Origin: an uncultured Planctomycetia bacterium | GTDB taxonomy: Bacteria > Omnitrophota > Gorgyraeia > 2-02-FULL-51-18 > JAGOUK01 | NCBI GenBank assembly: GCA_964430735.1 | Contig: CAYSFB010000005.1 | Span: 46,390-110,389 of the forward strand | Direction: 5' to 3' | Length of the DNA: 64,000 nucleotides | In this document: in pieces, positions 1 to 64,000 of the stretch | Numbering within the stretch: the first letter of the stretch is position 1 | How the letters are laid out: every line of letters starts with the position of its first letter | The notes under the pieces: generated by a model | The model's input: only the letters and a program-made list of their open reading frames with translations | Databases searched by the model: none | Told to the model about the DNA's origin: nothing | Position numbers and translations under genes: made by a program

Positions 1-2
1 TG

Positions 3-3000
3 TTCCGTAACAAATGGTCGCGGTGGGTGAACGACGAAACCAAGGGCGCGCTGGATGGCCAGCGCGAGCGCTTCGCCCGGGCGCTGATCGAGGATCTCGA
101 CGCGGTTGAAGACGGCCGCCAAACCCGTTTGATCCGGGTGACGCGTGCCGGCGGCCTCGTGTTCATCGACGCCGCCGCGGCGCGGAAGGAGTATCCCGAC
201 GTCTACAAGAACCTCCAGCAGATCGCACAGAAGTCGCGGATTCCCAATTACCGGGAATCGGATCCCCAGTCCCGCGCCCGGCTCCTGAAGAGCCTTCGCC
301 GTGCCTTCGAGTTCGAGCTGGTGGAAGGGGAGGCCCGCCGTAACAATTTCCGCCACGACTTCAATTACAGCCAGGAGCGCAACCCGACGCCCGAGGAATT
401 CTCCGCCTATGTCAACACCTGGAACGACGCGCTCAAGGTCCACGAGTTGCACGGCCATGAAGTGGATCGTTTGCTGGGACACAGCATGCTGTGGCGGAGT
501 AATTACACGGGCGACGAACTCATCACGATCACCGAAATCACGGCCCATCTCATCTCGATGGCGCTGGGACGCAACCCCCACGGCGTCATTCTGCAGACGC
601 ACACCTACACGTCGCGCGGAACATCGGGCGTCGGATACCAGAACATCGGCGTCGAAGTCGCGTTCCGGCTGTTCGCCGCGCTGAGCGCCGCCGACCGGAA
701 CGCGCTGTGCCGGGCGTCAGGTGTCGCCGCCGAGGTCTTTCTTGACAAGTCCAAGCTCGAAAAACTCATGCTGCAGAATCCGGATTGGACTCTGCGGATC
801 GCCAACGGCTTCGCGGCGGTCAAGCCGGCTGCGCTTCAGGCCGCCGCGCTCAAGGCCTACCGCGATTATGTGGACGCCATCGAAGCGGACGCCGCCAAAC
901 ATGCCGGCAAGGAACGAGCGGGCAAGAACGGGGAAAACACCAAGCTGTTCGGCGCCACGCTGGACGCCTTCGCGCTCGAAATGCACGAGGGAAAAGACGG
1001 ACTGGATTCCAAAAATACCGGCAAGCTGCTCACGAAGAGCCTGCTGCGCGATCCGGGCTATCGGCAGGAAGTCGAAAAAACCGCCGCGGAGCTCGAAGCC
1101 AAGTTCCGCGACATCCTGCGGGAGAAACAAGGGGAGCCCGGTTTCAATCACGCCGTCCGCTACCTGATGGCGCGCCTGCGCCAGTTCGGCGATCCCGACG
1201 ATCCGGAGGTTTTCCGCCGCTTCATCAAAATCATGCCCAACGCGCACCGGATCGTGAAGGATGGCTGGACCCAGAGCCGCGTGGTCAAGCATTTTACCGG
1301 CGAACTCCAGACGCTGGACGGCATGCTCCGCGCCGGCCCGGGCACGGACCGTTTCGCCTCGAAGGAATCGGCGGCCAAGGGGCTTCCTGAGGATTTTGAA
1401 GGGATGGTCGATCGCGTCAACCGGAACAAACGAACCGCCGCCGCGCGGATCCGCCCGTTTGCGGAAGCGTCCGGTATCCCTGAGAGCGAGTATTCTCAGG
1501 AGCTGGACGACAATTCCTGCGTATACCTCTCCAAGAGCGGGTTCAGCAAAGTGGATTTTTATGTGGAAGGCAAGCTGCAGAAACGCGGCAGCACGCTGGC
1601 GTATTCCTTCGATTCGTTCCGGATGCTGGTCGTTTCCACGCAGGACAACCCGCTCACCATCAACGACGGGGAATACGAACACGTGCTCAACCACGAAATC
1701 CAGCACTTCAACATCGACATCACCAACGAGCAGATCCGCGAAGGCATCGTGGAAATCCTGTCGCTGCTGAACGCACGCGGGTTCGGCAAAGAACCGCAGA
1801 AGGGGTACCACGCCGTCCTGCAGCACCTTGGTTCATCGACGGATTACAGCTACCAGCGCTACATCACCAACTTGATCGAGGCGCTGCGCCAGTCCGGCAA
1901 CTGGAACCATGAGGTCCTGAGCTACGTCCAGTCCACCGGCGACACGAGCATCCTGAACATTCATTCGCTCGATTCAGCCCTGGCCGAGGTTCGGCTCCGA
2001 GGCGGCTCCGACGCCCAGGTCGTCTTGAAGCGGCGGAACGGAGGCAAGGACGATGCCAAGCCCTGGTCAGAGGTGAAGGCATTCGCGCGGCAGAACCGCA
2101 AGAGCTACGAACAGTTTCTCTATTCCGTCACCCGCCGCCGCAACGGGACGTTCGAGATTACCGAAACCGGCGGCAACATCATTCCTGACCGCGAGACTTC
2201 GCTGGACGAAGATGAAGATCCGCCTCCCGCGGATCCGGCTAAGAAAGACGCCGATGCGAAAGACGGTTCGGACCCCCCTCCCGGCGGCGATCCTGCCGCG
2301 GCCAAGCCTCCCAAACCGGATCCGCTGCAGACGGAAGTGCTTTTCAAGATGCCGTTCATGGTGCCCGGCACCGAAGACGACGAGGACGCAACCGAGCAGG
2401 ATATCGCCGCCTTCGCGCTCAAGCTCGGTTCAGACGTTCGCTGGGACCGGAGCTGGCGCGTCGGCAACGCCCGGCTGCTGCTGCTCGAGCCGGCCAAGGC
2501 GTCCGAGCTCAGCATCGCGCTTGGCGGAGCTTATCCCGCCGGCACCGAATGGGCGGTCGTAATGGATGCGTCTTTGCCGGATGAACAGGCGGTCGCCCTC
2601 GTCCGGTTTGACCCCTATGCCCTCGAAGGCGGATTCCCGGATACGGGCCGGCTCCGGATCGTATCGGTGCTGCATGCAGAACAGGCACATGATACGGCAC
2701 TACCGGACGAAGCGCTGGAGCCGAGCGAAGCGCTCAGAGCATTGTTTTCGCCCGTTGTCGAAGGCGGCCTGGAGAACTATCGAGCCACCCGCGAAGGCCA
2801 GATCGAGACGCTGCTGGATCAGACCTGGGCCGTGATGAATATCCGGGTGGCGAAGTGGATTTTGAACGGCCTCTACACTGCGGAAGAGATCAACCGGAAA
2901 TTTGAGAATGATGCGCAGATGACCATGCTTGCTCTTGCGGAGAAATATGGGTGGGAACCTCCCGAAAAAATCATCTTCCCTGCCAAGAATGCGAAGGTCG

Positions 3001-4493
3001 GTGCCGAAACGAATCCTGTCGCGATCAACCTTTCTGCGGCAACAGGAATGACTCACGGCATTCACCGAGGCAAGATCGGCCCCGGGTCCACTCCGGGCCC
3101 GGTGAAGTACGACGGCCCTATCGGGGCTGTCTTCCAGGCCGCGGACGGATCCTGGAAAATCACCGTCACCGACAATACCGGTTCCGTATTCGTAGGTCCC
3201 ATGACGGACAAAGACAAGCAGATGTCGATTCTCGTTTCCGGAATCGTAAAATCTCAAGCGGACGCGATATCGGTCCGCGGCCTTCTGTCTGACGGTGACC
3301 AGGAGCTTGACCGGCAGGTCAAAGCCAATGGTTTGACCTGGCTTGCGCGGGGATCTTTGTCGAACCACCGTGAATCGCGCGTCACGCTGGACATCACTTC
3401 GGCCAATGTTCCTGACGCAGAACTGGCTGAAAGAGCTCTTCAAGCGCTTCACGGGCTGGACGATGACATGGGTCAGGAATCCCGCACAACTCCCATCAGG
3501 GAAGGGGAATCGTTCTCCGTTGAGCCGTTCCTGGCGCGCGGTACGGGCGTCAAGTCCGTGCGCCGCACATCGTTTTGGAAACCTGCCGGCGGCGGATGGG
3601 AACCAGTGGCCCAGGCGCGCAGGAGTTCCGACACGCGAATGTGGACCGAGCATGTGACCGATGGAGCGCACGCCTGGACCGAAGAACGCACGCTGCGCGC
3701 GATCCGGACCGATGACGGCGTCCTGCGGTACATCGACCAGACAGCATTGGACGTTGAGGTTGTATTTGAAACGTCGTCCGGCGCGCGTCTTGCGGGACAG
3801 GCGGCCGTCGAGACCGCTGAGCGCGGCGCGGAAGACTGGAAAGCGGCGATGTCGCTCTTGATGGTGTTGCGCGAGAACCGAACCGTTTCGCGGCCGATCG
3901 CGATGCCCGCAAGCCTGTTCTACTCGGATGATCGTCTGGATGCTGATTTTATTCGAATGCTCGGAATCTTTAGAACCGCATTGAGCGGGCGGACTCAGGT
4001 TTACGGCAGCGAAGCGGATCTGATGCGGTTGCAATCTGATCTTGCCGCAGCTGCCGGCTCCGGACAGCTTGTCGCCGGGATGATCGATCCCGTGGCACTG
4101 CAGGATGATCTTGCCAAACCGGAACAGATTCGCCGCCATCTGGAGACGAAGGGCCTCGGAGTTGACCCAATCTTCGTGATAGCCGAGAATGATTTAGAAA
4201 AACTGCCCTCAGGAACCGGCTCCGAGCACTGGGTGGTTCTGCCGCAAAAACCGCAGGCCGAAGTTCGCGTGGGAGGAGTTGAAGCGCTGGCCGTCGCCGT
4301 CGCCGCCAACTGGCGGGACGAAATCCTGTCGCTGTTCAGCGGTGGGAGTGGCGAGCTCTACGCGCGCGAGGATCTTAAGACGCTGTTACGGCGACCGACG
4401 CCTTGGGTGCGTTTCCTGAATTTGCCGCAACGGCTGTCTGAACTGATCGGTCAGCTGGTGCAGGGCGCTCGAATGACATCCGCTTCAGCCTAG
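3..4493 (+). CDS. C-terminal portion of a giant multidomain protein. The 5' end lies outside the window: the frame is open from base 3 and the GTG at 27 is only the first start-like codon.
   Basis: The frame is uninterrupted from the window edge to the stop at 4493 and the antisense frames are broken. It contains HEIQH (HExxH) at about 1692-1706 and a P/D/K-rich linker at about 2211-2340. SGARLAG at 3777-3797 is the same pentapeptide that recurs in the downstream giant ORFs. Confidence 0.7.
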   Translation, partial: FRNKWSRWVNDETKGALDGQRERFARALIEDLDAVEDGRQTRLIRVTRAGGLVFIDAAAARKEYPDVYKNLQQIAQKSRIPNYRESDPQSRARLLKSLRRAFEFELVEGEARRNNFRHDFNYSQERNPTPEEFSAYVNTWNDALKVHELHGHEVDRLLGHSMLWRSNYTGDELITITEITAHLISMALGRNPHGVILQTHTYTSRGTSGVGYQNIGVEVAFRLFAALSAADRNALCRASGVAAEVFLDKSKLEKLMLQNPDWTLRIANGFAAVKPAALQAAALKAYRDYVDAIEADAAKHAGKERAGKNGENTKLFGATLDAFALEMHEGKDGLDSKNTGKLLTKSLLRDPGYRQEVEKTAAELEAKFRDILREKQGEPGFNHAVRYLMARLRQFGDPDDPEVFRRFIKIMPNAHRIVKDGWTQSRVVKHFTGELQTLDGMLRAGPGTDRFASKESAAKGLPEDFEGMVDRVNRNKRTAAARIRPFAEASGIPESEYSQELDDNSCVYLSKSGFSKVDFYVEGKLQKRGSTLAYSFDSFRMLVVSTQDNPLTINDGEYEHVLNHEIQHFNIDITNEQIREGIVEILSLLNARGFGKEPQKGYHAVLQHLGSSTDYSYQRYITNLIEALRQSGNWNHEVLSYVQSTGDTSILNIHSLDSALAEVRLRGGSDAQVVLKRRNGGKDDAKPWSEVKAFARQNRKSYEQFLYSVTRRRNGTFEITETGGNIIPDRETSLDEDEDPPPADPAKKDADAKDGSDPPPGGDPAAAKPPKPDPLQTEVLFKMPFMVPGTEDDEDATEQDIAAFALKLGSDVRWDRSWRVGNARLLLLEPAKASELSIALGGAYPAGTEWAVVMDASLPDEQAVALVRFDPYALEGGFPDTGRLRIVSVLHAEQAHDTALPDEALEPSEALRALFSPVVEGGLENYRATREGQIETLLDQTWAVMNIRVAKWILNGLYTAEEINRKFENDAQMTMLALAEKYGWEPPEKIIFPAKNAKVGAETNPVAINLSAATGMTHGIHRGKIGPGSTPGPVKYDGPIGAVFQAADGSWKITVTDNTGSVFVGPMTDKDKQMSILVSGIVKSQADAISVRGLLSDGDQELDRQVKANGLTWLARGSLSNHRESRVTLDITSANVPDAELAERALQALHGLDDDMGQESRTTPIREGESFSVEPFLARGTGVKSVRRTSFWKPAGGGWEPVAQARRSSDTRMWTEHVTDGAHAWTEERTLRAIRTDDGVLRYIDQTALDVEVVFETSSGARLAGQAAVETAERGAEDWKAAMSLLMVLRENRTVSRPIAMPASLFYSDDRLDADFIRMLGIFRTALSGRTQVYGSEADLMRLQSDLAAAAGSGQLVAGMIDPVALQDDLAKPEQIRRHLETKGLGVDPIFVIAENDLEKLPSGTGSEHWVVLPQKPQAEVRVGGVEALAVAVAANWRDEILSLFSGGSGELYAREDLKTLLRRPTPWVRFLNLPQRLSELIGQLVQGARMTSASA

Positions 4494-4515
4494 CGGGAAT
4501 CCATCTGAGGTTATC

Positions 4516-4544
4516 GTTGAACGCTTAAAATGCTGGCATAAACT
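4516..4544 (+). promoter_or_regulatory. Candidate sigma70-type promoter for the TPR lipoprotein operon (-35 TTGAAC, 17-nt spacer, -10 TAAACT).
   Basis: TTGAAC at 4516-4521 and TAAACT at 4539-4544 sit in the 84-nt gap between the giant ORF stop and the next start. Confidence 0.3.
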
Positions 4545-4577
4545 TACTTGCGGCCAGAGAGGCGAGACAAAGTGCGT

Positions 4578-5360
4578 ATGAACAGATTAAAAAAATTTGA
4601 AATAAATCATCTAGAGCAGTGCTGGCTGATGGTGGCGCTGATCTTGATGGGGTGGCTTCTTGCTTGTTCCGCGATCGCCGCAGAAAGCCAACCGCCCGCA
4701 ACCGCAGCCGAAAAGCAATCCCCGCCGCAGGAGGCTTCCCAAAAAACCTCTGAAAAGGCATCCGAACCCCGTCAATCCATCCAAGAACAGATACAAGCCA
4801 TGCATTCCCGTCTCCACCGGCTCGTTCTGGAGCAGAAATACGTCGAGGCGATCCAGGTCGGCCGCAAATTGGTCCGGATCAAGGACCGGCTTCCGTACGC
4901 TCACAATGACATCGGCCACTCCTATTACATGCTCGGCAATTTTCCTGCGGCGCTGGAGCATTTTAGAAAGGCCGCGATTTACGAATCAACCAAGCTCGAG
5001 TTCAAGACCAATGTCGGCATGGCGCTCGAGGCACTCGGCCGTAAAGACGAAGCGGAAAAAACCTACCGCGAGGCCGCGGAAGCCGGCCATCTTCTGGCGC
5101 GGGTGCGTCTGGGCCGGCTCAAGTACGCAGCGGGCGATTTGCAGGCTGCAGAAAAAGAACTCAGTCTGGTTTTGAAGCAGCAGCCCAAGCACCCCGGCGC
5201 GCTGCAGCAAATGTCCCGAATCCGGTTTTCGCAAAAAGATCGGACCGAGGCGGCCCGGTATGCCCGTGAAGCGATCGATGCCGGATACAGGGGCTTCAGC
5301 CGTAACTATCTCGTAATGATCGGCCTGGCTGATCCTCCCAAGCTTCCGTCTGCCAAGTGA
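4578..5360 (+). CDS. TPR-repeat lipoprotein. An alternative upstream TTG start at 4548 is given by the ORF track.
   Basis: Translation from the ATG at 4578 gives MNRLKKFEINHLEQCWLMVALILMGWLLAC, a signal peptide with the lipobox LLAC. It is followed by a Q/P/S-rich linker and TPR-like helical repeats (YAHNDIGHSYYMLGNFPAALEHFRKA; NVGMALEALGRKDEAEKTYREAAEAG). The stop overlaps the next start as ATGA. Confidence 0.55.
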   Translation: MNRLKKFEINHLEQCWLMVALILMGWLLACSAIAAESQPPATAAEKQSPPQEASQKTSEKASEPRQSIQEQIQAMHSRLHRLVLEQKYVEAIQVGRKLVRIKDRLPYAHNDIGHSYYMLGNFPAALEHFRKAAIYESTKLEFKTNVGMALEALGRKDEAEKTYREAAEAGHLLARVRLGRLKYAAGDLQAAEKELSLVLKQQPKHPGALQQMSRIRFSQKDRTEAARYAREAIDAGYRGFSRNYLVMIGLADPPKLPSAK

Positions 5361-7291
5361 TGATCCCGGCACTGGGATCGGATCTGCGCTCCAGAGCCTC
5401 GAATCCGGTTTGCTGGCTCCTCCTGGCGGCGATCGTCTTGCTCGGGACCTGGCTGCGCCTGCTGCCCGTCCTGTCGGTCCCCGAATCGGACTACCTGGGC
5501 GACGCGGAATTCAATTACCGGATGACGCGTGAGGTCGTCCAAAGCGGCCGCCTGCCGGAAGTGGACCGTTTGTCCACCCATCCCGTCGGCAAGCACGTTT
5601 CCCGGGAGCTCCCGGTGTTCCATTACCATCTTCAGGCGGCCTTCCATCACGCGGCCGCGCTCGCCGGCCGGGACGATCTCAAGCAAAACACCTTCCTCTA
5701 CAACGCGCTTCTGGGCGCCCTCATTGCCATCCCGGTCTACATCCTGACGCTCGCGTTGGTCGGGTCGCGCCAAGCCGCGCTCATCGCAGCGCTCATCGCC
5801 GTGATCCTGCCCATGGGAATGATCCGATCCTTCAGCGTCTACAACCGTCAGGAGGTTACGGGCGTGACGGCCGGACTGCTCGCCCTGGCCCTGTGGATCC
5901 GCGCCTGCTGCGAACCCGGGGATCGCCGGTCCCTGGCGTTTTCCGCGGCTGCCGGCGCCGCCTTCATCGCGGCGTTTGCGAGCTGGCGGATGAACCTGCT
6001 GCTTTTCCACGTGATATCGGTCATTTTTTTGCTCATGGCAACCGGGAACTTTGCGCACAAGCGCCAGATCGCCCGCGGAATGACGATCCTGTGCGCCGCC
6101 TATCTGCTCTCCTGCATCGGTCTTGAGTATCTGCGTCATTACCGCGTCATCTTGTCGGCGGAGTCGGCGTTGACGTTCGTGACCCTCGTCGCTTCCGCCT
6201 TTGTCTGGAAAAATTCCAAACTCACGATGACGTCCGCTCAAAAATGGATCTATCGGGCTGCGGTGGTCCTCGTTCTTGCGAGCCTGACATGGCTTTTTAT
6301 GCGGTTCGGCATGCAGACGCCCGGATCGGGCGTCGCGAGTCTCTTGGCCATTGCTTTGAGGCAGATGGGATATCCCGTCAGTCTCACGGACGAGCAGAAT
6401 CTTTATTTCACCAGCGTCGAGCTGGCGCCCATGCCGCTTGATTCGCTGTTCGGCCCGATGCGGCTCGGCTGGATGTCGCTTTGGCCGCTCGTGTTTTGGG
6501 TTCGGCCTTTCCGCATCCAGTCCGAACGACCGCAGTCGGGGTATGCGTGGGCGGTATCCGGACTTGTGACGGTGGTCGCGCTGGCGGGCACGCTGTTGGT
6601 CGCCTCCCGGAATCAGGTTTTTTTTAGCCCCATGTTCGCAGTGTGGGCAGGGATCGGGGGCTGGCAGACCGCGCAGGAACTGCGGCGGCAGATCTCCGGC
6701 AAATGGCTGACGGCCGCCGCCGTGGCGGTGATGACGGTCTTTATCGGCGTCGCCGGATATCACGCATATGACATTATGAAAAACTTGAATCCCAATCAGC
6801 TGAAACGAGACGATTCCTTCAACGATATCCTCAAATGGATCCGAAGCGAGACCGAGCCGAATGCCGTCATCTGGGCTCATTGGGCGCACGGCTATCCGAT
6901 CCAGACGCGCTCAGAGCGGGCGACCATCCTGGACGGCCTCTTTGAAGTTCCGGAAATGCGCCGCCGGGTCCTGGAGGAAAAAAGCGTGGTTCGGAGCGGG
7001 GACCCCCAAAAAATCTTCGATTTTTGCAAAAAGTACGGAGTCAGCTATGTCCTGGTCAGCATGAACCATCTCCCGTCCTATCGAGACCGCCGCATGGACC
7101 GTGACGACGTGCTGGACCGGATTGTGCTTCAGCACCCGGAAAAACTCCCGTTTTTTGAGACACTTTTCCGTAATGAGCGGTTCGTCTTTTATAAGTTTAA
7201 TCCGATCCGGGAGGCCGAGAGGGCCCAATCACAGGGGGGCAGGACTCGAAGGTCCACTTTTGAGTATTTACAGACTGCCGGTCCGCAATAA
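5357..7291 (+). CDS. Polytopic GT-C family membrane glycosyltransferase, STT3/AglB-like (oligosaccharyltransferase-like).
   Basis: The N-terminal half has about 11-13 hydrophobic helices. The first lumenal loop carries D-A-E-F-N-Y-R, which resembles the STT3/AglB DPYFNYR motif. The C-terminal soluble part carries IWAHWAHGYPIQ, a degenerate counterpart of the WWDYGYQI box. The start overlaps the upstream stop (ATGA at 5357-5360). Confidence 0.5.
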   Translation: MMIPALGSDLRSRASNPVCWLLLAAIVLLGTWLRLLPVLSVPESDYLGDAEFNYRMTREVVQSGRLPEVDRLSTHPVGKHVSRELPVFHYHLQAAFHHAAALAGRDDLKQNTFLYNALLGALIAIPVYILTLALVGSRQAALIAALIAVILPMGMIRSFSVYNRQEVTGVTAGLLALALWIRACCEPGDRRSLAFSAAAGAAFIAAFASWRMNLLLFHVISVIFLLMATGNFAHKRQIARGMTILCAAYLLSCIGLEYLRHYRVILSAESALTFVTLVASAFVWKNSKLTMTSAQKWIYRAAVVLVLASLTWLFMRFGMQTPGSGVASLLAIALRQMGYPVSLTDEQNLYFTSVELAPMPLDSLFGPMRLGWMSLWPLVFWVRPFRIQSERPQSGYAWAVSGLVTVVALAGTLLVASRNQVFFSPMFAVWAGIGGWQTAQELRRQISGKWLTAAAVAVMTVFIGVAGYHAYDIMKNLNPNQLKRDDSFNDILKWIRSETEPNAVIWAHWAHGYPIQTRSERATILDGLFEVPEMRRRVLEEKSVVRSGDPQKIFDFCKKYGVSYVLVSMNHLPSYRDRRMDRDDVLDRIVLQHPEKLPFFETLFRNERFVFYKFNPIREAERAQSQGGRTRRSTFEYLQTAGPQ

Positions 7292-7560
7292 AGGCCATGT
7301 AAGTAATTCAAAATATAGATATTGAGGCATTCGACCTATAATTTAGTAGACAAAAAATATAAATATCTCTTCCTTGAATTAAACAGCACGGACCTGTATA
7401 CTTCTCATAGTTACGGGGGTAACTGGGGGGATCCATGTCATCTTTTCAATTTGTCGTTCTATCATTTTTGTCTCGGTGATTTGTTTTTTTCCGATCATAT
7501 TTAAAAAATTTGATTAAGTAAAAGTACAAAGATAAAAAAGCGATTCAAAGAAAGATAAGA
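7292..7560. promoter_or_regulatory. AT-rich intergenic island upstream of the 10.3k-aa gene, a likely promoter/leader region.
   Basis: About 270 nt of strongly A/T-rich sequence sits in otherwise ~64% GC DNA, with poly-A/T tracts and several -10-like hexamers (TATAAT at 7337-7342, TATACT at 7397-7402). Confidence 0.5.
7375..7402 (+). promoter_or_regulatory. Near-consensus sigma70-like promoter (-35 TTGAAT, 16-nt spacer, -10 TATACT) about 160 nt upstream of the giant gene start.
   Basis: TTGAAT at 7375-7380 and TATACT at 7397-7402. Confidence 0.35.
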
Positions 7561-9100
7561 ATGACCCTTCAACGACCTGGATTCAAACTCCTCGTGAAGA
7601 TCGTCGCCTCGGTGACGGTGGTTACCTTTTTCTTTCAGGATGTTGTCATGGCTACCGGCGGCACACCGGTTTGGAAGACGACGCCCGTCGCGCTGTCTGC
7701 GGGTGAGCGCGGGGCCGGCAAGCAGGTCCCCGAGGTCTCGGCCTCGCTGGGGGTGAAGCGCAGCGAGCATCTTGACGGCGAGGCCGACGAACTCATCGTC
7801 AACATCCAGGACGCCCACTCCTCGATCGGCGCGCAGAAGGCCGCATCCAAAATTTTTGCCGAGCTCGTCAGCCAGTACGACCTCGACGTCATCGGCGTCG
7901 AAGGATCCTCGGGCGCGATCGACACGAGCCTCGTTTCCGCCTTCCCGGTCAAAAAAGTCCGCGAATCGGTCGCAGAGTCGCTGCTGCTCAACACCCGTAT
8001 CGGCGGGGCTGAATTTTTCCAAATGATCTCCCAGGACGACGTCGAGCTCGTCGGCGTCGAGGACCCGGAGCTCTATCAGAGCAACATCCGCGTCTACCAG
8101 CGCCTCATCGCCGATGAGCCGCGCATCCGCAAGGCGCTCTCCGCGCTCAAAGAAATCCTCACCGCTCTTGAGCAGTCGATTTATTCCCAGGAGCTGCGCG
8201 ACTTCCGCCGCCAGCGCCTTCTCCACGAGTCGGGCGACCTCAAATTCACCGAGTACTGGCATTTTCTCAAAGCGCTGGTCGTGCGTTCCGGTCTTTTGAC
8301 CTCCGGACGGCCCAACCTCGAGAAGCTGATCCGCACTGCGGAGCTCGAGGATGAGATCGACTTCAAGTCCGCCACCCGTCAGCGCGACCTGCTCGTGAAA
8401 GAGCTCAAAACCAAGCTCTCCGGAGACGATCTTGCCAGCCTCGTCAAAGAAGCGGTCCGGTTCAAGCTTGGCAAAATCACTCCCGGCCGTTTCCACGCCT
8501 CTCTCGTCGAGCGCGCCCGCGACGCCGGCGTCGACCCGGTCGCCTACAAGGACTTCATTCTGTATGCCGAGTACGCGGTTCTCTACGAATCCATCGACTT
8601 TCTCCGCGTCTTTGAAGAAATCGCCGAGCTCGAGACGCGCGTCGAGGGGTCGCTGCTTCGCAAGACCGACGAACGCCGCCTCGCCTCGCTCGGCCGCACC
8701 GTCGACATCCTCGCGAAGCTGCTCGAAGTCAAGCTCACGAGCTCGGACGAAGCCTTTTTTCTGAACAACCGCGCGATGTTCGAGCCGGCGGCCCTGCAAG
8801 CCGCCGTCGAGGAGCTCGCTGACGAGCGCGGCATCGATGCCTCCAGAATCCATTGGAGGCTCCTGGCATCCGAAATCCCCGCCGCCGAAAAGTTCTACCG
8901 CCTCGCCAAAGAGCGCAACGACGCGATGCTGACGAATCTGACGAAGCGCATGCGCGAAAAGGGCAAGACGGTCGCCGCGCTCGTGACCGGCGGTTTTCAC
9001 ACCGAGGGGCTCTCCCGCCTCATGCAGGAACGCCGCGTCTCCCACGTCGTTTACATGCCCAAGTTCGATCCCAAAGACGGCGAGCGTCCCTACATCACCG
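7561..9100 (+). other. Conserved N-terminal module shared by the three complete giant proteins (family unknown, possibly Tiki/TraB/GumN-like).
   Basis: It aligns block by block with the N-termini of the ORFs at 38719 and 47149: IQDAHSSIGAQ / IQDAHTNESGQ / IQDAHTNASGQ; VIGVEGSSG / HVFTEGADND / HVFLEAGSGDD; LVGVEDPELYQ / LIGVEDEELYD / LWGVEDPALYA; and LVTGGFHTEGLSRLMQERRVSHVVYMP / LVTGGYHTPSLKRMLKDKGISYVSIMP / LVAGGYHAPNLKRLLRESGVSYVSILP. Confidence 0.6.
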
Positions 9101-12100
9101 TGATCACGCAGAAGGGCTCCTTCATCGACGCCGAAGTGCGCGCCGAGGCGCAGCTCGAAGCGATGGCGATGGTGCTGGCTTCCGCAGTGAAGGGCGGGCT
9201 CAAGTTCGAAGACGCGCGCCGCATCTGGCTCGACAGCTTCGCCGCGGAACAGAAGGTCAAAGGCATCCAAATTCCCGAATGGAGCGACGCGGACCTCGCA
9301 AAGCTCGTGGACGGGGCGCCGTCTGCCGTCGAGTTCACCATCACGTTCGACAAGAACGGCATCCCGTCGGCGACCGCTTTGAAGATCGCCATCTCCGACT
9401 ACAAACGCCGCGCGGCGCTGGCCCGCCTGAGCAGCGCCGAAGCCCGTCAGGCCGAGACGCAAAAGATGCTCGAGTCGCTCAAGGAGTCCTTGGCGGCGGA
9501 CGACCGCGCGTCGACGAATGAGAACGCCGCGGCCATCGTGATCCGCGCCAAGGAACGCTTCCTCGTGCAAATGGATTTGACGCGCGACGCCGCCGTGCTT
9601 GAGCGGCGCTGGGAGGCCGAGTGGGCGGATGCGTACATGAGCGCCCTGCGTAAAAAGGGAGTCCTGACCGCGGACACGCTTCCTGTGGAAGAAAAGTCCG
9701 CCTTCGACGCCGAAGTTGCCCGCGCCAAAGACGAAATCCGCTCCAAGCTTCAAATCCGCGTCGCCGAAAAGCACCGTCTTGACGGCGACCGGCAGCTCGC
9801 GTCAGCGTCCCGCGGAACGGCCCAAAGCCCTGAAGCCGCGACCGCCGCCGCGGGCAGCTTTGTCGCCCGGGTCGACGCATCCCGCCTCGCCGCCGGAGCG
9901 CGGCTCGCCGTGATGGAACGAGTGGGGAGTGCGGTCAAATTTTTGTTCCCGTTCCAGGCGGGCTCTGCGCCTGCCGACGCCGTCAAGCCCGAACCCGTCA
10001 AACCTGCTGCCGTCGAACCCAAGATCCTGGACTCCAAGCCGCGCCGGGCTCCGAAGCAGGCGCCGAAGCAGGCGCCGGTGAAGAAAAAGGCGGCGGCTGA
10101 ACCGGAGTTGAGCGGGGCGGAGTTGCAGCGTCTGGCCGTTTACGAAGCCCGCTTGGTCGGCAAGGTGCCGGCGCAGACGCTCGAACGGCTTCGGTCGAAG
10201 CCCGTGCTGGTGCGTCAAATCCTGTCCCTGATGGACCTCAAGGCCGGCGTTAACGACGCCCGCGTGGCCGCGCTTCGCCGCAATTTCAAATCACAAGGAT
10301 TCGCCAAATACACCGGCCCTTTAACCCGGTCGCTCACGCTCCGTGCTCCTCCGGCTGCCGAGAAGCCGGGTTTGTTGACCCGCATCACAAAATCCCGCTG
10401 GATTCGGGCGGCTGTGTTCGTAATTTATATGCTTATGCTTCCGGTTACGGCCGGGGCTCAAGGTTACGGAAGTTGGAATTGGTCGAAAGCCAAGCCCCAC
10501 GGCGATTTTCCCAGTCTGTCGAGCCTCAGGGGGCTCGGATCCTTCAATAATGGCGGTAATACGGATATTGTCGTTCCGAACCCGGGTCCCGAGTCTGTCA
10601 GGGTCATGGCCAGTCAGATTGACGCTTTGGAAAACGCCGCCTGGCGGATGAGCCAAGAGACGACGCGCAGTGCGGTGCAGGATGCCGCCTTTGCGGGCAT
10701 GCAGGCCGAAATGGACAGGAGCATGGTGCACACCCGTGTCGCCGATCTTCTCTTTAATTCGGCCCGGTTCCCGATCGCCACGTTCGGCTACGGGGACGTG
10801 GTCCGGCTGACGACGACAGACGACAACGGCGTGATTCTCAAGCTTCGCGGCCGCGATCCGCTGGCGTTTAAAATCGCCGTTCTCAGCCGGGTGGGCAACA
10901 AGGTTACCGGGCGATTCGTGGTCACCGATCCCCAGGACGGCAGGATGCTGATGGCGCCGGATGATATCGTCATTGATCTCTCAGACCGCGTCATGAAGAT
11001 CGAGTCGGTCGGCGGCAAGCCCGTCCGCAATGTTTATCCGAACGCGCCGACTCCGGTCATCAATCAGATGCGGGCCTTGTGGGAAGGCCTGGCCCCCAAG
11101 GTGAGTGAGTTGGCAGGCGATGCCTGGAGTCCGGCGGAAAAAAAGGCCCTCGCGGGAGACCCTTACCGGGATATTTTTGCGGTCAACACGGTTCGCGACA
11201 TCATCGGGGTTTATGAGGGCTTGGATCGTACGATCCGGTCCGCTGTCGAAAAAATGGACAAAGTTGGTATCGGCGGAACGGGCGCCGGAAGCGATGAGTT
11301 TACGGCGCAATTCGTTCAGAGCGTGCTGGAAAACCGCATGGAGCTCGCCGCCGCGACCCATCTGCGGCTTCAGGCTGATCTCGCGCGCGTCCAGCTCCGC
11401 ATCCGTGAGTTGGAACAGATCCAAAAGACCTCCGGTCTCAATCCGGACCAGGCTGCCGAGCTCGAGGCCCTCAAGGGGCCGGGTTATCTGACGCCTGAAG
11501 CGGGGGCGGCGATCCGTCCATTCGATGACAAGTCCGCGCCACTCGTGACACTGGGCTCGCTGACCCTTCAAGAAAAAATCGCAGCCCTCTCACAGATCAA
11601 TCCCGTGATCGGCGACTACGTGGATGCGGGCGGCACTGCCGATCGGTTCGCCGGCGTGACGGACCAGGCCCGCGCAAGAATCATCGCCTCCCATCCGTAC
11701 TTCCAGACGATGCGGGTGCTGCGGGACACGGATGCCTCCGGAAATGACCGTTACCAGCTCTTCACCATGGGGCAAAAAAACTTGGCCGCACTCGTCAAAG
11801 GAATGGAGGGTCTTCTCAAGCAGGAGGCGAACTGGCTCCGCTCCCTGAACCAAATTATTGCCGCTAAAGTCATCGACCCTTCGACGCTCGAAGGTCAGAT
11901 TCGCGCCGCCAGCCAGGATGAGCTGATCCGTCTTCTGCAAGACAAGCGGACCGGTCCCATGGCCATTCTGCTTTTCAGCAGGATGATCTCGCGCGGGGAT
12001 GTGCCGGTTGCGGCGCTCGAAGCGCTTGCGGAGAAGATGCAGAATTCCACCGACGAGCGTTGGAGGCTGTACTTCATGTTTATGGGATTGTCGATGCTGG

Positions 12101-15100
12101 AGAGCGTCCAGGAATCCGGAAGCGAACTCACAGGCTCCCAAAAAGCGATGATGGAAGCTGCTGAGCGGATGCTGACCCGAGCACGCGAGCAGCGCTCCCG
12201 CGAAGAGGCCAAAAGGAGCTCGGAACAGCAGGCGGCCCAGAGCGGCAGCCGCGAGCGGCAGCCCGTTTTTACTCCCTACGGTCACCGGTTTGCGAACGAC
12301 CCTGCCCGCGAAATCGTTTCGGCGCTGGCTCAAAAGCCCGAAGCCGCCAAAAAAATCGCCGATGCCGTTTGGAACGTGAATCTTAAAGAGGCCTCGCAAA
12401 TCGCTCTGGAATCGTTTCCCGAGCATCCCAAGCTTGCCGAGTGGATCGAAAACCTGAAGGGGATCTCCGGCGCCGGTGACGAGGTGTTTGTGGAGAATGT
12501 GTTCAAGTCGGCCAGATACATCAACGGACTTTTTGCACCGTACATGCCTGGAAGCATCACGGCCGAAGTGCTGCATATGAGCAAAGTCCGCATCGTCCCC
12601 ACCCAAGCAGTCGCCAAGTACGAGCTGCCTTTGGGGATCGGTCGCTCGGCGCACGTCGCCGAAACCCGTTACCAGGAGGGAGCCGCCGCTCCGATTCCTT
12701 CGAGCCCCTTTGTCGCCGTGCTCACGGGCAACGAAATCACGGGCGGCGTTTATGCGGGCGATACGAATCTGGACGCAGCGAACTTTTTGGCCCATGTCAT
12801 CTGGAATACCGCGATCAACCCCGATCCGGCCGCACGCGCGGCATGGGAGAAGGCCGAGAGGGGGATCCTGTATAACGCCGATGAAGAAGAAGCGGAACTC
12901 CAGAAAAAGCTCCTCCAGAGGAACTTCGCCGGCATGTCCCTCGAAGATGTTCAGGACCTTGTCCTGGCCACTCTTAACCGGCGGCAGGAGATCTTTTCGA
13001 TACGCAGCGAGATTGGTATGAGCTACGTGGATGAGGCGACCGGGCTCCAGGATCTGACCTCGCTGAACCTCATCGGTGTCGTCGAGGGCGTCACTCGGGA
13101 CGGACGAACCGTGCCGACCTCGGACCTGGCGGTGGTGCTTGCCATGCGCGATCTATCGGATGGCAAGGTCGGGAATTTGGGCGATCGCAGGATTCGAGTT
13201 TATGCGGGTCCCGACTCCTATCGGATCGTTCCGGTCAACGAGCAAATTCTTGTGCCGCTCGATCTTTTGGCCATTCCGGAAGGGAATATGCCGGCATGGA
13301 CGCAGGAATACGAGCCGCTGTTCGGCGCATCCCCGAGGGAGCTGTCGCGACGGACGGTTGCCACGCTCGCGAAGACCCTGTACCTCGACGGACAAAAGAC
13401 AACCGAAGAGGCGTGGAGGTCGACCCAGGCAAATGCGATTTATGCCTTTGAAGAGGGGCTCAAAGCGGGCGGTGCGTACGACAGAGTGATGCGCGGCAAG
13501 TTCGGGGCGGATATTCCCCAAATCCCGAACCGCGAACTTTACTCGGCGTCGGCAACGATGTTTTTGGTTCATTCGGCCGTGGCGCATATCGCTTCCTCCA
13601 AGCCATCTCCATCGGATGTCTATGACGCATATTATTGGCAGAAGGTTTTTTCACAGCAGCCGGACCGGCCCTTTACGGCCAGCCCTAACCAGCTCAACGA
13701 CCTGGTCCGCTATCTGGCGCGGGTCACGCAGATTAATTTGCAAAAGAACAATTTGGATCCTGGTCAAGACTTGCGCGGGATGAGTCCCGGCGTATGGGCG
13801 CTCGTGCTTCCCGAATTGATCGATTTGCCCGGAATAGAAGCTTACGGGCCGTCGTCCGGTTCCAAGATCTACTTCGACAGGTCGAGCGGTTTGGCCAGGG
13901 AGGTTCATGCTTGGAAGTACCAGCCGGGCACGGGGATCCGGCTGATCGTACCCAATCGCGTCTGGCGTGCCCTGGAGCCCAACCCCCGCGAGCTGGAGTG
14001 GGGCCAAAAAACATCCGAACGGACATCCGATCAAAAGGAATCAGCACAGGCTTCCGAGGGCGGCGAAAAGCAGCAAGGCGGGACGGGCCGCAGCGGCGCC
14101 TCCGATCAGAGTTCGGGTACAAAACAGTCCACCGGACAGTCGGAGTCCACAGAGAAGTCGGGTCAGGACGATCGATTGCCCGTGATCTGGGAATCGACTG
14201 GCAATGAAGCCGGTAACTCGACAGCGGGCCCGGATCAGGCCGCAAGGACCCAGGCCCGCCCGGCCTTGGCCGGAACTTACGAGCCGGGGACGCCGCTCGG
14301 TGATTTTGTGCTGACCCCCAGCGTCGCTCAAGCGCTGGAGGTTCTTGAGGCGGTCGAGCTCCATAAACTAAAGGACAGCCCCACCGGTCTAAATCTGCCT
14401 CCGGACGGCAAGTTGACCGAGGAAGACGAGAAAAGGTATAGGCTCATTTTTTCCGGAACGACACCGGACGCGGTAGTCACAGCGGTTCAGAACGGCGACC
14501 TCACGCTGGCACACATCGAAGCGCTCGCGCAGGCGCTGGGTCTTCGCGAGGGCGAGGATGCTTCTCGGGATCCGTTGCGTGTGGGAGGGAGCTTCACGGA
14601 TGTGGATGTGGCACGGATGAATGCGGTGGCGAGAGAGCTGCGCAAAGCCGTTGCTCCCCTGGACGCCAAGCACAAGGTCATGGACGGCCGTTTCACCGAC
14701 TTCAAGCAGAATCTCGAGAAGGCCGCTCGAGACCGCGCCGAGGCGTTAGCCGGCACGGACGAAGATTTGTCGGCTGGCTTTTCTGACGCGGCGGATCAGA
14801 TTCGCTTCGCCGCCATGGACGCGAAGGAAAAAGCGGGATTGGACGCTACGACGATTCAGATCCTGCAGGGCAACACCTCCGTCGAGACCATGGCTTACCA
14901 GCTCACCGCGCAGGGCTGGACCTACGGATTGGGAATCCGTTTCAATCCGATTTCAAATAAATGGGAGCCCATCGCCGGAGCTGAGCTCCGGTCGGCCGAT
15001 CAGCTCGAAGGCCAGGACACCGGCCGCCGGTCCGATGTATACAATCTGTTCGCGGGTAACAAAATCATTACGCTCACCGGGTTAAGAGAGCTGTATCAGG

Positions 15101-18100
15101 CTGATAAGATCGCCCAGGTCAATCTCGATTTTATCAACAGCATGCTGCCCGGTTGGATGGATTTGGGACGGCAGGACTTCGACGGCCTCTCACCGGATCA
15201 AATCTTTTTTGTGATCGCTGAAAAATTCGAGGTGCAGCATCGGGTGATCCTCACCGCTCCGGCACTCGAAGAACTTGCGCGGCTGGTCCGGGAGCGGAAG
15301 AATCTCGAAGAGCGCGTGAATACCGGCGGTCCGATCAATAGAGGCATGGTGTTCAGTGCTTCCGCGGGAGATCCATATACCTTCTTGATGGGCGAAGCCG
15401 AGCGTGTTCGAGGCAAGGTTCGGGAAGCGGGCGATGCGTTGAGGCGCCAGTACCAGATGCCTTTTACCGCCGGCAGCGAAGAGTCGGACCGGAAGCACCG
15501 GCAAACACAGGAAGCGTGGACGAATCCGTCTCCGGCGGAAGCACGCTTAAAGGAGCTGCAGGCTCAGAACGCTCTCTATACCGGTGCTTATTTTGCACAG
15601 GTGCAGGATGATGCGACCGTCTTTGTCCGGCCGGCGGATATCAAGGATACCTATGCCAATCTGGAAGGTTCGCCGGCGTCCTGGACCATTCTGCTTCGGC
15701 AGATCGTGCCGGCTGCCGCTCTTGACCCAAATGCGGGCAAGCCTTGGGCACCCATGTACCGCGAGCTTCGGGTGGAGCGCGACCGGTTCGGTGTGCCGAC
15801 GGGCCGGGCGGCCGAAATCATCCGCGAAGTCCCGCGCACGAATCCGGATCAAATCGACTCCTTCGTAAAAAATATTGCCGTGCCGTCCGCGGAAGAAATC
15901 GCCCTGCAGCGGCAGTGGGCCGATGCGGCCGCCAAAGTGGCTCTGGCAAGCTTCAAGCGGGACCGTGTGACGACACCAAAGTATGAGCCGACGCCCCAGA
16001 CCATCGATCCCGCGATTTGGTACTTCTCCAATCCCAATTTGCGCCCTCACATCCAACCCGCGTCCGCGTCAGACTCCCAATCTGTGAAGCAGGCGGACGC
16101 GGACCTTGCGCTCGCGACGGAGGCATACAACGCAGTCTCCCGTTCGCTCGGAACCTTTGCAAATCGCAAGTCTGTGGCGGAAGTGATCGGGGCTCAAGGC
16201 GTCGAATCCTGGCACGCCTCGGCCCGGCGCAGCCGCGAGGAGCTTGAGAGTCAGATCCGGGCCGCCGAAGAACCGGTCCAGCGTCCAGCTTCGGCAACCA
16301 AGCGCATTCCGACCGATGTCGCTGCCAAGTCCGTCCAAACAGCAGTCGCAAAGCTCAAGACTTCGGAACTCAATAAGGCACACGACCAGGCCGTTGCGGC
16401 TCTGGAGAAATATCAGAAGTTCGTTGCCTCCATGGCTGTTTCGGATCCGCGCCAGGGCGCGTATCTGCTGGGCGAAGATGTGCCCGGGTATTGGGTCCTG
16501 GACAACCAATCGAACATTGGCGAATGGATGACCGAAGAGCAGCTCAAATCCAGGTTCCCCGATTCGGACCCCGCTCACCGCCAATACCGGAATCAGATCG
16601 AGGGCCGCCCCTCCCAGACTGTGATCGGCGGAACCACCATCATGTATTTTGGCAATTACCGTCCACCGCAAGACGAGGTGAAGCTTAACCACTTCGTTCT
16701 CGCCGACCCTATCACCGGCGAACGGGAAGCGTTTTATACCCGCAGTCAGCTGGCGGCGCTGGCGGATGAGGACGCGGCGAAGCCCGAAGCGGAGCGTGCC
16801 GGATGGCACGATGCCCGGAAGGCGCTGGACGCGGGAGAGAATGCGGTCCTGCTCCCGGGCAACAAGCTGCTTGTGACCTTGGCGTCCAAAGCGACGCTTT
16901 TTACGGATGCCGAAGGCCTGCCGCAGCTTCGCATCCAACCGGTGGATGCGGGTCCGCTCAAGGTCGCCGATCAGAAGATGCTCACGTCCATATCATCCAT
17001 GGAGTATGCGCACGAATCGAGTACCGCGCATTTGGAGGAATTGGCCGGCAAGCTTGCCGCAGTTTACAGCACCGAGTTGTCGATCGGTCACCCGGGATCC
17101 TCTGTCGTGATCGGCGGACTCAAGACCGAGGTCCGTGAATTCGGGACGTTCGCCGGTTACGTCAGCACCGACTATATGAGTTATATCCCGATTTATCTTC
17201 AGACCGGTCCGAATCTTGAACTGATCGACGTTGTCGGCACCGTCGAACGCGTTCCGGGTAAGCGCGGCGAGCCCAAAGGGTCCGCCCAGCACTTCAAGAT
17301 CGCCGGTCCGCTGGAACCGAATTACCGATTCGTCACTCCGAACACGGCAGAGGCCACTCATTTTTCCATTACTCCGGTGGCCAATCAGCCCATCAGCCTG
17401 CAGTCTCTGACCGATGGTTTGAGCATCGGACGGGACGTTTTGAATCCCATCGAGACGGCACGGTTGCGGTTGGCAGGACTTTCTCACGGACCGAGAACGG
17501 GCGCATTCGTCATTCAAGGTGTGGCCAGCGTCCACAACCCCGGTCAGCAGATGGAGACGGGGACCAACGGACCCAACGCGGTATGGCAACCTCCTGCGGC
17601 GGCAGACGCAGCGGGAGGCCAACAGGCCATTTTCCCCGGGGCTTCCTACTCCTACTCCATCGAACGGATGCGCGAGCATCTGATTCCGTTTACGACCACG
17701 GCTGAACAACTTGAAGTGAACAACAGGGGCAGGGTGGATCTCTTCGGCGGTGTGTACATCGCGAGCAGCGGCAATTATGGGGCAGCGCCCGTCGGCTATT
17801 CGGGACATCCCGCCGCTGAACGCGCCTTGAATGCGAAGGAACTCCACTATCGTCAACTGATGCAGCTTGCAGCGCAGTCGCGGGATGCCGATGTCAGCCG
17901 GCATCTCCGCGGGTTTGCGTACAGTCCGCATGTCATCCTGCCCGAATCCGTTTATGGCGGTATTCCCAGTTTTGTGACGGTCGAGCTCGGCCTGCACCAG
18001 ATCGCGGAACAAATGCGCGAGTGGCTCAGCGCGAATGGCGGACTTCGGTCTACGCATCAGGAATTTGTGTTGTCGACCCCCGACGTTGCGCTTCAGGTAA

Positions 18101-21100
18101 TCGCCCAAATCCGTAACCGGCAGGGCAAGGCTATACCTTCTGCTGCCAAGCCCGCCGCCCAGCCTTCCGTCCAACCGGCCGCCAAACCCGGCGTGAAGGA
18201 CCAGTCGTACTTTAAGGCATTGGAAGAAAGGGCTTGGGGCTCTCTGACGATCCAGCAGAGGGACGATCTCGAGAATTATAGACTGCGCAACAAAATCAAG
18301 GCTCCCTTCACGGCCGTTTCAAATTGGATCAGAGGCTTCGCTCGGGATGTGCGCAACAACCCGACCGCTATGTCCTGGAGGGAAGACGACGGTGCGGTAA
18401 GTCCGGACGAATCATCCGCGGCCACCGGCGCGCGGCTCGCCGCAACCGAAGCGACGGCGGACCAGGCCGCGCCGGAAGCGACTCAGTCGTCCGGGGTTTT
18501 CGGCGTTCCCCAGTGGGTGGTGCGGAGAATAGCCGACTCATATATGCGGGTATGGAAGCAGCAGCAGCGATACGCCCAAATGCTGCAGGACCGCTCGGGA
18601 GAGACGGCACTGCGCGAGGCGTGGGACCGCGATGCGCTCCGGGGAAATGCGGTGGATCCGCTGCTTCGGATGGCTTTGGATCAGAACGACGATCCCTTTG
18701 AAGTCCGCAAGCCGATCCGCTTCTTCGGCGTGATCGTCCGGACGGACAAGGACGGCAAGACCGCCTACGAAACACTGAGGGCCGGGGATTTGGCGCGCAT
18801 CGAAGCCGATGCGGAAACGGGCAAGTTCTATATCCGCAAGCGGCAGGGCAAGACTTGGTTGAACCAGGGTTACGGCACCGTTTACTTCAACGATTCGGCC
18901 CGGATGCTCTATGACCGGATCGGATTCCGGAAGGTGACGGAAGCGGATTGGAATCGGTTCGTCAGCGCCGGCAGCTTCGGGGCCGTGGCATCGCAGCAAA
19001 AAACGTCGACGGAATCGGATGCTGCCGCACCTACGGCCGCAGCCGCCGGAACGAGCGACCAGCACAAGACTCTTCTTGAGATCGATGCCGAAACCAACGC
19101 CCGGCAGCTCGCTGCGGTGAAGAGCTTCTTCCGCAAGGCGGTCCAACAGGTGTTCGGCAACCGCCTCCTCAGGGCCGTTTTGACCACGGGCCTGATGGGC
19201 TTGGGCCTCATCCACCTTTCTTCCGCGTTCCTTCAGGCAGCCGCTCCGGATAGGGACAAGGCCGTCGCCGCCTACACGGCTGAATCGGTCAAAAACCCGA
19301 CCAAGCTCACAGCCAGCCACTACACAGACCCGCGCTACAGCCATATTGCGTTTAATTATGACCAGATGATGATCGCCAACACCTTCCTCGGGTCCGGTTA
19401 CACGGCGGAAGGTCTCCAGATCCTCGACTATTATCTTCCGGGATTCGAAGGCACCGCCCCGCGCGGCGCCGTCCGCGACTACAAGGGCAGCAAGATGCTG
19501 GTGAATGCGGTCAACGTCCGGACAGGCCGCGAAGACCTCGAGTGGCACATCACGCCCGGACCCAACGCGTTTGCGGTCATGTCCTACCTCAAGAGTCATA
19601 ACGCGGCGCTCAAAGCCGGCGATCCCGTCAAGGCCGAGCGCTATCTGAAGGCCGCGATCCAGATCGCTGAAGGACTCATGAAGATGCAGGCCCCGGACGG
19701 CGGATACCGTCACGGAACGGCGAATCCGAAGAAGACGGCTGCCGAGCCGCATTCCGACGTCATCGCGGCTTTGCAATGGCTGGAGAAGACTCTCAAGTCC
19801 CGTCCCCAGGATGCCGCAAAGAAAGATCTGATCGCCCGCATTCACGAGTCCGTCGAAGGATCGGCCGACGGAGCGAAGCCGGGCGCCAAGCGCTTCTTCC
19901 TCAAGCATCTGTATGACCGCGAAAAGGGCATCGTTTATCAAGGGTACGAGGAAGGCAAGGGCACCAATTTTGACGAATCGCTCGACACGCTGTCCTGGTT
20001 CCTGATGACACCGTTCGGCCAGTCGCTTCCCGACGCAGACATCAAAAAAATCACCGATACGATGCTTCGGAAATACGTCACGAAGGTCCGGTACAACGGC
20101 CAGGAGATCCTGGGCGGTGACTTTGCCGACTCCAGCAGCCCGGTCGTAATCGACCGCCGCGACGGCAAAAAACCCATGATCTCGGTTGAATGGACTGCCG
20201 GCATGATCGGTGCGTTGCAGGTCGATGCGGTCCGCTTCAAGGATTCGGATCCCGTGCTGGCGGCTGAGTACAAGGCCAAGGCCTTGGTGCTTCTCGACGA
20301 GCTTGGAAAAACCTTCAGCCAGTACACCGACCGGCAGCTGGATGCGGTGATGGGACCCTATGCGACTGCGGGAAATGTTCTGGTCGCGGTCGATGGACCC
20401 GGATGGCTCACGCCGCGAGGCAACGGGAGCGCGATCGCAATCTCAATCCTGAATGCGATGGTTGGACATAACTTCTTCACCGGTCAGTTGATCGAGGGAT
20501 TTGATGGCATCCCGGTGACGCCCGACCAGATGACAGCCGCCCGCGCCAAGCTGGACGAGTTGGCCGCCCCGAGAACCGAAGCGGCGCCGGGCCAGGCTCC
20601 TGTCAGGGCTCCGGCTCCAGCCCAACCGGTCCAGGTCCAGCCCGCCCAGGCGCAACCGGTCCAGGCTCCCGTCAAGGCTCCGGCTCCGGCACAGCCCGCT
20701 CCCGCCGCCGGGGGCCGTCAAGAGGAAATCAAGCTTCCCAGGGTGCAAAATGCCCCGGGCCCGAACAACGAACGCGCCGAGTACTACGATTTGGATCAGC
20801 CGATCGAACTTCAGGCGAACGATCAAATCATCATTGAATACACGAGCCACACTCCCGGCCGGCAAGTGGGTTTGCAGCTCGTTCCGAGCAAAGCCCGCGC
20901 GGACGCCCATAAGGACGTCATAATTTACGACATCACGCCAAACAACGATCCGCTCATTTTTACGGCACCGGGACGCGTTCGATTGGAGCGCTTGGCCTTC
21001 CAGTACGGCGATCTGCCGTTCGGATTGAAGAAAAACGAGATGCCCAAGAACCGTCCGGATGGAGAAAACCGTCCGAATGGATCCGATATCAATGTAACCC

Positions 21101-24100
21101 GCGTGCGGATCCTGCGGGCTCCTCAGGCTGCCCAGCCCGCCGCCGTCCCGCAGCCCGCCGCCGCTCCGCAGGGCCCCGCCGCACAGATCGACATGAACAA
21201 GCTCAATGCGGCTGCGACGCCGGCAGAAGCGGCAGAAACGGTATTTCAACGCGAGACCGATCACCGCGACGTTATGGTCGAGCCCGATCGGAGCGGTGTC
21301 GGGATCCCGGCCTCCGTTAACTGGCCGACGGCGGGGGCGGTCCGCTCTTTGGCATTTTTTGGAGGCGATGAGGTCTACGAAGCAGATGAAGCTGCAACGA
21401 AAAAGTGGATCGCGGAGAACCCCGGCAAACCGATCGATCAAATGCCGCGGTTGAACGTGCCATCTCCCTCCGATAGCGGAACTTGGCTGATGACGACCGA
21501 CCGCCGCGGCCGTTTCTTGTCGATCGATGTATTGCAGGGTAATCAAATCGAGAAGTCCTTCACCGGTAATGTTCAAGTGTGGGTTCCCAAAGTTCCAGGC
21601 GAAAAGCCTGCGACAGGCAATGGCGTGTGGATGCCGATCCAGCAATACATTCAGTTTGATGCGATCGGCGGCGTCATCAACCGGATCAATTCCGATACCT
21701 GGGTGCGTTTTGATCTGTTGAACTTGGCCGAGTACAGAGATGGCGAGGCGGATCCGGTGGGACATTCCACCTATGCCGTCGATCCCGGATCCCATGGATT
21801 CATGCTGGGCGATCTTGGATATGAAATCGGATCCGGATCAGATTTTTTCAAAAAAAATGTGAAGGCACTGGTCAAATACACCGTGCATCGCGGCACGGTC
21901 CGCGATTACGCCGATCCGGGACGGGATTCGTCCCGTCTTTATGCAATTGAACATTTTGTCGCCAAGAAGAACGGAAGCGGCGGTATTTTGCATGACGCAA
22001 AAGGTCAGCCGCAATTCCATCGCTTCGTCGAGTTTAGAGATTCCAGGGGGTTTGTGCGATATACCGTTTACGGCGGCATTCTTACCAACTTTATCTACAA
22101 CAACGACAACCAGCTCATGCTGACCCGAAAGTTCGCCGTTCAGCCCGAACTCTTCTCAAATCCTGTGAACAACGAGGTTCTGAATCCGGACGATGCGCAA
22201 CAGGTTCCGGTCACGGACTACATCGGACAATCCTTTTACACGGGTCAAACCCGGCCGCTGACCGACGTTGAAGAGCGGCTGGGACGCCGAATTCTGGAAG
22301 GGCGCCAACGGCTGCTTGACCCTCGGCAGAAGGGCGACTTTGCGCGTATCCGGACCGAACTGGATGCGCTGACGGCCGCCAAAGAAAAAATCGATGCGCT
22401 GTTGTCGGATGTTCATGCTCGGGACAGCGCCGCCCTGGCGCGTATGGCGGCGGCGTCTGATGATGAATCGATCTCGGTTGCTCCGATCCAAACACTGAAA
22501 AACGGAACGCAGGAGATCGCCGACAGGCGGAGGGCGGCCGCGGAGCAGGTGTTTGCGCTGGTCCGGGGCTTCGATGGTTTTGGGGATTTGGATGTTTCTA
22601 CGGTTCTGCTTGACCAGAGAGAATCGCTGGTCGTTACAGAATCCGTTGAGTTCATCCGCGGATCTGAAGGCGAGTATGCCCAAGGATTTAATCGCGACGG
22701 ATCAGAAAAGCAGATCAGAAAAGGCGATGCCGCATATGAGGAATTCGTAAGGCTGCTCGATTGGCAGCGCCAATTGAGCGCCGAGTTGCACCGGGCCGGC
22801 CTCAAGTCCGAAGACAGCATGGGAGAGGGCGACAAGATCGGCGGATACCGCGCCTTGATCGGAAGGTCAAAAAATGCGGGAGCCATTGACGCGCAGACGG
22901 AACAGCGGCTTCTCGGACTGTTGGAAAAAATCGACCGGGCGATTGTATTTGGATCCGGACTGCTGACGCATGGGGAGCTCAAATTCCGAGGCGACGCGGG
23001 TCTCGACTACGCGACGGCAGTTCTGATGTCGCGCGATCACACGCTGCGAATACTTGACGATCAGATCGCCAAGCAATCGGCCGAGTTGGCAGCGCTGCCT
23101 CCCGGAGGAGTCCAGGCCAAGCAGGCGGCTGCCGACCTGGCGGCTCTCAAGCGCAAGCGCGATGATTTGGACCGAATCACTCCGGACTTGGCTTTTATAA
23201 CCCTCTATGACCGGTCATCGAATATGTCCGATCCGGCGGGGCTCAATCGGGAGCATCTGAGGTCTCAATCCAAGTATGGCGTGCCGACCCCTCCGATCGC
23301 CTACGATGCCAAGGGAAGGTTGGGTTTTGCCGGAGGCTTGGCGTTGGATCCCTGGCAGATAGTCGCAGCATCCGCCGATGCGCTGCTGCATGAAGTGACG
23401 ACCGTTGAGTCGCACAATCCATCCGGAGAACAGCTCCTGCGGGTTCGTAAACTGCAATACGCCAACGGGACGTATCAGGCCGAGACCCTTTTCGGGGATA
23501 CACGCGACTATGCGGAAGGCCGGTTGATGCAGATCGAAATACCCGGACTTTTGAAGGTCGTGATCCTGCGTGATGCGCAGGGCAGGGAGCTCGGACAGTT
23601 TGCGTTCGGACTCAACCGCGAACGCTCTGAAGAGCTGTCCCGGATCGCGGGATATCCCGTTCGAATTTACGATGTCCCTACCGCCTACGGTGCCGCAAAG
23701 CCGGGAGCTTGGGGCTTGAGCGACAACTATTCTCTCAATTCGACCGTACTTCGGGACGATCAAGATCGTCCGGTGATCGCGGATAGAGAGCGGATGATCC
23801 CTGCCAGCGTCTATCTTCATGAGGATGGAACGCCGTATACAGCGGACGAGATGGCCTTGGTCCGCAACCAGTCGCTGCTGGCTCAGACGACGCGCCCGGC
23901 AGACGACCGCAAAACGCAATTTGGGGCACTCCAAGATCAGCTCGGAAAGGCGATGCGCACCCATTCGGTCGAGCGTCACGATGATTTTGGAGTGCTCGCT
24001 GAGCAGCGGATCGGCAACAGCATTCTGATCCGGGTGCTGTTCGACCGCCAGGGCATCGAATACGGACGCATCGAGCTGGCTCGCGACACAAACGGTGAAT

Positions 24101-27100
24101 TCACGGTGCCGTTGAGCATCGGGCGTGTCGCCGGGTACCTTCCGGACGGACAGGCGATCATAGAAAAATTCTCGTTTGGATGGGTTGCCGTCGAACGGAA
24201 TGGAATCACCGAGCGGCTTCTGCAGGCGCTCCAAAACGGTCCGGACGGGAAGGCCGTCTATATTGACCCGAAGGGTATGACGGATACGCAGTTGCACGAC
24301 TTGGTGCAAAAGGTCCGGACGCTCAAGACAGTTGAGGTCATGCGCCATGGACTTCTGATGTCGCAGACCGCTGCCGACACCCGTGTGATCGTCGACCGGG
24401 ACGCTGCCGGTTTTGAAGTCGGCCGTCACACGCTCGGCGAAAACCCCGCGCAGCCGGGCGTGTTCAACGTCCCTGTCGGCGACGGTATGCTGAGAGGGGT
24501 GAATCTCCTCAAGGGCGCCGAAGACCTGAACCATATTTTTGCGCGTTACGAGAAGGTTTTTGACGTGGCCCGCCGGGAATACTTTTTCCTCAACGGCCGG
24601 GTGCTGGTCGAAACGGGCGACGGCACGCAGTTCGCTTTCATCAGCCCGACCGACGGCGAGGGGCGGCCGCTGCGTTTGGATCTTCTGGCCACATACGGAA
24701 TTCTGGCCTACGAAGGCGGAAACGGCGAGTTGGTCCGCGTCGAATCGATTCCCGGCGTCGACGCGTCGGGCGCGCCGGTCGCGCTCAAGGCCTCCGATAT
24801 CAAGCGCGTGCCCGCCAAGGATGTCCAGCAGGGCTATGATGGCGAAGGCCGCATCCTTTACAAGATCGTCCGCAACACGTTCACAGAAATTCTTTACGAC
24901 GCCGAACACCGAGAAATCGGCCGCAAGGCGTACTCATGGGATGCGGTCAATCGGAAGTTCCACCGCGACATCGCCGGCAATCCGATTGTGCTGAGCGAAG
25001 GCCAGGTCGTCGGCGTTTCGGACGACGGCAACCTCATCACGGCGATCCAAAGGTATCTGTACCTTTATGATAAGGCCACCGGCAAATGGAAGCCTAAGAC
25101 GCGCGTCGTCGACGGCCAAGACATTCATCAAACGATCAGTTACGAAGAACAGTACAAGTCCAACGGCAACCTTCATAACCAGACGCTCGGCAATATGCGG
25201 ATGGAAGTCATTTATCGCGACGGCGGCGAAATCGGCCGACGCAGCTACCTGATCAATCCTGAGACAGGCGCCATTATCCGTCTGCACGGCGAAGGCGACG
25301 TCACCGGCTACGTGCGCTACCAGGCTGATGGGATGGAAACACCCGAATATCATGTAAAAGTCGCCCAAAAGGTCTATCTTTACGACGAAAGCGGTGCCAT
25401 GGTCACGACCGACGGTCTTCCTGCGGCCGCAGACCGTTCCAACGTGGACAGGCTGGACGTGCTCGAGGCCTACAACGAGGTCGGCTGGATCCGCAGTCAG
25501 CTGATGGACGAAAAGCTGACCCGCGTCAACTTCGACCCTGTGACGGGTCTCGAAATCTCCCGCGCCCGGCTTAAAAAATGGCAGTCGTCAGACCTGGATT
25601 ACACGATGCCCGTCAGCTATGGTGAACTTTTTGATTACACCGACGAAGGCAACGCCCTGCTGCGGATGCGTCTGGCCCATTACACGCGCGACGCCGACGG
25701 CAAGAGCGTTCCGCTGACGACGGACGGCGCGGCCGTTTTCACGCCGGACCTCTCCAACGCTCAAACGGTGGTTCAGACGGCACAGGAAAATCCGCTGGGT
25801 TATGTCTTCCTCCAATCCAACCGCGAAATCACCGCCAGCTATATTCCGGGCAATGATCCCAGGGCGTTCGGGTTCAGCGTCCCGCAATCGGCTTCTAGCA
25901 TTTACGCACCCAACGGGTTCGAAACTTATAGCTTGAGCCTCGCTTACGACCAGGCTGCCGGCAAGTCCTATTTGTATTCCATCGCCCGTGATCCTAAATA
26001 CCAAATTCAGCGTTACACCGAAAAACGCGACAAATACGGCCGATTCCAAGTCAAGCAGCTCGGCAAGCGCGCCTACACTTATCGACAGGACACTCCAGAG
26101 CCGTGGCTGGACCTCGTCGATACGAGCACCGATGGGTACGGAAACAATTGGATGCATACCTACACCTTCGACGGACCTTTAGTTATGGAGACCATTGTGG
26201 ATGCCGGAACAAACATCACAATTTACAAGGTCACCAAGAACATCGTCACCGGAGACGTGGTGCGTCAGGCAGAAACCGTTTTGGCACCTTATCTGGACAA
26301 ACAGCGCAAACCGGTCGTGGCCGATATCCGCACGACTGAACGGTCCTATTATCAGGGGAGCCTGATCGTTTCCAAGGACGTCATCACGAGCCTTGACGGA
26401 AAGAGCATCACGCGCACGCTCAGGCTGGCGCCGGACGGAACTCCGGACTTCAGGCCCGAAACGGTGCCGGCTCAGGTGCCCTACGCCGACCGTAAATACT
26501 CTCAGTACGATTCGAAGGACGCGGACGGCAGGGAATGGATCTCGGGCTTCGACATTCACAGCCCGCTTGGCGTCCCTCAATGGGAAGACAAGGCCGACAA
26601 ACGTTACGTCAGCCATCCCGGCCGCGGCGTGATCAGTCTGGTCAACGAGGGCGTGCGCACGTATCACATCAAGGCGGGCACCCGCGGCGAGCCCAAGGAT
26701 AAGAAGGTTCACGGCTGGGCCAAACTCCGGATCGATCTGGGCATTCCGCACGGCATCGCGCTGCCGGACGAATTTATTCCGAACAAGTACGACGGCTTGG
26801 ACGTGTCGAATTACCAATATTTCCGTTTTTGGATCAAAGGGGTGACCGGCACCGAAAAATATCACGTTCAGTTCAATGACGTGAACAGCCAGAACACCCG
26901 TGAGCAGTTGGATTGGGCTCCGGCGGATCAGAGTTGGGGAAACGGCGGATGGCGTGAAGTCCGGATTCCGGTTTCGATGATCGGCCAAAACGGCGTCGAC
27001 GTGAAACGTCTGTCCAACCTGTTTTTCTCGTTCGGAGCCGATGTGGGCAATCCCGTCGGCGGCACGCTCCAGATCTCTGCGATGGAATTCGTCGCGTTCG

Positions 27101-30100
27101 ACGACCAGGGCGATCCCGCAAAGGTTCTGCCGCTCAGCCAGGTCATCGGATCGATGGAAACGGGCGGCGACACCAAGTTCTCCAAGTACAAGGGGCCCAA
27201 GTTTGCGACCAAATTCGGCAACGCCGATTTCTTCAGCCATGAGACATTCGCGTCGCCCAACATGACCGTGGACGTGCAGAGCGTGTTCGTAGTCGACACC
27301 CGGGCGGAGAAGCCCGGCAGCGGCGAATGGGGTCCGACCTGCGGCATCACCGACTACGTCGGCGTCACGCCGGAAGGGCAGTCCGTGATCCGGACCTGGC
27401 AGCTCTGGCCCGGTACTACGTGGGTCGAAATTCAGTCCGTCATCGGTCTTCCGACGGCACGCATTTATCCCAGCGGATTTATCGAAGACAACATGATCGA
27501 TTCATGGTCGGAGCGCGTCTACATGGACCACCGCGGCAACAGCATCGTCTCCGTCATCGAGCAGGGCGGCATGGACCGCAAAGGACGCAAGCTGGCGACG
27601 GGCGACGTACGGTTTGTCTATCAAAGTGTCAACAACAAGGCTGGCGACCAGGTTTGGCGCCGTGACATCGTATTCGGAGAAGATTACTTTAATCACAACG
27701 ACACCAACGATCAGATCCGCTGGGAGAAAAAGCCGGATCCGGACGACAACCGCCTGCGTCGCGACCGTATCTACGCGTATGACGAGGACGGTTACGAAAC
27801 CGGCACGCAGCCGTTCATGCCGGATTATTGGACCAAGAATTCCGACCCTTTTGCGCCAGAGAGAATTGACGCGCCGGAACCTTGGAGCACGATACAAGAG
27901 TCCATGACCCGGGACGTCACGTTCGACCACAAGTTTCCGCTCACCATCGCCAAGACCGCGACGCCCGATTCCACGATGAAGCCGCAGGAATTCACTCAGG
28001 GCAATTTTAACAACCGCGGAACCCCGAACCTCATTTCCGGAATCCGGGAGTCCTGGGAATACAGTCTGCTTCTTTGGAGTCTGATCGCAGCCGCCGGTCT
28101 CACGGCCGTCCGCCGGATCAAGAAATTGCTAGAGCCCCGCAAGGACGGTTATCTGCCCGACGCGCCGATCCAGCCCGCTGCTCCGGCCCAGCCCGCCCAA
28201 CAACAGCAACCGCCGACCACGGCGCCCGACGCCAATTCCGGCTCGACCGCCGGAGCCCGGCTGGCCACCGCCGCGGACGTGAGCCAGCTCTTCGCTGAAG
28301 TGGGCGCCCAGTCCGACGCGGAACTCGAAGCGCGGCTCTTGCGATATTCTCAGCAACTCGAAGCGCGGGTGCAGTATCAGGGCATTAATCCCGCCCAGCT
28401 TCCGATTGAAGGCCCGGAGGATCCCAAAGGTCTCTATATCTATCTGCCGCGTCCGAACGATTTTGGATTCGCCAAGATCTCTTTTAGCGGCTACGTGTAC
28501 AAGGCCGTTCTCACCAAGGAAATTCTGCACGAAATTTCTTCCGATCCGATTCTCGGCTTCATCGTCGAAGAAGTCGTATTTCCGGCTCTTCGGGCAGGTA
28601 AGTCGGCCGCTCAAATCCGCGAACTGGTGCAGGCCTATAAAAAAGTGTGGTTCTCCCTCATCGACGAAGGGTACCGTCAGCACAAGAAAGAAGGCGTGAG
28701 CCGCGCGCTCGGCAAGGCCTTCATGTTCGAGGATATGAGTGATCTTCACCGCGACGGCCGGATTCTGGGCATGCGGCCCAACTTCATGCGGTCCTCCGTG
28801 TACCGGAATTATCTGGCGCCGGACCGTATCGCTGCGACCGCAGCCGCGCTGACGTACAACTCGAGCACGGATCCGGCCAATGTGCAGAAAGCTGCCAAGA
28901 CGTTCCGCCAGAAGTTGACCAACACGCTATTGGACTTTTTGGACAACAACCGTGTGAACCTCCAACTTAGCCTTGCGCATCCCGTCCGCTCGATCAAAAA
29001 AGTGGCGCTCGTGGTCACGAACACGCTCTTTTCGATTCTGGCCCCCGGCCGGACTTCGGTCAAAGGACTGACCTTCTGGTCGGCCGTGACGGCGTCCTGG
29101 GCGGTCTGGAACGCCTGGTTCCTCAGCGTGGTTTGGTCGAACGGCGTGCTGCCGTACTGGGACTTCGCGGTGCATGGCAATCCGCGGGCGCTCGTCGCGC
29201 TGGCGGTCACCGTGGCGACCAACTCGCTGTTTGTGATCCTGAGTTATTACACCTTCACGTATTTTGGCCAGGCCGCCGTGGCATGGCTCACCGGGAAGGC
29301 CACCGGCAACACCAAGATTCAGGCGGACACGCAGATCCGGCCGCTCATGACGCTCACCGGCGCTGTGCTGGGAGCCGGCGTCGGTTGGGCCGCCGCGGCC
29401 TTTATGGGTCTCGCGCTTCCCTTGATACCGGCCGTTGTCGTCGGCGGACTCATTGGCACCTATCTTTTTAGTGACCGCAGCCTGAAGGGCGTCGGTTCGA
29501 TGCTGAGGGACGGGGCGCGGGGCGGTTCCACCTCGCTTGTCGGCGTCAATCTGCAAGCGCAGTTGACCCAGGAATACCGCGACCTCGTGACGGACCTTAG
29601 ACAGTCCAGTCAGATTTCTCCCGCCGAGGAAGCCCAAATCCAGCTTCAACCCGGACAAACGATCGACGCGCTGGACGCTAAAAACATCGGGTCCGTGCAG
29701 GATGAGGTCGCCCGGATCCGTCTGCGGAACTGGGCTAACGCTTATTTGCGCCGCACAGCCGGACTCATGAACGACGTGAACGATCCCCAGGAGATCCGCT
29801 CCCGCTGGGTGCGGTTCGTGACCAAGGCCAGCGACCCGTATTACTACTATTACAAGACCGATCCTACTGACCCTAAGGGTAAACTGACGCTCGCATCCAA
29901 GAAACACGACAACGGTCACACGATCATCACTTTTTTGGTTCAGAACCATCGGACTCAATGGAACAATTTGGCCGACGATCTCCAGAGCCGCGGCCTGATC
30001 AACGCGGCCATGGCCGACGGGATGAAGAGGATTCAGAAGGGCCAAAGCCTCGACACGATTTTTGGAGCTAACCCTTCAGCCGCTCTTGAGGCTGAAATAG

Positions 30101-33100
30101 AACGTTTTGCCAATTCCCGACTGCAGACCGTCTGGTGGACGATTCAAGGCGTGCTGAACCTTCGCCGGGCCTATGAAGAGAAGCTCCGAGAGGTTCACGG
30201 CAACACGATGCCGGCAGCGGACCTTCAGCGCGAAGTGGATCACTATTTCAGGTTCGTCGTTATGATCAATGACACGGAAGCAGGCTTTGCTAAAAAGCGC
30301 CCCGACGCCCTTCAGGCGTACCGAGACGCTGGCGCCGTGCTTTTCTTCAAGCCCGGCCCAAGCTTATGCGACCGCGGGGTCGGCAGTTACAAGGCGATTT
30401 TGATCAACGCGGTGCGGCATCTGACGGCCGGATACGACCTCGGTTTCTTTGTCGACGCCGACACGGAGATCCGGATGGAGGACGCGCGCAAGCTGATCCA
30501 CGCGGGATCCGCGTTTGATAAGAACCCGCGGCTCGGCATCGTCCAATACCGCACCTACATCTTCAACGCGCTCTATTCACTGACGACCCGGATGGTCCGT
30601 TGGCCCATCGGTACGTTCTGGGGTCCGGTGCTGCGCGTCCGCAACCAGATCGGTTCACCCTCGTTCCACGGCCATAACGCCGACCTGAGAACGGATTACA
30701 TTTACGACATGGAAGGCGCCGCGCCGGACGACGTGTCGGAAGACTTCCTGGTCGCCATGAGCTTCGAACAGCAAGAGACCCGTGGGAGTTGGATTCAGCG
30801 GATCATCCGTAGACTGTTTGGATTTAAGACCGCCGAAATCGACCGCCGCGCCGTCGAATCCGGCTACGACGATTCGATCCACATTGGCGAAGGTCAGGAG
30901 ACGGACGCCCAGGCCTATCTCGGCACGACGACCCGCAAGTGGTCCTCGGGCACCGCTGCCGGCAGCATGAGCAAAACGCTCAAGCGCCTCATCACGTCTT
31001 GGCGTGTCCCGATTGCGGTCAAGATCGACTTCATGTTCAACATCGGGTTCTACACCATCCTGAATCGTATGGCGCCGTACGCGTCGATCCTTTACGCGAC
31101 CGAACTTTTCGGATTCGGCATTGATTCTTTCAGCCTGCTTCCCAAGACACTGCTCCTGGTGACCTACCTTTTTTCGAACGCGATCAACACCAGTACGCTG
31201 TTGGTCTACATCGAAATGGCCGGCGGCAAGGTGGCCGGAACCCTCAAGTTCATTCGGGACTTTCCGAGCATCATGGGGCTGTGGGTGCCCGGCGTGACGA
31301 GTCAGGGCAAGTCCGCCGAACTCGGTAAAGGAGAAAAGTCCGAATATACTACCAGCGCCAAGGGTGTGGGCCTGACCTATGAAAACATCTGGAACGTTTA
31401 TCTGCGCGCGTCCCGCGGCATGAAGGTGGGCTGGATCATTCTCGTCGCGTCTCTGGCTCCGGTGCTTCCGTTCGTTTCCTCGCCGTATTCGGACACCACC
31501 ACCTATATCGCCGCGATGCTGGTGGTGCTTTTCGGCTGGATGAACCTGACGCACCCGCTGTTGTACCGCGTCGATCCGCTTCGGATGGAAGGAAGATCCG
31601 GCATCACGCGTTTGGTCGTCGGAATCTGGCATGCCGCCAAACTGCTGGTCTTCGCGACGATCGCGCCTCCGGTCGGGCTTACCATCAGCGTTGCGCACCG
31701 TGTCGCGAACCTGCTTTTCCTCAGCAGACAATGGGACGCGGTCGAAGCCACATTGATCGTGAAAGGCGAAAAAGACCAACCTCCGACCTTCCGCGACAAG
31801 ATGGAAGCGTCCGTCGAGAAGATTTTTGGAGCCCGTCTGGCCTCCGAAGAGCGCGTCGACTTGCTGGACGAGAACGGCAACCCCACCGGCGTCACGAAGC
31901 TTCGGTCGAAGATCCGGCCGACGGAACTGACGCGCACGATCAACGTGTTTTTATTCAGGAAAAATCCCGACGGCACGGTCCAGGTCCTGATGCAGATCCG
32001 CTCCGGCAAGAAAAAGACCTTCCCGTCCCGCCGCGACACGGCCGCCGCCGGCATGGCCGCCGCCGGAGAATCTCCTCTGTGGACGGCCAGCCGTGAACTT
32101 GCCGAAGAAGTCGGCGTTCAGGTGGATCCTAAGGACCTCGTCCGGATCGGCCCCGAAAACGGATACCGGATCCAAGAAACCTCGATCGGTGTTTTTCCGT
32201 CCGAACCAAGCCGCAAGCGCCACAAGGGCAAGCTGCTCACCAACCAGTTCCGGTCGGTTTTTGTGGCGCTGCTCCCTCCGGGTCAGGAAGTCAAATTGCA
32301 GGATAGCGAAGTCGCCGGGTCGGAGTGGTCGGATCTGGACACCGAGCTGAACGCCGTCCAGACCAACCCCGAGGCGTACGCCAGCATGCAGTTCGAGCTG
32401 GTTTATCCGGAAGTGGCCAAGCAGCTCCGCGCCGCCAAGAAACTGCTCGAACAGGCTCCCGCCGATGTGTCCTATAGCGATGTGATCGACCGCTGGGTCC
32501 GCGCCGGCGTCGGTGTCGCGACGGCAGACGCAGAGCTGCTGACGACAGACGCGCTTGTGGCGTACCTCGAGTCGGGTCAGCTGACCCCCGAAATGATCCG
32601 GGCGATATCGATCGATCAAAAGGCGGAGCTCCTGCGCCGCATCGACCTTTCGCAATACGACCTTCAGGAAAAAATGGTGATTCTGTCCGGCGCTCCCGGC
32701 TCCGGCAAGGATCTGGCCCGTCACGCGTTCGGCAAACAGGGCCGTTATGTGGACCTCGTCGCGCAGCTGCTCCTTTATCACAGCCGCGAACCGCGTGCCG
32801 GAGAGATCAACGGCATCAAGTATCACTTCGGCCAGTTCAATGTCGGCGAGAACACGAACCGCCTCGTGGTCCTCAAGAACGACGGACGCATTCTGACTGC
32901 GTACATCAACAAGCAGCTTCAAGGCGTCGCACTCGAACGCTTCGTGGAGCAGGTGGTGCTGCGGTCGGATGTTGCCGCCGACCAGCTGCTGGAAACGGAC
33001 GCGGTCGTCCGCCAGGACACGATCAACGGCATGAAGGTCACGGTTGTCAACCGTTCGATCTCGGGTTTGGCCGAAGCGTTCAAGGGCTCCAAGTTCACGT

Positions 33101-36100
33101 TCCTCGAAGGAGGATATGACTGGTTCCGCCAGGTCACGAAGAAGTTTCCGAACGTGTTCACGCTGTTTCTGGCGTCGTTTACACCGGAAGAATTGACCCT
33201 GCGGGCCTCGAATCAGCAGATCATCGAAAAAGTGTGGCAGGATCCGCTGCAGCGCGCCGTCGCCTTCAACCTGGTCAACATGATGCGCCGTAATCAAAAG
33301 ACAGAGATGATCGACCTTCGGCGCGAGGAGACTCTAAAAGAACTCAGTCAGGCCGTCTCGGGATGGGAAGGCCATCCCACCCGAGCGTCCGACCCCGCCG
33401 GCGCCATGCGTAAACTCGGCCGCAAGGTATATTCAGCCGAGGCGGTCGCCAAGAATCCGGATCTCGCCGAAACGGAAGCCACGCTTCGCGCCACGGCCGG
33501 CATCATCGAGAGCCCCGAGTTCATCGAGGCCGTGAACCGTCTCCTCGGCCCCGACTATCTCAACCACACCTTCCGCATCGATGAGTCGAACGCCCCTCTG
33601 GCCCGCTCACTCGCTTATTACTTCCATATGCGGCTGGCCGGGGCCGGGCGTTCGGACACTTCCGTCAGAATCGCCATCCCGTCGGCCGAGCGCGACAGAA
33701 CCGCCAATTATTCCAAGGACGAGGACATGTTCAACCGGATGATCGAAGGCGTCATTCAGACGCTCCTCATGCAGGAGTACGTCGAAGGCGATCGCGCCGG
33801 CCGCGGGACGATCGTTCACAACGCCTTCGTTTACGGTGACGGCGGCGAGGACCATATGAAACTCATCGAAGCCACCGAGAAGCGCCACGCGAACACCATC
33901 GCCGACCAATACTTCGGGTACCTGCTTTCCGCGATGAACGCGGCCAACGGCGCGCGTCTGGCACAGGTCGAGATGGTCGACGTGCTCGACGAAGCGGGTA
34001 GTTCCAAAGGAATGGTGCGCAGTCTCGACAAGGTGCGCGCGCAAGGGGACTGGCACGCGACCGTTTATGTCTTCGTGTTTGATCCGGCGACGGGCAAGGT
34101 TTATGTGCAAACCCGCTCCAAGGCGAAGGATCTGAACCCCGGCAAGGAGGACGCGTCCGCGTCCGGGCACGTCGAAGCGGGTGAGCGCGACCGCCGGACG
34201 GCCGCGCACCGTGTGGCGCTCAACGAACTGGGCGTTCATATCTCCATTGAGAATTTCATCGCCGTCGGCAAGGAATCCGGATACCCGGTCGTCGAAGACC
34301 GTCCGAACGGTCCGGCCCTGCGCCAGTACCGCACCGTTTATGTGGCCGTTTTGCCGGAAGGCGAACAGGTCAGTCCGAACGCGTTGGAAGTCGACAGTCT
34401 CAAGCAGTCCGACGTCATAGATCAGCTCCGTCTGGCGGATTCAGGTTCCGCGGAAATCAGCGAAGGCCTCCGGCAGATTTACAAACTCCGCCGCGTCCGC
34501 AGAGCGTTGGTCCGCGTGCAGAACCTCCTTGAAAAGATCCGTCTGCGCAACCAGGACCATGCTCTGTCGCGGCAGGATCTCCTCTTCGCGATCCGGAACC
34601 GCATTTCGACCCGTCCGATCAGGAACGTGGTGCTGGTGAGTCCCGAAGCCGTGCCCGTGGTCAAGACGGGCGGTCTGGGCGACGTGGTGGGTGAGTATGC
34701 CCAGTCGCTTTCGCGCCTGGGAATCGATGTCGCCGTGATCCTGCCCAAATACAACCGCGGACCCGTCACGGACGCCCTGGACACCGGGATGTCCTTCCAG
34801 TTACAGCTTATGGGCCGCACGGTCACGATCAAGATTCTGAAGAAAAAAATCGGGTCGGCCACCTACTATCTGCTCGAAGACACAGACACTTCCGAAAATT
34901 CGTTCCTGAACGAAATTTATCCGAAGGACACGGACGCGGACCACACCCGCTCCTTCGCGCAGTCCCGGATCGTCTCCGAGGGCTCATTGATCGCGATCAA
35001 AAAACTGGTCGAAGCGAAGATGATGGCCCGTCCGAACATCATCCACGGCCACGATTGGGAGACCGGCTGGATGCACGCGTACCTCCAAACGAAGTACGCG
35101 CAGGACCCGATCCTCGGCAGCGCGGTTCACGTCGGCACGGACCATAACCCGCGTCAACAGGGCCCCGATTTTCCTGCCAGGCTATATGCCGAACTCGAGA
35201 TTTATAACGCCAACGGCGAAATCGACTGGACGCACGTGTTCGGGATGCAGCGTCCCGGAAACACGAACGTGATCAACGCCAAGCGCGCCCAGCTGCTTCA
35301 CGCCGGCGCGGTCAACGTCGTCTCGGCCGGCAACCGCAGGGAAGTGCTCGCGGGAACGCAGGCCCACGGCAATCTGGACCTTTACGCGGCCAAAGGAAAC
35401 CTGTTCCGGGGTATCCCGAACGGCATTTCCGCGGACCGTTGGCCGGTGCTTTCGCCGGCCGTCAAGATCCAGGCGGAGGACCGGTTGTTGAGCGAGTTGA
35501 ATCTGGCCCCTCGCGGACCCGACACGGTGATCATCGGTTCAGTCTCCCGGATTGACGACCAGAAAAACACGCAGGCCGTCGTCCGCTCGATCCGCCGTAT
35601 TCTCGAAGAGACGGATGGCGACATCCGGTTCATCTTTGCAGGCGACGGACATCCCTCCAATCAGTACGCGCAGGAAGCCAAGGCGATGATGGCCCAGCTT
35701 CAAGCCGATTACCCGCGGCAGGTGCGGATTATTCACAAGGCGGACCACGACCTTCAGAACAGGATTTTTGACGGTCTTCAGATCTTCTTGTACCCGTCCA
35801 ACCCCGCGATCGGCGAGCCGTTCGGCACGAAGGCCGCCGTCGCTCTCAGCAAGGGCGTGCCCGCGGTGCTCACGCGCGTCGGCGGCCTCGCAGACATCGG
35901 CACCGAACTGAATCCCGTGAACGGAACGGGCAACACGGTGTTCCTCAAGTCGACTTCGCCGGTCGAAGTTGAAGTCGAACTGCACGACGGGATCTGGACG
36001 CTGATGAATCTTTATCGCAACGAGTCCGACCAGCTGACGTCGATCCTCGACAATGCCAGAAACGTCCAGGTGGATTGGGCCGACTCGACCCGGCAGTATC

Positions 36101-38484
36101 TCGGCCTGTATCAGGACGCGATGCGCACCCGGGCCAAGGCCCAGGCTGCTCGGTTGGCCGCGGAGCCGCTCTTGTCGGAGGGGCTGGTAATGGAGCGCAA
36201 CATGTCACGCCGCGAGATGCTGGACCGGATGGGCGCGCTGAACACGATCGAAGGGCAGGGGTTGTTCCAGCCGGAAGACATCGACCGGATCGGCGAAAAC
36301 GAGTTTATCGCGAGAGCGCTCAGGTTTTTGGATCCGGAGACCGCCAAACTTTTCCACCATGATTCGGAACTGCCCAACATCGATTCGATGACCAGCGTCG
36401 AGCTCAAGCATCTCCTCAAGAGCGTCGGCTTCGACGACGTCAAGGGAACCGACCGGTTCTTCATCATCTCGGGTCCGTCCGGCGTCGGCAAGGGAACCCT
36501 GATCCTGGACGCGATGATGAAACAGCACGGAGATATCTTCAACCGCGTAATTCTCTACAACACGCGCAACCGCCGGCCCGGCGAAGTGGACGGCCGCGAA
36601 TACCGGTTTGTGACGCCCGAAAAAATGACCGAACTTGAGAAGAGCCGCGGACTGATCGTGGTGAAGGAGCCCCTCGGCGGCGACATTCACGGTATCGACC
36701 CGGCGGATCTGGAAGCCAGTTTTTCGAGGTCCGGACTCTCGGTGATCGAAGTCGCGAACAACGCGGCTCAGGCGATCCGCGAGCGCTGGCCGGTGCGGTC
36801 CGTCTTCATCACCCCGCTTTCCGAAGAAGAAGTGCGCAACCAGATGCGGTCGTCACAACTCACCTACGAGGAAGTGATCAAGCAGGAAATCCGCAAACGG
36901 ATCGCGGCGCGCAACGCCAAGACGGGCGCGACGATCGGCGAAAAGCAGCTTGAGGCCCGGTTGGATTACGCGGTCGAGCAGATCCGCCGCAAGGACGAGT
37001 ACGACTTCACCGTCAACAACCCGTGGGAATCGGTGGACATCACCTTCGAGAAGATGATGCGCCTGATCTTTGGAACCGCGATTCAATCCGTGCTGAAAAA
37101 GCAGGACCCCGACGGTCCCTACAGCTCCAACGCGTTCCTTCAGGTCGACGCTTCCTCCGCCACGCGGAGTCAGACGAAACAGCTTCTGGAAGTTCTCGGA
37201 CAGTACTACACCATTCACGAAGGCCTTCGCACCGTCAATGCGAACGTGCTGATCTACCGGCTCAGAAACACACTGAACATGGTCGGCGCCATGAACCAGG
37301 CCCAGCGGATCGCCTATCTCAAGCGGCAGAACCGCAAAGAGGGGATCCTGAGTTTGGCCCGGCAGTGGCTTAACCTCAACATCAAGGGCGACCCCAACTA
37401 CGGCCAGGTCAAGAGCCTCGTCGAAGAAATCGAAAAGTCCCGCACCGCCGGCGCGAGATTGGCGGGTGCAAATGGATCCTCGCCCATCAGTCTCCCCCGT
37501 GTATTGACAGTGAACGTGCCTGAAGGTTTGTCAGACAACACGCTGGCCGGCATCCGTAGCGTATTTGAGAGGTCGCTGCTCATTCCCTATGAACGTATCC
37601 GCTTCGAGACCGGAGCTGCGGCGGAGTCATCTGGAGTAAACGGTAATTCTTCGAGCTCAGCCGTGATTCGGTTGAAACAGCCGTTCAAGGACGCGAACAC
37701 GTCGGCTTGGAAGTCTGCCGCGCTGGCGGAAGCGCAGGGCCTCAACGAAGTCCTCGCTGCCGAACTGGCCGATAATTACGCCGGCATGAGCGCTCAAGAA
37801 CTGGCTGACTCCGTGCTTGGCAACCTGGGCGATCTCGCCGAGTCGGATCTTCAGCTCGTCCGTCTGTGGCTTATCATGCAGGAAGCGGACCGCGCCGATG
37901 AAGTGACCCTCACCCCAGGCGCTCAGCAGATGGTCATGGGCGAGAAGCCGGGCCGGATTATTCTGACTCCCGAGACGATCCTTGCCCAAAATGAAGCGGC
38001 CCAGGCTCTCGAAAGCGCGCGTTTGGCCGCCGGACACTTCGGCAACGTCGAGGTGGTCATCTATAAGCCCGCAACCTTCTCCAGCGAAGATCAACGGAAT
38101 GAATTCGAGCGAAGAATCAAATCGATGCATGAGATTGCCGGACAAAGAATCACGGTCGAGGCCCTGAAGCCCGCCCCTCCCGCCTTATCAGCGGACCTCA
38201 TGCGCGGGTTGATCAGCATTCGCAACGAACGCGATCCCAGAAAGACGATCGTCGTGGATCCCGCAGCGGCCGGGCGCATGGAAGCGCTGATCAGCAATCT
38301 TGATGAAACCGGCGGCATGACGACCCCTGCTAAGGACGCCGGGTTTGTGCTCCACGCGGCCAGCAATGCGCTGCCTGGAGTCACGAAGTCCAACATTACG
38401 GTTTTTGACAAAACAATCGGCGCATTGAATGCAATTCTGACCCGGTTGGTGATGAGTCAGGAGACGACCGAGGTCGCTGCATAA
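7561..38484 (+). CDS. Giant (10,307 aa) signal-anchored multidomain protein. It carries a conserved N-terminal module plus glycan-metabolism enzyme domains (GT2-like, GT5-like, Nudix x2, guanylate-kinase-like x2, putative glycosidase, CBM- and YD-like regions).
   Basis: A single uninterrupted 30.9-kb frame. The N-terminus MTLQRPGFKLLVKIVASVTVVTFFFQDVVMA is a signal anchor. Recognisable enzyme motifs remain in frame throughout (sub-features follow). A purine-rich stretch precedes the ATG. Antisense frames contain only short ORFs. Confidence 0.85.
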   Translation: MTLQRPGFKLLVKIVASVTVVTFFFQDVVMATGGTPVWKTTPVALSAGERGAGKQVPEVSASLGVKRSEHLDGEADELIVNIQDAHSSIGAQKAASKIFAELVSQYDLDVIGVEGSSGAIDTSLVSAFPVKKVRESVAESLLLNTRIGGAEFFQMISQDDVELVGVEDPELYQSNIRVYQRLIADEPRIRKALSALKEILTALEQSIYSQELRDFRRQRLLHESGDLKFTEYWHFLKALVVRSGLLTSGRPNLEKLIRTAELEDEIDFKSATRQRDLLVKELKTKLSGDDLASLVKEAVRFKLGKITPGRFHASLVERARDAGVDPVAYKDFILYAEYAVLYESIDFLRVFEEIAELETRVEGSLLRKTDERRLASLGRTVDILAKLLEVKLTSSDEAFFLNNRAMFEPAALQAAVEELADERGIDASRIHWRLLASEIPAAEKFYRLAKERNDAMLTNLTKRMREKGKTVAALVTGGFHTEGLSRLMQERRVSHVVYMPKFDPKDGERPYITVITQKGSFIDAEVRAEAQLEAMAMVLASAVKGGLKFEDARRIWLDSFAAEQKVKGIQIPEWSDADLAKLVDGAPSAVEFTITFDKNGIPSATALKIAISDYKRRAALARLSSAEARQAETQKMLESLKESLAADDRASTNENAAAIVIRAKERFLVQMDLTRDAAVLERRWEAEWADAYMSALRKKGVLTADTLPVEEKSAFDAEVARAKDEIRSKLQIRVAEKHRLDGDRQLASASRGTAQSPEAATAAAGSFVARVDASRLAAGARLAVMERVGSAVKFLFPFQAGSAPADAVKPEPVKPAAVEPKILDSKPRRAPKQAPKQAPVKKKAAAEPELSGAELQRLAVYEARLVGKVPAQTLERLRSKPVLVRQILSLMDLKAGVNDARVAALRRNFKSQGFAKYTGPLTRSLTLRAPPAAEKPGLLTRITKSRWIRAAVFVIYMLMLPVTAGAQGYGSWNWSKAKPHGDFPSLSSLRGLGSFNNGGNTDIVVPNPGPESVRVMASQIDALENAAWRMSQETTRSAVQDAAFAGMQAEMDRSMVHTRVADLLFNSARFPIATFGYGDVVRLTTTDDNGVILKLRGRDPLAFKIAVLSRVGNKVTGRFVVTDPQDGRMLMAPDDIVIDLSDRVMKIESVGGKPVRNVYPNAPTPVINQMRALWEGLAPKVSELAGDAWSPAEKKALAGDPYRDIFAVNTVRDIIGVYEGLDRTIRSAVEKMDKVGIGGTGAGSDEFTAQFVQSVLENRMELAAATHLRLQADLARVQLRIRELEQIQKTSGLNPDQAAELEALKGPGYLTPEAGAAIRPFDDKSAPLVTLGSLTLQEKIAALSQINPVIGDYVDAGGTADRFAGVTDQARARIIASHPYFQTMRVLRDTDASGNDRYQLFTMGQKNLAALVKGMEGLLKQEANWLRSLNQIIAAKVIDPSTLEGQIRAASQDELIRLLQDKRTGPMAILLFSRMISRGDVPVAALEALAEKMQNSTDERWRLYFMFMGLSMLESVQESGSELTGSQKAMMEAAERMLTRAREQRSREEAKRSSEQQAAQSGSRERQPVFTPYGHRFANDPAREIVSALAQKPEAAKKIADAVWNVNLKEASQIALESFPEHPKLAEWIENLKGISGAGDEVFVENVFKSARYINGLFAPYMPGSITAEVLHMSKVRIVPTQAVAKYELPLGIGRSAHVAETRYQEGAAAPIPSSPFVAVLTGNEITGGVYAGDTNLDAANFLAHVIWNTAINPDPAARAAWEKAERGILYNADEEEAELQKKLLQRNFAGMSLEDVQDLVLATLNRRQEIFSIRSEIGMSYVDEATGLQDLTSLNLIGVVEGVTRDGRTVPTSDLAVVLAMRDLSDGKVGNLGDRRIRVYAGPDSYRIVPVNEQILVPLDLLAIPEGNMPAWTQEYEPLFGASPRELSRRTVATLAKTLYLDGQKTTEEAWRSTQANAIYAFEEGLKAGGAYDRVMRGKFGADIPQIPNRELYSASATMFLVHSAVAHIASSKPSPSDVYDAYYWQKVFSQQPDRPFTASPNQLNDLVRYLARVTQINLQKNNLDPGQDLRGMSPGVWALVLPELIDLPGIEAYGPSSGSKIYFDRSSGLAREVHAWKYQPGTGIRLIVPNRVWRALEPNPRELEWGQKTSERTSDQKESAQASEGGEKQQGGTGRSGASDQSSGTKQSTGQSESTEKSGQDDRLPVIWESTGNEAGNSTAGPDQAARTQARPALAGTYEPGTPLGDFVLTPSVAQALEVLEAVELHKLKDSPTGLNLPPDGKLTEEDEKRYRLIFSGTTPDAVVTAVQNGDLTLAHIEALAQALGLREGEDASRDPLRVGGSFTDVDVARMNAVARELRKAVAPLDAKHKVMDGRFTDFKQNLEKAARDRAEALAGTDEDLSAGFSDAADQIRFAAMDAKEKAGLDATTIQILQGNTSVETMAYQLTAQGWTYGLGIRFNPISNKWEPIAGAELRSADQLEGQDTGRRSDVYNLFAGNKIITLTGLRELYQADKIAQVNLDFINSMLPGWMDLGRQDFDGLSPDQIFFVIAEKFEVQHRVILTAPALEELARLVRERKNLEERVNTGGPINRGMVFSASAGDPYTFLMGEAERVRGKVREAGDALRRQYQMPFTAGSEESDRKHRQTQEAWTNPSPAEARLKELQAQNALYTGAYFAQVQDDATVFVRPADIKDTYANLEGSPASWTILLRQIVPAAALDPNAGKPWAPMYRELRVERDRFGVPTGRAAEIIREVPRTNPDQIDSFVKNIAVPSAEEIALQRQWADAAAKVALASFKRDRVTTPKYEPTPQTIDPAIWYFSNPNLRPHIQPASASDSQSVKQADADLALATEAYNAVSRSLGTFANRKSVAEVIGAQGVESWHASARRSREELESQIRAAEEPVQRPASATKRIPTDVAAKSVQTAVAKLKTSELNKAHDQAVAALEKYQKFVASMAVSDPRQGAYLLGEDVPGYWVLDNQSNIGEWMTEEQLKSRFPDSDPAHRQYRNQIEGRPSQTVIGGTTIMYFGNYRPPQDEVKLNHFVLADPITGEREAFYTRSQLAALADEDAAKPEAERAGWHDARKALDAGENAVLLPGNKLLVTLASKATLFTDAEGLPQLRIQPVDAGPLKVADQKMLTSISSMEYAHESSTAHLEELAGKLAAVYSTELSIGHPGSSVVIGGLKTEVREFGTFAGYVSTDYMSYIPIYLQTGPNLELIDVVGTVERVPGKRGEPKGSAQHFKIAGPLEPNYRFVTPNTAEATHFSITPVANQPISLQSLTDGLSIGRDVLNPIETARLRLAGLSHGPRTGAFVIQGVASVHNPGQQMETGTNGPNAVWQPPAAADAAGGQQAIFPGASYSYSIERMREHLIPFTTTAEQLEVNNRGRVDLFGGVYIASSGNYGAAPVGYSGHPAAERALNAKELHYRQLMQLAAQSRDADVSRHLRGFAYSPHVILPESVYGGIPSFVTVELGLHQIAEQMREWLSANGGLRSTHQEFVLSTPDVALQVIAQIRNRQGKAIPSAAKPAAQPSVQPAAKPGVKDQSYFKALEERAWGSLTIQQRDDLENYRLRNKIKAPFTAVSNWIRGFARDVRNNPTAMSWREDDGAVSPDESSAATGARLAATEATADQAAPEATQSSGVFGVPQWVVRRIADSYMRVWKQQQRYAQMLQDRSGETALREAWDRDALRGNAVDPLLRMALDQNDDPFEVRKPIRFFGVIVRTDKDGKTAYETLRAGDLARIEADAETGKFYIRKRQGKTWLNQGYGTVYFNDSARMLYDRIGFRKVTEADWNRFVSAGSFGAVASQQKTSTESDAAAPTAAAAGTSDQHKTLLEIDAETNARQLAAVKSFFRKAVQQVFGNRLLRAVLTTGLMGLGLIHLSSAFLQAAAPDRDKAVAAYTAESVKNPTKLTASHYTDPRYSHIAFNYDQMMIANTFLGSGYTAEGLQILDYYLPGFEGTAPRGAVRDYKGSKMLVNAVNVRTGREDLEWHITPGPNAFAVMSYLKSHNAALKAGDPVKAERYLKAAIQIAEGLMKMQAPDGGYRHGTANPKKTAAEPHSDVIAALQWLEKTLKSRPQDAAKKDLIARIHESVEGSADGAKPGAKRFFLKHLYDREKGIVYQGYEEGKGTNFDESLDTLSWFLMTPFGQSLPDADIKKITDTMLRKYVTKVRYNGQEILGGDFADSSSPVVIDRRDGKKPMISVEWTAGMIGALQVDAVRFKDSDPVLAAEYKAKALVLLDELGKTFSQYTDRQLDAVMGPYATAGNVLVAVDGPGWLTPRGNGSAIAISILNAMVGHNFFTGQLIEGFDGIPVTPDQMTAARAKLDELAAPRTEAAPGQAPVRAPAPAQPVQVQPAQAQPVQAPVKAPAPAQPAPAAGGRQEEIKLPRVQNAPGPNNERAEYYDLDQPIELQANDQIIIEYTSHTPGRQVGLQLVPSKARADAHKDVIIYDITPNNDPLIFTAPGRVRLERLAFQYGDLPFGLKKNEMPKNRPDGENRPNGSDINVTRVRILRAPQAAQPAAVPQPAAAPQGPAAQIDMNKLNAAATPAEAAETVFQRETDHRDVMVEPDRSGVGIPASVNWPTAGAVRSLAFFGGDEVYEADEAATKKWIAENPGKPIDQMPRLNVPSPSDSGTWLMTTDRRGRFLSIDVLQGNQIEKSFTGNVQVWVPKVPGEKPATGNGVWMPIQQYIQFDAIGGVINRINSDTWVRFDLLNLAEYRDGEADPVGHSTYAVDPGSHGFMLGDLGYEIGSGSDFFKKNVKALVKYTVHRGTVRDYADPGRDSSRLYAIEHFVAKKNGSGGILHDAKGQPQFHRFVEFRDSRGFVRYTVYGGILTNFIYNNDNQLMLTRKFAVQPELFSNPVNNEVLNPDDAQQVPVTDYIGQSFYTGQTRPLTDVEERLGRRILEGRQRLLDPRQKGDFARIRTELDALTAAKEKIDALLSDVHARDSAALARMAAASDDESISVAPIQTLKNGTQEIADRRRAAAEQVFALVRGFDGFGDLDVSTVLLDQRESLVVTESVEFIRGSEGEYAQGFNRDGSEKQIRKGDAAYEEFVRLLDWQRQLSAELHRAGLKSEDSMGEGDKIGGYRALIGRSKNAGAIDAQTEQRLLGLLEKIDRAIVFGSGLLTHGELKFRGDAGLDYATAVLMSRDHTLRILDDQIAKQSAELAALPPGGVQAKQAAADLAALKRKRDDLDRITPDLAFITLYDRSSNMSDPAGLNREHLRSQSKYGVPTPPIAYDAKGRLGFAGGLALDPWQIVAASADALLHEVTTVESHNPSGEQLLRVRKLQYANGTYQAETLFGDTRDYAEGRLMQIEIPGLLKVVILRDAQGRELGQFAFGLNRERSEELSRIAGYPVRIYDVPTAYGAAKPGAWGLSDNYSLNSTVLRDDQDRPVIADRERMIPASVYLHEDGTPYTADEMALVRNQSLLAQTTRPADDRKTQFGALQDQLGKAMRTHSVERHDDFGVLAEQRIGNSILIRVLFDRQGIEYGRIELARDTNGEFTVPLSIGRVAGYLPDGQAIIEKFSFGWVAVERNGITERLLQALQNGPDGKAVYIDPKGMTDTQLHDLVQKVRTLKTVEVMRHGLLMSQTAADTRVIVDRDAAGFEVGRHTLGENPAQPGVFNVPVGDGMLRGVNLLKGAEDLNHIFARYEKVFDVARREYFFLNGRVLVETGDGTQFAFISPTDGEGRPLRLDLLATYGILAYEGGNGELVRVESIPGVDASGAPVALKASDIKRVPAKDVQQGYDGEGRILYKIVRNTFTEILYDAEHREIGRKAYSWDAVNRKFHRDIAGNPIVLSEGQVVGVSDDGNLITAIQRYLYLYDKATGKWKPKTRVVDGQDIHQTISYEEQYKSNGNLHNQTLGNMRMEVIYRDGGEIGRRSYLINPETGAIIRLHGEGDVTGYVRYQADGMETPEYHVKVAQKVYLYDESGAMVTTDGLPAAADRSNVDRLDVLEAYNEVGWIRSQLMDEKLTRVNFDPVTGLEISRARLKKWQSSDLDYTMPVSYGELFDYTDEGNALLRMRLAHYTRDADGKSVPLTTDGAAVFTPDLSNAQTVVQTAQENPLGYVFLQSNREITASYIPGNDPRAFGFSVPQSASSIYAPNGFETYSLSLAYDQAAGKSYLYSIARDPKYQIQRYTEKRDKYGRFQVKQLGKRAYTYRQDTPEPWLDLVDTSTDGYGNNWMHTYTFDGPLVMETIVDAGTNITIYKVTKNIVTGDVVRQAETVLAPYLDKQRKPVVADIRTTERSYYQGSLIVSKDVITSLDGKSITRTLRLAPDGTPDFRPETVPAQVPYADRKYSQYDSKDADGREWISGFDIHSPLGVPQWEDKADKRYVSHPGRGVISLVNEGVRTYHIKAGTRGEPKDKKVHGWAKLRIDLGIPHGIALPDEFIPNKYDGLDVSNYQYFRFWIKGVTGTEKYHVQFNDVNSQNTREQLDWAPADQSWGNGGWREVRIPVSMIGQNGVDVKRLSNLFFSFGADVGNPVGGTLQISAMEFVAFDDQGDPAKVLPLSQVIGSMETGGDTKFSKYKGPKFATKFGNADFFSHETFASPNMTVDVQSVFVVDTRAEKPGSGEWGPTCGITDYVGVTPEGQSVIRTWQLWPGTTWVEIQSVIGLPTARIYPSGFIEDNMIDSWSERVYMDHRGNSIVSVIEQGGMDRKGRKLATGDVRFVYQSVNNKAGDQVWRRDIVFGEDYFNHNDTNDQIRWEKKPDPDDNRLRRDRIYAYDEDGYETGTQPFMPDYWTKNSDPFAPERIDAPEPWSTIQESMTRDVTFDHKFPLTIAKTATPDSTMKPQEFTQGNFNNRGTPNLISGIRESWEYSLLLWSLIAAAGLTAVRRIKKLLEPRKDGYLPDAPIQPAAPAQPAQQQQPPTTAPDANSGSTAGARLATAADVSQLFAEVGAQSDAELEARLLRYSQQLEARVQYQGINPAQLPIEGPEDPKGLYIYLPRPNDFGFAKISFSGYVYKAVLTKEILHEISSDPILGFIVEEVVFPALRAGKSAAQIRELVQAYKKVWFSLIDEGYRQHKKEGVSRALGKAFMFEDMSDLHRDGRILGMRPNFMRSSVYRNYLAPDRIAATAAALTYNSSTDPANVQKAAKTFRQKLTNTLLDFLDNNRVNLQLSLAHPVRSIKKVALVVTNTLFSILAPGRTSVKGLTFWSAVTASWAVWNAWFLSVVWSNGVLPYWDFAVHGNPRALVALAVTVATNSLFVILSYYTFTYFGQAAVAWLTGKATGNTKIQADTQIRPLMTLTGAVLGAGVGWAAAAFMGLALPLIPAVVVGGLIGTYLFSDRSLKGVGSMLRDGARGGSTSLVGVNLQAQLTQEYRDLVTDLRQSSQISPAEEAQIQLQPGQTIDALDAKNIGSVQDEVARIRLRNWANAYLRRTAGLMNDVNDPQEIRSRWVRFVTKASDPYYYYYKTDPTDPKGKLTLASKKHDNGHTIITFLVQNHRTQWNNLADDLQSRGLINAAMADGMKRIQKGQSLDTIFGANPSAALEAEIERFANSRLQTVWWTIQGVLNLRRAYEEKLREVHGNTMPAADLQREVDHYFRFVVMINDTEAGFAKKRPDALQAYRDAGAVLFFKPGPSLCDRGVGSYKAILINAVRHLTAGYDLGFFVDADTEIRMEDARKLIHAGSAFDKNPRLGIVQYRTYIFNALYSLTTRMVRWPIGTFWGPVLRVRNQIGSPSFHGHNADLRTDYIYDMEGAAPDDVSEDFLVAMSFEQQETRGSWIQRIIRRLFGFKTAEIDRRAVESGYDDSIHIGEGQETDAQAYLGTTTRKWSSGTAAGSMSKTLKRLITSWRVPIAVKIDFMFNIGFYTILNRMAPYASILYATELFGFGIDSFSLLPKTLLLVTYLFSNAINTSTLLVYIEMAGGKVAGTLKFIRDFPSIMGLWVPGVTSQGKSAELGKGEKSEYTTSAKGVGLTYENIWNVYLRASRGMKVGWIILVASLAPVLPFVSSPYSDTTTYIAAMLVVLFGWMNLTHPLLYRVDPLRMEGRSGITRLVVGIWHAAKLLVFATIAPPVGLTISVAHRVANLLFLSRQWDAVEATLIVKGEKDQPPTFRDKMEASVEKIFGARLASEERVDLLDENGNPTGVTKLRSKIRPTELTRTINVFLFRKNPDGTVQVLMQIRSGKKKTFPSRRDTAAAGMAAAGESPLWTASRELAEEVGVQVDPKDLVRIGPENGYRIQETSIGVFPSEPSRKRHKGKLLTNQFRSVFVALLPPGQEVKLQDSEVAGSEWSDLDTELNAVQTNPEAYASMQFELVYPEVAKQLRAAKKLLEQAPADVSYSDVIDRWVRAGVGVATADAELLTTDALVAYLESGQLTPEMIRAISIDQKAELLRRIDLSQYDLQEKMVILSGAPGSGKDLARHAFGKQGRYVDLVAQLLLYHSREPRAGEINGIKYHFGQFNVGENTNRLVVLKNDGRILTAYINKQLQGVALERFVEQVVLRSDVAADQLLETDAVVRQDTINGMKVTVVNRSISGLAEAFKGSKFTFLEGGYDWFRQVTKKFPNVFTLFLASFTPEELTLRASNQQIIEKVWQDPLQRAVAFNLVNMMRRNQKTEMIDLRREETLKELSQAVSGWEGHPTRASDPAGAMRKLGRKVYSAEAVAKNPDLAETEATLRATAGIIESPEFIEAVNRLLGPDYLNHTFRIDESNAPLARSLAYYFHMRLAGAGRSDTSVRIAIPSAERDRTANYSKDEDMFNRMIEGVIQTLLMQEYVEGDRAGRGTIVHNAFVYGDGGEDHMKLIEATEKRHANTIADQYFGYLLSAMNAANGARLAQVEMVDVLDEAGSSKGMVRSLDKVRAQGDWHATVYVFVFDPATGKVYVQTRSKAKDLNPGKEDASASGHVEAGERDRRTAAHRVALNELGVHISIENFIAVGKESGYPVVEDRPNGPALRQYRTVYVAVLPEGEQVSPNALEVDSLKQSDVIDQLRLADSGSAEISEGLRQIYKLRRVRRALVRVQNLLEKIRLRNQDHALSRQDLLFAIRNRISTRPIRNVVLVSPEAVPVVKTGGLGDVVGEYAQSLSRLGIDVAVILPKYNRGPVTDALDTGMSFQLQLMGRTVTIKILKKKIGSATYYLLEDTDTSENSFLNEIYPKDTDADHTRSFAQSRIVSEGSLIAIKKLVEAKMMARPNIIHGHDWETGWMHAYLQTKYAQDPILGSAVHVGTDHNPRQQGPDFPARLYAELEIYNANGEIDWTHVFGMQRPGNTNVINAKRAQLLHAGAVNVVSAGNRREVLAGTQAHGNLDLYAAKGNLFRGIPNGISADRWPVLSPAVKIQAEDRLLSELNLAPRGPDTVIIGSVSRIDDQKNTQAVVRSIRRILEETDGDIRFIFAGDGHPSNQYAQEAKAMMAQLQADYPRQVRIIHKADHDLQNRIFDGLQIFLYPSNPAIGEPFGTKAAVALSKGVPAVLTRVGGLADIGTELNPVNGTGNTVFLKSTSPVEVEVELHDGIWTLMNLYRNESDQLTSILDNARNVQVDWADSTRQYLGLYQDAMRTRAKAQAARLAAEPLLSEGLVMERNMSRREMLDRMGALNTIEGQGLFQPEDIDRIGENEFIARALRFLDPETAKLFHHDSELPNIDSMTSVELKHLLKSVGFDDVKGTDRFFIISGPSGVGKGTLILDAMMKQHGDIFNRVILYNTRNRRPGEVDGREYRFVTPEKMTELEKSRGLIVVKEPLGGDIHGIDPADLEASFSRSGLSVIEVANNAAQAIRERWPVRSVFITPLSEEEVRNQMRSSQLTYEEVIKQEIRKRIAARNAKTGATIGEKQLEARLDYAVEQIRRKDEYDFTVNNPWESVDITFEKMMRLIFGTAIQSVLKKQDPDGPYSSNAFLQVDASSATRSQTKQLLEVLGQYYTIHEGLRTVNANVLIYRLRNTLNMVGAMNQAQRIAYLKRQNRKEGILSLARQWLNLNIKGDPNYGQVKSLVEEIEKSRTAGARLAGANGSSPISLPRVLTVNVPEGLSDNTLAGIRSVFERSLLIPYERIRFETGAAAESSGVNGNSSSSAVIRLKQPFKDANTSAWKSAALAEAQGLNEVLAAELADNYAGMSAQELADSVLGNLGDLAESDLQLVRLWLIMQEADRADEVTLTPGAQQMVMGEKPGRIILTPETILAQNEAAQALESARLAAGHFGNVEVVIYKPATFSSEDQRNEFERRIKSMHEIAGQRITVEALKPAPPALSADLMRGLISIRNERDPRKTIVVDPAAAGRMEALISNLDETGGMTTPAKDAGFVLHAASNALPGVTKSNITVFDKTIGALNAILTRLVMSQETTEVAA
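10390..10470 (+). other. Internal signal-peptide-like hydrophobic segment about 950 aa into the protein.
   Basis: KSRWIRAAVFVIYMLMLPVTAGAQG has a basic n-region, a hydrophobic core and an AxA-like site. Confidence 0.35.
19160..19250 (+). other. Internal signal-peptide-like or TM segment preceding the putative glycosidase domain.
   Basis: NRLLRAVLTTGLMGLGLIHLSSAFLQAAAPD. It is preceded by NARQLAA, which resembles the recurring GARLA motif. Confidence 0.3.
19300..20420 (+). other. Possible (alpha/alpha)6-barrel, six-hairpin glycosidase-like domain.
   Basis: The region from FNYDQMMIANTFLGSGYTAEGLQILDYY through EWTAGMIGALQVDAV has aromatic/Gly/Asp-rich helical-hairpin character typical of GH8/GH15/GH94-type folds. 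No catalytic motif was securely identified. Confidence 0.25.
20580..20710 (+). repeat. Low-complexity Pro/Ala/Gln-rich linker built from a short degenerate tandem repeat.
   Basis: APGQAPVRAPAPAQPVQVQPAQAQPVQAPVKAPAPAQPAPAAGG, with the nucleotide unit gctccggctcc..cc repeated. Similar linkers occur at about 21115-21190, 28160-28250 and 9975-10105. Confidence 0.5.
24800..26300 (+). other. Degenerate YD-repeat (Rhs-like beta-hairpin repeat) region.
   Basis: Recurrent Y-D-x-x-G and G-x-x-x-R-Y spacing: ILYDAEHREIGRKAY, YLYDKATGKW, VYLYDESGAMVTT, YTFDGPLVMET, YTEKRDKYGRF. Confidence 0.3.
26690..27110 (+). other. Beta-sandwich carbohydrate-binding-module-like region.
   Basis: WAKLRIDLGIPHGIALPDEFIPNKYDGLDVSNYQYFRFWIKGVTGTEKYHVQFNDVNSQ...WREVRIPVSMIG...TLQISAMEFV. 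The aromatic-rich pattern and the phrase 'YQYFRFWIKG' are typical of CBM/discoidin-like sandwiches. Confidence 0.3.
29000..29480 (+). other. Transmembrane helix bundle (about 5-6 TM helices), N-terminal flank of the GT2-like domain.
   Basis: Consecutive hydrophobic segments: LVVTNTLFSILAP, LTFWSAVTASWAVWNAWFLSVVW, ALVALAVTVATNSLFVILSYYTFTYF, LMTLTGAVLGAGVGWAAAAFMGLALPLIPAVVVGGLIGTYLF. Confidence 0.55.
30230..30850 (+). other. GT2-family (processive synthase-like) glycosyltransferase catalytic domain.
   Basis: FRFVVMINDTEAG is a degenerate nucleotide-binding motif. LGFFVDADTEI is a DxD box. SEDFLVAMSFEQQETRGSWIQR is ED plus a Q..R..W-like box, comparable to the TED / QxxRW of cellulose and hyaluronan synthases. 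The domain is flanked on both sides by TM bundles. Confidence 0.45.
31010..31735 (+). other. Second transmembrane bundle (about 6-7 TM helices), C-terminal flank of the GT2-like domain.
   Basis: IDFMFNIGFYTILNRMAPYASILYATELFGFGI, LLLVTYLFSNAINTSTLLVYIEMAG, VGWIILVASLAPVLPFV, YIAAMLVVLFGWMNL, LVVGIWHAAKLLVFATIAPPVGLTISV. Confidence 0.55.
31900..32330 (+). other. Nudix hydrolase domain (copy 1).
   Basis: Nudix box GESPLWTASRELAEEVGVQV (G-x5-E-x7-RE-x2-EE-x-G) at about 32065-32125. It is preceded by FGARLASEERVDLLDENGNPTG. Confidence 0.55.
32670..33300 (+). other. Guanylate-kinase-like P-loop domain (copy A).
   Basis: MVILSGAPGSGKDL is a Walker A box. YHSREPRAGEINGIKYHF matches the guanylate kinase TTR-P-R-x-GE-x-DG-x-Y-H-F box. 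Confidence 0.45.
34030..34440 (+). other. Nudix-like domain (copy 2, variant box).
   Basis: GHVEAGERDRRTAAHRVALNELGV. It is preceded by NGARLAQVEMVDVLDEAGSSKG, which parallels the pre-Nudix segment of copy 1 and indicates an internal duplication. Confidence 0.4.
34600..36110 (+). other. GT5-family glycogen/starch-synthase-like glycosyltransferase domain.
   Basis: VVLVSPEAVPVVKTGGLGDVVGE is the K-T-G-G-L-G-D-V signature. Also present are IIHGHDWETGW (HxHDW), GIPNGISADRWPV, VSRIDDQKN and the C-terminal YPSNPAIGEPFGTKAAVALSKGVPAVLTRVGGLADI (E-P-x-G ... T-G-G-L-x-D). Confidence 0.7.
36440..37080 (+). other. Guanylate-kinase-like domain (copy B).
   Basis: FFIISGPSGVGKGTL and NTRNRRPGEVDGREYRFVTPEKM closely match the GMP kinase G-P-S-G-x-G-K-[GS]-T and T-T-R-x-x-R-x-G-E-x-D-G-x-x-Y-x-F-V boxes. 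Confidence 0.6.
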
Positions 38485-38494
38485 AGATCAACTT

Positions 38495-38586
38495 GGCCCG
38501 CGTGCCGGGAGAGCTCTTCCCCCAAGAGCTCTTCTCCACCCCCAGCCGATCCCCAAGACGGCACGCGGGCCACCCCTTTTTGGCAG
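38495..38586 (+). terminator. Long-loop rho-independent-terminator-like hairpin after the 10.3k-aa gene.
   Basis: A perfect 13-bp inverted repeat, GGCCCGCGTGCCG (38495-38507) and CGGCACGCGGGCC (38559-38571), is followed by ACCCCTTTTTGG. The roughly 50-nt loop carries nested GAGCTC palindromes (GAGAGCTCTTCC ... CAAGAGCTCTTCTCC). Confidence 0.4.
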
Positions 38587-38605
38587 TTTTGCAGAAAGTT
38601 AGTAA

Positions 38606-38618
38606 TACAAACTTTGTG
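38606..38618. promoter_or_regulatory. 13-bp near-palindrome TACAAAcTTTGTG, a possible regulator binding site.
   Basis: A self-complementary pair of half-sites with a 1-nt spacer lies in the AT-rich gap, upstream of the candidate promoter of the 2.8k-aa gene. Confidence 0.2.
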
Positions 38619-38661
38619 TTCTAAGAACCTTGAATGCTCGGCTGTTGTCGGGCAGGCTTTG

Positions 38662-38690
38662 TTTGTAGTTTAACGACCCGTACATATAAG
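38662..38690 (+). promoter_or_regulatory. Candidate sigma70-like promoter (-35 TTTGTA, 17-nt spacer, -10 TATAAG) for the 2.8k-aa gene. The SD AGGAG at 38703-38707 lies 11 nt before the ATG.
   Basis: The hexamers and spacing were read directly from the AT-rich 234-nt intergenic gap. Confidence 0.3.
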
Positions 38691-38718
38691 TAATGAATAA
38701 GCAGGAGACTAATTCGCA

Positions 38719-41700
38719 ATGAACCGGAAGCTGAAGTGGATGGCATTGATGGTCGCGGTTGCCTTTATGGGCCAGGAGCTGGCTGTGGCTGCTCCGGTTC
38801 TGGCACCTTCCATGCCGGTCGCTGCTTCCAAGCCGGAGGTGGGTTTTGTTCTGCCGGAGTCGGTCGCGCTGATCGACGACGGATTCAAGGCGCCTGCGGC
38901 GGATGCGAAGACAATCTTTCTTATTCAAGACGCACACACCAATGAATCCGGTCAGATGAACGAGGCCAAGGCCCTCGCCGAGATCCTCCCATCAGAGAAT
39001 ATCAGGCACGTATTTACCGAAGGCGCCGACAACGACGCGTCCCTTTCGTTCCTCAAAGAATTTTTCCCCAAAGACGTGCTTCGGAAGACCTCGATCTCCT
39101 TTGTCCGCAAGGGGATCATGAAGGGCAGCGAATTCGCCAGCGTGAACGGGGATCATGAGTTCGCCCTGATCGGCGTCGAAGACGAAGAGCTCTACGATCA
39201 GGCGCTCGAGTCATTCGTCGATATTCTTAAACGCCGGGATAAAGCCGTGCAGTATCTCGACCGCGTCGGGCGCGCCGCTTCCACGCTCAAGGAATCGATT
39301 TACAGCGAGGAACTCAAGGCTCTGGATGCTCAGGAATCGGCGTACCGCGCCGGTGAATTGCCGCTCACGGATTATTTTGCTGCGCTGCATGCCCAAGCCA
39401 GGAAGACCGGCGTGTATCTTCCGCAGTATCCGCACCTTTCATTCTTGAACGAACTCAAAAAATCCGAGTCCAAGGTCGACTTCAATCAGGTTTCCAAAGA
39501 GCAGGAAGCGGCGCTGAAGTCGCTTCCCGAAGAAGACCAAAAAACGCTAGCCGCCGCTTCCAAAGAAAAGCATTCGCCCTTCCGTATGGGCGGCGGTGAA
39601 AAATCCACCGAGAAGGCCTTCTACGCGCTTCTCGAAGAAAAGCTGGCCGGCCGGTCCGCCGCATACCCGGCCCTGTCCCGATATTTCGGCTACCTCAAAC
39701 AAACCAAAAAACTCGACGCTCAATCCATCCTCAACGAACTCAAGGCTTTTGAGATGGACGTCTTCGGCCGCCTTGCCGTCACTCAGGACGAACAATTCCT
39801 GGTGGTGCTGTCGAAGAACCTCGTCTCGCTCGAGAATCTGCTCGAGATCAAGCTTTCTCCCGAAGAATTCAGCGCGTTCCGCCGCGATTCCGCCGTGTTC
39901 GACATCAAGGTGATCGGTGGATTTTTCAACAAAAAGATCATGGGCCTCGGCAAACATCACGACCAAGCTGTCCTGCTCGAAAAAGATTATGACGAAGCGG
40001 TGAAGACCGCCTCCGAGTTTTATGAGCTGACCTATCGGCGCGATGAGGCGTTCGTCCGGAACATGCTCACCCGCATGGATGCCGACCAGGCCGCCAAAGC
40101 CGTTCTCGTCACCGGCGGTTACCACACTCCGAGCCTGAAGCGCATGCTGAAGGATAAAGGCATTTCCTACGTTTCGATTATGCCGCAGATTCTGCACGAG
40201 ACCGACATGGCCCGTTACCAGAAGATCGTGACGAGCCAGTTGTTCGACGCCCAAAAAGAGACGCGTCTGGCCCAAGCGCGCTCCAAGGCCAACGCTTTTA
40301 TGCCCAAGGATCTTCGCAGCCGCGGCGTGGCTGATTTCATCACTGTTGCCGCCTCCAACCTCCCGAAGGACCAGCAGGAATCCGTCGTCACCGAAGCTCT
40401 CGCGGCCGCTCGACTGGCTGTGAGCAGTCCGGATCCGCTTCAGGGGACTTTGATGCGCATCGAACAGGGGATGCTGTCCAGTTCGTTCGGAGATGCCGCG
40501 CTCAATTTAAGAGCCAAAGACCGCGCGGGGCTGCGTGGAGTCTGGGATTTGCGTTGGCGCCGCCCTTATTCGAGCGTGGGAGCGGAACAGCATTTGAGTC
40601 AGCATCTTTTTCCGTCAATTCTGCGCGAGGCCGCTATGCCGCGTTTGACCACTCCGAAGACCGATGCGGAAGCCGACGATGAAAGGATCAAGTCCCTTGT
40701 CGCGCAGGCAAAGGCAGGGGATTCAAAGGCTTTGGATGATTTGTACCTGCTCCTCTATCCTTCGATCAAAAAAGCAATCGATATCAAGATTCAGGAAAGG
40801 ACCAGAGACGGAAAATTCTCATGGCTAAAAAACGAGCGGGGCGACATTTTGTCCATCGTTTATCTTCAAACATTGCCCGACGTCGTGCGGGCATTCAATC
40901 CGGCCACCCTCCGCAATTCTGGTCGTGGCGCGGAAAACTTCAAGCGCTATCTGATCCGATCGGTTTACAATCTGATCGTCAAGCTGGTAATACAGCGTCG
41001 AAACGTTTTTTTGAATGCGAATTTTGACGAACATCCGAGCCCGATTGCGGCTCCTCCGGCGATTCTGGAAGAGCTTGAACAAGCGTCTTTAGAAACCCGC
41101 GTTGTCAGTGATCTGGTCGACGACATTTTGCAGAGCGCAAACAGCGAACAGGCAAAAGAGGAGCTGATGGGGGTGCTGTCCGGAATTTTAAATTACGGTG
41201 ACAACGATTCTGTGATCTCTCACGAAACCGGCATCGCAGAGCCCAGAGTCGCCTTGATCAGACAGGAGATCGTCAGCCAGTATTCTGAATTTAATTTTAA
41301 AGCGAAAGGCAATATCCGGTGGCGGGTGTGTCTGGTGAATATTTATGATTTTCTTGCGATCAGAAAGATTTTAAAAAATAGTGACCCGCGGAAAATAAAA
41401 AATATCCTGTCCAAAAATCCCGCCCGGGCAGACATCGTTTATCGGGCATTGAGACTTCGGTACGGCGCTGACGGCACTCCCAAACGCCTTGAAGAAATAG
41501 TCAAGGAGACCCATGCCTCAAACGCGAGCGTTGTCTGGAGCCGCATCCAGGCGGGCGTCGCGGCGATCAAAGCCAATGATCCGGTGTTTTCCGGCGTGTA
41601 CTCTGACTTCGAATCTTCGGCAGAAAACGGTCCTTCGGCCGCCCGTTTGGCGGATATGAGCATAAGTGGAGAAGGTTGGTCCGAATTCGGTCACCTTGCC

Positions 41701-44700
41701 AAAGAAAGCAACCCGCAACCCGCAACTCCTGTCCAATATTCACCCGAAACTGGTCCCGTGATCGAAGGTGCCGTCGTCGGAAAAACCGCGTCCGAAGAAG
41801 GCGCCATTGCGCCCCAGGTGGCTCTGCCCAATCAAACCAATGCCGCGCGGTTGGCCACAAACATCAACCGCAGACAGTTTTTAATCGACGCGACCAAAGC
41901 GGCGGCAACCACCGTCGTGGCATCCCAGATCCTGCGGACGACTCCAGTTCAGGCAGAGGAGCCGAGCGAACTAGTACCCGGAAGCACGCTCAATCTCTTT
42001 GACGAATACGGGACCAAGGCCGGTGAGACGTGGGCGAGCAAGTTCGCCTTCACCGGCGGAGCGCTGGACGCATCGCAGACTCTGAAGTTCGTCGTTACGC
42101 CTGAAGACAGCCTCGAAGGATTCATGATCCGACTGACCAAACAGAAAGACGACGAGGATCCCTGGATCCTCACGTTCAAAAAAGTGAACGGGAAGTGGGG
42201 CGTGAGCACCAGCCCCAAACTCTCGGCGCCCAAGGCTGCCGAGCAGTTTGCCGACAAGGTCGCGGTTGATGCCGACGGAAACATTGTCGTCACGGTTCCG
42301 GTTGCGCTGATTCCCGCATCCGCCCGCTCGCCCAAAGAAATCCACATTCACGCCGGCAAGGTCATCAGCACCGGTCCCCAGGGCCGCGGCATTCAGATCA
42401 ACCTGAATAAGACCAACGGTCCCAATCTTCAATCTGCAGCGGTAGAAATATCCGAAAAATCCGGCGCCCGGCTCGCGACGCTCAAGGAGCTCGAAGCGCG
42501 TCCTTTGGACAAGTGGAATGCCGTGAATTTGACCGATTTTGTTCTAAGCGCCGCTTCCGTGAAGCGGGTTCAGGAAGGTGCCGATCTCAGCCGATACGAA
42601 ATCCGAGGCGCAGGCCGTACGTTGTCGGCGGAAGTCATGAACCGGTATCAGTCCGGGACCGTGTTTCAAATCGCCGTTTCCTGGCAGGATGACGCATCGA
42701 CGTCCAAAACTTTGTATGCGAACCCTTCGGATAATTACTCGCTGGACAGCCTCGCGGAGATTCTGATGGGCCGCGTCGAGGCCGAGCAGACCGCCCCGAA
42801 GTCGGCGGAGCAGACGACCCGAGCGATGCGGCTGGACGAACTCGATTCTGAACAGCTCGCGGATATTCTCAGGGAACTCGTTCGTACGGACAAGCTTGCC
42901 GAGTATCCCGTGCAGTCCAAATTCCTGCTCTATTCCGCGGCGCCTGGCACCGGCAAAGGAGCTCTCTGGGAGACCGCGTTTGATCCGGACAAGGGCGGAA
43001 GCTTCAGCGATATCACCGAAAAGGTCGTGTTGTTCCACACCCGGAAGATGCGTGCAGGAGAAGTTGACGGCGTGCATTACCATTTCCGCACCGTCGATCA
43101 GCTGCGCGACCTTGAGCAAAGAGGACTGATTCTCACGACGCTCATCAACGGACAGGTGCAGGGCCTTGCCATCAAGAGCTTTGAAGACGTTCGTCAGGAC
43201 GGAACTCCGGCTCAAGTACGCGGACTCGAAGGCATCTTCAGCGGCGACAAGCTGGCTATCCTTGAAGGCGGCATGGGCTGGTTCGACTTTTTGCGCAGCC
43301 GCCCTGAATACAACGGCGTTCCCGCATTCTTTTTAACACCGCTTCCGGAAAACGTGATTCAAATTCGCGAGAAAAATCTCCAGGTTATCAAACGCACATT
43401 CCCCACGGACCGGGAGCAGGCGCTCGCGCTCGAAATCATGATGCGTCTCTTCAGCCGGGACGGCGAATCAGACCTTTCGAATCCCGCCTACGTCGGTCAG
43501 CTGAACCGGATCAAGGAAGGGGTGACGCAGATCATCAAGGGCGGAGACTATGACGAAAGGTTCGAAAACATATTCGGATTTTCTGACGAAGATAAGGATA
43601 AGAATCTGAAGTCTTTGGTGGAACGGTTTTCGCGCGCCTACTTTTTGCGGGTCTTGAACGAAATACAGAATGATCCGCGCGGAGCCGCTGACGTCGAGGC
43701 TGCAATGGCGAGTGTGCTTGGATCCCGGTTGGCAACCGGTCCAAAGGGGCCGAGCTGGATCCGTCAGTATGCGCCGCATGTCGCGGACAGCCAAATCGTC
43801 GAAGTCACGATGGAGATGGCGTTGAGCGAGCCCATCATGAGCGCGCTTGAGACGCGCCTGCGCCAATCGGGTCTTGAGGAGGAAGCGATCGAGCATGAGC
43901 TGCGCAAGGCCGCCATGTCCACGTCCGTCGGAGGTATCGGTCCGCTGCTGGGTGAACGCGTGCCGGAACTTTCGAACCTCGGAGCAAATGTAACGGCAGT
44001 TTCGCTTCTTTATAATCAGGTCTGGGTTCAGAAACGCCGGCCCGACGGAACACTTTCGTCCGAAAAGGAGCAGGTTCATCCGGAACTTCGTAACGTCATG
44101 GAACCCGCCGGCGAAGTGACGATCGAGATGTACGACGGCACCAAAATCAGCGCGCGTGTGCTCAAGGCCCCCCGCGGAGCCTACCAGCAGGCCGACGTCT
44201 ACTTTATTGACGTGCCGTTCCTCGCTGACACGATCTGGGCGCGTTCGAATGTCGTTTATCCTGGGGCCAAAGACGTCAGCCGCGCGAATGCCGAGCTGGC
44301 GCGCTTCAATCAGAGCTGGATCCTGGGCCGCGGTACGCTCGCTCTCATGAAAATCCTGAAACGCCGTCCGGATCTCGTGATCATGAGCGAGGCGTCCTCG
44401 ATGTTCGCGCATCACCGTGTTTTTAGAGACAGCCATAGCGACGATCCGTTTTTTGACAACACCCGCTATGTTTTTAACGATCACACGCCGCTGGATTATG
44501 CGCATCCCAAATGGAGTTCCCAGGTGCTCCGGCTCCTGCGCGTCGACGAGCGTTTTTGGGGCGAGAATCTCCCGGTGTGGGACGCGGACGGCCGCGTGGA
44601 CGCGACGGCGCTCATGATCAACGCCTCGGACATCGTGTATGGCGTGGCCAAGAAGCACGCGGAGGTGATGCGCGGAATGGTCGGGTTGAGACGTTTGGCC

Positions 44701-47136
44701 GAAAAAATCCGTCATGTAACCAACGGTGTGAGCGTGGAATGGGCTGACCGCGAGTTTCGGGATCTGGAGCGGGTTCGCGCGATTCCTGACGAGGAGCTCA
44801 TCCAGATGAAGCGTGTCCGGAAAGCCGCCATGCTGCATTGGCTGGCCCGCAGGCAGGGAATGGATCCGGGCTGGGCCGGCCGTATGCTGGCCGAGAACCG
44901 CCCGGTCGGTCTTTGGACGCGCCGCATCGTCGAGTACAAGCGGCTCGGAGTGTTTGCGGATCTTCTGGAAAACACCGAATTGCGCGAGGAATTCATCCGC
45001 TCCGGGATCATTTTTATCTTCGGCGGAAGGACTCATCAGGACGACGATTACGGGATCCGGCAGTACAACCGCATCCAGGAATCGGTCAAGCGCGACCCGC
45101 GCCTCAAGGACCAGGTGATTTTTTTCGAAAATTACAACCGTTGGGAGGCCGTGAAGCTTTTCAGGGGTGTCGATTTTTCCGTGATGCTGGCGGATGACGG
45201 CCGCGAAGCGTCGGCGACCGGATTCCAAAAGGCTCAATTGTCCGGATCGCTCATCATCGCGAGCAACGACGGGGCGATTCCCGAGTCCGTCAAGTTCCTG
45301 GATCCGGCTCCGGGCCTTCCGATCCGGGGTGCCAACGGCTTCAACGTCCCTTACGTGAACGACCAGCCGACAGCCGGGGGTCTTATGGACGCCTTCGGAC
45401 GGTTCCGGCGGATTTACGATCAGCCGGACAAACTCGCCGCAATGATCCGCAACGCTTTGCGTCAGGCGGAATTCGTGAGCGTGCGCCGCACGGCAGAGGA
45501 CATGCTGCGGCTTTTTGACCAGGAAGTCCGCGTGCTCGATCACTACCGGATCGATACGAAGGAGGCGGATGCCCAGTCGGATGCGTTGTTCTCGGAGTCC
45601 GGTATCGATGCCGGGACGGCCCGGGCGCTTCTCAAGGAGCTGGAAGCCGACAAGTCGCGGTTCGTCTGGAAGTTCAAAGAAGATTATGTGAGCGAAAAGA
45701 CATTGGTCACCAGCGAGCCGGGTATTGCCGGATTCCTGCGGGGCTTGGACCGGATCCGGTCCATGGGGTCGGTCGGGGAGTGGAGTCTCAAATTCCATGC
45801 CGGGGCCGAAAACTACCGCGGCGACATTCTGAATTATCTGGACTACCACATCAGCAAAATGAGCGACATGGGAGTCCTCAAGGCCTACGTCCATGCGAAG
45901 CACGCTGAAGCCGAGGATGCGTCCGTCAACGACAAGATCCGCATCAGTCTCGAAGTCGCCGAAGTCATCGAGCACTGGATCCGGCGCCTGGAGCGGACGG
46001 CGGCGCAAGGCTCGAGGTTGGCGGCGGAGCGGCAGCCTTCAGCTTCCGTTCTGGACCAGGTGTCCGCAGACTTGGCCCGCCTGGCCGGTCTTGAGGGCTC
46101 GATCGACCGCGCGACGCTTGAAGCATTCATCGTGCGGCTCATGACGGCCAATGAGAGCCAAGAAGCCTCTTTCCCGCTGCTCATGGGCGATGGTCTTGTG
46201 CTGGTCGACGTCATTCGCTCGGAAGCTGGATATCGGATCCGGGTGAATGACCGGGAAGAAGATGTTCTGACCAACGAGGAATTTGCATCAGTCCGTGAGC
46301 GCAATGCGGCAAATGACCGTGAGCGTTCGGAATCGACCTCGCAGGGGCTGCTCGAAGTGGTTACGGCGACCCGCGCGGACATCGATGAGCTCAAGCAGCT
46401 CATGTCGGCATCCAAGGAGCGTATCCGGGTCCGCGTTCCGGTCCATCGGATTTTTGGAGCGATCCAAAATCCGAAGCAGGCCGACCGCGCCCTGTATCAG
46501 GCGCAATCGCTTCTGGCGATGATCGGCTGGGCATCGGAGCATGCGCAAAAGAACGGCCTTCAGGGACTCGACTTCCACTTCCCGCAGGAATGGCTGGAAC
46601 AGCTTCCGAAGGCCGCTTCAGAAATCCGCTCGCTGGTCGAGTCGGCGGAGTCCTCCGGCAAATACGGCAACCGCATCCACCTGGATCAGCCGAACCCAAA
46701 GGACTTCATCATCAACTGGATGGTGGGCGAATCGCCGGATGACATTGCGGAGTTCATTAACTTGTCCGGCAAGAAGGAATTCAACCTGGTCATTGCTGAG
46801 AACGGCCGGTCGGTCCATAGAGGTCTTCTGCCGTGGTTCCGCGGCGTGAACGTGCCGATGAAGGCGTTGTCGGATTACTCGGAGCGAGCGACCGCTCCCG
46901 ACGGCAACCTGGAGACAGTTCTGACGCAGGCCGACTCTGTCCGCGGACCGGAAGTCTTCGAATACATCCGGCGCGCCTTGAGCGGCACATTCGATCAGAC
47001 CTCCATCACCGAAGCATTCAAGGGCAACAACTGGCTCATCCTGGTGAATGCGCGCCTGGAACTCTTCGTCATCCCGATCGATCAGCTCGTGAATGCCGCA
47101 AGAATGATGGCCGATACGACGGATACGGCCGCATAA
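38719..47136 (+). CDS. Giant (2,805 aa) signal-anchored multidomain protein: conserved N-terminal module, ECF-sigma-like segment, internal Tat-like signal, guanylate-kinase-like domain and GT35 alpha-glucan-phosphorylase-like domain.
   Basis: An uninterrupted 8.4-kb frame with a good SD. The N-terminal MNRKLKWMALMVAVAFMGQELAVAAP is a signal anchor, and the homologous N-terminal module follows. Confidence 0.85.
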   Translation: MNRKLKWMALMVAVAFMGQELAVAAPVLAPSMPVAASKPEVGFVLPESVALIDDGFKAPAADAKTIFLIQDAHTNESGQMNEAKALAEILPSENIRHVFTEGADNDASLSFLKEFFPKDVLRKTSISFVRKGIMKGSEFASVNGDHEFALIGVEDEELYDQALESFVDILKRRDKAVQYLDRVGRAASTLKESIYSEELKALDAQESAYRAGELPLTDYFAALHAQARKTGVYLPQYPHLSFLNELKKSESKVDFNQVSKEQEAALKSLPEEDQKTLAAASKEKHSPFRMGGGEKSTEKAFYALLEEKLAGRSAAYPALSRYFGYLKQTKKLDAQSILNELKAFEMDVFGRLAVTQDEQFLVVLSKNLVSLENLLEIKLSPEEFSAFRRDSAVFDIKVIGGFFNKKIMGLGKHHDQAVLLEKDYDEAVKTASEFYELTYRRDEAFVRNMLTRMDADQAAKAVLVTGGYHTPSLKRMLKDKGISYVSIMPQILHETDMARYQKIVTSQLFDAQKETRLAQARSKANAFMPKDLRSRGVADFITVAASNLPKDQQESVVTEALAAARLAVSSPDPLQGTLMRIEQGMLSSSFGDAALNLRAKDRAGLRGVWDLRWRRPYSSVGAEQHLSQHLFPSILREAAMPRLTTPKTDAEADDERIKSLVAQAKAGDSKALDDLYLLLYPSIKKAIDIKIQERTRDGKFSWLKNERGDILSIVYLQTLPDVVRAFNPATLRNSGRGAENFKRYLIRSVYNLIVKLVIQRRNVFLNANFDEHPSPIAAPPAILEELEQASLETRVVSDLVDDILQSANSEQAKEELMGVLSGILNYGDNDSVISHETGIAEPRVALIRQEIVSQYSEFNFKAKGNIRWRVCLVNIYDFLAIRKILKNSDPRKIKNILSKNPARADIVYRALRLRYGADGTPKRLEEIVKETHASNASVVWSRIQAGVAAIKANDPVFSGVYSDFESSAENGPSAARLADMSISGEGWSEFGHLAKESNPQPATPVQYSPETGPVIEGAVVGKTASEEGAIAPQVALPNQTNAARLATNINRRQFLIDATKAAATTVVASQILRTTPVQAEEPSELVPGSTLNLFDEYGTKAGETWASKFAFTGGALDASQTLKFVVTPEDSLEGFMIRLTKQKDDEDPWILTFKKVNGKWGVSTSPKLSAPKAAEQFADKVAVDADGNIVVTVPVALIPASARSPKEIHIHAGKVISTGPQGRGIQINLNKTNGPNLQSAAVEISEKSGARLATLKELEARPLDKWNAVNLTDFVLSAASVKRVQEGADLSRYEIRGAGRTLSAEVMNRYQSGTVFQIAVSWQDDASTSKTLYANPSDNYSLDSLAEILMGRVEAEQTAPKSAEQTTRAMRLDELDSEQLADILRELVRTDKLAEYPVQSKFLLYSAAPGTGKGALWETAFDPDKGGSFSDITEKVVLFHTRKMRAGEVDGVHYHFRTVDQLRDLEQRGLILTTLINGQVQGLAIKSFEDVRQDGTPAQVRGLEGIFSGDKLAILEGGMGWFDFLRSRPEYNGVPAFFLTPLPENVIQIREKNLQVIKRTFPTDREQALALEIMMRLFSRDGESDLSNPAYVGQLNRIKEGVTQIIKGGDYDERFENIFGFSDEDKDKNLKSLVERFSRAYFLRVLNEIQNDPRGAADVEAAMASVLGSRLATGPKGPSWIRQYAPHVADSQIVEVTMEMALSEPIMSALETRLRQSGLEEEAIEHELRKAAMSTSVGGIGPLLGERVPELSNLGANVTAVSLLYNQVWVQKRRPDGTLSSEKEQVHPELRNVMEPAGEVTIEMYDGTKISARVLKAPRGAYQQADVYFIDVPFLADTIWARSNVVYPGAKDVSRANAELARFNQSWILGRGTLALMKILKRRPDLVIMSEASSMFAHHRVFRDSHSDDPFFDNTRYVFNDHTPLDYAHPKWSSQVLRLLRVDERFWGENLPVWDADGRVDATALMINASDIVYGVAKKHAEVMRGMVGLRRLAEKIRHVTNGVSVEWADREFRDLERVRAIPDEELIQMKRVRKAAMLHWLARRQGMDPGWAGRMLAENRPVGLWTRRIVEYKRLGVFADLLENTELREEFIRSGIIFIFGGRTHQDDDYGIRQYNRIQESVKRDPRLKDQVIFFENYNRWEAVKLFRGVDFSVMLADDGREASATGFQKAQLSGSLIIASNDGAIPESVKFLDPAPGLPIRGANGFNVPYVNDQPTAGGLMDAFGRFRRIYDQPDKLAAMIRNALRQAEFVSVRRTAEDMLRLFDQEVRVLDHYRIDTKEADAQSDALFSESGIDAGTARALLKELEADKSRFVWKFKEDYVSEKTLVTSEPGIAGFLRGLDRIRSMGSVGEWSLKFHAGAENYRGDILNYLDYHISKMSDMGVLKAYVHAKHAEAEDASVNDKIRISLEVAEVIEHWIRRLERTAAQGSRLAAERQPSASVLDQVSADLARLAGLEGSIDRATLEAFIVRLMTANESQEASFPLLMGDGLVLVDVIRSEAGYRIRVNDREEDVLTNEEFASVRERNAANDRERSESTSQGLLEVVTATRADIDELKQLMSASKERIRVRVPVHRIFGAIQNPKQADRALYQAQSLLAMIGWASEHAQKNGLQGLDFHFPQEWLEQLPKAASEIRSLVESAESSGKYGNRIHLDQPNPKDFIINWMVGESPDDIAEFINLSGKKEFNLVIAENGRSVHRGLLPWFRGVNVPMKALSDYSERATAPDGNLETVLTQADSVRGPEVFEYIRRALSGTFDQTSITEAFKGNNWLILVNARLELFVIPIDQLVNAARMMADTTDTAA
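40680..41580 (+). other. ECF-type sigma-70-like segment (region 2 and region 4 signatures) embedded inside the giant ORF.
   Basis: The region-2-like part is LVAQAKAGDSKALDDLYLLLYPSIKKAI...FKRYLIRSVYNLIVKLVIQRR, comparable to ..GD..AF..LY..Y......FS.WL..IARN...D..RRR. The region-4-like part is ARADIVYRALRLRYGADGTPKRLEEIVKETHASNASVVWSRIQAGVAAIK, comparable to R.V..LRY.EGLS..EIA..LG.S.GTVKSRL.RA...L. An AT-rich patch (about 41280-41420) lies between them. Confidence 0.35.
41840..41965 (+). other. Internal twin-arginine (Tat)-type signal-peptide-like element about 1,040 aa into the protein.
   Basis: NAARLATNINRRQFLIDATKAAATTVVASQILRTTPVQAEEP has RRQFL as the S/T-R-R-x-F-L core, a hydrophobic h-region and a VQA-E AxA site. 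The TTG codon of the ARLA leucine would start a canonical signal at M-A-T-N-I-N-R-R-Q-F-L. Confidence 0.4.
42920..43560 (+). other. Guanylate-kinase-like domain (copy C).
   Basis: FLLYSAAPGTGKGALWE is a P-loop. HTRKMRAGEVDGVHYHFRTVDQLRDLEQRGLIL is the GMP kinase T-x-R-x-x-R-x-G-E-V-D-G-x-x-Y-H-F box. Confidence 0.5.
43800..45550 (+). other. GT35-family alpha-glucan (glycogen) phosphorylase-like domain.
   Basis: STSVGGIGPLLGERVPELSNLGANVTAVSLLYNQ is comparable to phosphorylase YSGGLGVLAGD...LG.P.VGVGLLY..GYF. EASATGFQKAQLSGSLIIASNDGAIPE is comparable to the PLP-lysine signature E-A-S-G-T-[SG]-x-M-K-x-x-L-N-G-A-L-x-x-x-T-x-D-G, and the Lys is retained. Confidence 0.55.
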
Positions 47137-47148
47137 AAAGAACCCGGC

Positions 47149-50100
47149 ATGAGCGTCCTCAGGACCCGAACCCCCATCCGGATTCGCGCGATTGCGGCTT
47201 TGGCTGCGGCGGCCTTCCTGCTGCAGGACGTCGCGTTCGCCATGCCCGAGCTGGCGGCGCGCGCGGGAGTGCCGCACGTGCCCGCTTCGGCGGCGATGAT
47301 CGAAGACCGTTTTGACGCCGGACATTCCGGCGGCAAGACGGTTTTTTTGATCCAGGACGCTCACACCAACGCTTCAGGCCAGCGGCATATCGCCCGCACG
47401 CTCGAAGCGCTTCACAATCAGACCGGATTCACGCACGTTTTTCTCGAGGCGGGGTCGGGGGATGATTCCATCGGCTTTCTGCGTCCGCTGGCCGGATCGG
47501 CAGATCGCCGGAACGTGGCTGAGCCCTACCTTAACAAGGGCCTTTTGCAGGGGGCCGAGTACTTTGAGCTGGTCACCGACCGGCCCGTCAAGCTCTGGGG
47601 CGTCGAAGATCCGGCGTTGTACGCCCAAGCGCTCGCCGCCTATAGGACAGTTGCCCTCGGGCGTTCGGTGCACGAGGCGCGTATCGGCCGCCTGGATACG
47701 GCGGTGGAAGTGCTCAAACATAAGATTTACAATCCCGCGCTGCTCGAACTGGACCGGATCCTTTTGTCCGACGTGCGGGAGTCCAAGCCCTTCACCGAGC
47801 TTCTCGCGGAGCTGGATCCCTTCCTGAAGCGCGCCTCGCTCGGGTGGGGCGAATTTCCTGAGCTTGCGGCGGTGCACCGGGCGCTGGCGATGGAGCGGAA
47901 GATCGACTTTGACCTTGTCCGCCTCGAGGAAGCGGAGGCGATTCACCGTTTGCCGGAAGCCGACCGCGCCGCAATCGAAGCCGTGCGGTCATCGGCCGGA
48001 CGCATCGCCGGATCCAACCTTGCCGTCCAAGCCTCGCACGCGGCGCTTCTCAAGGAAGCGCTCGCCGCCGCGCCCGGCCCGGCCCGTTCCGTCCCCGCCG
48101 AGCTCCGGAAGTATTTTGAGTACATCGAAGCGACGCAGGCCATTCGGACCGAGCGTGCGGTTCGGGAGCAGGAGCGGCTTACGCAGGCGCTCATCAGCCG
48201 GCTGACGCGTACCCGTGAAGAAGCCGGTCTGGTGCGCGCGGCGTCCGCGCTGGAGGCGTTCCGCGGACTCGGGGCGCTCGAGCTCACTCCGGACCGTTAC
48301 AAGTCGGAATCTGCGAATCCTTATTTTGCGGACGTCGCACGGTTCGAGGGATTTTTAAACGGTCAATGGATGCGGCTGGGGACGGGGTATGAAAAAGTCG
48401 TTTTTTTGGATCCCGCCTTTGAAGACTGGATCGCCGAAGCGAAGCGCTTCTATGATCTGACGCTCGCCCGGGACCGGCAAATGATCCGTGAGGCGTTGTT
48501 GCGCATGGACGAAGCCGGCGAACGGAAGGCCGTCCTTGTGGCCGGCGGATACCACGCGCCCAACCTCAAGCGCCTCCTCCGTGAATCGGGCGTATCCTAC
48601 GTCTCCATCCTTCCTCAGATCACGCATCCGACCGACAAGGCGCGTTATGAGCGCCTGCTCCTGGCCCAAACGCCCGGCCGGCCTGCTGGCTCAGCCCGCG
48701 CCATGAGTCTCAAGCCCTCGCGCGAAGCGAATCCCGCTCTGCTGGAGCAAATCGCGCGCGACCTGGCCTCGCGGCCCGGCGCCAGTCCCGAAGCCCTGCG
48801 GGCCGTGTTGTCCGAGCTTTCCGGCGGCGCGCGGCTGGCCGCATCATCGCAAAGCGTCCGGACGGGAGTAGAGGCGTTTGCCGACTCGATCGTCGACAAG
48901 CTTCGGCGCGACCCGTTGTTTGATTTTGCGGACTTTAGCAGCGAGGCGCAGACGCTTTTCGGCAGCCGCACCGACAGGATTCCCGCGCTCGAGATACTCG
49001 CCCAAAGAATCAACCGCACACTGATGGAAGACCGTTCTCTCATGCCGTTCGAAAAAGCCCGGTTGTATCAGTTCCTTGCCGATCTCTCATTAAATGACCG
49101 GGAGCAGTCAGAGTCAGTGTTCGGCACGGACATTTTTTACGGCGCCTACAAGCGCATGATGGGAACGCGCCGCTATCTGATCGAGCGCAACCGGCAGCTC
49201 CTCGCCGCTTTTCGTTCAGTCATGCTCCCTGTTTTGGAAAAAGTGAAGCGTCCGTCCGGTCCCGTCTACTCGGGCAACAAAGTGACGGCGGAGGTTTCTG
49301 CCCGTTTCGACGCGCTGCACCATGGCGTCGGCAAGGATCTTTTTGTCTACGCGTCGGTTCCCGACGAAAAGTCGGTGCTTAACTTCACCGTCGATCCCGA
49401 CGCCGGCCCGGCCTTCAGGATCGTGGTCCGCCCCTCCGAACGGCGCGGGGTATCGGTCGCGAATTTTCGCTATCAGCATCCGGACCAAAAAGACGCCGCG
49501 CCTGATGTGACGCGTCTCGAGGCTGATGACGCAGATGGAATCAGGGAACTCAAGTCCGATCCTCAGTTCAATCACGTGATGGCCGCCCTGAGCGCTGCCG
49601 GCCTGACCTCCCATCGCGCCGGCGAAGAACAGGTTCTCAGCAGCATCAAGTCGATTTACGGCATGAGTCCCTGGGAAGGCATCGAGATCGAGATTCACAG
49701 CCGGCTCCCCGTGTCGAGCGCACTGGGCGGCGGCACAGGCATGACGTCGGCTCTGATCGCCGCGTTGCTCGAGTACACGGGACGCGGGAAAGCGGTCTCC
49801 AAGGCGGAACTTGCGCTTCTGGGTTCGTATGCGGAGATGCTGTTGGCGGTGGATGATCCTTCGAGCCCGATGGGAGGATGGCAGGATGCCTTGGGGGCGC
49901 TGCTAACATACCTCAATTGGATCACGATCGGTTCGGATCGGCCGTTTACCGAACTTCATGAACAAGCGATCTTCGAAGGAGAAGTCCAAATCCGCCGCGA
50001 GCAGCAACTGATGTCCAGCCTTCTTGCCCGCTCCGTGCCGATCCTTCTGCCTTCGGCCGAAGGGACTGGATCCCAGGATGTTTTGGAAGAACTTGTGAGC

Positions 50101-53100
50101 CTCCATTTGCGCGGCTCCCGACGGTCCCGGGAAGCTGCGGCCGCGGGCCGGGTCCGTATGGAACAAGCCTGGGATTTGATCAGCCGATATCGGTCGGGCG
50201 ACCTAACACTGGAATCTGCCACGGACGGACTGATCCGCCTCATGACCGAAGAGGCCGAAGCCTTCGGGTCGCTCGTCCTTGGTGTGAGACATGAAGGGTT
50301 TGACCGGCTTCTTTCTGAGCTGACTTCCGCACGCGACTTGAAGAATCCGGACGGTACCCCTCTTGTTTCCGGAGGCAAGATCGGAGGAGCCGGAAGCCGC
50401 GGTGTTGCGCTCGTGTTTTTGGCGGCGGGAAATGACCGGGAGTTGAGCGTGCGCCGCCGGCGTGTCCTTGATGCGGCGGAACGCGCCGGAATGAGCAGCT
50501 TCCCGCTGCGGGCCGGCGACGGTCTGCGGCTGAAGTCAGCGCCGGTCCGACGGACCCAAGGCGCCAGACTCACATCGGCCGTCTCGCTGCGCGGCCTTGC
50601 TCCGGAAGTGGAGCTGGAGGTGTTGAAGCACCATCGCGACGAACTCAAAAAGGAGCGCTTCGCTCCGGGAACCGGCAACTTCACCCGCGTGTACCTGTTC
50701 TCCGATATTCACGGGTCGATCGGGAAGATGGATGATTTTATTCTCAAGGCCTTGAAGGACGCGTTTCCGGAAGCGTTTGGAAGTATCGCGCGTTTGGATC
50801 CTTCCATATCGCTTCAGGAGCAGCTGGCGGAACCGGTGCGCCAGGTGGGCGGTTGGAATGTCATTCGGGAAAAAGTCGCCTTCTTAAACGGCGGCGATCT
50901 CATGGACCGCCAGGATATCAATAAGGGCGAGTCGGGGCTGGCCGTTTATGAGCGTACGATCCAGCTGCAGGAGCTCGGGCTTCAGGAATTCACGACCGGC
51001 AATCATGATCACCTGGTCATCATGCCCCTCATGGGACTTCATCTGCCGACATACGAGGGTTATCGCTTTTATTTGGACATGACCGAAGCCGGCAAGGCGG
51101 CCCAGCGGGCACTCGAGCACGAGATTTATCGTGACCCCGCCCGGCCTGATTCCAAGCTGAAGCTGAGGCCCGTCGAAGACGTGGTGCGTGAGCGGAATCG
51201 CGGGTTTGCGAGCGACCGCGACCGCACCGAATTCTGGAGCCAAAAATTCTCGGACTATTACACTGAACGGATCGACCCCGCGTCTCCGCTCGTACGGGAA
51301 TGGAAGCAGATCGGTTCAGAGGTGTTGGGCGATCCGGCCTCCGGCAGCGCGCCGCTCATGTCCAAAGACCAGATCAAGGGGTTGAGCGGCCTTCAGAAGG
51401 TTTTTTGGAACAAGTTCACAGGCAAGAACATGGAAGACGTCGACATCTACACCGGCATCCGGACGATCAAGGTCGGCGACCAGGAAGTCTGTTCCACGGG
51501 CCTTATGTCCGCGATGTGGTGGCGCGAGCTCCGGACCAACTTCCAGCAGCAGCTGGACAAGCCGCTGGATGCAAAAGACGCGATCCGCGATCTCTCGATC
51601 CGGGCTTCGTGGGAAAAGGCCATCCGCTACATGGACCGGATCCTGGAGGGTCTCGAAGCCGACCTCCGCAAGCGCCGCAGCGAGGGGCAATGGTGGGTCC
51701 GGGCGATCGAAGCGTTGTATAACCAAAATTATTACACGGCCGAGCAGGCCGCCTGGGACTGGGTCGTCCACCTCGGCTGGGGCCCGGCGTTGTTCGAAGA
51801 AATCAACCGCCTGATCCGCGCGGGAAAAATCCCCGGACCCGAGATCGACCGGTCCAACTTCCTGCTCAATTCCAAAATCCAGGAAATGAGCCGCAGGATG
51901 CAGGAAATGTTCGCGCTGTATTCGCGCAACCGGTATATGACGTTCCTCCACGCGACCCTCCCCATGGACCGGGCGACTGACAGCGCTCCCGGCGATTCCG
52001 CGCCCATCCTTCCGGGCCAGTTCCGGTTCAGGTACGACGGCGTGACCTATGTCGGCGCCGGGCACGAAGCGAGCGGCAGTCCGTCGGTGTGGGAGGGGAT
52101 GGACCGGCTCGAACGGGCGGTCCGCGAAGCCGACCCGGTTCATATGTCCGATGCGGCAACGGCCTTCAACGCGATTTATGACTGGTATTCGGACTTTAAG
52201 ACCCGCGCCAAGCCGCGGGATGTGCTGGAATTGGTTAACGATGACATCGCTTTCACGAACTTTTTCAACCTCAACGGAATTTACGGGTTTTTGGGGACGG
52301 GCCACAACCCGTTGCCGACCGGTTTTGCCAAATATGTGCGCGAAATGCTCCGACGCTTCGCCGGCGTTCTGACTCAGGCGTTCGGTCCGCGCTTCCGGGA
52401 CTACTGGCTCCAACTTGACGCCGGAGTATCCCTCAAGTTCGGCAACCAGGGGCTCATGATCGCGATTCATCCCGCTGACATTGCCGGCGGCCTGCGCATC
52501 TTCGGTTACACCAAGCCGGACGCGAAAGAATTGACCGAGAACCCCGCCATTTATTACGAAAAAACCTACAAGAACTACAAAGAGCAAAAAAAATCAGATG
52601 CCGAAACACCCGAGCCGAACCCCGCCTTTACGACCGAGCCGGTCGGACACGAGGACTTCCTGCTCGGCCACCTCGGCATCGTCGAGGATCGGATCCGCGT
52701 ACTCGAGAGCCGTCTCAGGTCCCAAGTCGAAGCCGACGGCCCCGGCGGCGCCCGTTTGGCAGAGAACCTCCCGGAATACAAGCGGACGATTTCCCGTCAG
52801 CTCACGGGTGCGATGGGCCAATTGTCCAAACTTGCGCAAGAGCTCGAGAACGTCAAAGCCGAGATCGCCCGCATGAGAGGGTACGAGCCGGATCCGGACG
52901 GACCTGAAGCTCCGGAGGAACCCGGGATGAACAGGGCGATCATCGATTACTTCCTGGGCGGCGATCTCGCGTCCCGGACCGACCGGTTGCAGGATTTTGC
53001 GGATCGGATCGAGTATGTGCGTGAACAGATCTCGGCCGCGAGTATGCCGCTTTTGCTGGACCATCCGAGCCGTGAGGACCTGCTCGGTGCTCTTGCCGAC

Positions 53101-56100
53101 CTTTCGAGCGCATGGAAGACGCTGGCGGACCTTCAGAACTCGCTTGCGGACCGGCAGGCTAGTCTCATGCCCGTTCATCATCCGATTAAATACGCCAGTT
53201 CGAACCTCCGCGTTTCGATCCTCGCAATCATCAGGCATTATTCCGAGCTCGAGCCGGCCGTCGAAGACTTTGTTTATTACCGCGATGTCATGCGGCTGAT
53301 CCGGAAGGGGTCCGGGAATGTCGTCCGGTCCATGAACCTCGCCGAGCGCGCGGGGGATTGGCCCTGGAGCCGGTTCGAATCGGACGAGGAGTTTGAAGCG
53401 TTTTGCGAACAATTCGAAATCCGGTGGGTCACCCTCACAGGCTCTCCCCATCCGTTCGATGCTGTGATTCAGCCGGCGCCGTCCGGCAACGGCATGACCG
53501 ACGCGGTCGATGAATTGTTCTCGATGCAGGGTGAATTCGAGATCGCGATGCGCGAAATGCCGGAATTCAAGGATCAGCCGGTTGCTTCGGATATAGAGTC
53601 CGATCTCCGGCAGATGAGAGAGTGGATCGAGCTCAAGGAGGCCGTCCGGCCCCTTCAGCACCAGCTGAACGCGAAGATGGCCGCCTACTACATCGAGAAG
53701 TCGATGGACTTGATCGATTCCAAGGGTGCCGTCCGCGCTGGAATTTTTAATGTGCTGACGTCGGATCCGCGGTTCGCTGCGGGCGATCGGGACTTCATCC
53801 ATGATGAGCTGCTGTTCGCGCCGGACTCGATCGACGGCAGGAACCTGACGGATTCTGATCTGACGCGCCGTGTTTTGTCCCATCCCGCCCTGGCGTCGGT
53901 AGACCCCCTCCGGGCCAAGGTCGTCTGGCACCTGTTCAAGGCGTGGACTGCCTGGGTTGGCGTCCGCGGTCCCCGGGGAGAGCTGGTCGCGCAGGGCTTC
54001 TGGGACGAGATCGTGGCCCTGGACCGTGTGGATACGATCGCTTCAGTTCCGTGGCTGGCGGTTTACGAAGAACGGATCGCTTGGGCCATCCGGGAGGTGT
54101 CCGGGAACCCCGCCCTGTTTTTGGGGCCTTTGACGGATTCGGAGTACCCATCCGTTGAGGGGCGGGCGGCCGCTGCGATGGATTTGGCGGATCTTCTGAC
54201 GGCGGAGCCGACGTCCGAATCCGAGGGCGAGGGCATGCTCGTGCGCGCGAAGCGGGCGGTCCGGATGCTCCACAGCGCTTTTGGCGCCCGCCTGGCGGCG
54301 GACCGTGTGCGGCCCGGGCAAAGTGAACAGCGTCTGAATCCCGCTCCCAGAGAGTTCCGGATGGCACGCAAGCTTCTCAAGCTCGTCCAAAATTCCGATT
54401 TGGAGGGCATGGATAAATATGTCAAAACCCAGGCGCTCCTGGCGGCGCTTTATGGCGGAGAGGCGATCATCTGGCACAGGAACAAGCAAACAGGGAAATG
54501 GCAGCGCAATATTTTCCGTTTTTCCAACGGACTGTTGTACACGCTTCCGTTTTCGGCCATGGAGACGGTCCGGTCCATGCGTGCCGGTGAAGATGTCCGG
54601 GGCAGCCTCCTGGAGCTTTTAGCGCCCCGCGACCGCGACCGGAACATCTACAACCACTGGAAAGGTTTGGCGGAGCCTGTTCCTGCGGAGGCAGGAGGAT
54701 GGACCGGCAAAGCGACAGAGCAGAATTTGACCGAGTTGATCCTCGAGATTTCGGAGGAGGCGGCAAAATACGGGATCCGTCCGGAGCATTTTGCGACATT
54801 GGCGGTTGATCCGGACTTTCAGAATCCGTTTTTGCACACCTTTATCGGGATTCCCGCTGAATCGCATGTGTTCGAGCAGGGCGCGAGCCGCCTTGAGATG
54901 GCTGCAACAGTCATGCGCCTGTCGCCCGAAGATCGAAGCAAGTTCGTGCGTCTCGAGAACCATTTTGAGCCCGAAATCCTGATTGAGGTGGCTGACGTTC
55001 CGAAGAATGTGACGGTGATCCGCGACCGTCATCAGGTGGGCGATCCCAAGCCCGGCAAAGGCGGCATCCGGTTTATTTCGGCGGGACAGCTCAGTCGGGA
55101 CCGGGACTTCATGGAGCGCTTCGAGAAGCTCAAAGCCTCCGGGTTTAATCTGGATGAACTGCGGTTTTTCCTGCGCAAATGGGTCCGGGAAGAAGTGCGC
55201 GCGCTCGCGATCGGCATGTCGGTCAAAAATGCCGTTGCGGATCTGCCGTTTTCCGGCGCCAAGGGCACGGTTCTGTTTGCGGATGTCGAGCAGTCGCCCA
55301 AGAAGGGTCCCGTGATCCAGGACCTCTTCGCCGGCATGAACGCCTCGGAAGACGGCGGAGTGAGCCCTGCTCAGCGCTACAAGGCCAGCGTGTTGCGCCG
55401 ATTTGTAGACGCCATGTATGACGCGGGGGTTTTGGGTCCTGATGACGATGTGCCGGCTCCCGACCTGGGATCGACTTCCGCCGACATGGATATCATGACC
55501 GATGCGCTTCTGCGCAGATACCTGGGCTTGGGTATCCGCCAGCCTTATGCAGAGACCGTCCATGTTTTGGCCGGGTTGCGTTCCTCCGGCCACTATCCCG
55601 CCGAGCTGCTCGACCGCATCGAAGAAATGGTCCGGAGTCACCGCTCGAATATGGACGCGCTGATGGTTCGTCCGGTTCTGCTCGAAATTGTTGCCGGATA
55701 CCTTAAAGAGGCGATGGCGGCAGGAGTCAAAATCAAGCCGGGAACTCCATTCGGGAACCTGGCGCGCCTGCCGGCGACTTTTACCGCCAAGTCCGAAGCC
55801 AACCTGGGTTCCGGTTATCGCAGCCGTGCCACGGGCGAGGGTGTTCAGGAGATCGCCAAGACGTTTTATATCGAAGATCATCCGGAGAAGTCCGATTCCG
55901 CATCCCCGATGGACGGTGTGACCGTCAAGATCGAAGGAGCCGGAGCAGTCGGGCTTGAGGCCGCGATCGCGGCGGTCCGGGATGGCGCCAAAGTCATCTC
56001 CATGAAGGAAGCCACCGGCACGGCCTTCAAGTCCCGGGGTTTTACCATAGAAGATTTGGAAAAAATGCGGCGAGTACTCCAGCGCAATCAGGACGGCTCT

Positions 56101-59100
56101 GCGGTCCATCCCGAAGGTTTTGCCCTGCTCGACGCCAAGACGGCAGCCGCATCGGAGTTTACGATCGACGGCGCATTCGTCCTTGCGGGGAGCGACGCGC
56201 AGGACGCGTTTTTGACCGAGCCGGCCGTTTTCTTCTACGCCTGCGCGATGGAAAATTCCATCAACGGAACCAATGTCCATGCCCTGAACGCCGACTATAT
56301 TGTCGAGGGGGCGAATGGCGCCATTACGAATGAGGCTTATTGGCACTTGATTGAGCAGGGGCGCACGGTATTGCCGGATTCCCTGGCGAATGCCGGCGGC
56401 GTGACCGGCTCCACGTGGGAGTGGCAGGCCAATCGTGACTTGGTGAGGCATACTGCCGCCAGCGAACGGAAGATGACGCTCGGCCAACTTACTGCCGCGG
56501 CGCTTCGGCTTCGGAAGATCCAAAACCGCTGGATCAACTCGGCCGGAGATCCGCTGGATCTGCGCACGGCGACCATGATCGTGCTGTTGGAGCGCGGATT
56601 CAAAGGAGGTCCGGCCGCAGCCCGTCTCGCGTCCCAGTCCATCCGGACATTCGAACGCGAGGTCGCGTTGGTTAGGGACGGGGTCAAGGCGAATTTGGTG
56701 ATGCAGTTCGCGGTTCCCGACCGCAAAGACCTCGTTCGGCGCGCATCGTTGTCCATCGAGGTCGTACAGGATCCTGGCAGCACCCCGGCGCCGGCGATGC
56801 TTCAGCTGCCGATAGCGGAGCGGCCGGCGATTCTTTTGAGCCGCATCGAAGACTATATTCACGAGTTGTCGCAGTCCCGGGAGCTCTTGGATGATATCGG
56901 CGGCCTGCAGCGTGAAGTGGCCCTCAAGTTCAGCCGGATCGTCACGGCGGATACGATGCGGGATGAGATGCAATTGCTGAATTCCGCCGAGGCAAAAGCG
57001 GCCCGGGCAACGGATGATGAGGATATCAGGTCGGTGATCCGGATCCTTCAAAGCGCCAAGCGCCGGTTCAACGACCCTGAGGACGAAAAATTCCACGGCA
57101 ATTATACGGGGTACATCAACGAAGTCCGCAGGGCCCTGGATCTTCTGGAGCCGATGGGATTCAATCCGCACGGGCCCTTCGGGTCGGATCTGGGAACAGC
57201 CGACGACCCGCTTGAGACGCTCGGCCGCGCCGTTGTGCAGTTTTTGCAAATTGCCGAAGGCGGGGATGCATCCGATGGAGCGCGCCTGGCGATTTGGGAT
57301 CGTTGGTTCGGCGGCGAACGCAATTCCGGCAACCGTCCTTCCAGTCAGAGCGTGATCGAACACAATCTGCAGGCGATCGAGCGTCTCGTCCAGACTGCGG
57401 TCATACCCTCGTTTGACCGGCAGATGAAGCGGCTTTATTGGCGCGGCGAGACTCATCTGATCCCTCTTTCCGCCCCGGCCTTTGAAGGGATCGTCGACGG
57501 TCCGGAAGCCTCCTTCCAGATCCACGCGGTTCATGTCGATGCGGACGGGCGGATTTTGCCTTCCGGTGAAGTCGAAGGATCCGTGCGCACCATCCTCGAT
57601 TTGACCGATCACATGCGTTTACGGGCGCGGTCCAAGAGTCCAAACTTCCTCGCGACGATCCATCAATTCAACCGGTCCGGCTCCAAACCCCTCTACGAGC
57701 GCCTGCGGGTGATGCGTCAGGATTTCCTGCAATCCCGGCGGGGCCGGGAGGTCCGTGATTTGGAAATGACGCGGGGTTCCGGGTGGCTCTTGGGCGAACG
57801 CGCGGCGGTGATCCTCGAAAAGCTGCAGGATGGAGCCGTCCGTATCGGAGTTTATACGGACTCCCGGATGCCCGTTCGGCCGGCCGGATCTGTCGACGAA
57901 GACTCGGATGCGCCGGCCGTCGAATGGGATGCGCACATCCCATTTAACCAAGTCCGCAAAACGGATTTGCGCTCGTACGAATTTGTATGGAAGCGGGCTA
58001 ACGGTTCGGTTCAGTCGGATCCCGAGGCGATCTACCTGAACGACGGGGATGTGCGGTTATGGATCAAGTCCGTCGATCCCGGTCTTGGCGGAATCACTCT
58101 TTCCTATCAGGCGCCGGTGCGATTACGCCAGCGCCGCATTTCTCAGACCGACATCCCGTCCAAGTCCGGCTCGCGGCTGGCCAAGGCCGGGCAATACCGT
58201 GCCCGATATCTGTTTGAGCCGGCGGCTGTCAAACAAGTCCAATCGCCGGTCACAGAACAGAGTCTTTCCCCGACCCGTCCATCCGGCCGATATGAGCGCC
58301 ATCGGTTGCGATCAGCACAGATTCCGAGCGCCCTTCGGACGGTGATCGAAAACGGAGATTTGGAGCGCTTTGGCTCCGGGGTGTTCGCCGCGCAGCCGGC
58401 GGCGTTTGAATCGGATACCGACTTTGCGATGTTGTTGGACGAAAAGGATCCGGTGATCATCCGGGCGTCCTATGATTCTTCGGCGGACATCCTGAGTCTA
58501 TGGGCCTTGACCTCCGATGAAAACCCGATCCTGCTGCACCAAATCCGGAATCCGCGCAGGGCTTTTGTGGAGGATGCCCGCCGATCTGCCGCCGTCAGTC
58601 TGTCGATGTCGGATGTTCAAATGACCATCGAGGCGTTGCATGCGAGCCTTGACGCCCTGATGCCCGTCAGCCGGTCCGAAGATGCGGCCGCGCCCGCCAA
58701 GGTTCGCAACCGCATTCTAGAATACACGCTCGATTCGTGGTTCGACCCCGAGCATCCGGAAGACTTCGATGTCGTGGTGCCGCTGCTGGTGCAGGAAGCG
58801 TTGAGCGCCCGCCGGGCGCTCGAGAATCAGGTCGCCTTCACTCTCAAGGGCCGGGAAGATCTGGCAGTCCGTGTCCTGGCCGCGGCGTCCGCCGCAGGGG
58901 CCGGGGATCTCTTTTATTCCTCCGAGGAGGATCTCAAGCGCCGTCTGCCCGGATTCGATTCGGATGATGTCGTCACGGTCCGGGTCCAAAGTTCGGATGA
59001 TCCCAGGCCGGCCGCTCCTGTAAACGGGGAAGCGGCGGATGTGCGCACCATTGCGGTCCAGCCCTTGCGTCGGTCCCAAGACAACCGGATCGGTGTGCCG

Positions 59101-59361
59101 GCCATCAAGCTGGTGACGCGATTGGCGATTTTTCTCGCGGATGCCGAGAAGACGCCGGAATTCAGAGACCGGCTGCGGCGCATTATCCGCCTTTCGACCG
59201 GTCAGGATGCCTCTGACGCCGAAATCGACGCGCTCATCGACGGCACGGCTTCCGCCGAGCTTCTCAAAAAACTCTCGGTCCGCCCGATTCTGACGGTCCC
59301 GATTTCCGCCTACCTTCGCGTCATGCAAATGACTGCCCGCATGGCCGAAGCCTCCGCCTGA
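47149..59361 (+). CDS. Giant (4,070 aa) signal-anchored multidomain protein: conserved N-terminal module, GHMP-kinase-like domain, metallophosphoesterase, and large NAD-glutamate-dehydrogenase-like region.
   Basis: An uninterrupted 12.2-kb frame starts 12 nt after the upstream stop. The N-terminus MSVLRTRTPIRIRAIAALAAAAFLLQDVAFAMP is a signal anchor. The homologous N-terminal module runs to about 48700. Confidence 0.85.
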   Translation: MSVLRTRTPIRIRAIAALAAAAFLLQDVAFAMPELAARAGVPHVPASAAMIEDRFDAGHSGGKTVFLIQDAHTNASGQRHIARTLEALHNQTGFTHVFLEAGSGDDSIGFLRPLAGSADRRNVAEPYLNKGLLQGAEYFELVTDRPVKLWGVEDPALYAQALAAYRTVALGRSVHEARIGRLDTAVEVLKHKIYNPALLELDRILLSDVRESKPFTELLAELDPFLKRASLGWGEFPELAAVHRALAMERKIDFDLVRLEEAEAIHRLPEADRAAIEAVRSSAGRIAGSNLAVQASHAALLKEALAAAPGPARSVPAELRKYFEYIEATQAIRTERAVREQERLTQALISRLTRTREEAGLVRAASALEAFRGLGALELTPDRYKSESANPYFADVARFEGFLNGQWMRLGTGYEKVVFLDPAFEDWIAEAKRFYDLTLARDRQMIREALLRMDEAGERKAVLVAGGYHAPNLKRLLRESGVSYVSILPQITHPTDKARYERLLLAQTPGRPAGSARAMSLKPSREANPALLEQIARDLASRPGASPEALRAVLSELSGGARLAASSQSVRTGVEAFADSIVDKLRRDPLFDFADFSSEAQTLFGSRTDRIPALEILAQRINRTLMEDRSLMPFEKARLYQFLADLSLNDREQSESVFGTDIFYGAYKRMMGTRRYLIERNRQLLAAFRSVMLPVLEKVKRPSGPVYSGNKVTAEVSARFDALHHGVGKDLFVYASVPDEKSVLNFTVDPDAGPAFRIVVRPSERRGVSVANFRYQHPDQKDAAPDVTRLEADDADGIRELKSDPQFNHVMAALSAAGLTSHRAGEEQVLSSIKSIYGMSPWEGIEIEIHSRLPVSSALGGGTGMTSALIAALLEYTGRGKAVSKAELALLGSYAEMLLAVDDPSSPMGGWQDALGALLTYLNWITIGSDRPFTELHEQAIFEGEVQIRREQQLMSSLLARSVPILLPSAEGTGSQDVLEELVSLHLRGSRRSREAAAAGRVRMEQAWDLISRYRSGDLTLESATDGLIRLMTEEAEAFGSLVLGVRHEGFDRLLSELTSARDLKNPDGTPLVSGGKIGGAGSRGVALVFLAAGNDRELSVRRRRVLDAAERAGMSSFPLRAGDGLRLKSAPVRRTQGARLTSAVSLRGLAPEVELEVLKHHRDELKKERFAPGTGNFTRVYLFSDIHGSIGKMDDFILKALKDAFPEAFGSIARLDPSISLQEQLAEPVRQVGGWNVIREKVAFLNGGDLMDRQDINKGESGLAVYERTIQLQELGLQEFTTGNHDHLVIMPLMGLHLPTYEGYRFYLDMTEAGKAAQRALEHEIYRDPARPDSKLKLRPVEDVVRERNRGFASDRDRTEFWSQKFSDYYTERIDPASPLVREWKQIGSEVLGDPASGSAPLMSKDQIKGLSGLQKVFWNKFTGKNMEDVDIYTGIRTIKVGDQEVCSTGLMSAMWWRELRTNFQQQLDKPLDAKDAIRDLSIRASWEKAIRYMDRILEGLEADLRKRRSEGQWWVRAIEALYNQNYYTAEQAAWDWVVHLGWGPALFEEINRLIRAGKIPGPEIDRSNFLLNSKIQEMSRRMQEMFALYSRNRYMTFLHATLPMDRATDSAPGDSAPILPGQFRFRYDGVTYVGAGHEASGSPSVWEGMDRLERAVREADPVHMSDAATAFNAIYDWYSDFKTRAKPRDVLELVNDDIAFTNFFNLNGIYGFLGTGHNPLPTGFAKYVREMLRRFAGVLTQAFGPRFRDYWLQLDAGVSLKFGNQGLMIAIHPADIAGGLRIFGYTKPDAKELTENPAIYYEKTYKNYKEQKKSDAETPEPNPAFTTEPVGHEDFLLGHLGIVEDRIRVLESRLRSQVEADGPGGARLAENLPEYKRTISRQLTGAMGQLSKLAQELENVKAEIARMRGYEPDPDGPEAPEEPGMNRAIIDYFLGGDLASRTDRLQDFADRIEYVREQISAASMPLLLDHPSREDLLGALADLSSAWKTLADLQNSLADRQASLMPVHHPIKYASSNLRVSILAIIRHYSELEPAVEDFVYYRDVMRLIRKGSGNVVRSMNLAERAGDWPWSRFESDEEFEAFCEQFEIRWVTLTGSPHPFDAVIQPAPSGNGMTDAVDELFSMQGEFEIAMREMPEFKDQPVASDIESDLRQMREWIELKEAVRPLQHQLNAKMAAYYIEKSMDLIDSKGAVRAGIFNVLTSDPRFAAGDRDFIHDELLFAPDSIDGRNLTDSDLTRRVLSHPALASVDPLRAKVVWHLFKAWTAWVGVRGPRGELVAQGFWDEIVALDRVDTIASVPWLAVYEERIAWAIREVSGNPALFLGPLTDSEYPSVEGRAAAAMDLADLLTAEPTSESEGEGMLVRAKRAVRMLHSAFGARLAADRVRPGQSEQRLNPAPREFRMARKLLKLVQNSDLEGMDKYVKTQALLAALYGGEAIIWHRNKQTGKWQRNIFRFSNGLLYTLPFSAMETVRSMRAGEDVRGSLLELLAPRDRDRNIYNHWKGLAEPVPAEAGGWTGKATEQNLTELILEISEEAAKYGIRPEHFATLAVDPDFQNPFLHTFIGIPAESHVFEQGASRLEMAATVMRLSPEDRSKFVRLENHFEPEILIEVADVPKNVTVIRDRHQVGDPKPGKGGIRFISAGQLSRDRDFMERFEKLKASGFNLDELRFFLRKWVREEVRALAIGMSVKNAVADLPFSGAKGTVLFADVEQSPKKGPVIQDLFAGMNASEDGGVSPAQRYKASVLRRFVDAMYDAGVLGPDDDVPAPDLGSTSADMDIMTDALLRRYLGLGIRQPYAETVHVLAGLRSSGHYPAELLDRIEEMVRSHRSNMDALMVRPVLLEIVAGYLKEAMAAGVKIKPGTPFGNLARLPATFTAKSEANLGSGYRSRATGEGVQEIAKTFYIEDHPEKSDSASPMDGVTVKIEGAGAVGLEAAIAAVRDGAKVISMKEATGTAFKSRGFTIEDLEKMRRVLQRNQDGSAVHPEGFALLDAKTAAASEFTIDGAFVLAGSDAQDAFLTEPAVFFYACAMENSINGTNVHALNADYIVEGANGAITNEAYWHLIEQGRTVLPDSLANAGGVTGSTWEWQANRDLVRHTAASERKMTLGQLTAAALRLRKIQNRWINSAGDPLDLRTATMIVLLERGFKGGPAAARLASQSIRTFEREVALVRDGVKANLVMQFAVPDRKDLVRRASLSIEVVQDPGSTPAPAMLQLPIAERPAILLSRIEDYIHELSQSRELLDDIGGLQREVALKFSRIVTADTMRDEMQLLNSAEAKAARATDDEDIRSVIRILQSAKRRFNDPEDEKFHGNYTGYINEVRRALDLLEPMGFNPHGPFGSDLGTADDPLETLGRAVVQFLQIAEGGDASDGARLAIWDRWFGGERNSGNRPSSQSVIEHNLQAIERLVQTAVIPSFDRQMKRLYWRGETHLIPLSAPAFEGIVDGPEASFQIHAVHVDADGRILPSGEVEGSVRTILDLTDHMRLRARSKSPNFLATIHQFNRSGSKPLYERLRVMRQDFLQSRRGREVRDLEMTRGSGWLLGERAAVILEKLQDGAVRIGVYTDSRMPVRPAGSVDEDSDAPAVEWDAHIPFNQVRKTDLRSYEFVWKRANGSVQSDPEAIYLNDGDVRLWIKSVDPGLGGITLSYQAPVRLRQRRISQTDIPSKSGSRLAKAGQYRARYLFEPAAVKQVQSPVTEQSLSPTRPSGRYERHRLRSAQIPSALRTVIENGDLERFGSGVFAAQPAAFESDTDFAMLLDEKDPVIIRASYDSSADILSLWALTSDENPILLHQIRNPRRAFVEDARRSAAVSLSMSDVQMTIEALHASLDALMPVSRSEDAAAPAKVRNRILEYTLDSWFDPEHPEDFDVVVPLLVQEALSARRALENQVAFTLKGREDLAVRVLAAASAAGAGDLFYSSEEDLKRRLPGFDSDDVVTVRVQSSDDPRPAAPVNGEAADVRTIAVQPLRRSQDNRIGVPAIKLVTRLAIFLADAEKTPEFRDRLRRIIRLSTGQDASDAEIDALIDGTASAELLKKLSVRPILTVPISAYLRVMQMTARMAEASA
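49380..50540 (+). other. GHMP-family (sugar/small-molecule) kinase-like domain.
   Basis: IEIEIHSRLPVSSALGGGTGMTSALIAALL is comparable to GHMP motif II, P-x-[GSA]-x-G-L-G-S-S-A-A. The C-terminal PLVSGGKIGGAGSRGVALVFL is comparable to GHMP motif III, G-A-K-x-x-G-A-G-G-G-G. Confidence 0.45.
50680..51500 (+). other. Calcineurin-like metallophosphoesterase domain.
   Basis: RVYLFSDIHGS (D-x-H), NGGDLMDRQ (G-D-x-x-D-R) and TTGNHDHLV (G-N-H-[DE]) appear in the canonical order. Confidence 0.5.
53000..59361 (+). other. Large NAD-specific glutamate-dehydrogenase-like (Bac_GDH / L_180-class) region. The catalytic core lies at about 55000-56460.
   Basis: KPGKGGIRFISAGQLSRDRDFMERFE...MSVKNAVADLPFSGAKGTVLF is comparable to large-GDH [42 protein letters not shown]. 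The Rossmann motif IEGAGAVGLEAAIAA is present. IVEGANGAITNEAYWHL...LANAGGVTGSTWEWQAN is comparable to GDH EGAN.PTT.EA......PD...NAGGV..SYFEW.QN. Confidence 0.55.
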
Positions 59362-59482
59362 CCCGGTTCGCCCATTCCTGATCCGGCCCTTCCCGACCGG
59401 TGTAAAAACCGGTGCTTGCCCGTGTTTGTTCCATGTGATAGACTTCTCGAATCACTTTTCTCACGTCCTGTTAAAAGTTGAT

Positions 59483-60781
59483 ATGAATAAATACTTTTTA
59501 CTTCCCATTCTCACTCTTTCCTTAATAGCAGGCGGATGCGCTTCCAAGTCATCCACCGGCGCGAACGCTTCACAGACAGTGACCGTTTGGCACTGGATGA
59601 GCGACCGCGAAGACGCCTTCCTCGAACTCGCCAAGCGTTACGAAACCCAGACCGGCGTTAAAGTGAAGTTCGACCTCTACGCTCCTTCCGAATCCTACTC
59701 GCAAAAAGTCAAAGCCGCAGCCCAGACCAACACGCTTCCCGATGTCTTCGGTGTGCTCGGCGAATCGCGCGATCTGGCCAGCTTCATCAAATCGGGCTTC
59801 GTCGCCGATCTTTCGGATTCGCTGAGTGTCGACGGCGGTTGGCGTAACCGCCTGTTCGAGAAGGCCTTTGAGGTCAACCAGTTCAAGGCCGGCAACGCGT
59901 ACGGCGTGACTCCCGGCGTGTACGGCATCCCGCTCGACATGACCACCATCCAATTTGTGTACAACAAGGATCTCTTTGCCAAGGCCGGGCTCGACCCCGA
60001 GCAGGCGCCGCGCACCTGGCAGGAATTCATGACCGCAGCCCGCGCGCTCCAGGAAGCCGGTATCCCGCCGCTCGTCGGCGGCTTCGGCGAGATCTGGATG
60101 CTCGACGCGCTCTCGTCCAACTGGGCGATGAACATCATGGGCGAGGAAAAGTTCTTCGACACCTACCGCGGCAAGGTCAAATACACCGACTCCGACTGGG
60201 TTCAAGTCCTCTCGCTCTTCAAGGAAATGGTCGACGAAGGGGCCATCGTCCCCGGCGCCGTCACCATGGTCAACAAGACCGCCGAGCAGACCTTCGCCAA
60301 CGGCCGCGCCGCGATGGCCTTCAACGGCTCCTGGTGCGTCAACGTCTATAAAGGAATGAACCCGACGCTCAATTACGGCGCGTTCCTGCCCCCGCAGGTC
60401 AGCGCCAGCCGTTCGATCAAGATCTGGGGCGGGGCGGGGTCGAGCTTCATGATCAACGCCCGCTCAACGCGCAAGGATCAGGCCGTCGCCTTCGTGAAGT
60501 GGCTTGCAGAAGCCGACCAACAGGCCTTCCTCTCCAACGCCACGAACAACCTGCCGGCCAACCGTCAGAGCCTCAAGGACCTTTCGCCGATCCTGGCCCA
60601 ATTTGCCGACGATATCGACAACACCACTCATCCCAACGTTTATCCGGTGCATGAAGATCACCGGGTTCTGGAGGCCTGGTCCAAGGGCATTCAGTCCATC
60701 TTGATCGGGGAAAAGACCCCCGAGCAAGTCGCCCAGGAGGTTCAAACGGCGAAGGAACGCGAGATGAGCCGGAAGCAATGA
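59483..60781 (+). CDS. ABC transporter extracellular solute-binding lipoprotein (family 1, CUT1, sugar-type). The ORF-track start at 59426 is probably too far upstream.
   Basis: MNKYFLLPILTLSLIAGGCASKSS is a lipoprotein signal with a LIAGGC lipobox. The binding-protein-like sequence follows. The stop overlaps the permease start (ATGA at 60778-60781). Confidence 0.65.
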   Translation: MNKYFLLPILTLSLIAGGCASKSSTGANASQTVTVWHWMSDREDAFLELAKRYETQTGVKVKFDLYAPSESYSQKVKAAAQTNTLPDVFGVLGESRDLASFIKSGFVADLSDSLSVDGGWRNRLFEKAFEVNQFKAGNAYGVTPGVYGIPLDMTTIQFVYNKDLFAKAGLDPEQAPRTWQEFMTAARALQEAGIPPLVGGFGEIWMLDALSSNWAMNIMGEEKFFDTYRGKVKYTDSDWVQVLSLFKEMVDEGAIVPGAVTMVNKTAEQTFANGRAAMAFNGSWCVNVYKGMNPTLNYGAFLPPQVSASRSIKIWGGAGSSFMINARSTRKDQAVAFVKWLAEADQQAFLSNATNNLPANRQSLKDLSPILAQFADDIDNTTHPNVYPVHEDHRVLEAWSKGIQSILIGEKTPEQVAQEVQTAKEREMSRKQ

Positions 60782-61665
60782 ACCATTACAAAGTCCGCGA
60801 AATTCTCGGCAATTACGCGTTCGTCGTTCCCGCCCTCCTCCTGTTCGCCGTTTTCAGCGCCTACCCGTTCATCAAAGTCTTCCAGTTAGCCGCCTTCGAG
60901 TTCGACGGCATCTCGCCCGAAAAGATCTTCGTCGGCTGGGACAACATCACCGACATCCTCTTCAACAACCCCGTGTTCTGGGGATCGATGAAGAACGCCC
61001 TCATCGTCACGGTCCTGGCGCTGGTCGTCCAGAACCTCCTCGCGCTCATGCTCGCATTGGCCTGCGACCGCGACATCCGGTTCGGCAACGTGTACCGCGT
61101 GATCTTCTACATCCCTCCGGTGCTGTCGGGCATCGTCGTCGGTCTCATCTGGCAGTGGATTTACGACGGCAATTACGGTCTTTTCAACCATCTTCTCGAA
61201 TTCCTGCGCCTGGGCCACTTGAAGCGCGCGTGGCTGGCCGACGGCAACACCGCGCTCGTCGCCGTAGCCGTGATCCACATGTGGAAGGGCTTCGGCTGGG
61301 GCTTCATCGTTCTTTTGGCCGGTCTCCAGAGCATCCCGCGCGAACTGTACGAAGCGGCCAAGGTCGACGGCGCCAACGCCTGGCACACTTTTATGAACGT
61401 GACCGCGCCCCTCATGATCCCGGTTTTTGTCCTCGTGTCCGTGCTCACCATCCTGGGCACGATGCAGATTTACGACATCATCGTCTCGACCACCGGCGGC
61501 GGTCCCGGTTACCACACCGAAGTTCCGATTTCGCGCATGATCGCGGAAATGACCGGCGCGTCGCGCTTCGGTTACGCCTGCGCGATGGGCGTCGTGTTCG
61601 GCACCGTCCTCCTGGCCGTGTCGCTGGTCCAGATCCGCGTGTCCAAGGCGATGCGCCAGGTCTAA
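60778..61665 (+). CDS. ABC transporter permease, MalF/UgpA-like (CUT1).
   Basis: Six TM segments and the EAA loop YEAAKVDGANAWHTFMNVTAPL. Confidence 0.75.
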   Translation: MNHYKVREILGNYAFVVPALLLFAVFSAYPFIKVFQLAAFEFDGISPEKIFVGWDNITDILFNNPVFWGSMKNALIVTVLALVVQNLLALMLALACDRDIRFGNVYRVIFYIPPVLSGIVVGLIWQWIYDGNYGLFNHLLEFLRLGHLKRAWLADGNTALVAVAVIHMWKGFGWGFIVLLAGLQSIPRELYEAAKVDGANAWHTFMNVTAPLMIPVFVLVSVLTILGTMQIYDIIVSTTGGGPGYHTEVPISRMIAEMTGASRFGYACAMGVVFGTVLLAVSLVQIRVSKAMRQV

Positions 61666-61669
61666 CGCC

Positions 61670-62515
61670 ATGAACGTCACCCTCGAAAAAGCCAAGAATC
61701 TCTCGATCAGCGCCCTGATTCACACGCTGCTGGCCGGCGTGAGCCTTCTGTGCGTGTTTCCGCTGGTGTGGGCCTTTTCGTCGAGCCTCAAGACCCAGGC
61801 GACGGTCTTTTCGGACATGTCGCTCATCCCCAAGGACCCGCAGTGGGGCAACTACATCGACGCGTGGACCAAGGGCGACTTCGGCCTTTACTTCATGAAC
61901 AGCGTGTTCTACACGACCATCGTCGTGATCGGCGTGATCCTGATCTCGTCGCTGGCGGCGTACGCGTTTTCGCGCTTCGAGTTCCCGGGCAAGAACTTCC
62001 TGTTTTATCTGCTCATCGCGACGATGATGATCCCGATCCCCGGCACGATCATCCCGCTGTACGTCCTCCTCGTGAAGCTGGGCCTCGCGAACACCGCGAT
62101 CGGCTACATCCTGCCGCAGATCAACGGCGGCCTCGCGCTCGGCATCTTCCTCATGAAGACCTTTTTTGACGACCTCCCCAAGGAACTCGAAGAGTCCGCC
62201 CGCATCGACGGCTGCGGACGCCTGCGCGTGTACGCTTACATCGCGATTCCGCTGGCCAAGCCCGCCATCGCGGTGCTGGCGATCTTCAACGTGTTGAACG
62301 TCTGGAACGAGTACCTGCTGGCGATGCTGGTGCTCTCGGACAAGGGCCTCATGCCGCTGCAGCGCGGCCTCATGGTGTTCCAGGGCGCGCACATCACGCA
62401 GTATCCGCTCCTCATGGCGGGCATCTGCATCACGATCGCGCCGGTCATTCTTCTGTACCTCGCGCTTCAGAAGTACATCATCAAGGGAATTACGGCCGGA
62501 GCCGTGAAGGGGTAG
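61670..62515 (+). CDS. ABC transporter permease, MalG/UgpE-like (CUT1).
   Basis: Six TM segments and the EAA-like loop LEESARIDGCGRLRVYAYIAIPLAKP. It starts 4 nt after the upstream stop. Confidence 0.75.
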   Translation: MNVTLEKAKNLSISALIHTLLAGVSLLCVFPLVWAFSSSLKTQATVFSDMSLIPKDPQWGNYIDAWTKGDFGLYFMNSVFYTTIVVIGVILISSLAAYAFSRFEFPGKNFLFYLLIATMMIPIPGTIIPLYVLLVKLGLANTAIGYILPQINGGLALGIFLMKTFFDDLPKELEESARIDGCGRLRVYAYIAIPLAKPAIAVLAIFNVLNVWNEYLLAMLVLSDKGLMPLQRGLMVFQGAHITQYPLLMAGICITIAPVILLYLALQKYIIKGITAGAVKG

Positions 62516-62519
62516 TCGG

Positions 62520-64000
62520 ATGAAAAAACTTCTTTCTCTCGCGTTGTTCGCCTGCCTGCTCCCGTCCGTCCCCGCGTTTGCGGATCCCGCGGCGGTCCAG
62601 GCCGATCCCGCTGCGCAGGGGACGCTCGTCAAAAACATCCACGGCGACGAGATGGAACTGAAGTTCGAGCTTTTTGACCCCGGCACCGAAGACATCGTGA
62701 AGTACAAAAAGTACGGTCAGTTCATCGGCCGCGGAACCGGCGATTACCAGTACAAGATCACCGACCGCAAAGGCCTGGCCGCCGCCGTCGGCGTCGGCGT
62801 GTATCCCTCGACCAGCGTCTATAAGGACCCCGCGTTCCAGAAGCTCAACGCCGCCGGCAAGCTCCGCGGCATTCACTGGGACTTTACGAACGTCAACGAC
62901 GTGCAGCTTTCTTTTTATAAATGGGCCACCGCCGCCGAAACGCCGGGCGTCAAACAGTACTTCACCGCGATGGCGCTGGAGCGGGCCGGGTTCACGCTGC
63001 AGGCGATCAAGGCGTATCACGCGGTCATCGTGCACTTTCCGAAGCAGGTGGGTTGGACCGTCTGGCACACCCCGATTTATTACGCCCAGCGCGCGACGGA
63101 CAAGATCGAATACCTGACCCGCACGCATCCGGAGCTGGGCATCAAGTACGTCAATTACAAGTTCGTCGTCCGCAACGGCGACGACCTCGACATTTCCAAC
63201 GACGTGTACCTGCAGATCGACCCGGGCGGCTTCCAGCGCGTGACCGACCCCGCGCAGCTCAATCCGCCGGCTCAGGACGTGAGCGGCCTGCCGGTCAAGA
63301 AAAGCATCGGAGGCGACCACGTCAAACTCGTCCAGCTCTCCAATGGTCATTGGCAGATGCGCGTGGACGGCAAGCCGTTTATGATCCGCGCGATCGCGTA
63401 CGAACCCACGCCGGTCGGCCAATCGCCCCATAACAACACGCGCGAGGACTGGATGAAGGCCGACAGCAACGGCAACGGCCTCCTCGACGGACCCTACGAG
63501 TCCTGGGTTGACGCCAATGAGAACAATCAGCAGGACGCGGACGAACCGGTGATCGGGGACTTCGAGCTCATGCGCCAGATGGGCGTCAACGCGCTACGGC
63601 ACTATCACGGCGCTTCCAACAAGCAGCTTTTGCGCGAACTCTACGACAAATACGGCATCATGGCCGTCATCGGCGACTTCATGGGCATGTACGCGGTCGG
63701 TTCCGGCGCCGAATGGTACAAGGGCACCGACTTCACCGACCCCGCGCAGCTGGAAAACATGCGCCAAAGTATCCGCAAAACCGTGATGGAACACAAAGAC
63801 GAGCCGTACGTTCTGATGTGGGTGCTGTCGAACGAAGGAAATTACGGCATCGCCGGCGACGAAACGCGCGCGACGATGCTCGAGCGGCTGGGCCTGGGCT
63901 CGCGCGGCAAGGAGCAGAACGAACAGATGTACGCGTTTGCCAACGAGATGGCCAAGATGATCAAGGAGCTCGATCCGAATCACCCTGTCGCATTCTCGAA
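62520..64000 (+). CDS. Secreted TIM-barrel glycoside hydrolase (GH2/GH5-like), 3' end outside the window. It is not listed in the ORF track because no stop lies within the window.
   Basis: The ATG at 62520 gives MKKLLSLALFACLLPSVPAFADPAA, a signal peptide. MGVNALRHYHGASNKQ is comparable to the GH2 N-A-[IV]-R-T-S-H-Y-P box. MWVLSNEGNYG carries an N-E acid/base-like site. The frame is open to the window end. Confidence 0.5.
   Translation, partial: MKKLLSLALFACLLPSVPAFADPAAVQADPAAQGTLVKNIHGDEMELKFELFDPGTEDIVKYKKYGQFIGRGTGDYQYKITDRKGLAAAVGVGVYPSTSVYKDPAFQKLNAAGKLRGIHWDFTNVNDVQLSFYKWATAAETPGVKQYFTAMALERAGFTLQAIKAYHAVIVHFPKQVGWTVWHTPIYYAQRATDKIEYLTRTHPELGIKYVNYKFVVRNGDDLDISNDVYLQIDPGGFQRVTDPAQLNPPAQDVSGLPVKKSIGGDHVKLVQLSNGHWQMRVDGKPFMIRAIAYEPTPVGQSPHNNTREDWMKADSNGNGLLDGPYESWVDANENNQQDADEPVIGDFELMRQMGVNALRHYHGASNKQLLRELYDKYGIMAVIGDFMGMYAVGSGAEWYKGTDFTDPAQLENMRQSIRKTVMEHKDEPYVLMWVLSNEGNYGIAGDETRATMLERLGLGSRGKEQNEQMYAFANEMAKMIKELDPNHPVAFS

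What the first reader, a model, noticed from the sequence alone, without database searches (positions are those of the whole stretch)
29000..37080. Membrane-embedded GT2 synthase fused in one polypeptide to GT5 glycogen synthase, duplicated Nudix and guanylate-kinase-like domains
In the C-terminal third of the 10.3k protein a GT2-like catalytic domain (DxD FFVDADTEI, an ED box and a Q..R..W-like box) sits between two TM bundles. That arrangement is the architecture of processive polysaccharide synthases. Downstream it is followed by Nudix, GK-like, Nudix, a clear GT5 K-T-G-G-L-G-D-V glycogen-synthase-like domain, and another GK-like domain. GT5 enzymes use ADP/UDP-glucose. Nudix enzymes commonly hydrolyse ADP-sugars. 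Guanylate-kinase-like domains bind nucleotides. Together the combination looks like a self-contained nucleotide-sugar handling and glucan-polymerising assembly on one chain. I am not aware of such a fusion being described.
Basis: partly seen in the sequence, partly recalled or inferred. Interest (0 to 1): 0.7.

Follow-up and report, generated by a model that had tools for sequence, protein, structure and literature searches.

The report
Glucan-synthase modules in Omnitrophota giant protein
The last third of a 10,307-residue bacterial protein really does string together a membrane sugar-polymer synthase (closest to the fungal cell-wall enzyme FKS1), a glycogen synthase, two Nudix and two kinase-like domains; this kind of giant multi-enzyme protein is already known from Omnitrophota, but the FKS1-like module and a recurring five-residue 'GARLA' punctuation mark between modules appear to be new.

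Summary
One uninterrupted ORF (7561-38484, 10,307 aa) carries, in the stated order, two TM bundles around a GT-A synthase domain, then Nudix, GK-like, Nudix, GT5 glycogen synthase and guanylate kinase.

The "GT2" module gives no direct Pfam or PDB hit. Its homologues, family profile and AlphaFold model all place it with processive membrane synthases. Yeast FKS1 (GT48, beta-1,3-glucan synthase) matches better than cellulose synthase BcsA (GT2).

GT5 and Nudix1 keep their catalytic residues. The Nudix2 box is degenerate. Both Nudix domains resemble YfcD/IDI, not ADP-sugar hydrolases. GK2 keeps its P-loop but several aligned GMP-contact positions differ.

The closest relatives are Candidatus Omnitrophota proteins. 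Giant Omnitrophota proteins with GT5, GT1 and NUDIX domains ("Archaeovorins", "multi-enzyme metabolic clusters") are already described, so the fusion as a type is not new. A single integrated nucleotide-sugar machine remains speculative.

Two things are not in the papers I checked:
- The FKS1-like synthase module belongs to a rare prokaryotic family (39 homologues in 1.84 billion proteins).
- The pentapeptide G-A-R-L-A occurs 12 times in the four large ORFs (0.11 expected), at module boundaries. It may mark processing sites of a polyprotein.

The parts
7561..38484 (+). Giant ORF, 10,307 aa. The finding covers its C-terminal third.
   Evidence: No Pfam family matches in aa 1-7300. The nearest homologues are Candidatus Omnitrophota MAG proteins.
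28063..28119 (+). Single TM helix (aa 6835-6853) that separates the unannotated N-terminal ~6,800 aa from the enzyme modules.
   Evidence: Hydropathy. Conserved in orthologue P0001.
28252..28266 (+). GARLA motif (aa 6898-6902), which opens the synthase module.
   Evidence: Retained as G-S-R-L-T in P0001 inside an otherwise divergent Pro/Ala-rich linker.
28984..29460 (+). N-terminal TM bundle of the synthase module (aa ~7142-7300).
   Evidence: Hydropathy peaks at aa 7145-7163, 7210-7228 and 7280-7298.
29533..31005 (+). Cytosolic GT-A catalytic domain, FKS1/GT48-like (aa 7325-7815). Key residues: K7611, D7632-A-D7634, H7705, E7727-D7728 and K7793-W7794.
   Evidence: Homologues pass the Pfam cut-offs for Glucan_synthase and Glyco_trans_2_3. 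Profile against PDB: FKS1 7e-41 / 2.7e-6, BcsA 8e-14 / 7e-3. AF2 model plus Foldseek. Pairwise BLAST to FKS1 871-1064, E 4e-4. Residue mapping.
31006..31725 (+). C-terminal TM bundle of the synthase module (aa 7816-8055, about 6 helices), the putative glycan channel.
   Evidence: Hydropathy. AF2 helices 494-672 of the model. Foldseek alignments to FKS1 and BcsA span the TM region.
31828..31842 (+). GARLA motif (aa 8090-8094), directly before Nudix 1.
31849..32439 (+). Nudix 1 (aa ~8097-8293), YfcD/IDI/DR0079-like, with a canonical box G8164-x5-E-x7-R8178-E-L-A-E-E-V-G-V.
   Evidence: Pfam NUDIX 36.2 bits, above the 21.1 cut-off. PDB: IDI 1e-5, DR0079 1e-4, YfcD 7e-4. NCBIfam.
32557..33948 (+). 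GK-like module 1 (aa 8333-8796). P-loop GAPGSGKD, then SREPRAGEINGIKYHF, with a large insertion and C-terminal extension.
   Evidence: Pfam Guanylate_kin E 0.0019, 18.4 bits, below cut-off. PDB guanylate kinases E 0.15-0.5, matched in two pieces. 45% identical to the same module in Omnitrophota-type protein P0002 and 40% to P0003. The g2 paralogue links it to GK2.
33949..33963 (+). GARLA motif (aa 8797-8801), directly before Nudix 2.
33961..34476 (+). Nudix 2 (aa ~8801-8972), YfcD-like fold with a degenerate box (G-x5-E-x8-R-V-A-L-N-E-L-G-V). Probably not a hydrolase.
   Evidence: PDB YfcD 4e-9. NCBIfam YfcD 1e-12, IDI 4.5e-12. No separate Pfam hit when scanned alone.
34624..36117 (+). GT5 glycogen/starch-synthase (GlgA-like) domain, a full GT-B fold (aa 9022-9519).
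   Evidence: Pfam GT5 6.6e-32 plus Glycos_transf_1. TIGR02095 1e-54, positions 2-476 of 477, below the equivalog cut-off. PDB: SSIV 4e-23, Agrobacterium GS 2e-16.
36454..36900 (+). Guanylate-kinase domain 2 (aa 9632-9780). P-loop GPSGVGKGT and TRNRRPGEVDGREYRF.
   Evidence: Pfam Guanylate_kin 67-78 bits, above the 25.2 cut-off. PDB mouse GMPK 1.7e-15.
37450..37464 (+). GARLA motif (aa 9964-9968), which opens the 343-aa unannotated C-terminal tail.
   Evidence: no family hit in the tail.

Best explanation
Window 28.0-38.5 kb encodes the membrane-embedded and cytoplasmic enzyme part of an Omnitrophota 'Archaeovorin-like' giant multi-enzyme protein. It is built from protein-sized modules delimited by the pentapeptide GARLA.

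Module 1 (aa 6898-8090) is a BcsA/FKS1-type processive glycan synthase.
- A cytosolic GT-A domain binds a UDP-sugar through K7611 and a canonical Mg-type D7632-x-D7634.
- D7728 of the S-E-D finger motif acts as the base.
- K7793-W7794, the QxxRW/TTK equivalent, holds the acceptor end.
- The polymer is pushed out through the flanking TM helices.
- The product is inferred to be a beta-glucan, most likely beta-1,3 by analogy with FKS1.

Module 2 (aa 8090-8797) is an intact YfcD-type Nudix hydrolase plus an enlarged guanylate-kinase-like P-loop domain.

Module 3 (aa 8797-9964) repeats that pattern, with a degenerate Nudix and a guanylate-kinase domain. Between them sits a catalytically intact GlgA-type alpha-1,4-glucan synthase.

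Shown here: domain identities, order, conserved residues and motif statistics.

Inferred: the substrates, the cytoplasmic location of modules 2-3 (from the roughly even number of TM helices after the GT domain), and a supporting role of the Nudix/kinase pairs in nucleotide turnover around the two glycosyltransferases.
For: - Domain identities.
- Synthase homology and fold: homologues above the Pfam cut-off for PF02364 and PF13632. Profiles hit FKS1 better than BcsA. Foldseek top hits are FKS1/FKS2 (TM-score 0.54 on the query), then BcsA, HAS, CHS and CesA. The GT48-specific N-terminal accessory region aligns pairwise to FKS1 871-1064 at E 4e-4.
- Residues matched to the experimentally tested FKS1 active site (PMC10499315): K1082 to K, D1102 to D, H1195 to H, and E1221/D1222 to E/D.
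- GT5 residues are intact.
- Taxon and class: the nearest homologues are Candidatus Omnitrophota. GT5, GT1 and NUDIX are characteristic of Archaeovorins.
- The same module types recur shuffled in other Omnitrophota proteins. P0004 has the synthase followed by NUDIX. P0002 has Nudix ... GK-like ... DUF218.
- Module boundaries: GARLA occurs 12 times against 0.114 expected. Its flanks are linker-like. Stand-alone ~950-aa homologues of module 1 exist.
Against: - The window's own synthase module fails every direct family model.
- FKS1 residues D1080, E1155, K1172/E1173 and K1246/R1248 are replaced by S, T, non-conserved residues and E/Q. Linkage and even sugar specificity are therefore open.
- All modules score below the NCBIfam equivalog cut-offs.
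- Nudix 2 and parts of GK2 look non-canonical.
- The SecA-DEAD and HEAT domains typical of Archaeovorins were not found by Pfam. At 10.3k aa the protein is smaller than the >30k giants of that paper.
- No experiment, expression data or topology prediction beyond hydropathy is available.
- Nothing links the beta-glucan exporter functionally to the alpha-glucan synthase.
Confidence: 0.6

Rival explanations
1. Polyprotein. The giant ORFs are translation units that are cut at or next to GARLA into separate proteins of 236-3275 aa. On this reading the 'fusion' of synthase, Nudix/kinase and glycogen synthase exists only in the precursor, and the mature products act independently. This overlaps with the best explanation rather than excluding it.
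For: - GARLA occurs 12 times (plus one GARLT) in the four large ORFs, against 0.114 expected and a maximum of 2 in 2,000 shuffles. It appears in no other reading frame, and codons differ between copies.
- Segment sizes are typical of single proteins, for example g3: 560, 578, 729, 512, 998 and 693 aa.
- Flanks are enriched in small and polar residues and depleted in bulky ones (P about 0.01 on each side).
- Sites sit just before both Nudix domains, after the last TM of the synthase, and at the end of the shared head domain of g3.
- The motif is kept as GSRLT in orthologue P0001 inside a divergent linker.
- Other lineages have their own recurrent pentapeptides. R-S-E-[LM]-R occurs 4 times in P0002 and 3 times in the next giant ORF (0.127 expected). 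[SG]SSP[VIL] occurs 7-8 times in P0021 and P0033.
- Stand-alone homologues of module 1 exist.
- West-Roberts et al. suspected cleavage but had no sites.
Against: - No protease was identified. Pfam finds no peptidase in the window.
- No proteomic evidence is available.
- A short motif could instead be a docking or linker element.
- Several other giant homologues show no obvious recurrent motif.
Confidence: 0.35
2. Scaffold of largely inactive enzyme-like domains. The Nudix, GK and possibly GT domains would serve as binding or structural modules, as GK domains do in MAGUK proteins, within a giant surface or adhesion protein rather than as working enzymes.
For: - Nudix 2 lacks two of the three catalytic Glu (sequence).
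- GK2 differs at aligned GMP-contact positions, and MAGUK GK domains appear among its PDB hits.
- GK-like 1 is highly divergent.
- All domains score below the equivalog cut-offs.
- Several FKS1 active-site residues are substituted.
Against: - GT5 keeps every checked catalytic or substrate residue.
- Nudix 1 has a perfect Nudix box.
- Both GK P-loops are intact.
- The synthase keeps DxD, H, ED and KW, which are invariant across its family.
Confidence: 0.12
3. One reading: an ordinary GT2 cellulose-synthase-like enzyme physically coupled to ADP-sugar-handling Nudix domains, GK domains and GT5 as one integrated nucleotide-sugar and glucan machine.
For: BcsA and other GT2 synthases are significant profile and fold matches. 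Homologues hit Glyco_trans_2_3. Both GTs would use NDP-glucose.
Against: - FKS1 (GT48) beats GT2 in every comparison. A GT48-specific accessory region is present.
- The Nudix domains are YfcD/IDI-like, not ADP-sugar pyrophosphatase-like.
- GARLA boundaries separate the synthase from the rest.
- No nucleotidyltransferase (GlgC/GalU-type) that would make the NDP-sugar was found in the ORF.
Confidence: 0.1

Closest known systems
Fungal 1,3-beta-glucan synthase FKS1/FKS2 (CAZy GT48; PDB 7xe4, 8jzn, 9wzv)
   Same: - Best PDB match by profile (E 7e-41 / 2.7e-6) and by fold.
- A GT-A domain between TM bundles.
- The GT48-type N-terminal accessory region is present.
- K1082, D1102, H1195 and E1221/D1222 equivalents are conserved.
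   Different: - Bacterial, about 1,200 aa instead of 1,876 aa, and embedded in a 10k-aa ORF.
- DAD instead of DAN, so probably metal-dependent like GT2.
- D1080, E1155, K1172/E1173 and K1246/R1248 are not conserved.
- It does not reach the Pfam PF02364 threshold itself.
Bacterial cellulose synthase BcsA and other GT2 processive synthases (HAS, CHS, CesA)
   Same: Same fold and topology. It shares the DxD, (S/T)ED and RW/KW-type motifs. Matches are significant (BcsA 8e-14; Foldseek 7.5e-9).
   Different: It scores consistently lower than FKS1. There is no PilZ domain. The extra N-terminal accessory region is GT48-like.
Archaeovorins / 'multi-enzyme metabolic cluster' giant proteins of Omnitrophota (bioRxiv 10.1101/2023.11.21.568195; 10.64898/2026.06.07.730766)
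   Same: - The phylum of the nearest homologues.
- Many TM segments.
- GT5 (the most prevalent GT), GT1 and NUDIX domains, plus kinase and sugar-metabolism content.
- A neighbouring carbohydrate ABC importer.
   Different: - 10.3k aa, against the >30k aa studied there.
- No SecA-DEAD, HEAT, C39 or S8 domains detected.
- Those papers do not mention a glucan, GT2 or GT48 synthase module, nor any cleavage or punctuation motif.
GlgA / starch synthase (GT5; TIGR02095; PDB 6gne, 1rzu, 2qzs)
   Same: Full-length GT-B alignment. The KTGGL, HDW, R-x4-K (SRIDDQK), EPFG and GGL motifs are all present.
   Different: It scores 186 bits against a cut-off of 328. It is embedded between a degenerate Nudix and a GK domain rather than being a free 480-aa enzyme.
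YfcD / DR0079 / isopentenyl-diphosphate isomerase branch of the Nudix superfamily
   Same: Both Nudix domains match these best. Nudix 1 has the canonical hydrolase box.
   Different: The IDI catalytic Cys and the metal His positions are not conserved in the alignment, so it is not an isomerase. Nudix 2 has lost the REx2EE glutamates.
Guanylate kinase (PF00625; PDB 1lvg)
   Same: GK2 is a clear member (E 1.7e-15), with the P-loop and TRxxRxGExxGxxY.
   Different: Aligned GMP-contact positions differ: Ser to Leu, YGT to HGI, and Asp positions. The list of contact residues is from my own knowledge. GK-like 1 carries large insertions and is sub-threshold.

Membership tests
GT48 (PF02364 Glucan_synthase) | Sequence reaches the Pfam gathering score (37.2 bits). 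| tested here: not met
   The window module gives no Pfam hit even at E<=10. Homologues P0015, P0023 and P0016 do pass, at 100.8, 108.3 and 44.8 bits.
GT48 (PF02364 Glucan_synthase) | Closest solved relative is FKS1/FKS2, including the GT48-specific N-terminal accessory region. | tested here: met
   Profiles: 7e-41 and 2.7e-6 against BcsA 8e-14 and 7e-3. FKS is the Foldseek top hit. Pairwise BLAST to FKS1 871-1064 gives E 4e-4.
GT48 (PF02364 Glucan_synthase) | FKS1 active-site set: D1080, K1082, D1102-A-N1104, E1155, H1195, E1221-D1222, K1246, R1248. | tested here: inconclusive
   K, the first D, H and E-D are conserved. DAN is DAD. D1080 is S, E1155 is T, and K1246/R1248 are E/Q.
GT2 processive synthases (BcsA-like; PF13632/PF00535) | GT-A fold between TM bundles, with D, DxD, (T/S)ED and QxxRW. 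| tested here: met
   Fold. D7632-A-D7634 and S-E7727-D7728 are present. The QxxRW position reads T-T-R-K-W, so W is kept, R is K, and Q is lost.
GT2 processive synthases (BcsA-like; PF13632/PF00535) | Sequence reaches the Pfam gathering score. | tested here: not met
   No direct hit. Several homologues pass PF13632.
GT5 glycogen/starch synthase (PF08323 + PF00534; TIGR02095) | Pfam GT5 and GT1 domains, with the KxGGL lysine, HDW histidine, R/K pair and catalytic Glu. | tested here: met
   111.6 and 41.1 bits, above 22.7 and 26.4. K9035, H9164, R9330, K9335 and E9419 are present.
GT5 glycogen/starch synthase (PF08323 + PF00534; TIGR02095) | NCBIfam glgA subfamily cut-off (328 bits). | tested here: not met
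   185.8 bits, although the match is full length.
NUDIX hydrolase (PF00293) | Pfam threshold and the Nudix box GX5EX7REUXEEXGU. | tested here: met
   Nudix 1 scores 36.2 bits, above 21.1. Its box GMAAAGESPLWTASRELAEEVGV is canonical (sequence).
NUDIX hydrolase (PF00293) | The same two features, for Nudix 2. | tested here: not met
   No separate Pfam hit. The box has a one-residue insertion and reads R-V-A-L-N-E. The fold-level match to YfcD (4e-9) remains.
   ADPRases score E 0.07-1, against IDI, YfcD and DR0079 at 1e-5 to 4e-9.
Guanylate kinase (PF00625) | Pfam threshold plus the P-loop. | tested here: met
   GK2 scores 67-78 bits, above 25.2, with GPSGVGKGT. GK-like 1 scores only 18.4 bits but has the P-loop and is linked through g2.
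Guanylate kinase (PF00625) | Full set of GMP-binding residues, which would imply true GMP kinase activity. | tested here: inconclusive
   The Arg pair and a Tyr are kept. The Ser, the YGT tyrosine/threonine and the Asp positions differ in the alignment to 1lvg. The identity of the contact residues is from my own knowledge.
Archaeovorin-type Omnitrophota giant protein | Omnitrophota origin, many TMs, GT5/GT1/NUDIX content. | tested here: met
   The taxon is inferred from nearest homologues only. The source genome was not found in GTDB representatives.
Archaeovorin-type Omnitrophota giant protein | SecA-DEAD domain, HEAT repeats and a size above 30,000 aa. | tested here: not met
   No such Pfam hits. 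The protein is 10,307 aa.

The most novel reading that the evidence does not exclude
Two linked readings:
(a) Giant multi-enzyme ORFs of Omnitrophota are polyproteins punctuated by lineage-specific pentapeptide signals: GARLA here, RSE[LMV]R and SSSP[VIL] elsewhere. If so, this window provides the first concrete map of processing sites for such proteins.
(b) Module 1 represents a rare prokaryotic sister family of the eukaryotic GT48 beta-1,3-glucan synthases. One member is annotated as a Njordarchaeales (Asgard) archaeon. That would bear on where FKS and callose synthases came from.
Probability: 0.3. Interest if true: 0.85.

Novelty: new variant of a known kind. Interest (0 to 1): 0.58.

Why it matters
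Giant Omnitrophota proteins are a recognised puzzle. Nobody knows whether they work as megadalton chains or are cut up, and the 2023 survey states that missing cleavage-point information blocked their analysis. A statistically strong, boundary-located motif gives a hypothesis that proteomics can test directly. It also gives a practical way to cut these ORFs into modules for structure prediction and expression.

Separately, beta-1,3-glucan synthases of the FKS/callose type are treated in the papers I read as fungal and plant enzymes distinct from bacterial GT2 synthases (PMC6821405). A bacterial family that keeps the GT48 accessory region but has a GT2-like DxD could be an evolutionary intermediate. 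It could also be a simpler model for an antifungal drug target.

If neither holds, the region is still a clean, well-delimited example of the known Archaeovorin-type architecture.

Tried and rejected
- **Direct searches on the synthase module.** Pfam (E<=10), NCBIfam and PDB phmmer found nothing. The word-indexed homologue search found one protein. Only the exhaustive HMMER search (39 hits) opened the family.
- **Long query.** The homologue search with the 1,875-aa Nudix-to-GK query returned only two hits because of candidate capping. It is uninformative about GT5 relatives.
- **Source genome.** A GTDB scan with the single protein found nothing. Alignment A1 was too diverse to use. A2 gave four loci: three Omnitrophota MAGs and one 'Planctomycetia' MAG.
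- **Isopentenyl-diphosphate isomerase reading of the Nudix domains.** Rejected. The catalytic Cys and metal-His positions are not conserved in the alignment, and scores are far below the cut-off.
- **GARLA as a DNA-level repeat.** Rejected. Codons differ between copies, and the motif appears only in the coding frames.
- **GARLA as a double-glycine (C39) site, G-A followed by the cut.** Considered. No C39 domain and no upstream leader consensus were seen, and the other lineages' motifs lack GG. Left open.
- **Literature.** Searches for GARLA, RSEMR, RSELR and RSEVR, and for GT48 together with Omnitrophota or Asgard, found nothing relevant.
- **Contig look-up.** The look-up for P0049 gave only the head at a contig end.


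Full report
**1. What is there**

The window holds four co-directional large ORFs:
- 27-4493 (1,488 aa)
- 7561-38484 (10,307 aa, 'giant')
- 38719-47136 (2,805 aa, 'g2')
- 47149-59361 (4,070 aa, 'g3')

G+C is an even 0.55-0.63 throughout. The finding covers the last third of the giant ORF. A 30.9-kb stop-free frame cannot arise by chance, so this is a real coding sequence, unless the assembly is chimeric, which I could not test.

**2. Domain check**

Pfam on the C-terminal 3,827 aa returns:
- Glyco_transf_5 (E 4e-31)
- Glycos_transf_1 / Glyco_trans_1_4
- Guanylate_kin (E 7.5e-22)
- NUDIX (two stretches, E 1.5e-15)

The N-terminal 7,300 aa return nothing. NCBIfam gives a full-length match to glgA TIGR02095 (E 1e-54; 186 bits against a 328-bit cut-off), guanyl_kin, and YfcD/IDI-type models for both Nudix domains.

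*GT5.* The alignment to solved starch and glycogen synthases (SSIV 6gne, E 4e-23) shows every residue I checked to be intact:
- K9035 of KTGGL
- H9164 of HDW
- R9330/K9335 of SRIDDQK
- E9419 of GEPFG
- the GGL motif

That these positions are the catalytic and substrate residues of GlgA is from established knowledge of the family.

*Nudix 1.* It has a perfect GX5EX7REUXEEXGU box (GMAAAGESPLWTASRELAEEVGV).

*Nudix 2.* It aligns to E. coli YfcD (E 4e-9). Its box has a one-residue insertion and reads R-V-A-L-N-E in place of R-E-x-x-E-E, so hydrolase activity is doubtful.

*Type of Nudix.* Neither Nudix resembles ADP-ribose or ADP-sugar pyrophosphatases (E 0.07-1). The best matches are IDI, YfcD and DR0079. 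The IDI catalytic positions are not conserved.

*GK2.* It is a clear guanylate-kinase-family domain (mouse GMPK, E 1.7e-15). Several aligned GMP-contact positions differ.

*GK-like 1.* It is sub-threshold (Pfam 18.4 bits; PDB E 0.15, matched in two pieces). The evidence for calling it GK-like is:
- It has the P-loop and the SRxPRxGExxGxxYHF signature.
- It is 40-45% identical to the same ~470-aa module in other Omnitrophota-type proteins.
- It is bridged to GK2 by the g2 paralogue (E 1.7e-23 and 1.1e-12).

**3. The 'GT2' module**

Direct searches fail. The exhaustive HMMER scan of 1.84 billion representatives finds only 39 homologues. Several are stand-alone proteins of about 950 aa.

Those homologues carry the annotation the window sequence lacks:
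- P0015 and P0023 hit Pfam Glucan_synthase (GT48) at E 8e-29 and 4.5e-31.
- P0016 hits it at 7e-12.
- Others hit Glyco_trans_2_3 above its cut-off.

A 16-sequence profile hits yeast FKS1 residues 811-1284 at E 7e-41, and BcsA at 8e-14. A profile of only the window and its four nearest relatives still ranks FKS1 (2.7e-6) above BcsA (7e-3).

The window sequence alone aligns pairwise with FKS1 871-1064 at E 4e-4. That stretch is the GT48-type accessory region upstream of the GT-A core.

An AF2 model of aa 7325-8009 (pLDDT 72, pTM 0.77) retrieves FKS1 and FKS2 first (TM-score 0.53-0.54 on the query). After them come BcsA and the hyaluronan, chitin and plant cellulose synthases.

The nearest family is GT48 rather than GT2.

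I mapped the module onto the mutationally tested FKS1 active site (PMC10499315).
- Conserved: K1082 (K7611), D1102 (D7632), H1195 (H7705), and E1221/D1222 (E7727/D7728).
- Changed: FKS1's metal-independent DAN is a canonical DAD here.
- Not conserved: D1080, E1155, K1172/E1173 and K1246/R1248.

Sugar and linkage specificity therefore remain inferences.

**4. Context and taxon**

The only close homologues are proteins of Candidatus Omnitrophota/Omnitrophica MAGs. The source genome itself is not among the GTDB representatives.

The literature already describes giant Omnitrophota proteins whose commonest enzymatic domains are GT5 'glycogen synthase', GT1 and NUDIX. They are called Archaeovorins or 'multi-enzyme metabolic clusters'. 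They often lie next to carbohydrate importers, and a SBP_bac_1 gene with two permease genes follows g3 here.

The same module types recur in different orders in relatives:
- synthase followed by NUDIX in P0004
- Nudix ... GK-like ... DUF218 in P0002
- two GK-like modules in P0003

g2 adds a GK-like domain plus a GT5/phosphorylase-like domain. g3 adds GHMP-kinase and glutamate-dehydrogenase domains.

The fusion as a type is therefore known. The exact combination is not, and neither paper mentions a glucan, GT2 or GT48 synthase module.

**5. A punctuation motif**

While mapping modules I found that G-A-R-L-A occurs 12 times, plus one GARLT, in the four large ORFs. The expectation is 0.114, and the maximum was 2 in 2,000 shuffles. 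It occurs in no other frame, and the codons vary between copies, so the constraint is on the protein.

In the finding's region the sites are at aa 6898, 8090, 8797 and 9964:
- 6898 lies 45 aa after an anchor TM helix.
- 8090 lies about 35 aa after the last synthase TM and immediately before Nudix 1.
- 8797 lies immediately before Nudix 2.
- 9964 lies ahead of the unannotated tail.

The segments are protein-sized, at 1192, 707, 1167 and 343 aa; in g3 they are 560, 578, 729, 512, 998 and 693 aa. The flanks are enriched in small and polar residues (P about 0.01).

The first g3 site coincides with the end of a ~520-aa head domain that giant, g2 and g3 share. In the orthologue P0001 the site is retained as GSRLT within a divergent Pro/Ala-rich linker.

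Other lineages show analogous recurrent pentapeptides:
- RSE[LM]R occurs four times in P0002 and three times in the adjacent giant ORF, against 0.127 expected.
- RSEVR occurs in P0003.
- [SG]SSP[VIL] occurs seven to eight times in P0021 and P0033.

I found no mention of these motifs in the searchable literature. The 2023 survey explicitly lacked cleavage-point information.

The most economical reading is that these are inter-module processing or linker signals. I could not identify a protease. The head domain gives only weak Tiki/TraB/ChaN-type Pfam hits, and fold and profile searches were uninformative.

**6. How it most likely works**

Shown:
- A BcsA/FKS1-type synthase module.
- An intact GlgA-type synthase.
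- One intact and one degenerate YfcD-type Nudix.
- Two GK-family P-loop domains.
- All on one reading frame, separated by GARLA.

Inferred:
- The synthase uses a UDP-sugar with Mg2+, makes a beta-glucan, and extrudes it through its own TM channel.
- The downstream modules are cytoplasmic. About six TM helices follow the GT domain, an even number as in BcsA.
- The GT5 module builds an alpha-1,4-glucan from ADP-Glc or UDP-Glc.
- The Nudix/kinase pairs turn over nucleotide by-products or regulate supply. This last step is the weakest.

Whether the modules act on one chain or after cleavage is open. I put roughly one chance in three on proteolytic processing.

**7. Verdict**

This is a new variant of a known kind, the Archaeovorin-like giant multi-enzyme protein.

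Two elements are worth follow-up: a prokaryotic FKS1-like synthase family, and the GARLA boundary motif.

Interest is moderate to fairly high at 0.58. It would rise to about 0.85 if the polyprotein and GT48-origin readings hold.

Noticed in passing
window 3780, 9895, 18427, 28252, 31828, 33949, 37450, 42463, 48826, 50560 (GARLT), 52747, 54283, 57277 (first base of each motif): The pentapeptide G-A-R-L-A recurs 12 times, plus one GARLT, only in the frames of the four large ORFs. The expectation is 0.114. Codons vary between copies, the flanks are linker-like, and the sites sit at module boundaries. It is a candidate processing or punctuation signal.
   Followed up: partly
window 7561-9200, 38719-40443, 47149-48825: The three giant ORFs share a paralogous N-terminal head of about 520 aa: a TM anchor, then the invariant motifs IQDAH, GVED..LY and LVTGGYHTP.L.RLL. 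It is also found at the start of other Omnitrophota partial proteins (P0047-P0054). Pfam hints at the Tiki/TraB/ChaN superfamily are weak, and the fold searches were uninformative.
   Followed up: partly
L006:31-15106 (P0002 and the following 4,581-aa ORF); P0003; P0021; P0033: Other Omnitrophota-type multi-domain proteins carry their own recurrent pentapeptides at module junctions. R-S-E-[LMV]-R occurs 7 times in L006, with 3 against 0.127 expected in the second ORF. [SG]-S-S-P-[VIL] occurs 7-8 times in each of P0021 and P0033.
   Followed up: partly
P0015 (961 aa; NCBI MHA1676782.1): A homologue of the synthase module that passes the Pfam GT48 Glucan_synthase threshold (E 8e-29) is annotated as Candidatus Njordarchaeales archaeon (Asgard). 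This may bear on the origin of the eukaryotic FKS and callose synthases.
   Followed up: no
window 38719-47136 (g2): g2 carries a GK-like domain (aa ~1349-1617), homologous to both GK modules of the giant ORF. It is followed by a GT5 / alpha-glucan-phosphorylase-like GT-B domain (aa 1736-2186). This is a second glucan-metabolism module set in the neighbouring ORF.
   Followed up: partly
window 47149-59361 (g3): g3 contains a GHMP-kinase N domain (aa 836-899) and a Glu/Leu/Phe/Val dehydrogenase (aa ~2678-3102), each inside its own GARLA-delimited segment.
   Followed up: no
window 4548-5360 and 5357-7291: Directly upstream of the giant ORF lie a TPR protein (270 aa) and a 644-aa membrane protein with a Dpy19 (C-mannosyltransferase-like, GT-C) Pfam hit (E 1.2e-8). 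Their stop and start overlap, so they may form an operon with the giant gene.
   Followed up: no
window 59426-62515: A sugar-type ABC importer (SBP_bac_1 plus two BPD_transp_1 permeases) lies immediately downstream of g3. This matches the reported association of giant genes with carbohydrate import systems.
   Followed up: no
window 7561-28060 (giant aa 1-6830): Two thirds of the giant protein has no Pfam match at all. It contains only about three isolated hydrophobic segments (aa 7-25, 948-966, 3873-3891) and two GARLA sites (aa 779, 3623). Its fold and location are unknown.
   Followed up: no

Follow-up and report, generated by a model that had tools for sequence, protein, structure and literature searches.

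A sigma-like segment in a giant Omnitrophota protein lies in a discrete, motif-bounded cargo module, consistent with a polyprotein-like architecture

Why should a stretch that reads like a sigma factor, partly encoded by AT-rich DNA, be found within one very large and putatively exported protein? The question is raised by a 64,000-nucleotide stretch of an Omnitrophota genome (the window), for which a preliminary description reported residues resembling sigma-70 regions 2 and 4. The quoted residues are present, in one frame and within a single open reading frame (38719-47136, here ORF E), with RALRLRYGADGTPKRLEEIVKETHASNASVVWSRIQAGVAAIK encoded at about 41425-41574. The frame is uninterrupted, with zero stop codons across 8.4 kb, and an identical copy of the protein occurs on each of three contigs, drawn from Logan SRR14271373 and an NCBI assembly. 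Our analysis indicates that the sigma-like piece sits ‘inside’ the giant because it is a discrete cargo module and not an internal domain: the flagged module is the first cargo of ORF E and is exactly bounded by two copies of a short junction motif. The reading that we favour, with a probability of roughly 55%, is that ORF E encodes a polyprotein-like giant that is cut at these motifs and whose first cargo is a rapidly evolving, sigma-derived module.

ORF E and two paralogues, ORFs D and F, are three tandem members of a large family of Omnitrophota giant proteins that resemble polyproteins (Table 1). The N-terminal part of each consists of a hydrophobic helix and a conserved ~510-aa domain (the N-domain), followed by a variable string of cargo modules (median 289 aa) separated by motifs, an architecture that recurs in more than 100 relatives and at 104 genome loci, with members here ranging from 1.6 to 10 kaa. 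The N-domain is common to 111 of the 114 relatives and to ORFs D and F (E 1e-112 to 1e-194). In the alignment consensus the pattern F..(5)..A-x-A-A-P of the N-terminal helix is kept across the family, and the AlphaFold model of ORF E places the helix at residues 3-24. The Sec-like character of this N-terminal signal conflicts with the cytoplasm-type cargo and with the Tat-like signal further inside the protein, which weighs against the polyprotein-like reading.

Table 1. Features of the giant ORFs in the window; residue numbers (aa) in rows within ORF E are those of ORF E
Feature	Position	Strand	Evidence or remark
Paralogous giant ORF D, 10307 aa	7561..38484	+	Same N-domain; 9-10 GARLA-type motifs
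Giant ORF E, 2805 aa	38719..47136	+	Conserved N-domain, then six modules with GARLA-type motifs between
N-terminal hydrophobic helix MNRKLKWMALMVAVAFMGQELAVAAP	38719..38799	+	Candidate signal peptide or membrane anchor
Conserved N-domain, ~510 aa	38719..40263	+	Sequence conservation, AlphaFold model, TIKI signature
Junction motif 1, AARLA, aa 563-567	40405..40419	+	Closes N-domain segment
Flagged module, aa 568-973	40420..41637	+	All-helical; orphan by sequence; low GC
Sigma region-2-like stretch, aa 653-762: AKAGDSKALDDLY (2.1), GDILSIVYL (2.2), FKRYLIRSVYNLIVKLVIQRR (2.3/2.4)	40675..41004	+	hhalign P=0.0021 against 13-member ECF profile; weak Pfam/NCBIfam matches
Second helix-turn-helix-like stretch, aa 810-863, ISHETGIAEPRVALIRQEI	41146..41307	+	hhalign of whole module put ECF region 4 here; weak
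AT-rich patch, linker rich in K, I, N, F (FNFKAKGNIRW...ILKNSDPRKIKNILSKN)	41269..41418	+	Lowest GC and GC3 window
Sigma region-4-like stretch, aa 903-952: LRLRYGADGTPKRLEEIVKETHASNASVVWSRIQAGVAAIK	41425..41574	+	Region-4 profile, hhalign P=0.043
Junction motif 2, AARLA, aa 974-978	41638..41652	+
Spacer module, 63 aa	41653..41841	+	Low-complexity
Junction motif 3, AARLA, aa 1042-1046	41842..41856	+
Twin-arginine (Tat) signal-like start of module	41857..41958	+	Directly after motif 3
Junction motif 4, GARLA, aa 1249-1253	42463..42477	+
Module with guanylate-kinase-like P-loop	42478..43719	+	TIGR03263 E=7e-7, PF00625 E=0.0018, aa 1402-1495
Junction motif 5, GSRLA, aa 1668-1672	43720..43734	+
Alpha-glucan phosphorylase-like module	43735..46008	+	TIGR02094 E=6e-29, PF00343 E=3.5e-12, aa 1733-2190
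Junction motif 6, GSRLA, aa 2431-2435	46009..46023	+
C-terminal module, ~370 aa	46024..47133	+	Common to relatives P0002, P0003, P0012, P0028
Paralogous giant ORF F, 4070 aa	47149..59361	+	Same N-domain; 7 GARLA-type motifs; GHMP-kinase and glutamate-dehydrogenase modules

The junction motif, [GA][AS]RLA (‘GARLA’), is the commonest 5-mer of the 114-protein family, where it occurs 240 times against 1.5 expected and 0-3 in permuted controls. Its broader form in this lineage is [GA][AS]R[LM][AST] with an invariant Arg, and the motif logo spans 5-6 residues with no conservation of the flanks. Codons at the motif vary freely, showing that selection acts on the peptide; a conserved nucleotide element was rejected on the same ground, and internal translation starts were likewise rejected as Met is not enriched following the motif. 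Throughout the family the first site always falls at aa 500-620, just past the N-domain, and further sites frame full-length enzymes within 2-5 residues: in P0031 sites at 1625 and 1983 flank a class-I aldolase (Pfam 1633-1984), and PEPCK and PFK are framed likewise. When the site lists of five proteins were tallied against their Pfam coordinates, 0 of 43 sites fell inside a domain, where ~7 would be expected. Motifs of the RAEVR and GASLG types take its place in other lineages, and the types are mutually exclusive.

Whether the flagged module descends from a sigma factor is a separate matter from its boundaries, and here curated and custom profiles were compared. The Pfam models Sigma70_r2 (PF04542), r4 and r4_2, the first and last of which had been proposed as the check on the sigma reading, gave no match to the module even at E≤10. 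PF07638 (Sigma70_ECF) reached E=0.16 (12.3 bits, below its cut-off of 21.1), and the NCBIfam models ShbA and TIGR02999 reached non-significant values of E=0.029 and E=0.093, all three covering the same 40 residues. Our own sigma profiles were built from 13 diverse plasmid-borne ECF sigmas together with E. coli RpoD, RpoS, RpoH and FliA; an RpoE-seeded profile, which held only RpoE orthologues of at least 86% identity and gave an HMM too narrow to detect the positive control, was dropped. The 13-ECF HMM scored the module at 5.2 bits, ranking it 7th against 3000 shuffles, and hhalign aligned sub-regions 2.1, 2.2 and 2.3/2.4 at P=0.002. The region-4 profile gave 5.6 bits (again 7th of 3000 shuffles; hhalign P=0.043), and a pairwise comparison with region 4 of the relative P0105 gave z=3.6.

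These scores leave room for the view that the resemblance is a matter of chance and the module either a helical spacer peculiar to this lineage or a new domain without sigma ancestry, since alpha-helical sequence rich in Leu, Arg and Ala often mimics sigma regions. We regard this as a serious but somewhat doubtful account. It draws on the lack of any significant Pfam or NCBIfam match, on a PDB search of the module that returned no sigma match at E≤10, on hhalign probabilities of only 1-13%, and on a blind family-wide scan at E<1 that did not recover the module. Chance matches of comparable strength also arise, the unrelated helical N-domain of one family member matching a sigma model at E=0.008. 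Against chance stands the fact that two largely independent profiles place the module 6th (region 2) and 11th (region 4) among 1374 real family modules, the top 0.5-0.8%, with the two parts collinear with the sigma order and the alignments falling on canonical sub-regions. The modules ranked just ahead of it probably contain a true sigma region 4, and clear sigma modules do exist in relatives: P0105 and P0062 carry bona fide Sigma70_r4 modules, and P0059 also has a clearer sigma module. Thus the sigma reading of the preliminary description holds as a weak, collinear resemblance in our own profiles, and fails as a significant match to any curated one.

The module itself is an orphan. Neither a word-index search, an exhaustive phmmer search of 1.84 billion representative proteins, the PDB nor the in-family database returned any homologue but the module itself, and it is absent from the closest relatives. 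Because no homologues were found, no alignment was available for structure prediction, and the single-sequence AlphaFold model is all-helical, with a pLDDT (39) too low to be informative. Taken together, we consider it somewhat probable that the flagged module derives from a sigma-70-family protein and has evolved fast and degenerated; in the same reading it is specific to its lineage and foreign in composition to the remainder of ORF E. Its layout would be a sigma-2-like part, a long linker encoded by the AT-rich patch, and a sigma-4-like helix-turn-helix. The earlier suggestion of a captured or once-separate gene came close to the mark, in that the segment is a motif-bounded module, deviates in composition and is missing from the closest relatives.

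If cleavage occurs at the junction motifs of the giant protein, probably on the C-terminal side of Leu/Met, the modules would be released as separate proteins. The sigma-like module would be freed as a protein of ~45 kDa, whose role might be either to engage RNA polymerase or to regulate by binding DNA, and the second module after it would gain a proper N-terminal Tat signal. The Tat-like stretch of ORF E (NINRRQFLIDATKAAATTVVASQIL...VQA, first nt 41857) contains NRRQFLI, then TKAAATTVVASQIL, then VQA, and its N-terminus is free only if motif 3 is cut. Tat-like signals directly after a motif are also seen in P0025 and P0044, where 0.27 would be expected. The alternative, that the protein remains uncut, that GARLA serves as flexible linkers or docking sites, and that the sigma-like part stays tethered in a membrane-anchored multi-enzyme scaffold, seems to us unlikely. 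It agrees with a 2026 preprint in which such Omnitrophota giants form a ‘multi-enzyme metabolic cluster’ class and cleavage is not invoked (Nielsen & Lui, 10.64898/2026.06.07.730766), and with the sub-threshold link of the N-domain to the TIKI family. However, linkers would not normally be expected to conform to an exact motif of five residues, its Arg invariant, at hundreds of junctions, nor to be replaced in other lineages by a different but equally exact one. The close framing of full-length enzymes also speaks against it, as does the presence of the Tat-like signal, since a Tat signal functions only at a free N-terminus.

A cut giant calls for a cutter, and in the polyprotein-like reading the candidate is the N-domain itself, with its 2His/2Glu+Arg TIKI-type signature. 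H73, Q79, E101, E154, R441 and H469 are invariant in the alignment, and D71 is nearly so. In the AlphaFold model (pLDDT 87) a helical insert of ~300 aa interrupts a predicted alpha/beta core, with the catalytic-type residues following predicted beta-strands, and the residues that correspond to the catalytic signature occur in order (D71-x-H73, E101, R441, H469). In a Pfam scan, 12 of 28 N-domains had sub-threshold matches to ChaN/Tiki, DUF5694 or DUF5682: PF04187 (ChaN/Tiki) matched 6 (best E=0.001), and DUF5694 and DUF5682, which we take to belong to the same clan, matched 3 each, the latter including ORF E at 0.0076, all below the curated cut-offs. Eight divergent N-domains scanned singly gave no Tiki match, hhalign against the E. 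coli TraB-family protein YbaP was not significant, an NCBIfam scan was uninformative, profile searches of the PDB with the full N-domain and with the core alone returned only spurious matches, and Foldseek against the PDB found no TIKI-family match, its results being dominated by the helical insert. We treat the N-domain as a candidate TIKI/TraB/ChaN-like hydrolase, and put the proposal that it is the protease cutting the giant at its junction motifs at a little short of even odds. The N-domain of ORF D is divergent and its motif is nonetheless the same as in ORFs E and F, so that a shared trans-acting protease fits as well as self-processing.

The AT-rich patch is real. Profiling GC along the ORF, as the preliminary description had recommended, reveals a local anomaly in both GC and GC3: the window 41269-41418 (GC 0.35, GC3 0.44) is the lowest of 683 150-nt windows in ORFs D, E and F (51 kb in total; mean GC 0.596, sd 0.048), and 7 of the 12 lowest-GC windows lie inside 40669-41493. 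The host gene had been put at ~64% GC, and its measured value is 57.2%. The Tat-like signal does begin ~450 nt after the patch, as described. An internal promoter or regulatory element driving separate expression of downstream modules would make use of the most AT-rich 150 nt of these ORFs, and the drop in GC3 is in keeping with it; nevertheless this is very improbable. Between 38400 and 43000 there are 0 sigma-70-type promoter-like sites against 1.7 expected by chance, for a consensus that may not be that of Omnitrophota. The patch sits within the flagged module and away from module boundaries, 220 nt separate it from the next junction motif, the ORF E frame runs through it uninterrupted, and searches of the patch gave no Rfam match and no notable repeat. 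That modules resemble free-standing proteins might suggest an assembly or annotation artefact joining a sigma-factor gene to other, separate genes, but this has next to no credibility given 8.4 kb without a stop codon, the identical protein on three contigs from two sources, the same architecture in more than 100 relatives and at 104 loci, and no enrichment of start codons after the motifs.

Whether Omnitrophota giants act as one chain or get cut is an open question in the literature, and the junction motif may mark their long-sought cutting points. It provides a concrete rule for splitting giants into units for structure prediction and annotation, and gives exact peptides to seek in metaproteomes. 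The motif and a conserved head domain bearing an endopeptidase-type signature jointly suggest a candidate processing enzyme. Transcription-factor-type modules, moreover, belong to the cargo of these giants. A more far-reaching version, which we hold to be improbable, is that a large share of Omnitrophota enzymes and regulators is made as true polyproteins, each with its own TIKI-type endopeptidase at the head that cuts at a lineage-specific motif (GARLA here, RAEVR or GASLG elsewhere), and that the sigma-like module is released to redirect the RNA polymerase of the cell or of the prey or host to which these ultra-small bacteria attach.

Comparison with known systems places each part in context. 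Like sigma-70 family members of the ECF/group 3 type, the flagged module is all-helical, with a collinear 2.1-2.4-like stretch followed by a region-4 helix-turn-helix-like stretch. In contrast to ECF sigmas, ~190 residues separate the two parts where ECF sigmas have ~30, and the module differs from sigma factors in its 85-residue N-terminal extension, its position inside a 2805-aa ORF and its lack of a significant profile match. With the TIKI/TraB/ChaN/erythromycin-esterase superfamily the N-domain shares the order D-x-H, E, R, H and near-identical spacing, but its core is split by the ~300-residue helical insert, its profile scores are sub-threshold, there is no structural match, and the acidic residue two before the first His is Asp, not Glu as in the TIKI signature. 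H73-E101 and R441-H469 are both spaced by 28, versus 28 and 29 in RRSP, whose 2His/2Glu+Arg signature has been described (PMC6254334).

The Omnitrophota giants of two preprints are close in kind: from the same phylum, they are very long ORFs in which unrelated domains of cytoplasmic type (phosphorylase, kinases, dehydrogenases, response regulators, HEAT repeats) follow one another, and they have N-terminal signal or transmembrane segments, as here. West-Roberts et al. (2023 preprint, 10.1101/2023.11.21.568195) noted that the cleavage points of giants are unknown, which blocks analysis, and proposed C39 or S8 peptidase domains as cutters. Neither preprint (10.64898/2026.06.07.730766; 10.1101/2023.11.21.568195) names a junction motif or a common N-terminal domain, and their focus is on giants of at least 30 kaa, whereas the family here is shorter.

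MARTX toxins, by analogy only, are likewise single giant polypeptides with shuffled, unrelated effector modules. Those modules are released at inter-domain sites by a protease that cleaves between a Leu and a following small residue. Among the MARTX effectors, RRSP belongs to the TIKI family and is a sequence-specific endopeptidase (PMC6254334). Unlike in MARTX, the cargo modules here resemble housekeeping enzymes and regulators and not toxins, the candidate protease is N-terminal, and Pfam scans of ORFs E and F found no MARTX-type cysteine protease domain and no RTX repeats. Viral polyproteins such as those of picornaviruses and the coronavirus replicase offer the other parallel, with lineage-specific short cleavage motifs between protein-sized modules and the protease in the same polypeptide, whereas here the genome is cellular, each genome holds many paralogues, and the protease family would differ. 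If the more far-reaching version given above is correct, these giants would be a cellular counterpart of viral polyproteins and of MARTX effector delivery.

The segment singled out as sigma-like in the preliminary description (the flagged module, aa 568-973 of E) is, as proposed there, embedded in a giant protein. A single ORF of 2805 aa, E, spans it, contains the quoted sigma-like residues, opens with a signal-like helix and carries an internal twin-arginine signal-like stretch. E is best read as a polyprotein-like giant protein, presumably processed at recurrent junction motifs, in which the flagged segment would be the first cargo module, specific to its lineage.

Features of ORF E and its neighbours, in window coordinates
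Feature	Position	Strand	Remarks
1488-aa ORF	27-4493	+	two GARLA-type motifs
TPR-repeat protein	4548-5360	+	just upstream of D
Membrane protein	5357-7291	+	644 aa; just upstream of D
ORF D	7561-38484	+	10307 aa
ORF E	38719-47136	+	2805 aa
S77 codon of E	38947-38949	+
Flagged module	40420-41637	+	aa 568-973 of E
Low GC at every codon position	40669-41493		over most of the interval
Second helix-turn-helix-like stretch	41146-41307	+	upstream of AT-rich patch
AT-rich patch	41269-41418
Terminator-like hairpin and T-run	41419-41432	-	AT-rich patch edge
Antisense ORF	41567-41860	-	97 aa
Tat-like signal	from 41857	+
E C-terminal module	46024-47133	+	~370 aa
ORF F	47149-59361		4070 aa
Sugar-type ABC transporter operon	59426-62515	+	solute-binding protein, two permeases

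A search with the whole of E returned 113 relatives of 1.6-4.9 kaa, the majority labelled Omnitrophota, which share with it only the N-terminal ~510 aa (the head domain, which opens D, E and F alike) and, in four cases, the C-terminal module too. The middle of the relatives is variable, with Pfam matches to ordinary enzymes (hexokinase, PFK, aldolase, PEPCK, PGM, GDH, adenylate kinase) and regulators (CsrA, receiver domains, HTH proteins). The C-terminal module of E, which has no Pfam match, is the sole cargo conserved in several relatives (P0002, P0003, P0012, P0028).

The flagged module is bordered by AARLA at aa 563-567 and aa 974-978, copies of a junction motif (GARLA, [GA][AS]R[LM][AST]) that recurs in E at aa 1042, 1249, 1668 and 2431 and is also present in D and F. 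GARLA is the top 5-mer of the family set, with 240 occurrences against 1.5 expected and 0-3 for permuted controls; its logo is [AS]-G-A-R-[LM]-[AST], the flanks are not conserved, and its codons vary freely, so the constraint acts on the peptide. The first site always follows the head domain, and modules have a median length of 289 aa. Three enzymes of P0031 (class-I aldolase, PEPCK and PFK) each occupy one inter-motif interval, the aldolase starting within 5 residues of the interval start and running two residues into the next motif, and a tally of site lists against Pfam coordinates placed 0 of 43 motif sites inside Pfam domains (~7 expected). In E, P0025 and P0044, a Tat-like signal begins right behind a motif copy, an arrangement that is sensible only if a terminus arises there. 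The Sec-like N-terminal signal, cytoplasm-type cargo and internal Tat signal of E are mutually at odds.

GARLA (class A) is absent from other family lineages, where R[AS]E[VML]R (class B: P0105, with 16 copies, P0102, P0103, P0110) or [GA]ASLG (class C: P0097, P0098, P0113) takes its place. These classes are mutually exclusive, and in 26 relatives all three motifs are absent. In P0062, a GFO/IDH/MocA oxidoreductase and an inositol-monophosphatase domain lie within one inter-motif interval (aa 729-1842), so the motif is missing at some enzyme boundaries. ORF D, a single ORF that opens with the shared head domain, contains just 9-10 GARLA-type motifs and runs for as many as 3275 aa without one; it would hold either other junction signals or some very large modules. 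Elsewhere in the window, the 1488-aa ORF, with no Pfam match and no head domain, could belong to another giant gene or be one more gene made of cargo only; the membrane protein has a Dpy19-like (glycosyltransferase-type) match, and the ABC transporter operon directly after F is an ordinary one.

The proposed sigma identity fared differently by method. Against Pfam and NCBIfam the flagged module had no significant sigma match; the best sub-threshold matches (ShbA, E=0.029; TIGR02999, 0.093; PF07638, 0.16) were all confined to ~40 residues around AKAGDSKALDDLY, and the region-4-like part matched nothing. Such weak scores call for caution, as an unrelated helical domain of the same family scored E=0.008 against a sigma model. 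No relatives of the module were found in a word-indexed search of 5.8 billion proteins or among the other 117 collected giant proteins, exhaustive phmmer over 1.84 billion representatives matched only the module itself, and a PDB search returned nothing relevant. Its single-sequence AlphaFold model had a pLDDT of 39.

Targeted profiles did indicate a weak resemblance to regions 2 and 4, in the right order. Against both an ECF HMM (13 diverse annotated ECF sigma factors from plasmids plus RpoE) and a region-4 profile (E. coli RpoD, RpoS, RpoH and FliA with two sigma modules from relatives), the module ranked 7 against 3000 shuffles. In hhalign, region 2 gave P=0.002, with 2.1, 2.2 and 2.3/2.4 aligned as originally proposed, and region 4 gave P=0.04. 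Among 1374 real family modules it ranked 6th and 11th, and 7th combined, directly behind modules bearing a clear or likely sigma region 4. On these shuffle ranks, P values and ranks among real modules, we put at about 0.6 the probability that the module is genuinely sigma-derived, though eroded. Sigma70_r4 is among the Pfam matches in P0062 and P0105. By our own profiles, modules in P0059 (aa 1965-2532), P0049 (aa 1355-1967) and P0097 (aa 2613-3024) score as region-4-like, and sigma-type cargo may therefore be recurrent, with 4-6 of the 114 family proteins carrying it. Within the flagged module, a second helix-turn-helix-like stretch (ISHETGIAEPRVALIRQEI) was favoured by hhalign as the ECF region-4 equivalent, so that the sigma-like parts there may number three, like those of group 3 sigmas.

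The AT-rich patch was borne out by composition: at GC 0.35 and GC3 0.44 it is the GC minimum among 683 150-nt windows of the three giant ORFs, in a gene whose GC is 57% rather than the ~64% first estimated. It encodes a K-, I-, N- and F-rich linker between the region-2-like and region-4-like parts; this composition and the low GC of the module as a whole point to recent acquisition or to relaxed constraint. Neither an Rfam match nor a repeat accounts for the patch, and the suggested internal promoter is unsupported. The minus-strand hairpin at the patch edge is weak, lies downstream of the antisense ORF and belongs to a type present at chance count in the region.

Giant proteins of Omnitrophota, including a class termed 'multi-enzyme metabolic cluster', are the subject of two preprints (10.1101/2023.11.21.568195; 10.64898/2026.06.07.730766), the former stating that the cleavage points are unknown; neither mentions the junction motif or common head domain. 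A literature search combining Omnitrophota with polyprotein or sigma factor turned up no pertinent work. Species-representative genomes contain 104 loci with the head-domain motif IQDAHTNxSGQ, several per genome; nearly all belong to MAGs that are either Omnitrophota or labelled 'uncultured Planctomycetia'.

The head domain is modelled confidently (pLDDT 87) as an alpha/beta core split by a ~300-residue helical insert. H73, Q79, E101, E154, R441 and H469 are invariant in a 28-sequence alignment, and D71 is nearly so. S77 of E, four residues past the catalytic-like H73, is the sole head-domain column separating GARLA-type from RAEVR-type proteins: class A has Ser there in 94% of members, class B has Glu in 78%. 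This position may set specificity, though the class comparison is confounded by phylogeny. The head domain of D is divergent, yet its motif is the same as in E and F, and the presumed cutter may thus act in trans. The arrangement D-x-H, 28 residues, E / R, 28 residues, H matches the 2His/2Glu+Arg signature of RRSP, a TIKI-family endopeptidase in which the corresponding residues are E3900, H3902, E3930, R4001 and H4030 (PMC6254334).

What the first reader, a model, noticed from the sequence alone, without database searches (positions are those of the whole stretch)
41840..41965. Canonical twin-arginine signal peptide located about 1,040 residues inside a 2,805-aa ORF
NINRRQFLIDATKAAATTVVASQILRTTPVQA-EEP has every element of a Tat signal: a Z-R-R-x-F-L core, an uncharged h-region and an AxA cleavage site. 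It sits deep inside the reading frame, directly after an ARLA motif. The TTG codon encoding that Leu would yield M-A-T-N-I-N-R-R-Q-F-L if used as an internal start. Tat signals are N-terminal by definition. An internal one therefore implies internal translation initiation, proteolytic release of a downstream module that is then exported, or a recent in-frame gene fusion. The downstream module (glucan-binding region, guanylate-kinase-like, GT35 phosphorylase-like) would then be a folded Tat cargo, which is plausible for a PLP-dependent enzyme.
Basis: seen in the sequence. Interest (0 to 1): 0.75.

Follow-up and report, generated by a model that had tools for sequence, protein, structure and literature searches.

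The report
Export leader behind a polyprotein junction
A twin-arginine-type export leader really does sit about 1,050 residues inside a giant Omnitrophota gene, at the start of a small lectin-like cassette and directly after a five-residue motif (G/A-A-R-L-A) that marks cassette junctions throughout these giant proteins, which suggests they are cut into pieces that are then targeted separately.

Summary
B (38719-47136, 2,805 aa) carries ...AARLA|TNINRRQFLIDATKAAATTVVASQILRTTPVQA|EEP at residues 1042-1082. "Canonical" is slightly generous: TIGR01409 gives 14.3 bits against a 16.7 cutoff, and the uncharged core is 12 residues.

It is not chance. The closest relative (locus L002, Omnitrophota MAG) has the same cassette, 26-29% identical. 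Its leader, AARM|STRRDFLRTAGLGLAAAGLVPLTASA|EDE, passes the cutoff at 21.3 bits.

[GAS][AS]RLA occurs 22 times in the window's four tandem giant ORFs, against 0.6 expected. Its synonymous codons vary, homology blocks stop at it, and other lineages carry RSE[LVMIA]R instead. All of these proteins start with a conserved ~500-aa domain whose predicted fold resembles Tiki/TraB/ChaN/EreA hydrolases, a superfamily that includes site-specific endopeptidases.

Best reading: a modular polyprotein in which cleavage at the junction would expose the leader of a ~200-aa lectin-like cassette. The downstream kinase-like and phosphorylase-like modules lie beyond the next junction.

Cleavage, export and the presence of Tat genes are all untested. 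A general internal start is excluded; one at this site lacks support. The junction motif and the N-domain fold were not found in the literature searched.

The parts
38719..47136 (+). ORF B, 2,805 aa. Giant modular protein that holds the finding.
   Evidence: Identical protein on 3 contigs.
38719..38805 (+). N-terminal Sec-type signal-like segment of B (aa 1-29, MNRKLKWMALMVAVAFMGQELAVAAPVLA). The hydrophobic-x-Q-[DE]...A pattern is shared with A and C.
   Evidence: AF2 helix 3-24. Simple Hessa sum +4.1, more like a signal peptide than a TM helix. No Tat model hit.
38854..40248 (+). Conserved N-domain (aa ~46-510; IQDAH ... GVED ... GGYH). An alpha/beta core with a ~300-aa helical insertion. 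Candidate processing hydrolase.
40405..40419 (+). Junction motif AARLA (aa 563-567). First junction, right after the N-domain.
41638..41652 (+). Junction motif AARLA (aa 974-978).
41842..41856 (+). Junction motif AARLA (aa 1042-1046), immediately upstream of the leader. Its Leu is the TTG at 41851-41853.
   Evidence: Aligned with AARM in L002.
41857..41955 (+). Tat-like leader, aa 1047-1079: TNINRRQFLIDATKAAATTVVASQILRTTPVQA.
   Evidence: TIGR01409 gives 14.3 bits against a 16.7 cutoff. PF10399 is sub-threshold. Too polar for a TM helix, +8.3. Disordered in the AF2 model. Conserved in L002.
41869..41883 (+). Twin-arginine core R1051-R1052-Q-F-L.
41947..41955 (+). V-Q-A (-3 to -1). Predicted signal-peptidase-type site before E1080. 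L002 has A-S-A before E-D-E.
   Evidence: The cleavage is inferred only.
42034..42354 (+). All-beta core of the cassette (aa ~1106-1212). Galectin / concanavalin-like lectin or CBM-like sandwich in a low-confidence model.
42463..42477 (+). Junction motif GARLA (aa 1249-1253) that closes the leader-plus-lectin-like cassette. L002 has GARMA at the aligned place.
42925..43134 (+). Guanylate-kinase-like P-loop region (aa 1403-1472), in the next cassette.
43720..43734 (+). Junction motif GSRLA (aa 1668-1672).
43924..45288 (+). Alpha-glucan phosphorylase-like (GT35/GT5) region, aa 1736-2190.
46009..46023 (+). Junction motif GSRLA (aa 2431-2435).
47095..47109 (+). Motif-like AARMM eight residues before the stop (...NAARMMADTTDTAA*). 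Part of a C-terminal signature shared by the family.
7561..38484 (+). ORF A, 10,307 aa. Paralogous giant with the same N-domain and 9 junction motifs. Modules include two NUDIX, a GlgA-like synthase and guanylate kinase.
47149..59361 (+). ORF C, 4,070 aa. Paralogous giant with the same N-domain and 7 junction motifs. Modules include a GHMP-kinase-like region and glutamate dehydrogenase.
27..4493 (+). 3' part of ORF U (4,878 aa in full). Fourth tandem giant, with GARLA at aa 1252 of the window part and GARMTSASA* at the end.

Best explanation
The segment is the leader of one discrete cassette in a modular, polyprotein-like giant protein of an Omnitrophota bacterium. The cassette spans B residues 1047-1248 and consists of the leader plus a ~170-aa lectin-like beta-sandwich.

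Cassettes are joined by a lineage-specific pentapeptide: [G/A/S]-[A/S]-R-L-A here, R-[L/M]-[A/T] variants in the nearest relative, and R-S-E-hydrophobic-R in other lineages. The most likely mechanism is endoproteolytic processing at these junctions. The conserved Tiki/TraB/ChaN/EreA-like N-terminal domain, present on every member, is a candidate protease.

Processing at 1042-1046 would put TNINRRQFL... at a new N-terminus. There it could act as a twin-arginine-type (or weak Sec-type) export signal, with signal-peptidase cleavage after V-Q-A(1079), sending only the small lectin-like domain across a membrane.

Shown here: the leader's features; its conservation in an orthologous cassette; the motif's enrichment; selection on the motif at peptide level; its coincidence with homology breakpoints; and the N-domain's predicted fold similarity.

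Inferred only: that the motif is cleaved; which enzyme cleaves it and where in the motif; that the leader engages Tat; and in which cell compartment this happens.
For: Leader:
- The RRQFL core, a 12-residue uncharged stretch, R1073 in the c-region, V-Q-A, then acidic residues.
- TIGR01409 gives 14.3 bits.
- Too polar for a TM helix: simple Hessa sum +8.3, against +0.9 to +1.3 for real TM helices in ORF A.
- Charge bias, counted directly from the sequence, is N-side +2 and C-side -2, which favours an N-in/C-out orientation.
- The leader is not part of the predicted fold.

Conservation:
- L002 carries ...QLNAARM|STRRDFLRTAGLGLAAAGLVPLTASA|EDE plus a homologous beta domain that ends in GARMA.
- Pairwise BLASTP E 2e-5, 26-29% identity.
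- Its leader scores 21.3 bits, above the cutoff.
- At this divergence a neutral 35-residue segment would not be expected to keep RR-x-F-L, an h-region, A-x-A and an acidic start in both copies.

Junction motif:
- 22 observed against 0.63 expected, maximum 4 in 2,000 shuffles. Permuted controls give 0-3.
- GARLA is the most over-represented pentapeptide across 240 kaa of family proteins, and its flanks are unconserved.
- Codons vary at all five positions.
- Homology blocks end at motifs: 1 HSP crosses a motif against 10.3 expected, minimum 5 in 500 randomisations. HSP ends near a motif number 8 against 1.5.
- Cassettes are inserted or deleted exactly at motifs between B and L002.
- No Pfam domain is interrupted by a motif.
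- The motif type switches between lineages, GARLA against RSE[LVMIA]R, and the two are mutually exclusive.

Candidate protease:
- The AF2 model of the N-domain has pLDDT 82.7.
- Invariant D71, H73, E101, E138 and E154.
- Weak Pfam hits to ChaN and TraB.

Specificity: none of 10 other post-junction segments looks like a Tat signal.
Against: - No cleavage data exist.
- The window copy is below the TIGR01409 cutoff, and its h-region is short (12 uncharged residues, with D and K just before it).
- Only two instances of the cassette are known. No other homologue was found in 5.8 billion clusters or 1.84 billion representatives, nor in the genome and metagenome scans.
- Whether this organism has TatA/TatC could not be tested. 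None was found in 1.15 Mb of related loci, which is uninformative.
- Hydrophobic leaders are not generally enriched after junctions.
- Topology problem: B starts with a Sec-type signal. If the whole chain is exported unfolded, the leader would never face the producer's Tat receptor.
- Foldseek did not confirm the N-domain fold. Pfam hits are sub-threshold. Many members of that superfamily are not proteases.
Confidence: 0.45

Rival explanations
1. Inherited leader with no present export role. The cassette was captured long ago from a free-standing Tat-exported lectin-like gene. The leader now serves only as a linker, or has some other role such as chaperone or membrane contact.
For: The other cassettes clearly derive from free-standing enzymes: GlgA-like, NUDIX, guanylate kinase and glutamate dehydrogenase. 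The window copy is sub-threshold and has D and K in front of a short h-region, which could be decay. B has a Sec-type N-terminus, so use of Tat by the producer is topologically awkward.
Against: All signal features survive in two copies whose mature domains are only 26-29% identical: RR-x-F-L, the h-region, A-x-A, an acidic start and the charge bias. The L002 copy passes the curated cutoff.
Confidence: 0.15
2. Uncleaved internal targeting element. The segment works inside the intact chain as in dual Sec-Tat membrane proteins: a weakly hydrophobic segment with a C-terminal positive charge is released by Sec and handed to Tat. Alternatively it acts as an internal signal-anchor or re-entrant segment.
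For: Internal Tat signals with low hydrophobicity and C-terminal positive charge are documented (PMC3471235, PMC5449189). B has R1073 right after the h-region. There is a sub-threshold hit to the Rieske Tat signal PF10399.
Against: Only one hydrophobic segment lies upstream, about 1,020 residues away, which gives the wrong parity for a cytoplasmic RR motif. The h-region sums to +8.3 and so is not a TM helix. The cassette shows no cofactor-binding domain. The conserved A-x-A followed by acidic residues points to a cleaved signal. The leader starts exactly at a junction motif.
Confidence: 0.15
3. Internal translation initiation at TTG 41851 (ATG in L002) produces a separate protein, M-A-T-N-I-N-R-R-Q-F-L..., with a true N-terminal Tat signal.
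For: Both copies have a possible start codon at the motif's fourth position: TTG here and ATG in L002.
Against: No Shine-Dalgarno-like sequence lies upstream of either, while B's real start has AGGAG. The motif's fourth codon is CTT or CTC in 7 of 23 sites, so the motif is not a start signal. M is a regular motif variant in L002, where GARM occurs five times.
Confidence: 0.05
4. Chance resemblance in an Ala/Thr/Arg-rich giant protein.
For: Loose Tat-like patterns occur about once per 14,000-26,000 aa in these sequences. The window copy is below the curated cutoff.
Against: The aligned position in L002 carries a leader above the cutoff. The leader begins one residue after one of 22 junction motifs in 18.7 kaa. 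None of 10 other post-junction segments hits a Tat model.
Confidence: 0.03

Closest known systems
Twin-arginine signal peptides (NCBIfam TIGR01409; Pfam PF10518 and PF10399)
   Same: An RR-x-F-L core, a weakly hydrophobic h-region, a basic residue in the c-region, A-x-A, and an acidic mature start. The L002 copy passes the TIGR01409 cutoff.
   Different: It sits about 1,050 residues inside the ORF rather than within the first ~35. The window copy is sub-threshold (14.3 against 16.7 bits), with only 12 uncharged residues.
Bipartite thylakoid-lumen presequences such as PsbP/OE23 and PsbQ/OE17 (established knowledge, not tested here)
   Same: A twin-arginine signal is masked by upstream sequence and becomes N-terminal only after an endoprotease removes that sequence. 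This is the same logic as proposed here.
   Different: In chloroplasts the upstream part is a ~50-residue transit peptide. Here it would be ~1,040 residues of other cassettes. No bacterial example is known to me.
Dual Sec-Tat-targeted membrane proteins: actinobacterial Rieske Sco2149, Sco3746 and polyferredoxins (PMC3471235, PMC5449189)
   Same: An internal twin-arginine motif followed by a segment of low hydrophobicity with a C-terminal positive charge.
   Different: Those proteins have an even number of Sec-inserted TM helices just upstream, a true TM segment and a cofactor-binding cargo. B has none of these.
MARTX multifunctional autoprocessing toxins and viral polyproteins
   Different: Pfam found no C80 cysteine protease domain and no RTX repeats. 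The candidate protease is N-terminal and of a different fold. Processing is unproven.
Omnitrophota giant proteins: 'Archaeovorin' and 'Dockerin-type' (bioRxiv 10.1101/2023.11.21.568195; 10.64898/2026.06.07.730766)
   Same: Same phylum. Tandem giant ORFs with few annotated domains and an N-terminal signal. [quoted passage not shown]
   Different: Pfam found no SecA_DEAD, C39, S8 or dockerin domains here. The family is instead defined by the IQDAH...GGYH N-domain and junction pentapeptides. Neither is mentioned in those papers. The 2026 preprint discards signal-peptide calls on later sequence chunks as chunking artefacts.

Membership tests
Tat signal peptide (TIGR01409) | Consensus (S/T)-R-R-x-F-L-K core | tested here: met
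   N-R-R-Q-F-L-I at aa 1050-1056. L002 has T-R-R-D-F-L-R.
Tat signal peptide (TIGR01409) | HMM score at or above the curated cutoff of 16.7 bits | tested here: not met
   The window copy scores 13.7-14.3 bits. The orthologous L002 copy scores 21.3 bits and passes.
Tat signal peptide (TIGR01409) | Uncharged h-region of about 13 or more residues after the RR motif (TATFIND-type rule, recalled from memory) | tested here: not met
   12 uncharged residues (A1061-L1072), bounded by K1060 and R1073. L002 has 18.
Tat signal peptide (TIGR01409) | Small residues at -3 and -1 (A-x-A) in the c-region | tested here: met
   V-Q-A before E1080. L002 has A-S-A before E.
Tat signal peptide (TIGR01409) | Located at the N-terminus of the translated protein | tested here: not met
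   RR at residues 1051-1052 of 2,805. No support for an internal start. It would be N-terminal only after cleavage at the junction.
Tat signal peptide (TIGR01409) | TatA/TatC present in the genome, and Tat-dependent export | not testable with these tools
   Only the window and flanks of related loci are available. No literature on Tat in Omnitrophota was found.
Protease-processed polyprotein | Recurrent short linear motif at junctions between independently folding modules | tested here: met
   22 observed against 0.63 expected. Homology blocks end at motifs. No Pfam domain is interrupted. Lineage-specific alternative RSE[LVMIA]R.
Protease-processed polyprotein | Motif is selected at peptide level, not at DNA or RNA level | tested here: met
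   Synonymous codons vary at all five positions.
Protease-processed polyprotein | A cognate protease is encoded | tested here: inconclusive
Protease-processed polyprotein | Cleavage products observed | not testable with these tools
   No proteomic data are available for this organism.
Tiki/TraB/ChaN/EreA superfamily (N-domain only) | Shared alpha/beta fold | tested here: inconclusive
Tiki/TraB/ChaN/EreA superfamily (N-domain only) | Conserved His/Glu catalytic-type motifs (G-x-x-H ... E ... G-x-x-H; recalled from memory) | tested here: met
   D71, A72, H73, E101, E138 and E154 are invariant in 12 sequences. G466, G467 and H469 are invariant in A, B and C. The equivalence of these residues to the catalytic residues of the superfamily was not checked in three dimensions.
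Tiki/TraB/ChaN/EreA superfamily (N-domain only) | Pfam family HMM above its gathering score | tested here: not met
   Best hits are ChaN PF04187 at E 0.073, TraB PF01963 at E 0.015 and DUF5682 at E 0.0012, each in only 1-3 of 12 members.
Dual Sec-Tat-targeted membrane proteins | Even number of Sec-dependent TM helices upstream, and a Tat-dependent TM segment | tested here: not met
   Only one N-terminal hydrophobic segment lies upstream. The segment sums to +8.3.
MARTX toxins | C80 cysteine protease domain and RTX-type repeats | tested here: not met
   Pfam scans of A, B, C and U found neither.

The most novel reading that the evidence does not exclude
These tandem giant ORFs are genuine bacterial polyproteins. 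They would be cut at lineage-specific pentapeptide junctions (GARLA, GARMA or RSE-hydrophobic-R) by their own Tiki-fold N-terminal domain. One released cassette would carry a twin-arginine signal that becomes functional only after cleavage, which would be the first bacterial case of a Tat signal unmasked by proteolysis.

A bolder version follows from two observations. The proteins start with Sec-type signals, yet they carry cytoplasmic-type enzymes (glycogen synthase and phosphorylase, guanylate kinases, NUDIX, glutamate dehydrogenase). They could therefore be effector polyproteins delivered into prey cells, with the leader read by the prey's Tat system to send a lectin-like module to the prey envelope.
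Probability: 0.25. Interest if true: 0.9.

Novelty: new variant of a known kind. Interest (0 to 1): 0.72.

Why it matters
Whether the giant proteins of Omnitrophota act as single chains or are cut into many products is an open question. The main preprint on them says that the lack of known cleavage points prevented splitting them for structure prediction. A later one discards internal signal-peptide calls as artefacts.

This finding led to a concrete and testable answer for one large family:
- a strict pentapeptide at cassette junctions that differs between lineages;
- a conserved N-terminal hydrolase-fold domain as a candidate enzyme;
- one cassette whose conserved export leader makes sense only if the junction in front of it is cut.

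If this is confirmed, giant ORFs could be parsed into functional units by sequence alone. Internal signal peptides in these proteins would be reinterpreted. It would also add a bacterial counterpart to the proteolytic unmasking of Tat signals known from chloroplasts.

Tried and rejected
Searches that found nothing:
- Homologues of the leader-plus-beta cassette. The word-indexed search found none, with either the single sequence or the two-sequence profile. Exhaustive HMMER over 1.84 billion representatives returned only the protein itself and one spurious repeat protein, P0011. Genome and metagenome DNA scans found none. Only L002 carries the cassette; it was found through the N-domain scan.
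- TatA/TatC in the loci held: no hits, which is uninformative.
- Literature on Tat in Omnitrophota, or on a GARLA motif: nothing relevant.
- Extending the contig to look for Tat or protease genes. This yielded only the same four giants, a TPR gene, a Dpy19-like gene and one 405-aa gene without annotation.
- The afdb50 fold library was unavailable.

Ideas rejected:
- The junction motif as a DNA or RNA signal, or a general internal start: codons vary and no Shine-Dalgarno sequence is present.
- A general tendency for junctions to be followed by hydrophobic leaders: no enrichment over random positions.
- The leader as a TM helix: too polar.
- My visual impression that B residues ~650-950 resemble a sigma-70 factor: no Pfam support, so it is not claimed.
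- Foldseek confirmation of the N-domain fold: negative.
Full report
**Observation**

The window holds four tandem plus-strand giant ORFs:
- U: the 3' part lies at 27-4493; the full protein is 4,878 aa.
- A: 7561-38484, 10,307 aa.
- B: 38719-47136, 2,805 aa.
- C: 47149-59361, 4,070 aa.

B residues 1042-1082 read AARLA-TNINRRQFLIDATKAAATTVVASQILRTTPVQA-EEP (nt 41842-41964). The Leu of ARLA is the in-frame TTG at 41851.

"Canonical" is a little generous.
- TIGR01409 gives 13.7-14.3 bits against a cutoff of 16.7.
- The only Pfam hit is a sub-threshold match to the Rieske Tat signal.
- The uncharged core is 12 residues, preceded by D1057 and K1060.

The segment is far too polar to be a TM helix. 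A simple Hessa-scale sum gives +8.3, against +0.9 to +1.3 for real TM helices in A. Its charge bias favours an N-in/C-out orientation, as for a signal peptide.

**Is it chance?**

Loose Tat-like patterns turn up about once per 14,000-26,000 aa in these proteins. The loose pattern alone would not be remarkable. Three things lift it above chance.
1. It is the only such site in ORFs A, B and C, and the part of U held in L081 has none either.
2. It begins one residue after a motif that marks module junctions (see below). Ten other post-junction segments give no Tat-model hit even at E<=10.
3. The nearest relative has the same cassette. This is locus L002, an Omnitrophota MAG deposited as 'uncultured Planctomycetia', with an N-domain 45% identical. 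It reads ...QLNAARM|STRRDFLRTAGLGLAAAGLVPLTASA|EDE..., followed by a beta domain 26-29% identical to B 1081-1250 and closed by GARMA. That leader scores 21.3 bits and passes the TIGR01409 cutoff.

At this divergence, retention of RR-x-F-L, an h-region, A-x-A and an acidic start in both copies argues for selection on the signal-like properties.

The ORF itself is sound. The identical protein is on three contigs, and the surrounding locus was assembled from two sequencing runs.

**What surrounds it: a junction motif**

- It occurs 22 times in the window's giants, against 0.63 in shuffles (maximum 4 of 2,000).
- The five other orderings of R, L and A after the same prefix occur 0-3 times.
- Across 240 kaa of related giant ORFs, GARLA is the single most over-represented pentapeptide (58 copies). 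Its flanks carry essentially no information.
- Synonymous codons vary at every position; the Leu is CTT 1, CTC 6, CTG 8 and TTG 8. It is therefore a peptide-level signal, not a DNA or RNA element or a start site.

The motif marks module boundaries.
- No Pfam domain is interrupted by it. The domains checked are NUDIX (two copies), GlgA-like GT5/GT1, guanylate kinase, GHMP kinase, glutamate dehydrogenase and phosphorylase.
- Local alignments between family members almost never cross a motif: 1 observed against 10.3 expected, with a minimum of 5 in 500 randomisations. They often end at one: 8 against 1.5.
- Repeated cassettes in L016 and L010 begin or end exactly at the motif.
- Between B and L002, whole cassettes are present or absent exactly at motifs.

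The motif is lineage-specific.
- L002 uses R-[LM]-[AT] variants.
- More distant Omnitrophota lineages have no GARLA. They carry RSE[LVMIA]R at similar spacing (L065 and L069 ten copies each, L068 eight, L060 seven).

A strict recognition sequence that differs between lineages and sits between unrelated modules is what protease sites in polyproteins look like.

**A candidate enzyme**

Every member starts with a Sec-type signal-like segment and a conserved ~500-aa domain (IQDAH ... GVED ... GGYH). A 12-sequence alignment gave a confident AlphaFold model, with pLDDT 82.7 and pTM 0.76.

- two EreA-like 'succinoglycan biosynthesis' proteins
- a TraB protein
- EreC

Single members give weak Pfam hits to ChaN ('Tiki superfamily') and TraB. 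Foldseek found nothing significant, probably because a ~300-residue helical insertion dominates the search.

I therefore treat the fold assignment as probable and the protease role as inference. Pfam found no other protease domain in A, B, C or U.

**The cassette behind the leader**

The guanylate-kinase-like and phosphorylase-like regions lie in later cassettes.

**Mechanism**

Most likely (about 0.45): B is processed at its junctions. Cleavage at 1042-1046 would put the leader at a new N-terminus, where it acts as a twin-arginine-type export signal for the small lectin-like domain, with signal-peptidase cleavage after A1079.

The same logic is known from thylakoid-lumen proteins, whose Tat signal is unmasked when the stromal peptidase removes the transit peptide (established knowledge).

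An unresolved difficulty is topology. If B's own Sec-type signal drives export of the whole unfolded chain, the producer's Tat system would never see the leader. In that case the leader is either vestigial or is read in another cell.

Omnitrophota are thought to be predatory or parasitic (PMC10066038). The cassettes are cytoplasmic-type enzymes. An effector-polyprotein reading is therefore conceivable, but it is speculative.

**Rivals**

- A conserved but non-export role, or a vestige (0.15).
- An uncleaved internal Tat or anchor element, as in dual Sec-Tat membrane proteins (0.15; PMC3471235, PMC5449189). This fits poorly: only one hydrophobic segment lies upstream, the segment is not a TM helix, and no cofactor-binding domain is present.
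- Internal initiation (0.05). No Shine-Dalgarno sequence is present, and the motif's codons are not consistently start-capable.
- Chance (0.03).

**Novelty**

I found no mention of the junction pentapeptides, the Tiki-like N-domain or internal Tat-type leaders in the papers on Omnitrophota giant proteins.
- One says cleavage is suspected, but that the lack of known cleavage points prevented splitting the proteins for structure prediction.
- Another removes signal-peptide calls on later sequence chunks as chunking artefacts.

The window's family also lacks the SecA_DEAD, C39, S8 and dockerin domains used to define the described types.

I rate this a new variant of known kinds (polyproteins, and masked targeting signals). 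Nothing about cleavage or export has been shown, only inferred.

Noticed in passing
L065, L069, L068, L060, L074, L075, L052 (e.g. L065 giant ORF aa 766-3321): A second junction-type pentapeptide, R-S-E-[LVMIA]-R, recurs 5-10 times per ~3,800 aa in giant ORFs of more distant Omnitrophota lineages. It is mutually exclusive with GARLA. L072 may use RAEAR.
   Followed up: partly
window 47095-47136, 59332-59361, 4464-4493, 38440-38484; many loci: Roughly half of the long ORFs with a real stop in these loci end in Ala, typically ...[S/T/A]-[A/S]-A-stop (TDTAA*, AEASA*, TSASA*, TEVAA*). B, C and U also carry a motif-like AARM, TARM or GARM 6-10 residues before the stop. This is a C-terminal signature of unknown role: a trimming site, a degron or a secretion signal.
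   Followed up: partly
window 5357-7291 and 4548-5360: Between giants U and A lie two smaller genes. One is a 644-aa multi-pass membrane protein matching Dpy19, a GT-C glycosyltransferase (E 1.2e-8). The other is a TPR protein with a lipoprotein-like N-terminus. They hint that the giants are handled and possibly glycosylated outside the cytoplasm.
   Followed up: partly
window 38719-38805, 7561-7660, 47149-47245: The N-terminal signal-like segments of A, B and C share a hydrophobic-hydrophobic-x-Q-[D/E]-hydrophobic-x-hydrophobic-A pattern (AFMGQELAVA, FFFQDVVMA, AFLLQDVAFA). In L065 a segment ending in ...GAALLQD follows directly after an RSELR junction (aa ~941).
   Followed up: no
L060 giant ORF aa ~3508-3550: Another internal Tat-like segment, SRRRFLQILSAALGSTAIGGLGG, scores 15.0 bits on TIGR01409 (sub-threshold). 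It lies about 107 residues after an RSEVR junction in an unrelated giant.
   Followed up: partly
L024 giant ORF aa ~1859-1890; L042 aa ~708-750: Signal-anchor or signal-peptide-like segments lie directly or shortly after junction motifs: GARLA|RNTVKRVFLISISVFVLAAGG, and RSEVR|...SLWRTALISFLFAVFFGPISAFAQQ. Overall, hydrophobic segments are not enriched after junctions.
   Followed up: partly
window 10399-10464 and 19174-19233 (ORF A aa 947-968 and 3872-3891): Two internal signal-peptide-like hydrophobic segments in ORF A (KSRWIRAAVFVIYMLMLPVTAGAQG and NRLLRAVLTTGLMGLGLIHLSSAFLQA). They lie 165-250 residues after the nearest junction.
   Followed up: no
window ORF A aa 8090-9966, ORF B aa 1254-2432, ORF C aa 560-3161: The cassettes include cytoplasmic-type enzymes: two NUDIX, a GlgA-like glycogen synthase, an alpha-glucan phosphorylase-like module, two guanylate-kinase hits by Pfam (a third region of A aligns with B's by BLASTP), a GHMP-kinase-like region and a glutamate dehydrogenase. 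These are odd passengers for proteins that start with Sec-type signals.
   Followed up: partly
L002 11485-11494: A 10-N scaffold gap in L002 splits the B-like gene into two apparent ORFs in different frames. The leader-bearing ORF there is not an independent gene.
   Followed up: yes
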